A stretch of 39,191 nucleotides of DNA from Asterionella formosa (Eukaryota), in NCBI GenBank assembly GCA_002256025.1, contig NKIB01014977.1, forward strand, positions 1 to 39,191, given 5' to 3'. This document shows, piece after piece, positions 1 to 39,191 of this stretch (its first letter is position 1; each line of letters opens with the position of its first letter). Both the position numbers and the translations under genes were made by a program. The notes below the pieces were generated by a model. That model worked only from the letters and a program-made list of their open reading frames with translations, did no database searches and had not been told where the DNA came from.

Positions 1-989
1 CTTCCAGCCTTCAAATCGGAATAGCTCATAGATTCCATGGACTGTGCTGACTTGAAGGGGATACCATGCTGCCGCTCTCTCCCAGATTTATTTCTTCTAT
101 CATTCACCTTACTTGATTGGCTGATCAAACTGGGACTCACAAGGAGGTCATCCGACGATGAAATCTGTTTGAGTTTCTTCTCAACAGCAGCCTCCACTTT
201 GTCTGAGTCGATGGAAACTCCACTGTAAACACTTTCATTGTCATCAAATAATTTCTCCGATGTCATCGATTCGTTCTCGCCTTTTATTTCCAGCGCCGAG
301 AGATTGTCCAGTGAGGCTATGGTCGATCCATCATCAATATCCTGTTCCGTTAGCATGTTGGAGAGAGGAATCGTTGTCGTATTGACGGATGGAAGGGAGG
401 CCAAGTCCCCGAACGCACGATGTCCGAGTGTAGTAAGGGACGAAATCGACTCGCCGTCTTCAATCCCACCGAGGCTTTGATGCTCGTCCATCTCCACAGC
501 GGTGGCGACCTCATTGCCGTGATTAGTGCACCAATCATATCGGTTGTCCAGACAGCTGTTGGACTCTGCAATAGGGAAAAATATGCCGGCGCATAGCCAT
601 CCAGAACTTGTTGGCAGTTTGTCACCCGAAGGATCCTGTTTCTCAGGGGAGGACGGGTCTCGACAGGTTTCGGGGCTGGAAGCGAGCTCGCAGTTAATTT
701 CACGATTATCGTTTTCATCGTCCGACGACGGTACTGGGGACGAAAGGACGTCAGTCAAGAAAGGAATAGGAGCCTTGGCATCACGGACCAGAGTTGGCTG
801 TGTGGGAGAAACCCTCATTCTAATGCCTGACGCGGCTTCTATTGTTATTTTTTCCATCCTATCGTCTCTCGCGATCGTTCTTATATGTGTATAAGTGACT
901 TTCCATTCACTTTCGAACAATATCTGCTGCTCCCGAAACTTGTAAAGATAGACTTGGCTGTGTAGCTTGATATGCCTACCGGTAATCAT
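1..989 (-). CDS. Hypothetical S/D/E-rich protein, 3' end runs off the window
   Basis: Manual translation gives an open minus-strand frame from ATG 989 (MITGRHIKLH...; alternative ATG 857 MEKITIEAASG...) to the window edge (...QSMESMSYSDLKAG). It is absent from the ORF track because it has no stop in the window. The + strand ORFs here look like antisense shadows. Confidence 0.7.
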   Translation of the reverse strand, partial: MITGRHIKLHSQVYLYKFREQQILFESEWKVTYTHIRTIARDDRMEKITIEAASGIRMRVSPTQPTLVRDAKAPIPFLTDVLSSPVPSSDDENDNREINCELASSPETCRDPSSPEKQDPSGDKLPTSSGWLCAGIFFPIAESNSCLDNRYDWCTNHGNEVATAVEMDEHQSLGGIEDGESISSLTTLGHRAFGDLASLPSVNTTTIPLSNMLTEQDIDDGSTIASLDNLSALEIKGENESMTSEKLFDDNESVYSGVSIDSDKVEAAVEKKLKQISSSDDLLVSPSLISQSSKVNDRRNKSGRERQHGIPFKSAQSMESMSYSDLKAG

Positions 990-1066
990 TCAAGAAATAG
1001 GGTACCAGGTACCCTGGTACCTGCCGGTGCTTCAGTTACCGGTACCCTGGCACCCCAGGTACCGGT
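978..1066. repeat. GGTACC/CCWGG/ACCGGT palindrome-rich array
   Basis: ggtaccaggtaccctggtacctgccggt...ttaccggtaccctgg...ccaggtaccggta. Confidence 0.8.
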
Positions 1067-4000
1067 ATACTCCTAATACTGTTGCTACATGAGCGCTTTC
1101 ATTGATACAACGGTGTATGAAGATAAACATACCGAATCATCCCGATAATAAAGCCGGCTAACAGAAGAAAGGAGCGAAATTTAGCGAGTATATAGTTCTT
1201 CATGTTCATTTATATAAGAATTTCCCGTTAGTCGGAGTAGTCGAAGTCCCATAGTGCCGGCCTGCACGTAGATGATGGGGTGGCAGTTGGGAGGAAGCAA
1301 CGATGACTATGAAACCAGTAAGAAACTGCCATGACCCATCAATGTAGAGTATTTCTGCCCTGCCTACCTGGTACCAGCACCAGTTGAGGGGCGTTCCTAT
1401 CTTATCATTTTGGATTGGGTATCATCATATTTGAAAAAGTATCATGCAACGGCTAGGCACTTTAAACTGAAAAAATTCATTCTCAACATCAAATAAAAAT
1501 CTCACTCAAAAGCATCACGAGTATTCAACGGTTGCAGGCTAGCTACAAACATGTGCTTTTCCTTCCAGACTATCACGTACCGGTATTGTGAAAATTATCC
1601 AGCACTCTAACCATGATTTAGGAAATCTATTGTCAATACGTCAATGCTGGTACCATAGTAGGTACCTACTACTGCTGGGATATAATGCACCACAGAAACA
1701 CAACTGATATTTCAAAGCCAAAGATGGAAAAGGCTACCCTATGATTCTTAAAATAACAACCCAATCACACAATAGTATACCCCAGACAGTGCCATATTAA
1801 TGCCAAATGCCAGAGGAACAAGCCATTGGATGGTAGACTAATAGGAACCATGAACACTTCACAGCTGCCACATGAAGTGATGAGCAATGCATTAGAGTTG
1901 TTTGGAGCTTTATGATTGCTGAAGATGATTGCTGCAGCAGATCTGTGCCAATTTGTGACACATGGGAATAATCACCTGTTGACCATAATTGTGGGCCGCG
2001 AATTGAAACAAGGGGAGCAGCAGAGCAATAATGCAGCATACCTCTGATAAATTCATTCAATGGTGAATGTCAACAGTATCAGGCAGTATGTTGGAAGATG
2101 CACATGTCCAATACATATGTATGTGCCAGTACTTGAATATAGGGATTTGTGACAGACAGCATACTGCTACCAGCAGTATGCAGACCCAACAAGGAATGCA
2201 ATAAATTTGTAGAGCACACATTATTAGATCGGAAAAAAATTGGTAACTATATTTCTCTGTGTCCTGCGGAATATGCTGTTGTCATGATATGTTCAGCGCT
2301 TCTTTATATTTTGCTTATTACTTTATATGGAATCTATATTCATAGTCTATCGGTATACTGGCTGGTCCTTTAATCTAGCTGTATCACTCAATCTTTTCAA
2401 TTGTCAACTCTGTTGGTTTTGATTTTGTGGCATGTGCAGCTTTTGCTGCACGCTGCCGCCATAATGATTTGAATGGTGCTGCTTTGATCCACACTCCATA
2501 AGATGTTTTCTCTGTGTCACTTAAAATTTTTGCTCTGCAAAATGGAACTGACAGTTGCAAAGCGCAACCTAATTACCAAAATGACTGAATATGGCTCCTT
2601 GCAAAATTCGAACATAACAGCCAGCTTCATCAATGTAGCTCTGAACCTACTGGACAAACGGTTCTAAAATAAGATATTCCAGCGTGCCTGTAATCCTGTT
2701 TCTCGACCCGTCAATCCTGGCACATCCGGAGTAAATCAGAGATTTACTTCGATTTCTGTTGTTGGACTGATTTTTTGGATGGCTTTTAGTTGTCCTGATT
2801 TTTCGACATCACAAGTGATTCTCTCTCAAGGATTCTCCATCAGTAGTAGGACCATCAAAATTTTAAAAATTGTGGGACAATGTGACGTGTTCTGAATGTA
2901 AAGTTTGTTCCTGCATTCAACAAAAATCCAAAGAGTCATAAAAGTAGCTAGTAGTGGCTTGGTGAAGTTTTGTTAACCACCACTCCATGCTTTGCTGATG
3001 GTACCACCCTTAAAAATCGTTTTTCACTTTAGCTTCTTTTGATCCAGGTTGAGTACATGATTTTTGATTAAAAAATGTAAGAAAAAGTATTATTTTGCTT
3101 GATAAACCCTACCCACTTAATACTATAGGGTTTTGGGGCTTTGCAACAACTTTGAGCTATTCTAGCCTAGTAATCTTCAATTAACGGCAAGTTTCTGTCG
3201 TTTCTTTGAAACGAACAATATGACGCCAGAAGCGCGCTTAAGTTCATTATACATACATAGAGAACTTCATGACAATTGAAATCCTCTTTACCAGGTAGAT
3301 TTAATGCCAATTTTATTCCTTCTGTTTTGCTGGACCTGATTAAACAGCTATCATACATATGTATGGCTGGATTCATGCTCAGGGTACCCGAGGTAGCCCT
3401 TGTAGGCACTGTAAAATAATTATATAGCTGCAAAAATGCTATTCTTTTGTATATAAAGCACTACTAGAGTGTAGTTGTTGTTGTGAGCGGCTAGAGCCTT
3501 GACCATAATGAAAACTGCGGTTTGCTATCTCCATGAAAAGTGAGAACGGCGTTTTCCTATTTGGTGCAAATATCAATCACGACATGTGAAATAGGCTACA
3601 ACCATGAGGGATGATTGAAATAACACCAATAATGACAATGAAAATTGAGTTGCCAATGGCGTATTTTTCATGTAATCTAGAGAGCGATGCATAATTCAAG
3701 CAAAAATGTTACAAAAAGATTGGACACTTTCACAGTTAGGAGCTGTACAATAAATAAGGCTACGACTAAATCAATAGCATGAATAATCAAGGCATAAGAT
3801 GTGAAATAAGTTATTTCTCAACTGAGAGTTGACTGATTGCGAATTGGTAATTTGGGTAGTTGTGGAAGCTGACAAATGATGATGACTAAATAAGATGACA
3901 ACTAATACAGAACATTTGTATAGAGGTAATGATATGCATATCAGCTAATATAGCTAATGATGGTCCTGCCTATTTACTGCAACCATTACTAGGTACCTTT

Positions 4001-4767
4001 CAGGGTGAGGATAACTTTGGCCCTCGTAGCATTAAGAGGACTCAAACTTCTGGAACTATTCCAATTTTGGTTTGCCTTTTATGAAATAGAGGGCATCATA
4101 AATTTACTCCCCATGTTCCTGGATTAGTAGAAGAACTCGAAAATGTGTAACCAAAAAAGAAACTACAATTTACAAACCTACCTCTCCTTTACAAAATGAC
4201 CATGTTGGTCCAAATGCCTGAGACAATGACAAAAACAGGTTCAACAAGCAAGGCTGATGATTTATAACCAAAATGGCAAAAACAGCAACATTCGAAATCT
4301 CGGGATGATAATGAATTCCCAGTGCAAAAATATGCAGGCTTTTGCAACTATACTATATGCATTTTCATTTTGCTCGATTTCATATTGGCCTTTTCAGTTG
4401 TGGCTGAAGGAGATTTGTTGTAACTATAATGTGGGTCAATATTTTGCCCTTGCCAGAAGTGATCATGCTGCAGTACACTTCAGAGTAATTACTATTCTGG
4501 CATGCTGATCTGGATTTAATATCCCTCGTTCCTGTCGGTAGTCATGGTTCGAAAGAAAGGCATACAGATACAGGTTCTGTCGTAGATGGCAATATATTCC
4601 TGAGGACCACCTTTACACAGATAATTCAAACGAGTCCTAGCAAACCTGACAACCAATGCATTATGGCACTGAGATCAGAAGGCATTTTTTGGAAATGAAA
4701 ACTAGAAACTACCCCAAACACGACAGGTGGCCCTTATTCATATTCCATTTTGTTTCTAAATTATTGC

Positions 4768-5175
4768 TTACGCATCGTCCTCGGCCCGAAGCTTGGCGTT
4801 TCCGTTGGTAACACGAACCGCTAGCTGCTCAGCTCTCTCAACGATTTGTCTGCGGACTCTGGAGGAAACACTCTTCGCTACAGTGGCGGCATAGGTTCGG
4901 TTGTGCATCATTAGCATCTCCAACTCTGAAGCATTGTTGATCACAACTGTCTTGAAACCGTGAGGGTGGATGTTTCGTGTGCGCTTGTCGGAACCGAATC
5001 CGATGCTGGGCATAGGAATTGCGCCCTTGAAACGACGACGGACACGTCCATCAATACCCTTTGGCTTTCTCCAAGATGAACGCTGGATGCGCATAAAGAT
5101 GTCACTCTGATGGCGAGCGAACTTCTTCGTGCGCTTCTTCACAATAGTGCGCTTGACGATGGGAGTGACAGCCAT
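4768..5175 (-). CDS. RPL32: 60S ribosomal protein L32 (eL32)
   Basis: 135 aa with [40 protein letters not shown] and [14 protein letters not shown], all canonical eL32 motifs. Confidence 0.98.
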
Positions 5176-5185
5176 GTTTGTCGTT

Positions 5186-5215
5186 CTGATGGATTTCGAG
5201 AAAGTGAAACGTTAG
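5186..5215 (-). other. Putative 3' end of a 5'-UTR intron of RPL32
   Basis: On the minus strand: CTAAC branch point (5211-5215), a pyrimidine tract, and a CAG acceptor 10 nt before the ATG. The donor site was not located with confidence. Confidence 0.55.
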
Positions 5216-5650
5216 AAATTGGAATTAAAAGTAGAGCGTTGCGGGCAGTGACATTGTAACGGTGCTCATATCCCAGTCGCCATGTCGGAAACATCGCGGC
5301 TGTTTTGATGCAGCAGTATCAGGCAGAAGACCAAATCACCAACTGTTGCTGCTGACGTGAATCAGTACGGAAATTCGGAACTTGGAATAGAGTGGTCCTT
5401 GGAAAAGAAACAACATCTCCTCGAGCATCATGGTCAACACACCTTTCTTGCGTTTCGATGAGAAAAAAGGACCTTGCACGGCATATAATCTACAAGCAAG
5501 ATTACCGGTAGTTGACAATGTTGAGTAAGAGGTAACTTTCTGTACAGTAGTCGGATGTGTCATGATGTTCAGGGCAGGCTCCATCCAGCCAACGATGAAT
5601 AACGCACCACGGCGAGAATCTTATATGTATGGTCTGAACAAATGATCATC

Positions 5651-6066
5651 GGTACCTGTTATGTAGCTGGTACCTGGTACCAGGTACTAATCCATTTATT
5701 ACATACATGTACATAAAATGTACCTAGTACCAGGTACCGCTCAGGGCGTGGTATGCCTGCTATGTACACTCTGGTATTGTACAGGGGTACATGCCATGTC
5801 CAATACACAATGGTACCAGGTACCTGGTACCTGGAAGCAGGGTACGGTAGACTACCTGGTAACAGGTACCGGTACCAGGAGCCGGAAGTAGAGTCAGGGC
5901 ACCTGGTACAAGGTACCAAAGCAAGTTGCGGTCATTTTGCTTAAAACTAACATTTTAATCTGGGATAAAAAAAGCTAAATCTTTAGTTTCACCAAAACTA
6001 CCTTAACTTGCCAAATATGTCACCAATACCAAACCGGAACCGGAACCGGTACCCATACCTGGTACG
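5651..6066. repeat. GGTACC/CCWGG palindrome-rich array upstream of RPL32
   Basis: More than ten GGTAC/GTACC units, e.g. ggtaccaggtacctggtacctgg at ~5812-5834, plus accggaaccggaaccggtacc near 6034. Confidence 0.85.
5921..6011 (+). mobile_element. ~91 bp MITE-like element (family D), copy 1
   Basis: Ends GCAAGTTGCGGT...ACCTTAACTTGC. Reverse-complement match to 15147-15238 and direct match to 15354-15443. Confidence 0.75.
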
Positions 6067-7508
6067 TAAAGGCAGACATTTCACATTTTTCTCCACCAGG
6101 CGACGGCAGACAAACACTGCATCTCTATAAAAATGTCAAATAGTTAAATTATTTGCAAGTCAACTCCTAACAGGTGTGACTAATGCTCCTTACTTTGTGG
6201 CGTCACACCAGATCTCTGACATAAACGCATCTGGACAGTGGACTGCTTTGATGGTTAAGGCATTATGGCAATATGGGCTAGGCAGACTCTTGGACAAATT
6301 GCATTGACACACAAATGGAAGAATGACCGACAGCCAACTCATCGTGAAAAGCAAATGATGTTGATCAAAGTAATAGACCATATCAATATTTGCACATGGC
6401 CAGTTCCATGTTCGCCATGTTGACCAGCACTTCTTCACTCTCACCAAAAGCCGCTGCAGAACACAAACATAAGAACAAAATTTTTGCTTTGATGCTCAAC
6501 AAAATTCTTCTACGCTTTCAAATGTATGTTTGCGTGCTGCCTTGAAAATTACGTGTTGCGATAGATGTTGGTCTATTGCCGCAACCAATTCGACGATAAT
6601 AGTGCATACCTGCTTCCGACGCCATTGTCTTGCTTTAAAACTTCTTAGAGTAAGTAAATGCGCTGGCCTTCACATCCTATGATACGTCAGGCGAATTCGA
6701 CAGACTAATAAGTGGATATCTGTTCGTGTTGGTGGGAAATTGCTAGCCAAAGTTGTGGACAACATCTTTGAATTTCAAAAACCTGAGTAGCCATTTCATT
6801 GCCTATAGGGAGGTTGTATCTGGGAAAATTTCATAAAATGCTTTTGAAATAGCAGAGTTTAGCAAGCAAGTTCAAGTGAAGCAAGCGAGATTTGGTCAAA
6901 AATTATTTGTGACACATGCGCTTGTTTCCCTTCATGTCTTTTGAATGGTTATTGGGTACACATTCTACTAGTCAATGACTCGGCAAAAGAAACTTATCAC
7001 CTGATACAGCGTGGCACATCGAGTATGAAGATGGCAGATATGACCTGTTCAAATCTGTTGTCGAGTTGGCTCTTGAGTGTGTCATTGCCGTTGACTTCCA
7101 GAGACAGCTATTATTCCTGTCGCTGATATTTTCACGTCATGCCTTTAAGTAGCTATGTAGTATCACCGTTTTAGTGATTCAACACGATATTCCACATGTC
7201 ATATCAGAGTCTTTTTGTTTGTGAAACGCTCATGTGACTTCTACAGAAACTGAAATGGGTTTTCACCCAATCCCGACAAGTTTTAAGCATTTTAGTCAAC
7301 CCTCAACAGGAGAACAATCACTAAATGAAGAAATAACTTTCATTATGATTCACGTTTGTTGGGAGTTTGAGACTATCTAGTGTTCATCTATTATAATGCA
7401 GCTTTTCGTGCCTAGCAATATCTTATCGGTGTAGATGGCTTTGCGCAAAGGGTAGTAGCTGAATGCTGTGAATACTTAAAGATTTTCCCTTTGATATCAT
7501 GAGATTAT

Positions 7509-8102
7509 CTAGGCCGAGCTAGGTATAACTCGCGAACACGATGGCTTGCTGATCGAAAATGCTTTTTCTTGGGCTGCATACTTTGGTTTGTCCAGTATCG
7601 TCTTGTCAACAAATGCGTCATTGCTGCGCTTGATGATACTCTCGTTGTTTTTATCATACATTACTTCCTGTTCGTCAAAAGTGCCAATTTGCGTGGCCTT
7701 TTTCACGCAGTAGTATGTGACACTTGAGGATGCAAATCTAAGACACTCTGGACTTCTTACACCAGTCACTTTTTGGCGTTGTTGCTCCTTCAGGACGACG
7801 TGGCGAGTATTTTCGACGTTGCGCCTGAATCGTGCAGAGCCATTTCGTGTTCTTCTTTCGAGACCTCTGGAGCACACTTGATCCTTATTAAGCTTAGTAC
7901 ATTCCTCCGTTGCGGCAGTGATTATCTGAGCGATCTCGAGTAACTCCATTTTCATTTCAGTATATTCCGATGGAGAGTACCAAATGCGGATCTTTTCAAC
8001 AGGAGTTAGGTCATTCAGGTGGGTCGTACATTTTACCTTGACGCGCTCGCTGAAACTGACGGACTTCGTTGCATTTTGGGGTTCGCTACAAATTCGCTTC
8101 AT
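7509..8102 (-). CDS. Hypothetical protein of the diatom-expanded KSVSF...WYS..EY...RGLE type
   Basis: 197 aa ORF with KSVSFSERVKV (RVxF-like), IWYSPSEY, CSRGLERRT and VLKEQQRQ motifs, a pattern I recognise from diatom hypothetical proteins. Confidence 0.8.
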   Translation of the reverse strand: MKRICSEPQNATKSVSFSERVKVKCTTHLNDLTPVEKIRIWYSPSEYTEMKMELLEIAQIITAATEECTKLNKDQVCSRGLERRTRNGSARFRRNVENTRHVVLKEQQRQKVTGVRSPECLRFASSSVTYYCVKKATQIGTFDEQEVMYDKNNESIIKRSNDAFVDKTILDKPKYAAQEKAFSISKPSCSRVIPSSA

Positions 8103-9568
8103 CTTGAGACGAAATATTGTGAGATAATTTGGGCCAAGAATTTGTAAATGTGTGTCCTATAAACGAGCATAACAATAGGAGGTCCTGTTGAAGTTCAAGT
8201 TATCAAATACTCCGGAGTATTTTTCAACGCTAAGCAGCTTTCCGAAGTGTAACATTTCATACATACTTCCAAAGATAAAATGACCGCTTCTCCGATGTAT
8301 AGTTATACCTTCAATACCATCTGTTCTGAACAATCCCATTGTCATTTGTACCTTTCGATTATCCGTTATATGATTATGCATACGGTGGATTGTGACTACC
8401 GGTAAGTCATATGCGTATGCTGGTACAGAGTAAATCATACATACCGGCACTTTTTTAATGAAGCATAGACGACAGTATGTAGCTATAACAACGCCGGGAA
8501 TGGATATCATGTACCGGTACATAGGTATTATATAGGTATTCACTTTTTATTCGACCGAGAATGCTACCCGTAGTGGAAGCTAGTGCAATATGGAATTCAG
8601 TTGGAGTACAGCACCTCACATACCACAGCACAATGGAGTGGTGGCAAAGATGTTTTCATGTGATGCTAAGCATGCGCTGGCAATGATGATATCTGCTGCA
8701 AGGACCAAAGAGATGCAAGCTAAATTATGGGCTGAAGCGACAAAAACATCAGCAATACTAGGAAATTCCCTTCCAAATGATGATGCTGTGGAAACTGGTG
8801 AGCAAGCTGAGAGACCACAGCACAATTTGACAAGGTTGAAAAATTAAATGAAACGGCTGCGAATTTAAGTGCCAATCACGATTGAAGATGATGAAATTAG
8901 AATAAGAACATGCAGTAAGACAGATCAAGTGGCATTAAATGCAACACTAGTGTCAGATCCTGGAGAACCCAATACATTTCGGAAATCCATGGATGATAAA
9001 AACAGTGGCAAGTGGGAACCATCATCAGCAAGAGCAGAAATCAAAACCTTCTTAACAAGAGATGCATGGCATGAGTTTCCAAGAGAAAATTTGAAGGACT
9101 GTAAACCCATACCCGTGAAATGGATATTCAAGGTGAAGGATGAACAAGATGTTTCTAAAAGGTTCAAGAGCAGGATTGTGCTGAAGGCGTCTGCAAATAA
9201 AAATATGATACTTATAAGATCAGGGGTATCATACGATAACTGGCACAGAATTTTTCTGTACATGATACATGATATTTCGTTATATGTCTGTACATGATAC
9301 ATGATATTTCGTTATATGTATGATAAATGCATACTATGAAAGTGAACAGGCTAAGCTTACTCATAATAATCAACCCACCATATAATTATCAAAACCTCAT
9401 TCTATGATGTACATTCTTTTATCATATATATATCCTTATGTGATGGTAACTCTAATCGAAATAGCTGTTAAAAATAGGTTGAAATAGATTGTAATTTTAC
9501 TGTTAAATCATTTTTATGTTTCTACATTTGGTGCGGTTAAGCAGCCAATGTTCCCTTTTTCTACAGTC

Positions 9569-9800
9569 TTAATGCTCTTGATGTATGCCTCCCACTTCCC
9601 TTCAATGCTTGTAAAGATGCATGCCTCCCCCGCCTCCCTTCAATGCTCTTGATACATGCCTCCCGATTTCCTTCAATGCTTTTGAGGATGCCTGTCTCTC
9701 CCCCGCTTCCCTGCAATGCTCTTGAGGATGGATTGCCTCCCCCCTGCCTCCAGCCTTCAAAGCTCTTGATGCATGCCTCCCGCCTCCCGCCTCCCTTCCA
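9569..9800. repeat. ~35 bp imperfect minisatellite, about 6-7 units
   Basis: Repeats of cttcaatgctcttgatgcatgcctcccccgcctcc with variants. Confidence 0.85.
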
Positions 9801-10933
9801 CTTTGATTCTGAAACTCATCTGACTACTTGCTGCAAATCCTATTACCTTTTGATCCGATTCTGTTGTATCCATTTTGATTTCCTTATCATAATAACAATG
9901 AGAAGGAATTACTCGCTCGTTAGCCATGTTTTGCTTATATCTCAACACTGCAGTCCCATTTTAGCATGCTCCACTTACCAGAAATCGATGAACTTATCGC
10001 ATAATTCAGTAAAATAATGTGTCAGTCGATGATCACATAAGTACAAATAAATAAACCGCTTACCAAAGGCATTTATAACTTGCAACAAAACTCTTTGATT
10101 AAAATTATCCTGAAAGATTGAAAAACAAACATGTGTCAGCAGTGATGTTCTAACAGTGGTTCATTGATCCAACAAGATCATAAACAATCTTTTTGTCAAC
10201 ATCGGTGGGATTCTGCTGAATGCAAAATTTGCTTTTGAATTGCTAGGGAGGGAAGCAATCATTTAGTCTTTGTGAACCCAATGATTGATCACTTTGGTAT
10301 GTACTCTTGACATACCAAAGCTAGATTCAGCTCAAGTTTCCATTTTCAATCTTTCTAAGCCGCAAGTTTTATCATCTTTGTGTGCGTCGAAGCGTCGTTC
10401 TTTCAGTTTTCCTTGTCACTGGGCAGAGATTATCTTTCATTTCAGGATCATGTGTTACCAATATGAATAACAAGGAACCTCTAAACATGATTTCAAATGT
10501 ATATATAGGCTATGTATATATTTATAAAATTTTGAAAACATATAAATATATGCACATAATGTGTATACTATCATCAAATAAGCTTATACATAATTCAAAT
10601 ATATGCAATACATGAGGGTATCATTATTTTCCACAACCTGATGTACTGTTTTTGAATTTTCCGGATCAATTCTTGTACCTACAACTAAGTAATTTAATCA
10701 AGCACCTCAATTAGCGGGAGTCATATGACATTTTTCATATGGTGCAAATCATAAAATGTTTAGAGGAATCGCTCAAATCTACCTTTATGAATTATAGATA
10801 ATACGTCCTGGTTAGAAATGATTGCCAATGAATAAGATCACAGATAACAATTTCTAGCTTTTTTGATCTTACTTTTAACATGAATATATCTTACTGCTAA
10901 AAATTTACAGATCATACTTTGATAAGATACGAT

Positions 10934-11628
10934 TGCTGAAGACAATACACGCCCGAGGTGGTCTCATGCCTGCGAGTACACATGTGTTCGAGGCTAGGTG
11001 GCGCGAGAAGGTTGACCATACAAGTGGCGTGCAAGAAGATCACCCTCCGAGTGCCATCCCAGCCGAGTACACATGTATATGAGAAGGCAAGTAGCCGCCG
11101 AGAAGGGTATTGTTGAGGCGATTCCCGCTCTAGCTATCGTCGCGTCATTCGCTTACCTACTGCCCACAAATAAAGCATAAATGTCAATTTTAGCATACTA
11201 TTGCCCATCATACAAAGTTATTTCGTTTATTTCCTATCTTCACCTCGAAAATTGTCTAAGGTTCGATATTGCCCATCATTAAAATATATTTTGAATATTT
11301 CATATGTTCGCATTTTGGCAAGACAACAGACGCCAATTGCCCCTCGGTTTTCCAGCCCTGGGATTGCCGAAATTTGCAAGGGGTCTACTTAAGGAAAGCA
11401 CTTTATATACTCTACAGATTTTAATAATTTATATCTAGAACTCACCTCGGTTTTTTCTTCTCCTGAAAAGTGGACTGAGGCAATTCATTTTTCACCATGC
11501 CAATCGTTGTCCATCATGACCGGTTTGAAGCGAAATCAGTTCAGTGATGATGCCAGTAGCGATTCGTTGTCAAACGGATGCGGTTGGTTGTTGTATTGCA
11601 TGTCTTCTCAAGGGATTCATGTAGTCGC
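10934..11628. mobile_element. Family B hairpin-ended element, copy 1 (truncated, nested in family A copy 1)
   Basis: Starts TGCTGAAGACAATACACGCCCGAGG and is collinear with 29539-30155 and 35466-36140 until ~11628. The right terminus is absent. Confidence 0.9.
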
Positions 11629-12987
11629 TTTGTTTAATGCAACACAAATGATTCAAATTCAGATTGAGCGGTTGTTGATGTTTGCAGCCAGTGATGGTAT
11701 ACATACAAAAAATGTATCGATATATGTACTTACAATATTCTCTATGATAATAAATATTATTCATATAAGATGATAAATCGAATTTATATGATCATATGAT
11801 CGCCATTATAAGATGCATCATACGAATTAGATGTTTTCTATTTGCAGACGGGGCTATGTGATGGTCCAAGGAGTGGACTACACAGAGTCTTTTTCACCGG
11901 TCACAACAGACACAACAATCTGGACAGCAATTGCTATGGCTGTATATCTCCAGAATGAAGAATGGACAATTGAGATGATAGACAATGAAGCAGCATTCTT
12001 AAAAGCAGAACTTGAATCAGACAGGCCAGTGTATGCAGAATGGCCAGAAGGCATGTTGGAACTCGGATTTATAACAGAAGAAGAAAAGAAGGAATTTTGC
12101 ATCAAGCTGACAAGAGCCATGCATGGTGGAGTCGATGTCCCAAGTCTTTTTATGAAGACACTGTGCAAATACTTAACAAAAGAAATGAAGATGATTCAGA
12201 GCTTGGTGGATCCATGTTTGTATTACTGAAAGAGTAAAGTGGATGAAGTCATTCTGATGGCTGTGGTACATGTTGATGACGTTTAATTGATTGGAACAAG
12301 AAAGACAACAATTGAAAAGTTCAAGTTGCAATTGCAGAAGAGGCTTAATATTTCGGATTTGGGAAGATTGAAGAAGCATCTTGGCATATGGTAAGAACGG
12401 AGTACTGATAAAAATGGTGAAATCTTCATTGTGTCTAGTATGACAAAGTTGGAGGATGAAATAAGTCATTCGAAAATATAATTCGGAAGAATGTTAAGGC
12501 AACAGATACACCAGAATATCCAAACAAGTTCCTCAGGAAGAATCAAGAAGAACTATTAAAATTGACGGAATATCGTTTTTATGGTTGGAAAAGTAATGTA
12601 TTTGATGACAAAGTTGGCACCAGATTTGGCAAACCCTCCGCAAGAGTTGGCAGAACATCTGTCAAACCCACCAGGCAAGGAGCACTGGAAAGCACTTGAA
12701 GGACAAATCGTTGGACACATTAAAGAAAGATACTATGATGGGTTGACATGATATTAGAGCCCAAAGGAGCTGAGGCCTATATCATTTATGGACTCAGACT
12801 ATGCAAAGCATTTTGATGTCAGGGCACATTTCAGCCGAGAACTTGAAGATCAAGGATATTTGATGGTATAGTTTGTATGATTGGACGAGAATTCAGCTGA
12901 CATAATAAGCAAGAACTTTCCAGAGAAGTTGCACACAAAGCACACTGCAAGGATAAGGAATGGGAATCTTGAATGTTGGAGGGAGGA

Positions 12988-13375
12988 TGTTGAGGATAAA
13001 CGACTACTATTAGCAGACAGAAGTATAACTAGTACTGCAATGACTGCACAGTCTTCACAACCAACAGTTATGGTGAGGAATTCCGTGAAACAAGAAGGTC
13101 AGTTCAGGAAAATATATGCAGGATTGTTCGTAATGGAACAGCAATTCCTACATATCAAGCCCAACATGCAAGATTAACTCATAAGTCTGAGATGATTGGC
13201 TGGAATTACAAATTGTATGAAATCGACCAATGGGAAAGAGTGGATTGAGATAAAGAACAAATCCAAGAAAGTAAGATTCATGAAACAAGATCAATTTGGT
13301 AAGACCAAGTAATTTGGCAGGATCGATAAAATTTGGTAAGATTGATAGAAAAAATAATCTGAGCTAATCACAACA
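12988..13375 (+). repeat. Putative copia 3' LTR
   Basis: Polypurine tract GGAGGGAGGA is followed directly by TGTTG at 12988. CAACA at 13371-13375 completes a 5-bp terminal IR. The right end is uncertain and could extend to ~13600. Confidence 0.55.
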
Positions 13376-14285
13376 TTGAAAGAGGCAAATCTAAAAGGAG
13401 ATTAAAGTTGTCGAAAACGAGCTAGTGGAGAACTAGCAGTACTGGACACTGGATGTGTAAGTACAATGCCCACTGATGCGTGAATTTTGGTTTACAAGAA
13501 GCCGAGATGCCGGGGTTCCTTGACTTGAAGTGAAGTGAAGCGGTTTAGATCAGTACAATAACTCTCAGAATACTTTAACGAACAGCAATAATATTTCCAA
13601 GTGCCAACCAGATTCTAAAGCATTGCAATTTATCATATGATCGCCATTGATTCATCATCCGATCGATGAAAGTTTGTTGAAAACAAAATAATAAAGTGAG
13701 AGGCAAGGTAGATGGTGCCAGTGAGAGACTCTAGAAGTACAAAGCAGTGCTTCAAAATTACAGAACTATTCCCTGAATTTTATGTATCATTGCATCTAGC
13801 CTTTCGCTCCTGTCCTAGATCTTGAACGGTGGCGGCAGCGAGTGTTCGCTTGTGCTTCCAAGTGGAACAATTGTTTCAGCAGCGTTTCCCTCGGTTTCTT
13901 ATGTTTCTTCTCCTTCATGTATTGTTAAATCCATCATTCCACTTCACTGATGTTTTTGTAATATGACTCCTTCGTTCAGGCATATGTGCATTTCTATTTC
14001 GAGTTGTTTCGCCGGGAAAGAAGCCAACGAAAAGATTGCTTGGTGTAAGCAATCTCGAGTCACCTTGTTTCCACTTTATAAGTACAGACAAGAAGGAAGT
14101 AACCACAGCTATCCTATTATTGTATAACTATATCGAATGCTGCAATGACGAGATGGAGGTTATGTCTGGAAACGTGCACGACGCCCATTTATAACACTCT
14201 TCATGTTCATCCAGGCAGACATGCGCTAAGCTCACATTATGTTCCTTGGAAACTGCCCTACACAAACTTTGCTCATGAAAATTCA

Positions 14286-14888
14286 TTAAAGTTCCTCATT
14301 TCCCTTCTCCAACGCCTTCAAGATGTTGAGACGTTGGTGCAACCACTGCTTGAGCTCTGCTTTCATCGAGTCGCCCTTCATCTTGTCGAGTCGTTCGATT
14401 TGCTTGGCACGAGCCTCCGAAGTCGCGGCCTTCATCTTCTCGATAAATCCAATCTCCTTTTCGGTGCACTCTGTTGGGTTGTTCACATCACACTTGACCT
14501 CGAGCTTGTCCACCACATGCTTCTTGAGAGAGTCCAAGTCCCTAGGTCCCTGGAAATCCTCACCACTCATGTTCCCATCTACGAAGTACTTGAGGGTTGG
14601 ATAGCCCTGAACTCCAAACTTCTCGCACAAAGATTTAGCCCCTTCTGTGCAATCGGCGTCCCCAATCAACACGGACGATGAAGCTGCATACTCCTCGGCT
14701 AGCTTGTCCCAATCTGGCTTGATCGCCTTGCAATGACCACACCAAGGCGCAAAAAACTTGACAAAGCCATTCTTTCCAGCCATCTTTTGCTCAAAGTTCT
14801 CAAGCGTCAGTTCTACTGCACCAGCGTTCGCCGTGGAGGCAACAAAGGCGATCGTGGCGACAACGTAAAGTAGCTTGTTCATCATCAT
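14286..14888 (-). CDS. ER protein disulfide-isomerase family protein with a single thioredoxin domain
   Basis: Start MMMNKLLYVVATIAFVASTANA (signal peptide), FFAPWCGHCK active site, GYPTLKYF, helical C-terminus and NEEL ER-retention-like end. About 200 aa; the ORF track's upstream extension runs into a repeat. Confidence 0.95.
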   Translation of the reverse strand: MMMNKLLYVVATIAFVASTANAGAVELTLENFEQKMAGKNGFVKFFAPWCGHCKAIKPDWDKLAEEYAASSSVLIGDADCTEGAKSLCEKFGVQGYPTLKYFVDGNMSGEDFQGPRDLDSLKKHVVDKLEVKCDVNNPTECTEKEIGFIEKMKAATSEARAKQIERLDKMKGDSMKAELKQWLHQRLNILKALEKGNEEL

Positions 14889-14949
14889 GGGAATTGAATG
14901 ACAAGAGTATTCTGTTATGGATTTCCTCGTTTTTGTGCTGCAACCGTAT

Positions 14950-15352
14950 CTACCGGTAGTAGTATTTGCTTGCACGTAATATAGGGACCGGTTTGCGTAT
15001 ACTGGAGTAACAGTACCTGGTACCAGGTACAAGGTACCTGGTGGTACTTGTATAATTCAACAACAGAGACCGGTAGTCAGTTTCTACTTTTTTAGGTTTC
15101 CATTATCATACTGTTGTACCTTGGGGTCGTTCTGCCTCAGCTACCAGCAAGTTGCGGTAATTTTGCTCAAACTATAAAGATTTAGCTATTTTTATCCCAG
15201 ATTAAAATGTCAGTTCAAGCAAAATGACCGCAACTTGCAAGCACCGGTAGATTTACGTTTGGAGTACCACCACCGACCATAACAGATACCAGGTACCAGG
15301 GTACTCTATCAGTATCACTCCCTTTTTTACATGTTATGTAGGACCAGGTACC
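14950..15352. repeat. GGTACC/CCWGG palindrome-rich array upstream of the PDI gene
   Basis: gtacctggtaccaggtacaaggtacctgg (~15013-15040), taccaggtaccagggtac (~15287-15304), ccaggtacc (~15344-15352). Confidence 0.8.
15147..15238 (-). mobile_element. Family D MITE-like element, copy 2
   Basis: Near-perfect TIRs GCAAGTTGCGGTAATTTTGCT...AGCAAAATGACCGCAACTTGC. The interior is the reverse complement of 5921-6011. Confidence 0.8.
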
Positions 15353-15353
15353 A

Positions 15354-15443
15354 GCAAGTTGCTGTCATTTGGCTTAAATAAACAATTCAATATAGGATTA
15401 AAGATAGCTAAACCTTTAGTTTCAGCACAATTACCGCACCTAC
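15354..15443 (+). mobile_element. Family D MITE-like element, copy 3 (decayed)
   Basis: GCAAGTTGCTGTCATTTGGCTTAAA...AGCTAAACCTTTAGTTTCAGCACAATTACCGCACC aligns with 5921-6011. Confidence 0.7.
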
Positions 15444-16254
15444 CAGGGGCTCGACCTTGCGAAGTAGCTTCGACTCAATTTCCGTCTCGTCCGTTACGTT
15501 TTCTCCATATGTAGTCTGTGTAGTTGCTTCGTAGGTACTTTGCTGGAATATTTTAAATCGGTCCATAGAATAATAGAATAGCGAGTCAGGGATGAAGAGG
15601 TACTAAGTAGGAATAGCATAATGGTCTTTTGAGTTCGGTGCTAAGTAAGAAACGTGTCCCGTTCCCAAATCCGTGTTCAAAAATCCGGATCCAATCTCCC
15701 AATTCTGTGGCAGTTGAGTTGCGCTTTGCCATGGGAGGACTTAGGGTGGGTGATTTAGACTATAAATTGCCAAGGGCTTGGCAATGCTTGCTTTAGACTG
15801 CTTCTCTGAATCATTATTCAAAGAATTGTGCGCTCCCCCTGCACTAATTCACGGATGTTAACCTTGCACAGTTGCTGCATTCTCCCTTGCCTTAGTAGCT
15901 GTCGACTTTAGTTGTTCAATTCAACTCTAAAGCTAGAGCTTAATAGTTGCATTGTTACTATATTAATCTCTCAGCTTTGACTCCTTTGATTCACATCGTG
16001 TGGTTTATTTAGTCCGGTGCTCGCCTGATATAACTCCATCGCTTCCGTCCTTGTCCATAATATCAAGTAACCAGACTGGTTCCAGTACCAACTAAAAACT
16101 GAGAAGCAATTTTCACACAATCTTACAACTAAAATAATAGAAATTTCTTAAATAAAATATTTGGAACAAGGATGAACCTTACCAGTATTGTAGCTTATTG
16201 ATAGAAAGGGGATATTATTTTTCCAGATCCTTCTTACTGGATAGTATTGCAATT

Positions 16255-16530
16255 GGTAGGGAATGGCTTAGTGGTTTAGCATGTTGCCTTTGATCTGAGG
16301 TTGTGAGGTTTGATTCCCGCAAATTTTTTTAGAAGCAATTGTTGGGTTCAACTCCCACACTTGCTTACTGTCCGGCATGGTCTTGCCTGCTGGTGTGCAA
16401 GAAATAGTGGGTTGCCCTCCTACAAGCAACTTGTGCTGCCTTCCCAGGCAGTCAGAGTTTCCCCTAACTGTTGCTAAGAATATCATCTTTTGCAGGAGGT
16501 GGTTGGGGACTCATCTACACTAACAAAAAC
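16255..16530 (+). mobile_element. Candidate tRNA-derived SINE or tRNA pseudogene
   Basis: A-box-like TGGCTTAGTGG (16264-16274) and B-box-like GGTTTGATTCC (16307-16317) at tRNA spacing, a second B-box-like GGTTCAACTCC (16345-16355), and an A-rich end near 16522-16530. Single copy in the window. Confidence 0.45.
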
Positions 16531-16837
16531 TAGGAAAGCACAGGTGTGTTTGGCAGGTTGTCCTATGAAAAGCCAAATGTAACCCCAAGCCTTAGAAAGT
16601 GCAACATAAGTGATTTAATTTCAGAGCATATCCAGTGAGGCATCTATGTCTCCCATGAACAAACCATAGATTGCATACCAGCAATTGCAATATGATGTTT
16701 TATGTTCACTAGTTTACTGGGTGGTTGAGGGATGGTGCAATGAAAGTGTTATACAATGAGAATGCAAAAGAAATAACTTTCTTGAATTCAAAAAGGTAGA
16801 CCAAGGCAATGAATTCCCAATATCAGAAAGCCCCAAA

Positions 16838-17686
16838 TTAGAAGTCGACAAGGCCAAGGTTACTTCCAACTAAAGATATCTTCCGGTGGTCATCTTCCAA
16901 GCGGTCATTGTACAAGCCATCATTATCATTGTACAAGTAATGTTGATCAAAGGAATTAGACCTGGGACTCGGGCGTCGCCATAAGTACCAAGCGAACATA
17001 CCAAGAATGCCGATAGTACCAATCAGGATCAAGAAGCTCCACAAAAACGAAGCCAGAGGGGTTGAAAGAGCTCCCCTCTGGGTCACATTCTTGGACCAAG
17101 AGGTGACTATATTGCCGGCACACATCTTAGTGTTGGCACCACCTAGATCAAACTTGTTTGGGTCCTTCGATGAATGGAAACCAACAGACACATAAGGAGA
17201 GAAGGCTTTATCATCGGAGGAGCTGGAAGAACCCGATGAGCTACTCCAGTAAAATTGAGTCGACAGGGTGTAAGAACCCAATGAAGAACACGAACTCCCG
17301 CTGGTAGATTTCAATGTCCCAAGGTAGCAGAGGCGAGCATTTTTATAGACAGTGACCGTCTCATTATTTCCCGATGCTGTCAGTGTCAACATTGGATCGA
17401 CACCGTTCAAATCATTGATAATATCGAACGTGATTGTGATCTTAGCCTTGTCTCCGGCTTTACAGGTTTCGCTGTCGCGGTACTTGCCGCTTCCGTAGTA
17501 GAAAGTTCCTGAGCTGTCGCATCCTACGGAAATGCTAGTAATTTGTATGTCGGAGTCGGAGCAGAGAGCGAAGGAGTTGTAACCATCTTGTGATGAGCTG
17601 CCACCACCTGAATAGCTTCCGTCGTTTGCTAAACTGATCCTTGCAGTAAGCAGCAGTACGCTGACCTGAGAGAGCCTCCGAAGCAT
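16838..17686 (-). CDS. Signal peptide + Cys-containing ectodomain + single TM protein (paralog 1)
   Basis: Likely start MLRRLSQVSVLLLTARISLA; CDSSGTFYYGSGKYRDSETCKAGDK; FDLGGAN; TM FLWSFLILIGTIGILGMFAWYLW. Clearly homologous to 32339-33064. Confidence 0.9.
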   Translation of the reverse strand: MLRRLSQVSVLLLTARISLANDGSYSGGGSSSQDGYNSFALCSDSDIQITSISVGCDSSGTFYYGSGKYRDSETCKAGDKAKITITFDIINDLNGVDPMLTLTASGNNETVTVYKNARLCYLGTLKSTSGSSCSSLGSYTLSTQFYWSSSSGSSSSSDDKAFSPYVSVGFHSSKDPNKFDLGGANTKMCAGNIVTSWSKNVTQRGALSTPLASFLWSFLILIGTIGILGMFAWYLWRRPSPRSNSFDQHYLYNDNDGLYNDRLEDDHRKISLVGSNLGLVDF

Positions 17687-18078
17687 TGGCGTTGTTTTCG
17701 TTTTGATTAGCGATGAATGATCGTGAAAAACGTTTTCGGCTTGTAAAGGTATAAAGGGGATTCGCGTAAACACTTAATCAGAAGCGATGAGTTGAAAAGG
17801 CTCAGTTTGCGGTCAACCAACGAAGCGAAGAATGAAATTGCCTTAGTCGATAGGTTTCGGCAAAATCGACTGAAGTCATCAAGCCACTGTTTGTTCACCT
17901 GCTGCCCCGTCTCCTCACTGTTTGGTTTCACTTCTGTTCGGTTAAAGCGGAGTTAAATTTCTCTTCATGGTCGTATACAATATTCCATATATGGCGATCA
18001 TTTGCAAACATGCTGGCGGCCCTTCCATACGTCGACCTCGTTTTCTTATTTATCATATATAAATACAACAGTAAACTT

Positions 18079-18335
18079 CCGGTACCAGGTAGAGTGCCAG
18101 GTAACGAGCGATAGCCAACCATGGCTAAATAAAGTCTATACCGGTACTGGTTCTACCGGTAAAAAATTTCATTCAGAATAAAACAATGTATATATATATA
18201 TTTCAGATCTAGAAATATGAAAACAAGGAGGAGTAGAATGGAAGGACGTGGGACAGTACATGTACTCTAAGTGGTATGCAACCTTGGCTGATGGGTGAAG
18301 AGTGGACTATCAGGTACCAGGTACCAGGTACCTGG
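18079..18335. repeat. GGTACC/ACCGGT palindrome-rich array upstream of paralog 1
   Basis: ccggtaccaggta, taccggtactgg, caggtaccaggtaccaggtacctgg (18311-18335). Confidence 0.75.
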
Positions 18336-18548
18336 TGAGCGATCCTGCACATCGATACAGATGTATATAGGGTTAGGGTTATATCAATTATATCAGAACT
18401 CGAGTAACACCTATTGTATACTTTGCTGTCAACTTGGGAAACAAGTTGTACATAAGATTAATTAGCTCATATATTCAATGAATACTACTACTTCTAGTTA
18501 GATACTTCACTTTGAATTCAAAAAGAGTCCATTTAGAAGAAGACAAAC

Positions 18549-20336
18549 ATGGCAATGTATTCAAGGGTTCCTGTCATTCTTTTGATCAAAGATTACAATT
18601 TATTGATTATCAAGACTAAAACACTCAGAGTTGCTTTAACCGGTGGAAGGTTTGAATCGTTTGATCAAGATATAATCGATGGAAGCTCTGTGGAAGCATT
18701 GTTGATTGGAGTGAATCAATTTTGTGACAGGGCTACTAACACATGTGCCTTTAGCCCTGCAGATACCTTTTCCTACTTTAAAAGGTGTTTGACCGACATT
18801 GCCTTGTCGGATTGGTTGAATGTGAAAGTACACCCAGAAGATCAATCCTACGATAGTATCGATGAAGTATTGGCCTTATGGTTAGATGATTGTTTACCAA
18901 ACAAGAGTTTTCAACATCAACGACAATGGATGCTACGCTACTTGTCTAAACCCTTTTCCATGTTGGTAATGGATTTCGTAGCTCGAATTAAAAATTTGAA
19001 CAGGCTACTTCAACTACTGCCTCATCCAGAAGATCAAAACGGATTGTCAAAAGAAGATATGCGGATTATCATCATCTGTTCTATGCCCGATGAGTGGCAA
19101 CAAGAGTTTGAATTGAATCATGCTAAAACTTCAGACCAATCGATTCGCTCGGTTCTCGCTTACTTCGAGAGCCAACAACCGTTTAAGGATCGAAGTCAAG
19201 CATCTTCCCAAGAACAGCTTTCAAAAAATCACACAAAATCGTCTGCGTATTGCTGAAGGCAATTGTGTGATGTGTCAAGAAAACGAGCATGTCAGTCGTC
19301 AATTCTACAACGATAATATTACTCCAAGTGGTCGTGGAAGAGCGCGTGCTATTGTCAATGCAGCCGGTTGCACATGAGATCTTCAGGCAACTGTTTGTCA
19401 TCAAGCTCTACAAGCCAGTCGTACATACCATGATTATTGTGGCCCTTGTCCGGTACATCCTGAAGGTAGTACACATACTTGGGGCAATTGTTTTCAGAAT
19501 CCTCGTACTCAAGGTGGTCGAGCAGGTCGCATGGCTGGTCGTCATTATGGATGTGGCCGTTCCAGTTTCGTTAGACGAGGAAATTTTGGTGGTCGTGGAG
19601 GCGGTTCACACAGTAATCCTACGAAAAGCTACCATTCTGACACTGCTAACCCTGTGTCAGTTCCACATGCTCGCATGTTAAATACATGGGGTCATAATAC
19701 TCATCCATCCGGTTGGGTTACTGTGCCACGTGCCAATCCTAGCGAGAATACATCTGCCCAGGAAATTTCAGTGGTCACGAACCCTCCTGCTGGTCAGATA
19801 GTGACTTTTGTCCCTAATACACAACAGCAGATTGCTGATCGCTATTACAGAGGTATGTGCGATAATAGCGATGCTATTTATAATGACTCATTGAGTATAT
19901 CTCACGTTAGTCATCACCTGGATAAAATTGTTTGTTTACAGGTTGAATACAATATGAATACCGCTGTTGCTGTAACGCGGGAGCGACATCTATAAATGCA
20001 TCGATGGACATGACGATCCACATACATATCAGGGCCCAATTCCGGTTTCCTGTTTTTCTTCTAAGGAAATATTAACGTCAATTGATCTGATTCCAATGTC
20101 TCTTTTAGCGCCACAATTGGTGGATGCTATGCCTATGCATAAAATACTACAAGTATTATTTGATAGTGGACTTATTCATCTCATGCCAGTGTTATTTTAT
20201 ATGACCTGATTCTACCTGAATTTAATCGATCTGCTCGTGTTTTACAACAAAAGTGTCAAGTTTTTAATGGTCTATGCACAATTGATGCTATTATAGGAAG
20301 TGATTTCCTTCGTCAAGTTGGTTTAACCATTGATTT
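18549..20336 (+). mobile_element. Degenerate Ty3/gypsy retrotransposon, part 1 (gag, zinc knuckle, protease)
   Basis: Gag-like QRQWMLRYLSKP...FVARIKNLNRLLQLLP...SMPDEWQ; knuckle CPVHPEGSTHTWGNC at ~19447; protease VLFDSG (~20153) and DAIIGSDFLRQVGLTID (to 20334). Confidence 0.9.
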
Positions 20337-21065
20337 GGCCAGCAGGAGGACAGGGAGGGAGGAGGGGAGCAAGGGGGGGAGGGGGGGGCGCCATCAGAAG
20401 TGGCATCAGGGAGATGAATGAAATAGGGATTCAGGGCCTCATCAGGCGAGATAAGCTCACCAAAGGAGGCTGGGAGAGACGAACCATCCAACAGGTCAAC
20501 CTGGTAGAAATCGAAGGCAGGGGTGGGGACAGAATTGATGAGGCCCTCAGCGACGTCACCATGGGGGGTGAGGCGTACAACTACCGAGCTACCTGGTGGA
20601 AAGGGTTCAGAGGCGGAGGAGGTAGAATCTGTGTATAACAGAGGTGGAGCCCCCTATCGTACATGATAGCGGGAAAGGGGTCGGCAATGGCCCGAGTAGG
20701 ATCAAGCGTTTAATCAGCAGAGACGCAAACACGGCTAAGGGTGGGATTCCAGAACAGCATTCCATTGGCGGTATCAGCACGCCCAAGCGCGAGGCCGGTG
20801 AAGCTCTGGCTTTCAAATTGGGAACCATCACGAGGGCGGCGGTAATAGGCAATGCAACCGAAAGGAAATGGGTCCGGAGGTGCGGTTTGATACCGTAGAA
20901 TAGCTCAAATGGGGTGGTGTAGGATGAGGAGGTGCCATGGAGGCAAGGAACAATATTCATGCGGAGCGAGGCCTCACGGACGGCCCAGAACCAGTATCAT
21001 TTGGGAAGGCCGGCTTCAGCCAGGAAGGAACGGGCCATGTTAGCAGCAACACGCCAGTGACCTTG
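20337..21065 (-). mobile_element. GC-rich Ty1/copia integrase fragment, different from the copia at 8560
   Basis: The minus strand reads GHWRVAANMARSFLAEAGLPK*YWFWAVREASLRMNIVP...TTPFELFYGIKP. There are abrupt composition shifts at both ends and no LTR. Confidence 0.88.
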
Positions 21066-21549
21066 CGTCTGCAAATAAAAACTATCATATTTCCATGATG
21101 CATCATAAGATTGTGATCATCTGATCATAATATTTCGTGATATCATCTAATAATTTTGATAAATGCCTTTGTAATTTAAATAGTAACCCTTTTGACTACA
21201 TATATTTAATAATTTCATGTATTGTTTCTATTAGATTTCTGTATTCGAATTTCTTGGTAGGATAATGTAATTTGGCTTGTCATTTCCATCCGTCATCACT
21301 CTGATTTTTGCAACAACAACGAAATACTAGCGAGGACAAGTGGAATGATTGTTTGCGATAACGTCACAAACACATTCTACTTGTTCTCGTTGACATTTTA
21401 AATTCTCACATGATACTACATCTACTACTGAGATTCAGCATAGAAGGAGATACGAAAATGTAACAGACTACTGCCCACATAGCTATAGGTATAGAATGAT
21501 TCTGATTAGAATTTCATTTTCATATCGCTCACTCGTTTCTGCATTTGGC

Positions 21550-21965
21550 ATGCTTACTTGTATTTACGGTTGAACTTGTCCGCATCTTTGATACCATCAA
21601 GAGAGCGAAAGCAAGTGGCTCTCATCATTGTTGTTTGCTTGTAGGAAAAATTTGATATCCATATCGTCATTTGCTTGTTGGAACTGTCCGTTGCCTGAAA
21701 CCTGCTTGGCGTGCCGACTTGTTTTCATTGGTATGTTGTTCTTGTATTCACTGTTGAACTTGTCCGCATCTTTGTTACCATCAATAGAGCGACAAGTGGA
21801 TGCGTCTCTTCATTGTTGTTTGCTCCTGGAAAAGTCGATGTCTGTGTCATCCTCATCAATAGAGAGACAAGTGTCCTTCATCATTGCGGTTTGCCGCTGG
21901 AAAAATTGGTACCCATGGTATCGTCATTCGCTCCTTGGAAACACTGTCCGTTGCCTCAAACCTGA
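21550..21965. repeat. Imperfect tandem duplication inside family A copy 2
   Basis: gttgaacttgtccgcatctttg.taccatcaa and actgtccgttgcct.aaacctg each occur twice, with a partial third unit. Confidence 0.75.
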
Positions 21966-22121
21966 TTAGCGTGTGTGTATGTGCACTGTCGACTTGTTTA
22001 CATTACAGGAGTGACTTGCTTAGCTGCTAAAGTGCGTGTTATAAAATCATACTCCGTAGTAATACTACAGTTCCCAATCATCTCATCAAATATGTACGCA
22101 CGTGTTATCGATACATCACAG

Positions 22122-22123
<2 letters not shown>

Positions 22124-22150
<27 letters not shown>
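22124..22150. repeat. (AAAT)n microsatellite
   Basis: aaataaataaataaataaataaataaat. Confidence 0.9.
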
Positions 22151-22152
<2 letters not shown>

Positions 22153-22439
22153 TAATGTATGTTACTTAATATATAAATTCGACTTTAAGTGTATACAGTA
22201 AATGCCAACAGCTAATATGATAGTATTATACAGTGGATAGGATCTAAGTATACGGATGCATTGATATGAACATCACTATAATATGATTTGTGATATGGAT
22301 TGATGCATATGACATACCAGTATCCTCAACAACCAGCCATCACGTTAATTGTTATGTCGTTTTTCCTTGTTATAACTGTATTTATGCCGGCATGTGTATT
22401 GTGTAAACACTACGCTGGCGGAACATGCATATTACACTG

Positions 22440-23851
22440 TGCTCTGTTCAACAATTACTACACTCGGTTACCATCAACCAGTTCAACCTCCACAAGCGCC
22501 GCAATAAGCTCCGCGAAAAGCCTTGCGTTTCCCTTCCACTGTTTTACATCATAGTCTTCTGGCCCTTTGAAAACTTTCCAAATGGCATTTCATGGATTTC
22601 ATGGAAAGGATCAGTCAAACAAGAAACGAGACTTACTTCCATTGTTTACACTACACGACTTTAGGCTTTCGGAAAAAAAGATGAAGAAACTTATGAAATC
22701 ATTCGAAGATTCCTTTGAATACACTCAAAGATTAGATGAATTTGAACAGATTCATAATACTCCAGAAAAAATAATGAAGTATGCCGATACAATAGTGGCA
22801 GAGATTGAAAAGAAGGAAAGATTGCTTTCGAAGAGCCAAGGAAACCCAAACAGTTGTTCTTTGCGGATGAAGACTCTATTCCTACAGAGTCACAGTTCCA
22901 TCCAGTGTCGTATTTTGCTCCTCATTCTCCTGAAATCTCTGATAATGAAGAAGAACTCAGTGATTCTCATTCATTTGATGAACAAAATCATGCGATGAAT
23001 GAAAATACTGGCGGAAATGTGGGAGACATCACTTCTGAAGTAGAAATGGTTGAAAAGTTGCAAAACCAAGAAATATGTCTCACTATTCGTCCAGAGCACC
23101 AAGATGAACATCATGAAAGCAGAGAAACTATTGCGTTTCTAAAAGAACCGATATTCAAGAAAAATTCTGAGCTAGATCAAGACCTCGAATTCAAGAAGAT
23201 CAATGCAGACAGAGATGTGATGCTGGCTAGCTAAGGCAGTTGATGCACTGAGTCGGGAACGAAGTTTGAAGAAAAAAATGGAATCTTTTTCCAAATCACA
23301 CATGGAAGAAAAAGAATTTCTCTGTAAAATCATCGAGAACAATCCTGAAGGCAGCTAGCCTACTTTTGTGAAGAGTCAGTATGTGAAATGTGTAGAGTTG
23401 TTATGCCAAAGCAAACTGCATTTTCCTTGAGTTTGCCGAAATCGCATGGACAACTAAAATTGTGGAAAGAATTGTACACACGTACCCCACAAGAAATATG
23501 CAATTACACCTCCTCTGTATTTTATGGAGTCAAAGGTAGTATCATCGAAAAATCATCTTCAGATTTTAAAGATCTTGCATATTGGGACCTTGAAACAATT
23601 ACCTCTATGATCCATTATATAATTCATGAACTTCATCCAAGTGATGTAAAGGTTATATTTGATCTGGATGAGAACCCAGAAAAGGGTAATGACAAACCGT
23701 ATATATACCAAGGTAATTGTCATCCACTTCATCATGACAGTAACTACTGTATGTGCTAATTGTTTATTGCAAAAGATCAGATGAGGAGGAAAACAACCAC
23801 TTTGTGCTTTATCTTTTTGCTATAAATGATGGATTAAATATATTCTGTTAG
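22440..23851 (+). pseudogene. Frameshifted, intron-containing gene carried by family A copy 2
   Basis: Abutting K/E-rich ORFs 22567-22998, 22854-23234 and 23388-23759. Intron GTAATT...GCTAAT...CAG at ~23713-23780 gives a last exon DEEENNHFVLYLFAINDG. Boundaries are approximate. Confidence 0.6.
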
Positions 23852-23949
23852 ACCAGCTGGTGTATCATGAATTATGTTAGCAATTTTAATTCAAACATAT
23901 GTGATTAGAATAAAATCATTGACTCAAAACATCATGCTTTCAGAGCATC

Positions 23950-25070
23950 TCCCGCCCTGCAAGAACTTAGTACCTAAGATTCCTTTAAATTGATTATTCA
24001 ATACATTCTGACATTCTCTTGCTCAACTTTTTAATGCACATGCCACCAAATGTTGATTTAATATAATCTAAACGTGCCTTGTTGGTATGTTCAATGGTCT
24101 GATTCATCGGAAGTAGTGCATTAGAACCATTCCATATGAAATCGGCAACCTCTGGGTCACTTTCCAATTCTTTGCCTAACTCCGGTTTCACTGTGTGAAG
24201 CCGAGGTAGGCAACATTCGGCAAACCAACCCTGTTTGTGATTGGAAATGCCTTTCATACTACTTGGACCAGATAGGGCGGGATGTTTGATTCTCTTTTGG
24301 GACAAGAAAAAAGCACATTAGATTGATATTCTTTTTTACAGTACCTGCAATTCGCGAACTATAACCTCAAACTTACATGTTCACAGCAAAAATTCTTGGT
24401 CTTGAAAAAAAACTCACAACCTTTATTACAATTGAGGGATCGGTTCAATTTTAGCTATGCAGGAAAGACGTTCTGATAAGGCTGCTGAAATTGAAGATTC
24501 TTGATAACCTCGTATGGACGAGTTTTGAACCGAATTACGACGCACCTTTGTAGTGATTGAGTTCATTGACCAATTGATAATATCCTTTGGCAAGTGCAAA
24601 ATGTTTTTTCCTCAGTATGTCATGTACTTGTTGGTCCATGCGTTTAGAAAATTTATGATATGGTACCATGTCGTCCATCTTCATCTGGGAGTTATTGATG
24701 GTATCATCGACAGGAGCCATTTTTCTTGTATCAACAACTGAAAAAGAAACGTCATCATCGCTTTCAGTATCAATTACGGGATCCTTTGTACTAGTAGCTG
24801 ATGGCATCCCCATCGACGATGGGGTAGTACCCCCACTAACTCCCTGTTGCCGATTGGGTTCCTTTGGATAGTCGCCTATTCGCTTTTTCTTTGTTAACTC
24901 ATTTTGGTACTTGCTTCTTTGTTCCATACCGGCAGTTTTTGCTTGACACATGTCGCTTTTTTGTTCCAAGAACCTCTTTATGGTTTTTTGAAGACATTGC
25001 TTGTACTACTAGATTTCTGTTGTCGTTCTCTTCCTTAAAGTTCGATGATCTTAAAAAGAGGTGTTGCTAG
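23950..25070 (-). pseudogene. Second, convergent intron-containing degenerate gene carried by family A copy 2
   Basis: ORFs 24535-24969 and 23994-24305 on the minus strand, with a putative intron GTAAGT...CTAAT...AAG at ~24376-24294. Confidence 0.55.
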
Positions 25071-25214
25071 CTACAATGAAATAAATCATGAGCCACTACA
25101 TATAATATTTTACGCTGTCTAGATATGATTCCATAAGACCAAAAGTGCTATTTACATTATCATATACAAAATCAGAACCGAGTTTGAGTAAAAGCATATC
25201 TTGTTTTCAATTAT

Positions 25215-25442
25215 ATGATTATACAATCCTAAAAATATGATGATTTGATGTCCCGCTGCAGTACTAGCAGCAGTCATGAACATATGGTGCTCTGTTGCTC
25301 GCTTACTACTCCGACTATCCTTTTTCAATTTTATGATCATACGATCCTAAAACTATGATGATTTACTGTCACACTGCAGTAGCAACAGTCATGAACATAT
25401 GGTGTTTTGTTGCTTGCTTACTACCTGGTACTCTGACTACCT
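25215..25442. repeat. ~115 bp tandem duplication
   Basis: atcctaaaa.tatgatgattt...cagtcatgaacatatggtg...gcttactac occurs twice. Confidence 0.85.
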
Positions 25443-27150
25443 GGTACCCCCAGTATATCACTTCCTACCTGATACTGGTACTCTGTATATATATATATGA
25501 TAAAATGTTATTGTCGTATGATGTACCGATACACATGAAGAACTCCCGCCCAAAAAAGGGGCTTAAACAATTTGCTACCAAAATCCTCGCGTATAAATAA
25601 TGATACAAATGGGTTATGACTTAGTACACCAATTGAATAGTCTAAATAATTAGTTCCAACGGACGTAGAAATATTGATGCAAACAAATTTCAAAAAACAG
25701 TACCGGTACACGAAGTCGTGGACAACAATGGACATGTAGTGCATTGAATATTTTCGAATTATCTATATGCGAATATGATCATCTCAACAATACCAGATGT
25801 TCCATATTGAGAGTGCCTTTGACTTTTATAAATGTACGACACTTGATATATTTATATATTTACAAATTTTATAAATAGCTATATACATGGCAAATATATT
25901 TGAAATCGTTCTGTCATGTTAACAAACAATGCCTGCTTCATAAAAAGAAATATCGTAGTAAAGCACATGACAAGACAGGAACGTTTGCGCAAGAACGAAA
26001 AACATTGTGGCTTTGACACATTGCGCCTTCTAAGGATGAAGTATGTTTAAGGTAATGAAGCCATCATTGTGGTACTTGAATGAAAATCGTTGGGAGGCAG
26101 GACAACAACAAATTGTAAACTAAATGCACATTTCCTTTTTTCTCAGTTGATTCAACAGCTCGTTTCGCTTGTTGGGGAGCACCAATGTAAAACAAAACAA
26201 AGAAAAATTGGTAAGTGCTCTTGTCATTGGACTTATTCACTTCTGATGGAACATAACTGACGGACAAGCCACGTTTACCTTCTCTCAAAGTTAAGCTAAC
26301 GAAAATGAATTGGTAAGTTTTATTCGGCAACATTGGAAACCTGAAACTTACTTATTCAAGAATTTACTGACAATTTACTATTACAGACTTAAACATCACT
26401 TGCTTTGATTTGGCTGTAGTAAGTGAAGCGAGCAAGAGGATACAATGATATGGCGTGATGTTGTGTCAGTGCAACATGACTAGCTAACAAGTCATTCCTT
26501 CTCATTTTTACTGTAACTGCATAAGACAATAAAACCGATCAAACGGAATAGCCGGCGAATTCAGAATGACACCAACAACAGGGAGAGAGACGCAACATTA
26601 GTAAGGCATTGCTTGGCACAAGATTCAGAAAAGAGGAAGAAAAGGGCGAGACAGGAACAACATACATTGATCCGTGTAGAGCGAGAAACGTTGGGTCGCT
26701 GGCATGTAGATTAACAGATAGCATTTCTAAATTTGATAGTTAAATTACGATCCATTTCAATCTATTTTGAACAATGCTTGTGATTAGAATTATGAAGATG
26801 TTTACGATAGATTTACGATGAAACAATTTAAATGATAGCATAGAGTTGAGCTGATTTTAGGATGCGTTGTAGTAATAATTTACATCGAGCAATCACGAGA
26901 ATTGAAAATAATATGAGAAGGTTTATGATGATGATGAGTAATGTTGTTGAGCAGTTGATATAAATTGTGTGATGATAATGTTCGTATTATCATTATACTT
27001 CAAGGTCGGTAAAATAATAATAAACCATCATAGTTATAGGATACCTTGATCATAATTTTGATCCAAAAATTATCATATATACGAAATCCTGTGCCACTTA
27101 GCGTACGATACCCTTGATCCTATATGCATGATACTTTTTATTTGCAGACG

Positions 27151-28255
27151 TTCGTTAATAACACCATGTTCTGTATGGATATGACTGTTCCTATTAATTC
27201 TCTCACATTCTTTGATGATTGAGAACGTTTACGTGATTTATTATCATATTTGATTCACCTATGATTGTGGAATCTTCATATGCGCTGGAAATTAATGCTG
27301 CTGAATATAATTACTATGTGAATATTGAAACAGTGGTGAATAAACAGATTTATGTAAGAACTATGCAACGGTCATGTTTGCGAACTATATTGGATAAATA
27401 TCAAACATTATTTAATGGAAAATTAGAAGTTTATCCTCATAAACAGGTTCATTTGGAATTATTATCAAATGCCATTCCTCGTCATCAACGAGCAAATCCT
27501 GTCGCTCATATTCATTTAGAAGTTTTCAAAAGCGAATTACAACGGTTGTGTGATATTGGAGTCCTACAAAAATGTGGTGCTTCTAAATGGGCGTCTCCCA
27601 CTTTTATTGTTCCAAAAAAAGATGGAAGTGTCCGATGGGGTATCAGATTTTCGTGAACTCAATAAAGTCATCAATCGCAATTTAAATCCTTTGCCTCGAA
27701 TACAAACTATTCTCACTAAACGTTCTGGATATGTATTCTTCACCAAATTGGATGTTTCTATGCAATAATATTCTTTCGCATTAGATGTGGAGAATCAAAA
27801 TTTGTGCGTTATTTCCACTCCATTTGGTTTACATAAATTTTTACGTCTCCCTATGGGGTGAAACAATCATCTGATATAGCACAAGAAACTTTGGAACAGA
27901 TTCTTAGGGCTTTAGATCATGTGAAAATTTATTTTGATGACATGGGTTTTTTTCAATGAATTTTTCGGATCACATTCATCTATTGGAAACTATTTTACAT
28001 TGTTTACAGACAAAATGGTTTTATAATTAATCCATCTAAGTGTGAATGGGCAGTCCAAGAGACAGATTGTTTGGGCTATTGGTTAACTCCTAATGGACTA
28101 AAACCTTGGTCTAAAAGTTCCAAGCATTGATTAATATGTCTTCACCTACCAATCTTAAACAAGTCAGATCATTTCTTGGTGCTGTTACGTACTATCGAGA
28201 CATGTTTCCTAGACAATCTCATGTTCTTGGACCACTTACAAATTTAATTGGAACT
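27151..28255 (+). mobile_element. Degenerate Ty3/gypsy retrotransposon, part 2 (end of protease, RT)
   Basis: FVNNTMFCMDMTVP continues LTID from 20334. RT motifs: WASPTFIVPKKDG, SDFRELNK, PLPRIQ, FTKLD, TPFG..FLRLPMG, YFDD. Truncated before RNase H. Confidence 0.95.
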
Positions 28256-28260
28256 AGTTG

Positions 28261-29339
28261 AAAGGCTGCACCCAACTTGTCCTTCACCCAAATCTTTAAC
28301 AATATTTTCGGAAAGAGATGAGCTTCAAGGCATAGCTTGCTTAAGGGATTAAAAAACAATGGGATGATGAGAAAGGAGATGATTCGTTTAGTTATGGATT
28401 TTACTGCATGTTGTATATGGAAGCAAGTTGAGAATCACTTGGACTTTCTGATCTGCGCTGGCAAGTTTCATAATTTGAAGCGTGGAGGTCGAACATTTTC
28501 TGCACAGAAGACAACTACAAAGCATTTCCAAATATCAATTGAGCAACAGCTCTGCTGGCATGGAAACATAGAATGAGTAGTTCAGTGGCTGCTCTGAAAG
28601 CCCATTTTATGCGCAATGTCGATGAGACTGGAGTAATGGCAAACCTTGGGATAAAAGTGATGAGAGCCTTGTCAAAGAGAATACAAGAAAAGAATACTGA
28701 TGATTTTTGGGACTAAATTTCAATTGTTAGAATCGGCAATGCAGCAGGTTCCAGTCGTGGTACTTGGATCATTCTTGCATCTGGCAAGGGAATGACAGTT
28801 AAACCTCTTCAAAATAATGAGGATACGATTGCTATGTGGACAAACACGCAGCTCCAGGACATGTTGAGGTATTTCACTGACCCTCGACCAGTGAATGTCA
28901 TGAAATTGGACAAAGAGAGATTGAGAAATGCTGTTAGAGCATCAGTTCGTGTCTGTTGAAAGGAGAGGGCTACTGTCAACCCCGTAGCATCAGTTTAAAA
29001 ACTAAACTAGAGTCGAGAGGAGTTGAAGCACACTAGACTACATAATTGCATGTGATTCTACCGTGTTAAATATTAAGCTAGTACATCTACCGTGCCTTTA
29101 TTTGTTTCTATTTCTCCCGTAGCACGCCCGTAGGGCGTGGTACATAGCGAATTGGTAAGGATTCTGGGATTCTCGAAAATGGAAGTTTTTGCGGAAACGA
29201 CCACAACTTTAATAATATGCAATTTTTTAAAAAAATGGAAAAACGTATTAGATAGTACGAAGGGTCAGCTATCGATTCCTTACATTAAATTGCGGTTTTA
29301 AAGAAAATGGGGGGTGCACGACTTTGTGCCCCAAGAGTG
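28261..29339 (+). mobile_element. Degenerate pogo/DDE_1-like (Tc1/mariner superfamily) transposon, right portion
   Basis: KRGGRTFSAQKTTTK...QQLCWH, HFMRNVDETG, EKNTDD..ISIVRIGNAAGS resemble the pogo-type first Asp and following block. A possible right TIR ...GTGCCCCAAGAGTG ends at 29339, followed by TG rather than TA. Confidence 0.7.
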
Positions 29340-29451
29340 TGTCGAACAGGTCAGGTCAACTCCACTCCAGGTAGGAGACAACCGATACCGCTATGTACCG
29401 GTACACTTTTAGCAGCATCACAAGCAACCTTCACCATACCGGTAGCATTTT

Positions 29452-31635
29452 CCGGGTTGTGTCGGCCTGTCTTCCTATAGGTAAAACTTCTTTTTTGAGT
29501 TTCACCAACATTTTTGTTGAGCCAGTCAGCCAACAAACTGCTTAAGGCAATACACGCCCGAGGTGGTCTCTTGCCTGCGAGTACACATGTGTACGAAAAG
29601 GCAAGTACCGGTAGCCGCCGAGAAGGGTATAGTTGAGGCAACTCCCGCTCTAGCTATCATCGCGTCATTCGCCTACCTACTGCCCACAAATTTAGCATAA
29701 ATGTCAATTTTAGCCTACTATTGCCCATCATATAAAATATATTTTGCATGTTTCCTATCTTCACCTCGAAAATTGCCAAAGGTCCAATAATACCCATCAT
29801 TAAAGTATATTTTTTATATTTCATATGTTCGCATTTTGGCAAGACAACAGACGCCAATTGCCCCTTGGTTTTCCAACCCTGGGATTGCCGAAATCGGCAA
29901 GGGGTCTACTTAAGGAAACCAATTTATATACTATTCAGATTTGAATAATTTATATCTAGAATTCACCTCTTTTTTGTTCGTCTCCTGAAAAGTGGACTCA
30001 AGCAATTCACCTTTCACCATGCCAGCCAATTGTCGTCCGTCAAGACCGGTTTGAAGCGAAATCAGTTCCGCGATGACGCCAATAGCGATTCTTTGCCTAA
30101 CGGATGCGGTTGATTGTTGGATTGCTTGTCTTCTCGAGGTATTCATGTAGTCGCATCGTCCATATTTCGTCGGACAAATGATGATATCGATACATCTGAT
30201 GTTGGTGGCAAGTTTTTGCTCCGGTCATGTATGTAATGATGCTTAACGGATATTCTACGGGTACCGGCCGGCAGTCATCTAGTCTACATACTTTCGTGGT
30301 ACTAAAAACAACCATGCATGGTTTAAGCTATGCTTTAACGCTTACTTTGAACACGTAATAATATAATTTCTGTAGACTCGGTATTATTTTTACGAGACCT
30401 GAAATGTTGAATTATATCGTTCACATGTTCATTGATTTTCGTACCGTATGCCCGATTTCGTCCTCACAAATATAGTTCTCACTCTATCTTGCCTGCCTTT
30501 GCTCTATTCGGGCTTGCAATAGGCAACGTTCATCTTTCTTTGATCCCATCGTCTGCTGCATGTTATGCTAGTTGAAGCGGATCGGTGAGTACAACAGTGA
30601 AATACTGAATGTGGATTGTAGATCGTAATTATTGGGCCAACTTTCCGATTTGATTGCTTGCGTGGTTTGTTTTGATCGCTTCAATCGTTGTTTGTCGTTA
30701 CGCACTGTTGTTTTCTTTCGATTGTACATATCTACATAAGAACCAAAGCATTTATCAATGACTAATCATTGAGATGTGGTATTGTGCCGTTGTTGATCAT
30801 ATTTGTTGATTTGTATAGTCGTTGACAATGATGTCAATATAGCCGCCAAGCAATGCTTTTCTTGTACTAACGCGCTTTGCTACATTTCTACTACGAGTTC
30901 GTATCAGAAGCTACATGAATACTCAGCTAGAAAGAGAATCAATAGTGCTGGAGCAGCGTGGCGATCACGCTTGCTCAGAATGGAATGATCAGGGTTGCTT
31001 GTTTGGTGGGCAGCGGAGAGGAATGACTGTGGCGGAAATACTGCTACTGGTGTCAGGCTACTACAGCGATGCGCATGGTTGCAGAAACCAGACCATTTAC
31101 GCTTCATAACGATGCAGGTCTACATTGGGTTGAGCTTTTTTCTTCTTCTTTCGGTCTTCGATTGTGTGGTGATGGAAAGTCAATGTTGCCTGGTGTGTAA
31201 GTACTACAATGATTCACAATGCATACATCTCCATTGGAACTCTTATTTTTTATTTCATTTCTAACCCAAAACAATTTTTTCTATTTCTCATTTGATGCTA
31301 CTTAATACATCGCATTTCATACTTTGGTTGCTCCAAACATCATGTTCTATTTTCATTGATGTTGCATGTTCCAATCATTCTTGTGTGTTTTCCGCTTGTT
31401 GTACCATCTCTATGCATATTACCGTTATTCTGGTTGTCATGCTAAAATCGGCAATTTTATTGCCGAAAAATTCGATGTGCCCCATATTGCCCTTAAATAA
31501 AAATTACTTCAGAAATTACTTAGAGCCTAAAAATTACTTAGAAGTACCTGAATGGCAAGACAATAGCTGGAGCGGGAATTGCTATAGTACTTTATGCTGT
31601 TGCTCCTTGCCAGTTGCAGAAAAATTGGTTTTTGC
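29452..31635 (+). mobile_element. ~140 bp MITE-like repeat (family C) split by the family B copy 2 insertion
   Basis: 29452-29538 plus 31583-31635 align contiguously with 33789-33925. Confidence 0.7.
29539..31582. mobile_element. Family B hairpin-ended element, copy 2 (full length, 2044 bp, non-coding)
   Basis: TGCTTAAGGCAATACACG...GCGGGAATTGC, collinear over its whole length with 35466-37546. The subterminal IR at 29638 pairs with the right end. Confidence 0.93.
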
Positions 31636-32338
31636 AATATTATTATTTTAATACAATGGCTGAGAATTTCCAATAACAGTAAAACCTGAGGGAAGCAGAT
31701 CCCTAAAGGATTCAATACACAGCCACTGGACATCAATCCAAAGGTCTTCCCAATTCCTACTAGTAGCATGCCACAGGGCCACATTGGATTGCTTGCCATC
31801 ATATACTGATGGTGAATTGCAGTCTAGCAAAATCAATTGCTCTTTGATGCTTCTAAATGATGGCTTTCATTTGTCATTGATCTCACGGCAAGATATAGCA
31901 CACAAGGATGATGATCACAAGATAAGCAAACTCAGGTTTGGAAACTTGCTTCTTTCACTTTCTCCAGGAAACAGGTAGGCCAGCCAATCAAAATTCGTAT
32001 ATTGGGCTTGTGTGACTTGTGACTATGGTCATCTTTGTTGGCTCTGATTGCAAACTCTCCAGATGTGCACTCATATTGGCTATGAAAGCCTCCTGTATCT
32101 AAAAATGCTTCGAATTCACGGATTTTCAACAAATAATTGATAAAAACAGGTGCCCTATCTCACATCATAACTTGTTATATCAGAAACTTTTTAATTTTTA
32201 TCTGCCCAAAGGAAATGAACATGAGGACACGAAACATTTACAACCAGTACACATCAATTGAAATTTTTTGTTTAATTCACTTCCACAACATTTTACTACA
32301 ATCTCAAAAGGTTCAGTTGACAATCATACTTTAAATTT

Positions 32339-33064
32339 TCATGAAAGGGCATATAGCTCATGGGTTTGAGGATCGAGGAGACCACTCTTGTCCTCTGTCT
32401 TTTGATGCAACAAAATCATGGCAAAGAAAGCAACCACTACCACAGTGCCCAAGAGAATACCATAATTATTTCCAAAAGTTCCCGCTTGTCGAGAATATGC
32501 AAAATTAATAGATCCTTCTGCACCACCAGCACCCTCCATGTAGTTATCGCCATTCTCAGTACACACGATGTTGATGCCTCCGAGATCGAAGTCACCGTCA
32601 GCCTCAGTTGAGAAACCAATCTCAACCAGGGGAATAAAGGTGGTTGTGCTGCCTCCTGCAACATAGGGAAATGTAGTGTACTTGGTGAACGAGTAGGTTC
32701 CTGCGCTTCTGCATGACCTTCCGACCCAAGCCTTGCACAGATCGACTGAATCTGACTTGTATAATCGCTCGCTGTCGGTGTATATCCCCATGGTGGCATA
32801 AATCGTCATATCGTCGTCCACGTCTGCGAAAACTTCAAGAGTCATCGAGATAGCAACCCTGTCTCCATACTCACAAGTTGCGCTGTTTCTGCGTACCCCA
32901 TTTCCATAGTAATACGTGTAAGGACTATTGCACAACAGTGAAAGGCTGGTAATGGCAAGCACACTGTTATTGCAGAAGACATCAACAGCATCGCCACTAC
33001 TATCTGCTGATTGTGCGCGAAGAATTGAAACGACGCTGCAAACTAAGAGCAGATACCACTTCAT
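32339..33064 (-). CDS. Signal peptide + Cys-containing ectodomain + single TM protein (paralog 2)
   Basis: 241 aa: MKWYLLLVCSVVSILRA signal; CNSPYTYYYGNGVRRNSATCEYGDR; FDLGGIN; TM YGILLGTVVVVAFFAMILL. Confidence 0.9.
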   Translation of the reverse strand: MKWYLLLVCSVVSILRAQSADSSGDAVDVFCNNSVLAITSLSLLCNSPYTYYYGNGVRRNSATCEYGDRVAISMTLEVFADVDDDMTIYATMGIYTDSERLYKSDSVDLCKAWVGRSCRSAGTYSFTKYTTFPYVAGGSTTTFIPLVEIGFSTEADGDFDLGGINIVCTENGDNYMEGAGGAEGSINFAYSRQAGTFGNNYGILLGTVVVVAFFAMILLHQKTEDKSGLLDPQTHELYALS

Positions 33065-33569
33065 GATTGTGTATAGAAGTGAATAGTTAAAGAAGATTGC
33101 TGCAAGAGTACTTTGGAAAAGGGAGACTTATTCTCTGGCACCTTGACGAGTCAGTTACTGTTGAGAGGTCTGATCAAATGATAAACGATGATTGGTTTTG
33201 TCAACGAGAACAAGCGATAAGAAATGTTGAATTAATCCTGGCAGATACCAGTATATCCACCCAATGAGATGCCGGTTTGATTGATTTATTCATGACGATG
33301 ATGAGAATAATGCATACCTTCTATATATTTATTACCGTTTGCTACACGATGAAATCAACGATTATATCATGTATTTGATGAAAAGAAGAACGAGTACGAG
33401 CTACCAAGTATATTCTACAGAAATTAGGCGAGGACGCCGAGTAAACAATGGATGAGCATTGGAATTTATTCTATACGTATCTGAAAGGCTATATAAGATG
33501 CAAATAACGGATATTTACGCCTTACAAATTCTCTCAAATATTCAAGACTGAGTTCCTGGGGGTCTACCT

Positions 33570-33760
33570 GTAACCAGAACCGGAGGGTACTGGTACCTGC
33601 TACCCTGGTAGCTGTACCACGTAATAAAATAAAAACTGCTTTGAAGCTCTGTTTCACTAAAAAGTTCGATCGATTACCGGTACCAGGGGTACCTGGTACC
33701 GGTAGTTCAACTACCGGTAAAGACAGAAATATTAATTTCACGTCTGCTTACCAGGTACCT
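33570..33760. repeat. GGTACC/ACCGGT palindrome-rich array upstream of paralog 2
   Basis: ggtactggtacctg, ttaccggtaccaggggtacctggtaccggtag, taccaggtacc. Confidence 0.8.
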
Positions 33761-33788
33761 TCATCGCAGTCAAATGTTTGCAGTTTCC

Positions 33789-33930
33789 GGGGTGCTTTCG
33801 CTTTTTCCTATAGTAGGTAAAACTTCTTTTTCGAGTTTCACTGACATTTTTGTTGAGCAGTCAACAAACTCCTTCAGTACTTTATGTTGCTCCTCGCCTA
33901 TTTCGGAAAAAGTTGGTTTTGCAACACCCC
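33789..33930 (+). mobile_element. Family C MITE-like repeat, uninterrupted copy (empty site for family B)
   Basis: GGGGTG...CACCCC ends with a further imperfect IR (ctttttcc...tagg / ccta...ggaaaaag). Confidence 0.6.
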
Positions 33931-35465
33931 ACGACAGTGGTAAAGCTTGACAACTTTGCTAGCACCATGATGGTACGTTTTGAGACTAACACAGACCATA
34001 AAAATAGGTTTGTTGTAAATAAGCCAGCAAATATGGTTGCTGCATTTGAACCCCTAGCTCGAGGTAGGGTTATAAAAATAATATTGAGTCAGACTAATCA
34101 AACACGTCCTTTTCACGTATAAATCAAATATGTATAACGCTCAATGGAGCTTTCACCAATAGAGACCCTTTCCATAGGCTTACATACAGTCATCGGAAAA
34201 AGTAGGGGGGTAGGTCCACTCTATATATAGTCAGTATATAGGATCTGGTCAGAAACTGCTGAAATGAACTTATGCTAAAAAGACTCGAAAATTCGGGGGA
34301 AATCTGTTTATTTGGTATAGTAAAAAAAAGAAGTTCCTTTCTGCAGTTTCTCGCCAGAAATTATATGGTCTGCTGATGCTATTTGAAAGTTACCTAGCTA
34401 TGTATCGAAATCGCCTTCAGACCCAGCCAACGTTGAGCTATCGTCGTCCAAAAATTCGACAAAATCGACCTTTTCTAGGGTCGCCAAAATATTGGAATCA
34501 GAATTACTGTGAACTGAAACGTCATCATCGGAATAGTAGTAGTCGTGTGCCGGAATTTCTCCTATCCAAAAAATCCATTGTAAGTTCCCACTTCCAAATC
34601 TATAATATGATTGGTGAACATGAATTACATTCCTCCGCTTGATTGGCCCAGTTTGCAAGGTCTTGCAAGCCCACACCAGCCACATTGGATAAACCTGTAA
34701 CATTTTCTTGGGTGTGATGACGCACAGTCCGGTACTATATTCATTACGGGTACCAGTAGATGATCATTATTGAACATTCACGTACCACTCCTTGAGTGCA
34801 CTTTCATACATTAGCCGAGCCACCGGGTCGTATGCATGACACATAGTCGTCGATCGGAGTATAGATTGTAGTACCCGCATATACACATGAGAATATTTAG
34901 AATCCAATTATATATATATTCCGTGATTTGAATATGTTGAATGGATTCATTGTTATCACATAAAATCGTCAAACGGAGTACCGGTATAGAGAGTCCATGC
35001 ATATGTGTTGATCGCATTTTAGGGTATATATACATACAGCGATAAAGAATGTTTTTATACATATTAAGCGATTTCGACAAGGAATCTAAGTACGTATTCG
35101 CAGATTTCCACTGATTTAAATATTTCAAATGGAATCACGTCATTCCAAAATTGTTAATAAAATTCTTAATGCCAGGTAATTTTGGCAACCCTAAGCAATA
35201 TTTTATTTTTTGCCTAGGGTTTCAAATGCAGCAACCTTAAATGCATAATTTTTAATAGCTTTGTTCACGTAAAAAGTCATTACAGTCAGTACCAAAGTCT
35301 ACGAGAAATTCACGTAGCCTTTACCTGAGCAGTACCTCGTCCCCACCATGGCGGAAGTTCCTCTCCCCAACGACACCATAGCGGATATCACTCTCAACAC
35401 TCTTGTTCATGTATCGAAACTGGCTGCACAACAACGAAAGCGATTGCCCAAACGAGCTGGAATCA

Positions 35466-37546
35466 TGCTGAAGGCAATACACGCCCGAGGTGGTCTCATG
35501 CCTGTGAGTATATGTCCGGCGCCACTCGTACGGTCAACCTACTCGCGCCACCCAGCCTCGAACACATGTGTATTACGAGAAGGCATGAAGCCACCGAGAA
35601 GGGTATTGTTGAGGAAATTCACAAAGTAGCTATCGTTGCGCCATTCGCTGACCTACTGCCCACTCATAAAGTGTAAATGTCAATTTTAGCTTGCTATAGC
35701 TGCCCATCATATAAAATATATTTCGTATATTTCCTATCTTCACTTCGAAATTTGCAATGGGTCCGATATTGCCCATAATGAAAATACATATTTTTCTATA
35801 TTTCCTATGTTCGCATTTTGGAATTACAATTTGTGCCAATTGCCCCTCGGGTTTCCAGCCTTGGGATTGCCGAAATCGGCAAGGGGTCTACTTAAGGAAG
35901 CCATTTTATATACTCTACAGATTTCAATAATTTATTCTAGAATTCACCTCGTTTTTGTTCGTCTCCTGAAAAGTGGACTCCGCCAATTCACCTTCCACCA
36001 TGCCGATCGTCGTCCATCATGACCGGCCGGTTTGAAGCGAAATCAGTTCAGTGATGAGGACAGTAGCGATTCTTTGTCTAACGGATACGGTTGGTTGTTG
36101 GGTTCTTGCTTCTCTTCTCGAGGGATTCATGTAGTCGCATCGTCCATATTTCGTCGGACAAACGATGATAGCGATGCATCTGATGTTGGCGGCAAGTTTT
36201 GCTCCGGTCATGCATGCTGTGGTGATGCTAAACGGATATTCTACCAGTACCGGGTAGTCATCTAGTAGCCTACATACGTACGTGGTACTAAAAACAACCA
36301 TGCATGGTTTAAGCAAAACTTTAACGCTTACTTTGAACACGTTATAATATTATCTCTTTAGACTCGGCATTATTTTTACGAGACTAGAATGTTAAATTGT
36401 TTCGTTCACATATTGATTGATTTTACGTACCATATGCCCGATTTCGTCCTCACAATTATAATTCTCACTCTATCCTGCCTGCCGTTGCTCAATTCGGGCT
36501 TGCAACAGGAACTTTCGACTTTCTTATGAGCCCATCGTCTGCTGTGTGTTACGCTTGTTAGAGCGGATCGGTGAGTACAACAGTGAAACACTGAATGTGA
36601 TCGTAGATACTAATTGTCGAAGTTCCGATTTGATTGCTTGCATGGTCCGTTTTGATCGCTTCCATCGTCGTTTGTCGTTCCGTGCTGTCGTTTTGTTTCG
36701 ATTGTATCTATCTACATAAGAACCAATGATGATGACTACTCTTTGACGACATATTGTTGTTGATCGTATTTGTTGATTTGTATAGTTGTTTACCATGATG
36801 TCAATATTGCCGCCAAGCAATGCTTTTCTTGTACTAACGCACTTTGCTACATTTCTACTACGAGTTCTTATCAGAAGCTACATAAATACTCAGCTAGAGA
36901 GAGTCAATAGTGCTGGTGCAGCGTGGCGATCATGCTTGCTCAGAATGGAATGATCAGGGTTGCTTGTTTGGAGCTGGGCGGCGGAGGAATGACTGTGGCG
37001 GAAATACTGCTACTGGTGTCAGGCCACTACAGCGATGCGCATGGTTGCAGCAACCATACCATTTACGCTACATAACAATGCAGGTCTAAATTGGGTTCAG
37101 CTTTTTTCCTTCTTCTTTTGGTCTTCGATTGTATGGTGATGGAAAGTCAATGTTGCCTGTGTAAGTACTACAATGATTCACAATGCATATGTCTCCACTG
37201 AAATTTCTATTTTTTACTTCATTTCTAACCCAAAACAATTTTTTCTATTTCTCATTTGACGCTACTTATTACATCGCATTTCGTACTTTGGTTGCCCCAA
37301 ACATCATGTTCAATTTTCATTGATGTTGCATGTTACAATCATTCTCGTGTGTTTTACGCTTGTTGTACCATTTCTATGTATTTTACCGTTATTCTGGTTG
37401 TCACGCTAAAATCGTCAATTTTAATGCCGAAAAATTCGATATGCCCCATATTGCCCCTAAATAAAATTTACTTAAGCAATTACTTAGAGCCTAAAAATTA
37501 CTTAAAATTACCCGAATGTCAAGACGATAGCTGGAGCGGGAATTGC
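35466..37546. mobile_element. Family B hairpin-ended element, copy 3 (full length, 2081 bp, non-coding)
   Basis: TGCTGAAGGCAATACACG...GCGGGAATTGC, a direct repeat of 29539-31582. Confidence 0.93.
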
Positions 37547-37646
37547 CGTTTTATCAAGGACTTCTTGCCGACAAGAACCCATTATCATCACCCCTGGTAC
37601 TGTTACCCAATCATCAGGGCCAGGCCTTCAGTTATTTGATTAGAAA

Positions 37647-38271
37647 ATGATTCCTCATCTTCTCCTAATACAAATCATTTTGGCTCTCTGGAACGCTCAT
37701 GGGTTCACAGTAATAGTGGTCAATGGATGGCGCAGAAAACCAAGTTCTCCATTCTTTATTCGTCAATCCACCTCACTATTCAATGTCTATGACGACTGGC
37801 GTTCAGATGCAATTGCTCCTACGATGCCACTTGATGAAGACAATGTGAGATCTTGCTTGGAGGTCTTTATTCAATCTGATTATGGCAAGCAAATGTTCGG
37901 CTGTCATGCATGGCCTGCGTCGTTTGGAATTACCGGGGAACTCGAGTTTGTCGATGTCGAAGGACCCGAGGTAATACTGTCGCTTTCAGGAGCATTCTGG
38001 CACCGCCGTGAAACAGTATTAGGACGAGCAGCCATGTGGCTCAATGCCTGTATGCCTGAAGTCGTTGGAGTACGCGTTAATGATATGGAGAAGCTGAAGG
38101 ACTTTGAAGAGATAATTGACGAGTTTACAGGTGAGGTTTTGTTTACGAGAGACAAGCGTTTGCGATCGAGCAACCATGGAATATCAAGGCATTGATCCAG
38201 ATATGCGAGGCCCATTTCCTTCAGGAGTTGGTGGATTGAGGCCGGGTGGCTCAATGATAAACCCTGCGTAG
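37647..38271 (+). CDS. Putative plastid-targeted NifU_C-like domain protein with an apparent frameshift near 38160
   Basis: Signal peptide ending AHG-F (ASAFAP-like). GELEFVDVEGPEVILSLSGAF resembles the NifU C-terminal fold but lacks CxxC. A coding-like tail DRATMEYQGIDPDMRGPFPSG...INPA* lies in the +1 frame at 38164-38271. Confidence 0.75.
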
Positions 38272-38368
38272 CTGGATGTGCCATTGGGTTATACGAAACG
38301 TGGTGAAGTTGATAAATTAGTAGCTATACTACATATTCTAATATTCGTCTTACCATCAAGCGAACGTT

Positions 38369-39191
38369 CTATTGTTTCGCCCCCTTAGTGGCAAAGACCA
38401 TCTCAGCAAGATCCTTCGCTATATCGAGGGTTGCTGTGGGTCTAGCTGCTGCCAAAGCTGCTTGCTTCATCTCTGCCATCGTTTCTGGTGACGCCAGCCA
38501 TGAACTGACTGTTTCAGCGATTATACTGGGGTCTCCACTAAATTTTCCAAACCCAGAGTTCTCCACGTAAGGAACATTGCCCTCTTCTTGACCAGGGCTG
38601 AATTTCAAGGTTAGTTGTTTCTTCGAATTTATAAAACATAGAGAAAGCAGAAGAATAATAGTAGCATAGTGAACTTACAGAAACGAAAATAGCATACAAG
38701 GCAAACCACAGATGGATGCTTCTGCAATAGTCCCAGGGCCAGCCTTGGTGACCAGAGCATCCGATGCTCGCATCCATTCATCCATATTATTGACAAAACC
38801 TTGAATATCGACCTTAACTCCGTTTCCCCATTCATTTTCTAAAAGCGCTTCCTTGGCTACCTTGTTATTTCCGCATACAACAATCATTTGATACGCAGGG
38901 GAATCGCTTCCATCTCCTAGTTTTTCACCCAACGATATGGCAATATCCACTATACCACCCATTCCATCACCACCACCAACCACTAATACAGTTGGCAATT
39001 TTAAATCAATTCCAAGCGCATGGCGGATTATCTCCCTATCATTGGCTGTTGCGTCAGGGATTGTATCACCATGTGATTGCTTCCAAAATCCTTTTCGAAT
39101 TGGCAAGCCGTACTGAACAATTTGAGACGGTTTCACCTTACGATCACGGGCTGCCTGGTTCAAGACATCACTGGGAACGAAACACTTGTCG
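38369..39191 (-). CDS. MGD: Monogalactosyldiacylglycerol synthase (GT28), 3' part, intron 38598-38678
   Basis: GLPIRKGF, VLVVGGGDGMG, VVCGNN, GFVNNMDEWMRASDALVTKAGPGTIAEA. An 81-bp GTAAGT...CTAAC...CAG intron joins FL|PGQEEGNVPYV in frame. Confidence 0.95.

Follow-up and report, generated by a model that had tools for sequence, protein, structure and literature searches.

The window, a stretch of 39,191 nt from the freshwater alga Asterionella formosa, contains three copies of Family B, a mobile element of about 2.04 kb that is non-coding, non-autonomous and very abundant (Table 1). Two Atlas hits, for which Bacillariophyta is the commonest phylum, are a weak lead to a diatom host. Copy 1 lies within a split Copia-type reverse transcriptase (RT), with RVT_2 fragments at 8869-9294 and 11831-12226, and copies 2 and 3 are 86.5% identical to each other over 2028 aligned columns (BLASTN). 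A metagenome contig carrying the element, L001, is matched at a likeness of at least 85% by 91,556, 3,732, 1,942 and 1,859 contigs in four runs of four studies, contigs which at 150-250 nt fall below the length for classifying copies, and most of those in run X1 have a likeness of at least 95%; the family probably comprises thousands of copies. The tree of seven Family B bodies is a star, with 0/4 inner branches supported, in which copy 3 has a terminal branch of 0.084 (89.0% of 527 columns identical to L001).

Table 1. Family B copies and associated features, in positions of the window
Feature	Position	Strand	Details
Family B copy 1	10934..11633	+	left 700 nt only, right side truncated; BLASTN 87.7% to copy 2, 83.4% to copy 3
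Copy 1 hairpin module H, full 'forward' form	10934..11117	+	7 CGAG, 0 CTCG
Copy 1 H, left part: outer left arm, P1, arm a	P1 10978-10987; arm a 10988-11029	+	arm a forward 38/42
Copy 1 H, right part: arm a', P2, outer right arm	a' 11030-11068; P2 11069-11078; outer right arm 11081-11117	+	a' forward 35/39
Copy 1 subterminal inverted repeat (left ATIR)	11118..11148	+	30/31 identity with the L001 module
Family B copy 2, full length 2044 nt	29539..31582	+	TGCTTAAGG...GCGGGAATTGC
Copy 2 hairpin module, short ('deleted') form	29539..29637	+	single palindrome 29583-29592
Copy 2 left ATIR	29638..29670	+	33 nt; complementarity of 79% with 31550-31582
Copy 2 right terminal inverted repeat	31550..31582	+	ends ...GGGAATTGC
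'Empty site': paralogue of copy 2 flanking sequence without a B element	33780..33924	+	alignments of both flanks
Family B copy 3, full length 2081 nt, most diverged copy	35466..37546	+	BLASTN, tree
Copy 3 hairpin module, rearranged	35466..35613	+	outer arms forward 40/43, 36/39
Copy 3 inverted arm a	35520..35561	-	42/42 against the reverse complement of L001 arm a; then P2 35562-35571
Copy 3 right terminal inverted repeat	37514..37546	+	score 13 (shuffles 6.4 +/- 1.2, maximum 13)

After the left end of Family B, TGC-TGAAGG, come a hairpin module (H) and then 32 nt that repeat the right terminus, ...GCGGGAATTGC, in inverted orientation; nearly every copy starts with TGCTGAAGG. In this layout the terminal inverted repeat is asymmetric (an ATIR), with the terminal hairpin outside. 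The ATIR of L001 matches at 27/32 positions (score 22, shuffles 6.8 +/- 1.2) and is also reported by an independent repeat search, and the pair of copy 2 scores 19 (shuffles 6.6 +/- 1.2); the weak score of copy 3 is due to its left ATIR being a variant. The boundary TGC-TGAAGG lies beside unrelated flanks in 11/12 left ends, and the flank adjoining the hairpin end reads (N)TGC in 11/12 and TAC in one, with no T preference in the bases further out. Loose ends at this boundary (30 + 21 contigs in X1 and 12 + 11 in X7) have a low consensus agreement of 0.36-0.44. TGC, only 3 nt, stands at each end of copy 2 and of copy 3, neither of which has a duplication beyond it, and occurs once at a head-to-tail junction in L001, where ...GGGAATTGC runs directly into TGAAGG. 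The left flank of copy 2 (29445-29546) aligns to 33780-33877 (85/106) and its right flank (31577-31637) to 33867-33924 (48/62), the two alignments sharing AACTCCTTCAG; this empty-site paralogue has one TCC at the position corresponding to the insertion. No hairpin was found at the right end, where in copies 2 and 3 the terminal 60 nt give z scores of +0.42 to +1.06 against shuffles on both strands.

A reading of copies 2 and 3 as the LTRs of one LTR retrotransposon was rejected. Their ends are TG...GC, not TG...CA, there is no flanking duplication, and RT, integrase and gag domains are all absent from 31583-35465, an interval that contains the empty-site paralogue of the copy 2 flanks. Moreover, the other Family B copies are solo and have unrelated flanks. 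Rep, helicase, recombinase and transposase domains were found neither in the 171 stop-to-stop ORFs of at least 65 aa in the window nor in 12/25 ORFs of at least 80 aa from the contigs L002, L005 and L009, and the enzyme class proposed below for Family B is for this reason a guess from anatomy.

H is a quasi-palindrome whose length is 194 nt where a copy is well kept and 93 nt where it has the short form. The L001 module contains 10 CGAG and 0 CTCG, and the CGAG motifs are mirror-placed, with start positions that sum to 197, 197, 197, 196 and 197; shuffled L001 modules contain a mean of 1.2 and a maximum of 6 CGAG (2000 shuffles). This mirror symmetry brings CGAG opposite CGAG, in a 'CGAG block' that includes sheared G·A pairs, and each of the five sites should therefore form C:G, sheared G·A, A·G and G:C. 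CGAG/CGAG blocks have been seen by NMR in DNA hairpins, and the same order of pairs is described for the AUTS2 promoter (PMC10085684); the CGAG motifs there are in tandem in a human promoter, whereas Family B has five blocks 15-21 nt apart in a mobile element's 90-bp stem. The five sites, together with the G·T pairs that H also has, make it a good hairpin on the + strand of the window only. With DNA parameters the CGAG strand of the L001 module folds at -49.9 kcal/mol (z -7.3) and the other strand at -44.2 kcal/mol (z -6.5); the corresponding RNA values are -109.9 kcal/mol (z -10.2) and -83.9 kcal/mol (z -6.7). The strand asymmetry is greater with RNA than with DNA parameters, and H may have an RNA role. 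DNA folding of the three window copies, which are decayed and therefore fold poorly, is no better than that of shuffles (z -1.17, -0.06 and -0.87). Covariation in the hairpin is weak, with one compensatory pair, a score reached by 57/500 shuffles and a paired percentage reached by 25/500. The odd build of H hints that Family B moves as single-stranded DNA.

According to the original prediction, the hairpin exists in the window as forward (copy 1), deleted (copy 2) and inverted (copy 3) isomers. All three forms are real, but copy 3 is not a clean inversion, since one inner arm is inverted and the other (~40 nt) is lost. The imperfect hairpin described at 10943-11112 in copy 1 is borne out by a self-reverse-complement score of 35 (shuffles -18 +/- 8.8, maximum 13). 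Its two ACACATGTRT palindromes, at 10978 and 11069, recur at 29583 and 35562 and at no other site in the window, giving seven strand-wise matches where 0.25 are expected, a number reached in 0/100 shuffles. Copy 2 does lack the inner segment (arms a and a' absent, with scores of 7-10; outer arms 41/43 and 37/39) and keeps one GTACACATGTGTAC, at 29581-29594. The predicted match of 10978-11030 to the reverse complement of 35519-35571 was reproduced at 48/53 positions, while an ungapped direct alignment of that copy 3 segment within the copy 1 hairpin reaches 23/53 at best; a repeat search of the window pairs 10977-11029 with 35520-35572 at 92% complementarity (BLASTN E = 2e-16). As had also been stated, the outer arms and bodies share one orientation and are co-linear. 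In copy 3 itself, P1 has degraded to ATA--TGT, arm a' has been lost, arm a is present as its reverse complement, and CGAG occurs three times in the outer arms and CTCG three times in the inner part.

Assemblies are error-prone at palindromes, and copy 3 could on that account be an assembly artefact. This is barely credible: the inverted piece is short (53 nt) and contains a 42/42 match to an arm of an independent contig, copy 3 has co-linear flanks, its own substitutions and a 40-nt deletion, and a strand-switch joint is also present in independent contigs. A 42/42 arm within a body of only 89% identity is not what simple in-situ inversion in an old copy predicts, and suggests that the inverted arm was copied from another family member.

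The wider occurrence of the three forms was assessed in 12 left ends, the three window copies and nine metagenome contigs retrieved by a 20-mer from the outer arm, which is blind to inner orientation. Ten were classifiable, a small number against a family of probably thousands. The inner module is forward in 5/10 (complete in copy 1, L001 and L007, partial in L002 and L005), absent in 4/10 (copy 2, L003, L004 and L009) and inverted in copy 3 only. Short-form L004 and full-form L001 are 98.7% identical over 302 nt, and the deletion state does not track relatedness. In L001 and L007, P1 is ATACATGTGT and P2 is ACACATGTAT, which are mutual reverse complements that differ at 2/10 positions. The inner-stem deletions terminate within P1/P2, and the junction decamers of the short forms are of three kinds, ATACATGTAT, ACACATGTAT and ACACATGTGT, the last found twice. 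Among the 15 of 178 joints listed, other hairpin deletions are scattered (614>657, 548>657, 525>621 and 651>692 on L001), and a further strand-switch joint, in two X1 contigs, connects 602 with 656. In L008, an inverted left body of B is joined directly to a forward hairpin, an arrangement that may reflect a flip of the whole hairpin, nesting of one insertion in another, or a chimeric contig.

That the short form is already a complete hairpin, and that the presence or absence of the inner module does not follow the tree, would suit a separate small MITE-like palindromic insertion that hit the palindromic centre of the short hairpin independently, in either orientation and with P as target-site duplication. 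This origin is improbable, as P1 and P2 are reverse complements in L001 and L007 rather than an identical direct duplication, a relation which is the expectation for a stem and not for a target-site duplication. In addition, CGAG continues through the inner module with the mirror symmetry that it has in the outer arms, no sign of this module was found elsewhere in the window, and the summed depth in X1 is not higher for the inner module (1.5-1.9 M) than for the outer arms (1.9-2.1 M), although depth is weak evidence. A site-specific (tyrosine or serine) recombinase acting on the palindromic P sites, possibly Crypton-like with crossover at TGC, would give excision where the sites are read as direct repeats and inversion where they are read as inverted repeats. 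The use of P1/P2 as deletion ends agrees with such an enzyme, as does the TGC that stands at either end of single copies and occurs once in the head-to-tail junction, and short terminal direct repeats are said to be important for Cryptons (PMC3627910). Nevertheless, a recombinase is unlikely given that no recombinase domain was found in the ORFs scanned, that the inversion in copy 3 is non-reciprocal with one arm missing, that the other hairpin deletions listed have scattered breakpoints, and that a double-strand enzyme does not explain a CGAG design on one strand.

The isomers had been read as a possible flip/flop mark of rolling-hairpin replication. The hairpin would then be a telomere for replication that an HUH nuclease resolves, as it does in parvoviruses, with both orientations as regular products. 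Parvoviral and Family B hairpins do have in common a terminal imperfect palindrome, internal asymmetry and an HUH nuclease context, the last being conjectural for Family B, and the inverted inner segment, the L008 joint, the further strand-switch joint and a hairpin apparently made for single-stranded DNA all fit a programme of this kind. In parvoviruses, however, each end has a hairpin, which inverts as a whole, flip being about as frequent as flop, whereas Family B has a single hairpin, inverted partially and with loss of an arm in one of ten copies, and its outer arms are uninverted. The CGAG design also renders the two orientations unequal. An inverted form confined to one copy and breakpoints that vary between copies had been named beforehand as evidence against programmed inversion; the census gave the former and the listed strand-switch joint, breaking elsewhere than copy 3, the latter, making programmed flip/flop very improbable. 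The alternative offered at the same time, of P sites acting as both direct and inverted repeats and of a single-stranded DNA intermediate, is supported as a lead by the deletions ending in P1/P2, by the strand-asymmetric hairpin and by ends resembling those of HUH-mobilised transposons, although no HUH or recombinase ORF was found.

On balance, Family B is probably best read as a rolling-circle (HUH)-type non-autonomous element with an unstable hairpin, of which the isomers are by-products. An enzyme handling single-stranded DNA, at best guess of HUH/Rep type, would move the element in trans and would cut after (A/T)TGC at the left boundary, the right end and the target. P1 and P2 would lie at the base of the inner stem and, because they are complementary and nearly identical, copying or repair of the folded strand could jump from one to the other. 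Skipping between them would lead to repeated loss of the inner stem, as in copy 2 and three other copies, and a rare strand switch may have produced copy 3, with one arm kept inverted, the other lost and folding lost. The three 'isomers' would then be sporadic products of the hairpin and not of a programme. Instability of palindromes and quasi-palindromes is familiar from bacterial and yeast genetics, where slipped mispairing occurs between direct repeats at the stem base and inversion occurs by template switching. Deletions that end in short stem-base repeats, and rare inversion of one arm, are common to that instability and to Family B; it is a process rather than a family, and one that we infer for Family B.

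Among known mobile elements, IS200/IS605 elements are prokaryotic and move by single-strand 'peel and paste' with a Y1 HUH enzyme. They share with Family B an imperfect hairpin, used for recognition, and duplication-free insertion on the 3' side of a short fixed sequence, and the right end joined to the left end is an intermediate in IS200/IS605. Their hairpins are ~20-40 nt and are present at both ends, and to our knowledge no element of this type is known from eukaryotic nuclei. The rolling-circle (RepHel) elements Helitron2/Helentron, as described in PMC3627910, PMC4067079 and PMC5148889, resemble Family B in having one terminal inverted repeat with a subterminal partner just inside a terminal hairpin, no clear target-site duplication, and joined-end or tandem forms, and their non-autonomous HINE/DINE-1 derivatives are likewise non-coding and reach high copy number. 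Differences are that the ATIR is 32 nt in Family B and 8-15 in Helitron2/Helentron, that the Family B hairpin is 93-194 nt and places the subterminal repeat ~100-190 nt from the end as against 20-60, that Helitron2 has a second hairpin overlapping the terminal ATIR where Family B has none at its other end, and that the flanks are (A/T)TGC as against TT or TTTT; no RepHel partner for Family B was found in the window or the scanned loci. Replitrons are Y1 Rep transposons of algae and protists, with hosts that include stramenopile algae and with none detected in diatoms according to Craig 2023 (PMC10288648). Replitron-1, with its 6-nt repeat and 11-bp palindrome hairpin, is unlike Family B, for which no Rep gene is in hand. 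Replitrons and Family B share orientation-specific insertion just 3' of a short target and a hairpin near one end. Replitrons also have short direct repeats at both termini, to which the TGC of Family B may correspond, although 3 nt are too few to decide this.

The original prediction that the three window copies of Family B, a non-coding repeat of about 2.04 kb, are related to one another through forward, inverted and deleted hairpin isomers is confirmed. BLASTN puts the identity between copies 2 and 3 at 86.5% across approximately 2 kb, with no ORF in either giving a Pfam match, and the ACACATGTRT motif is confined to the three hairpins (seven strand-wise matches in the whole window, against 0.25 expected). 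The 170-nt hairpin of copy 1 is a significant imperfect palindrome, with a self-reverse-complement alignment scoring 35 against -18 +/- 8.8 for shuffled sequences; on folding, none of the three window hairpins beats its shuffles (z -1.17, -0.06 and -0.87). Segment 10978-11030 of copy 1 matches the reverse complement of 35519-35571 in copy 3 at 48/53 positions, the best direct match of the latter within the copy 1 hairpin being 23/53, and copy 2 carries a single GTACACATGTGTAC and lacks the inner piece. Turning 10978-11078 of copy 1 and deleting about 40 nt reproduces the copy 3 hairpin. As the outer arms of copy 3 keep the forward orientation (40/43 and 36/39), this copy represents neither a clean inversion nor a flip of the hairpin as a whole.

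Features located in the window, with positions in nucleotides
Feature	Positions	Strand	Remarks
Family B copy 1	10934-11633		Right-truncated; self-BLASTN and repeat finding, ends read directly
Family B copy 2	29539-31582		Self-BLASTN and repeat finding, ends read directly
Family B copy 3	35466-37546		Self-BLASTN and repeat finding, ends read directly
RVT_2 fragment	8869-9294		Model positions 9-42
RVT_2 fragment	11831-12226		Model positions 40-140
Related fragment	27084-27150		Inverted; 85%
Complementary pair	11764-11850, 21066-21152		76% complementary
Ribosomal protein L32e	4771-5211	-	Host gene
Thioredoxin/ERp29-type protein	14289-15056	-	Host gene
Glycosyltransferase family 28 C-terminal domain	38678-39190	-	Host gene
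ORF	32342-33127		Atlas match score 0.87, a lead only
MITE-like repeat, about 95 nt	5908-6011, 15147-15238, 15343-15441		Direct and inverted; 80-95% identity
Short tandem duplications	9571-9782, 21545-21973, 25204-25424		Periods about 71-111, 184 and 115 nt

An inverted match within a palindrome calls for a census of copies before it can be called flip/flop. Further copies came from a single metagenome scan. Its query, a 20-mer taken from the left outer arm, lies outside the variable part and therefore introduces no bias toward either orientation; nine contigs (L001-L009) were recovered, of which L001 is a well-kept reference. A viral contig collection gave no match for an outer-arm 23-mer or a body 20-mer, and a prokaryotic genome contig collection gave none for Family B. 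The L001 hairpin was divided into outer left arm, palindromic site P1, arm a, loop, arm a', palindromic site P2, outer right arm and subterminal repeat, and every copy was scored for these modules on both strands. The inner module is forward and complete in copy 1, L001 and L007, and forward but partial in L002, where the contig stops 13 nt into arm a, and in L005, where arm a (39/42) is followed by unrelated sequence. It is absent from copy 2, L003, L004 and L009, and inverted in copy 3, where a' is missing; in L006 and L008 the hairpin falls outside classification at contig ends. Among the 10 classifiable copies, five are thus forward, four deleted and one inverted, and the interpretation of the isomers as flip/flop products of rolling-hairpin replication is not supported.

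Full copies carry P1 as ATACATGTGT and P2 as ACACATGTAT, each the reverse complement of the other; this fits opposite sides of one stem and speaks against an inserted MITE with P as its target-site duplication. Each P site is itself near-palindromic, so that P1 and P2, which lie where the inner stem begins, also form a pair of almost identical direct repeats. Slippage and strand switching at palindromes are familiar from bacterial and yeast genetics. At the junction, short forms read ATACATGTAT, ACACATGTAT or ACACATGTGT, and the short or full state does not track relatedness, the short L004 being 98.7% identical to the full L001 and the tree a star without resolution. The inner stem may have been lost repeatedly through slippage between P1 and P2, and copy 3 may have arisen by a rare strand switch. 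The inverted arm of copy 3 (35520-35561) is identical to L001 arm a at 42/42 positions, and its body is 89.0% identical to L001, which hints at copying of the arm from a different member of the family and not at turning in place. The second proposal of the original prediction, in which the palindromic sites serve as points of deletion and inversion and a single-stranded stage is involved, fits the data; no HUH or recombinase ORF was found among those scanned. Family B thus offers a natural deletion series, with one inversion, for studying the decay of a long quasi-palindrome in a eukaryotic genome.

Contigs of four sequencing runs from four studies (X1, X3, X7 and X8) were aligned to L001 at a similarity of at least 85%, giving 91,556, 3,732, 1,942 and 1,859 matching contigs, which are too short for classifying whole hairpins and whose depth is not equivalent to copy number. 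X1, which may be the source sample, has mostly contigs at least 95% alike (18,923 at 99% or above and 44,159 at 95-99%). These numbers and the high similarity indicate a very abundant family that includes young members. Many contigs continue past the left terminus into dissimilar sequence with a consensus agreement of 0.36-0.44 (30 and 21 contigs in X1, 12 and 11 in X7, among the 24 loose ends listed of 1,657), as would be expected of a dispersed element. Among the 15 joints listed of 178, hairpin skips run from 614 to 657, 548 to 657, 525 to 621 and 651 to 692 in L001 positions, and a single strand switch, between 602 and 656 of L001, is present in two contigs of X1 only. Loose ends at L001 549/555, in 9-15 contigs per run (X3, X7, X8), mark a subfamily of some size in which ATTCCCGCTCTAGC of the subterminal repeat becomes ATTCACAAA.TAGC, as it does in copy 3.

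The 194-nt hairpin module of L001 contains CGAG ten times and CTCG not at all, against an average of 1.2 and a maximum of 6 CGAG in 2000 shuffles. The CGAG starts are mirror-symmetric (sums 197, 197, 197, 196 and 197), so that each CGAG faces another CGAG in the folded strand. In DNA hairpins studied by NMR, a 'CGAG block' of this kind comprises C:G, sheared G:A, A:G and G:C pairs (PMC10085684). Short forms retain two CGAG/CGAG sites, and decayed copies lose some, chiefly at CpG; in copy 3 the inverted piece presents CTCG three times, which destroys the design. The sites frequently read CGAG(A/G/T)(A/G)GG, with CGAGAAGG three times in the right arm (L001 hairpin; window 10934-11117), and these direct repeats lend an iteron-like flavour to the palindrome on which they are superimposed. 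The L001 module is predicted to fold as one long hairpin with unequal strands, the CGAG strand reaching -49.9 kcal/mol as DNA (z -7.3) and -109.9 kcal/mol as RNA (z -10.2), and the complementary strand -44.2 kcal/mol (z -6.5) and -83.9 kcal/mol (z -6.7). In an alignment of eight copies, 93.3% of cells pair; only one compensatory pair occurs and covariation across the eight is not significant. From the pairing across copies and the strand difference, the structure is conserved and strand-biased, although covariation is no proof, and a role of the hairpin as RNA is conceivable. The compensatory pair CATGCCT/AGGCATG, and GCCACC, are common to copy 3 and L009.

The ends of Family B are laid out as TGCTGAAGG, hairpin and asymmetric terminal inverted repeat at the left and GCGGGAATTGC at the right; the right terminus recurs, inverted, directly after the hairpin. 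In copy 2 this repeat pairs GCAA(C/T)TCCCGCTCTAGCTATC with GATAGCTGGAGCGGGAATTGC (33 nt, 79% complementarity), and in L001 it pairs at 27/32 positions (score 22 against 6.8 +/- 1.2 for shuffles); folding of the right end revealed no hairpin. Left ends begin with TGCTGAAGG in 11/12 cases and with TAC in one, their flanks being unrelated. Both flanks of copy 2 recur without the element at 33780-33924, where their alignments overlap on AACTCCTTCAG and a single TCC corresponds to one of the two TGC trinucleotides of copy 2. This empty paralogue identifies copy 2 as an insertion and excludes the reading of copies 2 and 3 as the paired LTRs of a single retroelement. An eight-base duplication around copy 2 (TGCTTAAG / TGCTATAG) was likewise rejected, as TGCTGAAG begins every copy and the right side of copy 3 reads TGCCGTTT.

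In L001, a right end joins a left end head-to-tail with one TGC only, GGGAATTGC running directly into TGAAGG. The same joint occurs in L008 (1-1017), where Family B positions 100-1060, in reverse complement, meet a forward left hairpin arm and the contig stops 52 nt into the hairpin. Insertion of a new copy after the ATTGC of an older, inverted copy could explain this, as could a flip of the whole hairpin or a chimera in the contig. In oriented L009, a short Family B derivative with a short-form hairpin lies at 2821-3300, followed by right-end fragments in which half the hairpin is partly duplicated and among which a further repeat, starting TATGACAATTTTATCC, is interspersed.

A domain search of the 171 window ORFs found no mobile-element enzyme except two RVT_2 fragments, of the Copia-type reverse transcriptase, which lie about 2.6 kb apart; Family B copy 1 and other sequence lie between these fragments, and the arrangement is therefore a nested insertion. 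Among 12/25 ORFs of L002, L005 and L009, the domain search returned host genes only (trypsin, tocopherol cyclase), and in L002 and L009 the tocopherol cyclase and the trypsin-like protease adjoin Family B copies. Rfam at gathering thresholds gave no match, and no tRNA genes were found. The host is probably a diatom, a weak lead being two Atlas matches with Bacillariophyta as the commonest phylum.

Family B is a very abundant, unclassified, non-autonomous transposon, probably of rolling-circle type, with a terminal hairpin of mirrored CGAG blocks, and the element itself is a more interesting result than its isomers. A more specific and rather doubtful reading is that it would be the non-autonomous partner of an undescribed diatom HUH (Rep) lineage, with a single-stranded DNA hairpin of about 190 nt, bearing five CGAG blocks with sheared G·A pairs, as recognition and termination signal, a nuclease that cuts the target and both element ends after (A/T)TGC, and the deleted and inverted forms as scars of copying the folded strand. 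Family B is thus far only a candidate member of any HUH family, as the scanned ORFs gave no such enzyme, and a keyword search of the open-access literature did not find such an element described in diatoms. Were the single-stranded reading true, diatoms would harbour a high-copy, recently active element of rolling-circle type, whose recognition hairpin would be much larger than, and differently built from, those described for Helitrons, Replitrons and IS200/IS605. The regularly spaced CGAG/CGAG blocks provide a direct handle on the biophysics and on enzyme identification.

The layout of Helitron2, Helentron and HINE elements (PMC3627910, PMC4067079, PMC5148889) matches that of Family B in its terminal inverted repeat with a subterminal partner, a terminal hairpin outside it, the lack of a clear duplication and joined ends. 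Family B differs in the size of its repeat (32 nt) and hairpin (93-194 nt), far above the sizes published there, and in having no second hairpin and flanks that are not T-rich. Replitrons, which were reportedly not detected in diatoms (PMC10288648), have a single hairpin and insert 3' of a short target sequence, as Family B may also do. Their termini bear short direct repeats, for which the TGC at both ends of copies 2 and 3, at three nucleotides, is a tentative counterpart.

Follow-up and report, generated by a model that had tools for sequence, protein, structure and literature searches.

Family B, of which copies lie in a 39,191-nucleotide stretch of Asterionella formosa DNA (contig NKIB01014977.1; hereafter the window), is a mobile element some 2.0-2.1 kb long, non-autonomous and of very high copy number. 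Its ends may be built in the same way as those of DIRS1-like tyrosine-recombinase (YR) elements, an assignment that, judged from sequence, stands about as good a chance of being right as wrong. As described by Piednoel et al. (2011; PMC3266345), who annotated 28 such elements, DIRS1-like elements have inverted terminal repeats (ITRs), at least one extension, and two internal complementary regions (ICRs) that overlap on a 3-bp circular junction, the junction being complementary to the triplet with which the element begins and finishes; integration takes place into an identical triplet, and the target is not duplicated. It is the DIRS1-type reading of the hairpin-ended family B that is new here. 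A gene-less, non-autonomous DIRS member in an alga is not new in principle, since TOC1 of Chlamydomonas has been termed a non-autonomous DIRS retrotransposon (PMC9940879); the two gene-less algal elements are likened by the classification of TOC1 and not by its ends.

Repeat finding and alignment delimited three family B copies in the window (Table 1), as the first-pass annotation had claimed. By alignment, identity is 87.2% between copies 2 and 3, and 87.5% between copies 1 and 2 over their common part only; the likeness of copy 1 fades near 11633, and beyond this point comes other DNA, in which there is a copia RT fragment. In copy 3 the left arm of the hairpin is partly deleted and the internal complementary site has decayed. 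Contigs from four public runs, aligned to the window at 85% likeness, indicated the very high copy number of the family and marked both boundaries of copy 2: likeness drops just before 29539 in 46 contigs of run X1 (loose-end agreement 0.37), and on the right just behind 31582 in 20 contigs and behind 31583 in 42 (X1) and 18 (X8) contigs (loose-end agreement 0.40-0.45). The largest ORF of copy 2 comprises no more than 128 aa and exits via the right end, and a Pfam search of the copy 2 ORFs returned no match.

Table 1. Family B copies, structural features of copy 2 and its filled and empty sites, in window positions
Feature	Positions	Strand	Remarks
Family B copy 1	10934..~11633	+	truncated, comprising only the left 700 nt, with a long though imperfect hairpin
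Family B copy 2	29539..31582	+	full length, 2044 nt, non-coding
Family B copy 3	35466..37546	+	2081 nt; TGC-TGAAG ... GGGAAT-TGC
Left terminal trinucleotide TGC	29539..29541	+	TGC in 10/11 left junctions
Left extension	29542..29546	+	TTAAG in copy 2; TGAAG in the 10 other copies (10/11 junctions)
Left imperfect inverted repeat	29547..29584	+	also left arm of hairpin
Right imperfect inverted repeat	31544..31582	+	ends in right terminal TGC, 31580-31582
Internal region complementary to left end	29590..29640	+	right arm of hairpin; counterpart of one DIRS ICR
Internal region complementary to right end	29638..29670	+	18/20, reaching ~33 nt; counterpart of the other DIRS ICR
GCA, complement of terminal TGC	29638..29640	+	common to both internal complementary regions; position of the '3-bp circular junction'
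Terminal hairpin, short form	29539..29640	+	palindrome centre near 29588
Left flank of filled site	29445..29538	.	member of a low-copy repeat
Right flank of filled site	31583..31637	.	from alignment to the paralogous empty site
Paralogous empty site	33780..33924	.	TCC at 33870-33872 in place of TGC[element]TGC

Left junctions were compared for the three window copies and for eight metagenome contigs retrieved with a 23-nt left-end word. All three window copies start TGC-T(G/T)AAG, as had been noted before, and the DNA ahead of them is unrelated; among all 11 junctions the only exception to TGC is L001, which has TAC. Further variants of the left triplet, GAC and CGC, are indicated by the read-through ORFs P0027 and P0028. 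At the other end, the sequence ...GGGAATTGC is constant in both intact window copies, which finish in GGGAAT-TGC and then pass into unrelated DNA (TGC-TAT and TGC-CGT), again in agreement with the earlier description. This end is also recognisable as the peptide SWSGNC in 53 read-through ORFs, themselves selected for ending in SWSGNC. The identical trinucleotide at both element ends is a hallmark of DIRS1-like elements, and only 3 bp are fixed, the direct repeat being extended to TGCT or TGCTG in only some copies.

When the left end was aligned with the reverse complement of the right end, using the better-kept left end of locus L003 and transferring the coordinates to copy 2, 27 of 39 nt were found to match, a result equalled in 0 of 2000 shuffles. 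The weaker repeat near the terminus that had been reported previously is real, and is part of this 39-nt inverted repeat. The left repeat begins at element base 9 and the right repeat at the last base, an 8-nt offset accounted for by TGC plus TGAAG. Inverted terminal repeats with an extension are a second DIRS1-like hallmark, though those of family B are far shorter than those of known members. Additionally, the last 20 nt of the element recur on the reverse strand at 29638-29657 and at 11118-11137, each time with two mismatches, 0 such matches being expected by chance, and against a better-kept copy the complementarity reaches ~33 nt (0/2000 shuffles as good), bearing out the earlier claim that the right end pairs with a subterminal repeat at 29638. 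In element coordinates the complementarity covers bases 100-119 and continues to about 132, and the pairing of bases 100-119 with the last 20 nt is also seen when the entire 2044-nt + strand is folded (MFE). The left end pairs with the opposite arm of the hairpin. Family B carries two adjacent internal complementary regions overlapping on GCA, which is a third hallmark. As for the terminal hairpin, the short form in copy 2 is no better than shuffles (-17.6 vs -14.6 +/- 2.7), and other copies have a 214-nt hairpin with five CGAG-opposite-CGAG mismatch blocks, the long hairpin of L006 having a fold of -50.2 kcal/mol vs -32.6 +/- 2.9 in shuffles. The L006 hairpin is strand-biased, with nine occurrences of CGAG and none of CTCG, which fits a single-stranded stage. 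The right end is without a hairpin of its own, its last 60 nt giving -2.0 (copy 2) and -2.8 (copy 3) kcal/mol, with shuffles at about -3.5 +/- 1.7 (-3.45 +/- 1.8 for the -2.0 fold).

The filled site of copy 2 was compared with its paralogue in the window, the left flank being ~6-10x as deep in run X1 as the unique gene region. Positions 29445-29534 align with 33780-33869 (77/94 columns) and 31586-31637 with 33876-33924 (43/53 columns), and between the aligned blocks the filled site has TGC[element]TGC and TAT, whereas the paralogue has TCCTTC, six letters with space for one triplet. The presence of a single triplet when the site is empty, as claimed in the first-pass annotation, would be the parsimonious reading of an alignment that contains other small indels. 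The internal site of ordinary copies also holds one triplet (...GGGAAT-TGC-CTCAA... on the minus strand), and in P0065, a single ORF of 97 aa, the body of a host copy is followed by TGC, a short and internally deleted guest copy, TGC, and the hairpin of the host copy. Insertion into an identical trinucleotide with no duplication of the target, observed at the paralogous and internal sites, is likewise a DIRS1-like hallmark.

Insertions appear to favour sites that resemble the joined ends of family B itself (...GGGAAT-TGC-TGAAG...). Among the 53 read-through ORFs, the codon after the right TGC is TGG in nine (1.9% expected; P = 8e-7) and starts with G in none (10.8% expected; P = 0.006), and 17 go on with W, C or a stop, the expected frequencies being those at the 1086 other TGC sites in the window, and the ORFs being predicted and clustered by identity, such that TGC-TGA (stop) is under-counted and the right-flank nucleotides are only partly recoverable from the residues. 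T follows the right TGC in 42 of 62 contigs of run X1. The tails beyond the right end are element sequence in 6/46; the tail of P0027 starts precisely at the internal site of a copy in inverted orientation, and that of P0049 enters an inverted hairpin, its placement at the internal site being a reading of the first residues of a tail whose alignment begins 18 residues in. Matching nested junctions at the internal GCA/TGC site were found in L007 (as DNA), P0064, P0065 and P0063. This site is one of 78 TGC sites per copy, and the position corresponding to the GCA at 29638-29640 seems to be a preferred point of nested insertion in other copies. The five letters after TGC are those of the guest at 3/3 nested left junctions (L007, P0064 and P0065) and those of the host at 4/4 nested right junctions (P0027, P0049, P0063 and P0065), with the proviso that these junctions come from metagenome assemblies, in which chimeras could form via the 13 letters common to the right end and the internal site. 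In P0020, right end, TGC and left end follow one another, forming a head-to-tail junction through a single triplet.

Transposition of family B could feasibly proceed as follows. A single-stranded copy of the + strand, which would be cDNA under the DIRS model but could also be made by a DNA-only route, would fold and bring its two ends next to each other, annealed to the internal template; joining of the annealed ends would then give a circle with one TGC at the junction. A YR supplied in trans would recombine the circle junction with a genomic TGC, with a preference for TGC sites whose neighbours resemble ...GGGAAT-TGC-TGAAG..., and the inserted element would be flanked by TGC on both sides, one triplet having come from the target. 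With regard to the enzyme, a domain search of 112 window ORFs gave no YR, RT, Rep or DDE match, 53 ORFs at 18.5-29.3 kb searched with E up to 1 gave no YR, Rep or DDE and a faint RVT_1 only, and 25 ORFs of metagenome loci gave no YR, RT, Rep, helicase or DDE match. The 61 matches to the right-end ORF all proved on local comparison to be family B upstream of the end, and a library-wide search returned no credible long protein. The search for an autonomous partner that the first-pass annotation had proposed gave none with a YR, RT, Rep or DDE domain among the window and metagenome ORFs, and the enzyme of family B is therefore one that we infer.

DIRS1-like elements and family B have in common one trinucleotide at both ends with one target triplet and no true duplication, inverted terminal repeats that are extended at one end, and adjacent internal regions that are complementary to the ends and overlap on the 3-nt complement of the triplet. 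In both, an internal complementary region adjoins one terminal repeat, as the ICR of Dictyostelium DIRS-1 adjoins its right LTR (Malicki et al. 2020, PMC7192593), and both insert into older copies of their own kind, a preference described for DIRS-1 in the same study. Unlike DIRS1-like elements, family B is only 2 kb in length, and no RT/RNase H, methyltransferase or YR gene was found in the element or in the ORFs searched from the window and metagenome loci. One of its complementary regions equals the whole terminal repeat in length, giving a hairpin end of 100-214 nt, and a 200-nt hairpin with five evenly spaced CGAG/CGAG (G.A) blocks is not described for DIRS in the portions of the literature drawn upon. 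The host differs also, family B being from a diatom; the consulted parts of the 2011 survey make no mention of a diatom or stramenopile (PMC3266345). The failure to find an enzyme in the ORFs searched, the 200-nt hairpin and the silence of the survey on diatoms and stramenopiles count against the DIRS1-type reading, as do several further features. The inverted repeats are short (~39 nt) and imperfect, whereas the conserved ITR parts tabulated for DIRS1-like elements are about 100-200 nt, and TGC is GC-rich, whereas 23 of the 28 described elements use NTT (PMC3266345). Moreover, complementarity of one end to a site just inside the hairpin of the opposite end is a Helitron2 layout too, and HUH enzymes classically act on hairpins read from a single strand (PMC10288648).

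These last two features also speak for an alternative, namely that family B is an HUH (Rep-type) single-strand or rolling-circle transposon of Helitron2/Helentron- or IS200/IS605-like layout, in which the big hairpin would be read as a single strand by an enzyme that nicks behind TGC at either end and places the element 3' of TGC in single-stranded target DNA. The new HUH-type family envisaged in the first-pass annotation is made less likely by the present data, and, with no enzyme found, we consider it improbable rather than refuted. It would account for the CGAG strand bias of the hairpin and for the lack of target duplication beyond the fixed triplet; the very high copy number is compatible with copy-and-paste, and the single TGC at the P0020 junction is also compatible with a joined single-strand circle. 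However, the targets resemble both halves of the joined ends, as expected of a recombinase that binds both partners. The short target of IS200/IS605-type elements would not predict such a preference for both joined-end halves. No Rep, helicase or RepHel partner was found among the window and metagenome-locus ORFs searched.

According to Bao and Jurka (2013, PMC3627910), Helitron2 elements have ATIRs of 8-15 nt, one of them 5'-terminal and the other just upstream of a ~20-nt 3' hairpin that lies some 20-30 nt from the terminus. Another hairpin, at the 5' end, involves the 5' ATIR; the elements start with a 5' T, lack a repeated motif at their termini and insert in T-rich sites (after T/TTTT). 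Family B resembles Helitron2/Helentron elements in its lack of target duplication, in existing as a high-copy non-autonomous form, and in the ATIR-type arrangement, albeit in reverse orientation, with a repeat of 20-33 nt and a hairpin of 100-214 nt that extends to the very last base. It differs in having TGC at both ends, TGC or TGC-TG rather than T-rich DNA as target, with upstream bases that vary, and, from the fold of the last 60 nt, no second hairpin at the opposite end. Replitrons share with family B short terminal direct repeats, a hairpin near one end and algal hosts, but their repeat is of 6 nt (TAAAGG in Replitron-1), those of Chlamydomonas have fuzzy right ends and variable duplications, and none was detected in any diatom (Craig 2023, PMC10288648), which, together with the presence of all the non-coding hallmarks of DIRS1-like elements, speaks against the HUH inference of the first-pass annotation. 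One triplet at both ends that is complementary to an internal 3-nt junction is not a trait described in the relevant sections of the HUH accounts (PMC10288648, PMC3627910), nor is an internal complement of both ends described there for Replitrons.

A DNA-only, Crypton-type YR element, which would excise and insert as double-stranded DNA with the hairpin and internal site acting only as extra recombinase binding sites, is also rather unlikely. The comparison with Cryptons, made earlier on the grounds of the short terminal direct repeats, does point in the right direction: Cryptons have no TIRs, their short terminal direct repeats are taken as recombination substrates, and CryptonS elements are known from oomycetes and from Phaeodactylum, a diatom (Kojima and Jurka 2011, PMC3212892). 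Both they and family B occur in stramenopile hosts, have no true TIR-plus-TSD signature, and carry a short direct repeat at both ends that may be read as a YR crossover on a circle; indeed, the joined ends of family B make two inverted arms, ~10/13 matching by hand count, around TGAAG. However, Crypton repeats as described measure 4-6 bp (TATGG for the most part in CryptonS), and the elements occur in very low copy number, as opposed to 3 fixed bp and very high copy number, and the available description includes neither an internal complementary region nor a terminal hairpin (PMC3212892). An overlap of 6-8 bp with heterology should, furthermore, mix letters at the nested junctions, as opposed to the uniform guest left and host right letters observed, and strand bias of the hairpin would have no role in a purely double-stranded reaction.

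A DDE element moving by cut-and-paste, with TGC as its strict target and a target site duplication of 3 bp, is highly improbable, since, although an imperfect inverted repeat is present and one triplet when empty vs two when filled is formally a 3-bp duplication, the repeats stand 8 nt out of step with the ends (the right one includes TGC and the left one begins 5 nt past it), the triplet is fixed instead of varying between copies, and neither the window nor the metagenome loci yielded a DDE domain. The right TGC lies within the repeat and within the complementarity to the internal site, indicating that it belongs to the element. The first-pass annotation was thus justified in setting aside a standard DDE element, and its caveat stands that a fixed 3-bp duplication and a crossover at TGC look alike at the sequence level. 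A reading with an 8-bp duplication, in which the element would run from GCAAT to ATTGC, was rejected, as the left 8 nt form a constant sequence that is not matched in the right flanks.

Three copies of Family B, a non-coding mobile element of ~2.0-2.1 kb, were recognised in the window by repeat finding and alignment, with pairwise identities of ~87%. All three begin with TGC-T[G/T]AAG-GCAAT and are preceded by unrelated DNA, whereas both full copies terminate in ...GGGAAT-TGC, the DNA beyond again being unrelated. A 23-nt left-end word retrieved eight metagenome contigs, and across these and the window TGC is present at 10 of 11 left junctions (the exception, contig L001, has TAC) and TGAAG likewise at 10 of 11. 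Contigs of four public runs from four studies, including 122,684 from run X1 alone, were aligned to 29300-34100. Similarity among the copies is lost precisely ahead of 29539 on the left and after 31582 or 31583 on the right, the outer sequence being non-consensus (agreement 0.37-0.45), indicating that these positions are the ends of a mobile unit. Summed contig depth over the element exceeds that of the adjacent gene by a factor of hundreds, a figure that does not equate to copy number, and Family B ranks among the commonest repeats in the genome of a freshwater diatom. The left-end 23-mer had no matches in a viral contig collection. The right-end 18-mer occurs in 101 stretches of genome contigs (88 listed) and at 7 viral-contig loci, which were considered chance words on the basis that blastn revealed no similarity to the element among 108 new loci, while an Rfam search over 29300-31800 returned only a chance lncRNA match (E 0.74). 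Short, internally deleted derivatives of a few hundred nt, comprising the left end and the right-end region, also exist (contig L008 and the predicted ORFs P0050 and P0065); that in L008, on the reverse strand at 2821-3265, is truncated at its right end and contains internal duplications.

Features of the window, with positions on the forward strand
Feature	Position	Strand	Remarks
Family B copy 1	10934-~11633		left part only
Family B copy 2	29539-31582		2044 nt
Family B copy 3	35466-37546		2081 nt
Long-hairpin left arm, copy 1 (pair I2)	10977-11029		92% complementary to right arm
Long-hairpin right arm, copy 3 (pair I2)	35520-35572		92% complementary to left arm
Paralogue of copy 2 flank, first block	33780-33869		77/94 columns aligned
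Paralogue of copy 2 flank, second block	33876-33924		43/53 columns aligned
Low-copy repeat hosting copy 2	29300-29460; 33808-33968		depth ~6-10 times that of unique neighbouring gene
Copia RT fragments (RVT_2)	8869-9297; 11831-12229		
Gypsy/DIRS-type RT, heavily decayed	27237-28130	+	faint RVT_1 match (E 0.094)
Second high-copy element	34035-35238		~25-nt terminal inverted repeats
Paralogous ORFs	32339-33127; 16838-17773	- (both)	30% identity over 225 aa, E 6e-16
Word-rich blocks (family D8)	5664-5850; 15014-15043; 15335-15364; 18308-18337; 33560-33760		near genes
Pair I3, beside D8 blocks	5945-5985; 15175-15215		95% complementary

The ends of the element are related to each other and to an internal site. 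In copies 1 and 2, element bases 100-119 match the reverse strand of the final 20 nt with two mismatches per copy, and the complementarity extends to ~33 nt when measured against the better-kept copy in contig L003. The two ends additionally form an imperfect inverted repeat with each other (27 of 39 positions; none of 2000 shuffles was as good), the left repeat beginning only at base 9, after TGC and TGAAG. A hairpin is formed by the first ~100 nt, the initial TGC pairing with a GCA at bases 100-102 that is also the first part of the region complementary to the element's right end. When the whole 2044-nt plus strand was folded as DNA, the minimum-energy structure paired the last 20 nt with bases 100-119, with the core of the hairpin alongside. 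The first-pass annotation had proposed a fixed TGC at the junctions, asymmetric inverted repeats and a subterminal copy of the right end lying beyond the hairpin, all of which are upheld by these data.

The most complete hairpin, in contig L006, is 214 nt long and has a predicted stability of -50.2 kcal/mol, as opposed to -32.6 +/- 2.9 for shuffled sequences; only this intact form clearly exceeds its shuffles, those of copies 1, 2 and 3 and of contigs L002 and L003 failing to do so. Within it, CGAG recurs at five roughly evenly spaced places in the left arm, each time opposite another CGAG (once TGAG), and CTCG is never present, indicating that the palindrome is broken in a strand-specific manner. 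Of the two arms of the long hairpin, copy 1 retains the left and copy 3 the right, and in copy 2 the middle is missing from each, indicating that the long palindrome decays by different deletions in each copy.

The flanks of copy 2 align with a paralogous stretch in two blocks, between which the filled site reads TGC[element]TGC-TAT and the paralogue TCCTTC. The latter leaves room for a single triplet, as had been surmised from inspection of the sequence. Since the depth of the flanking DNA is several-fold that of the unique gene nearby, the paralogous site is a member of a small repeat family as opposed to one half of a simple two-copy duplication. Contigs of runs X2 and X7 span the right junction of copy 2, showing that the insertion is present in both, and no joint skipping 29542-31582 was found among the joints listed for four runs (204 further joints fall outside that list).

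Metagenome assemblies and predicted ORFs provided further insertions, in which element sequence follows the right end in 6 of 46 tails. In ORF P0020 the left end, from its fourth base onwards, follows the right end to give a head-to-tail junction with one TGC. The tail of P0027 is the hairpin of another copy, in reverse complement and base for base, starting immediately after the internal GCA/TGC at bases 100-102, and that of P0049 is likewise a hairpin in reverse, although here the alignment starts 18 residues in and placement at the same site comes from reading the first residues. P0028 is located at a different TTGC within a hairpin. The mirror junction, in which the body of one copy and ...GGGAAT-TGC are followed by the left end of another, is found as DNA in contig L007 and in ORFs P0064 and P0065. 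For L007, P0027 and P0049, two other events were considered, flip-flop of the hairpin and an inversion in which the 20-nt inverted sites bound the body; both were set aside for nested insertion on account of P0065, where both junctions flank a short, internally deleted guest copy within one ORF. P0065 also constitutes a second comparison of filled with empty sites, as every ordinary copy represents the empty state and has a single TGC there. Each copy contains 78 TGC sites, yet the internal one alone accounts for one or two of the six mappable nested right junctions, and for 3 of 16 left junctions. At all seven nested junctions read, the five letters after TGC are those of the guest on the left and of the host on the right, indicating that exchange takes place at the triplet and not across a 6-8-bp overlap.

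Target choice was examined with an ORF that runs off the element at its right end and finishes in ...SWSGNC, where Cys is encoded by the terminal TGC; two protein searches with this probe recovered many independent copies, the tails of which represent flanking DNA. The codon after TGC is TGG in 9 of 53 ORFs, compared with an expectation of 1.9% from 1086 other TGC sites in the window (P = 8e-7), Cys in five and a stop in three, whereas codons with an initial G are absent from all 53 (expected 10.8%, P = 0.006). TGC-TGA is under-counted in this set, since a stop ends the ORF and such copies collapse into few clusters. At the DNA level, T follows TGC in 42 of 62 contigs of X1, with one tandem pair reading TGC-TGAAC. 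Targets thus tend to resemble the element's own left junction, TGC-TGAAG, although the right junctions of the two window copies read TGC-TAT and TGC-CGT, indicating a preference and not a rule. Left flanks match the right-end arm at a mean of 3.7 of 11 positions, compared with 2.75 at 1264 TGC sites elsewhere (P ~0.03, n = 10), which is at most suggestive of a weak resemblance.

This non-coding design corresponds point for point to that of DIRS1-like elements, as described in the accessible sections of two papers (PMC3266345, PMC7192593). There, inverted terminal repeats are made asymmetric by at least one 'extension'; two internal regions, complementary to the start and the end, overlap on a 3-bp 'circular junction', and the internal complementary region adjoins one of the terminal repeats; and a trinucleotide complementary to the circular junction begins and ends the element. 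Integration is described as recombination of the junction triplet with an identical genomic triplet, without target duplication, older copies being the preferred insertion targets of DIRS-1. The fixed TGC, the asymmetric repeats and the subterminal right-end copy picked out by the first-pass annotation are DIRS1 features under other names. The view with the best support, in which we place about even confidence, is that Family B is a tyrosine recombinase (YR)-type element with DIRS1-type ends, mobilised in trans by either an RNA/cDNA or a DNA-only route. A single-stranded copy of the plus strand, with or without reverse transcription, would fold to bring its two ends next to each other on the internal template; joining of the ends would yield a circle carrying one TGC, which the YR would recombine with a genomic TGC in junction-like surroundings. 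Direct observation covers the end anatomy, the triplet rule, the preference in targets, nested copies and a head-to-tail junction, and the remaining steps of the scheme are inferred.

Other enzymes were weighed against the same evidence. Mobilisation by an HUH enzyme, the option favoured by the first-pass annotation, would account for the strand-biased hairpin, and the layout is common to Helitron2. However, Family B departs from Helitron2 in its target and in the second hairpin, Replitrons are reported to be absent from diatoms in the portion available of PMC10288648, and the preference for sites like both halves of the joined ends is better explained by a recombinase that binds both partners, such that we consider an HUH-type family unlikely. 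A plain Crypton, which would employ the same enzyme class as the DIRS1-type reading, is similarly doubtful, as it would need to explain why exchange spans 3 bp, why the hairpin is strand-biased and how the copy number arose (PMC3212892, in the part accessible). Less probable still is that Family B and an unseen partner represent a link between Cryptons and DIRS elements, namely a YR-only DNA element in which, as in DIRS, an internal template would align the two ends of a single-stranded copy and join them at a 3-nt junction. The enzyme would recognise the 200-nt G.A-studded hairpin in its folded, single-stranded form, in a manner similar to that of integron integrases on attC sites, and such a link would entail a eukaryotic YR with folded single-stranded DNA as its substrate. 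Mobilisation by a DDE enzyme with a 3-bp duplication is very improbable given that the repeats are out of register with the ends. An 8-bp (hAT-like) duplication was dropped on the sequences of the left and right junctions.

Family B itself contains no ORF longer than 128 aa and has no Pfam match. The sole ORF open in both full copies shows 78% protein identity against 87% at the DNA level, with frame-breaking indels, and the body was accordingly treated as non-coding. Pfam searches revealed no enzyme partner among 11, 101 and 53 ORFs of the window or 25 ORFs of the eight left-end loci, nor was one found in the N-terminal parts of 61 ORFs matching the right-end ORF (local check) or among long proteins with the right-end peptide (library-wide HMMER search). 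The sole long protein with that peptide, P0100 (919 aa, 13 stretches), looks to be of low complexity.

Non-autonomous elements of the DIRS order are already known, TOC1 of Chlamydomonas being termed a non-autonomous DIRS retrotransposon in the available text of PMC9940879. A brown alga is reported to carry DIRS/Ngaro-like elements (PMC3145265, in the part accessible), and a preprint assigns the RepeatMasker label 'LTR/Ngaro', an automatic one, in Chaetoceros. The accessible portions of the 2011 survey of DIRS1-like elements (PMC3266345) and of the literature on DIRS/Ngaro and diatoms hold no report of YR elements with DIRS-type ends in diatoms. The novelty of Family B is in its miniature DIRS1-type ends, its giant mismatch-studded hairpin, the GC-rich triplet and the diatom host; automatic tools would leave it unclassified or label it as Helitron-like. 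If the DIRS1-type reading is true, YR elements with DIRS-type ends would be placed in diatoms, and the copies would provide a natural record of recombinase target choice (TGC plus junction-like neighbours, with a hot spot at the internal site), the specificity of DIRS YRs being described as untested in the text available of PMC7192593. The joined ends and the internal site would then also constitute a compact pair of sites for assay with a candidate enzyme.

The window derives from the nuclear genome of a eukaryotic alga, and the public runs containing it are mostly freshwater metagenomes. Its intron-poor genes encode ribosomal protein L32e, a thioredoxin-domain protein and the C-terminus of a glycosyltransferase-28 (MGDG-synthase-like). 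Copia-type reverse transcriptase (RT) fragments are also present, as is a frame-shifted gypsy/DIRS-type RT with the motifs KKDGS..., LPRI... and ...KC.W..., neither having a visible link to Family B. The second high-copy element (GGTTGCTGCATTTGAA... at its termini) has TTAA directly after its right end and ATAT before its left, the left flank of other copies ending in TTAA (loose-end consensus, three runs), and looks like a piggyBac-type MITE. The two paralogous ORFs, which match no Pfam family, begin, as judged by eye, with what resembles a signal peptide, contain conserved cysteines and carry a hydrophobic stretch at the C-terminus. Finally, the D8 blocks, rich in words of the GGTACC/CCAGGTACC type, together with pair I3 suggest a further small family of repeats or else an inverted duplication.
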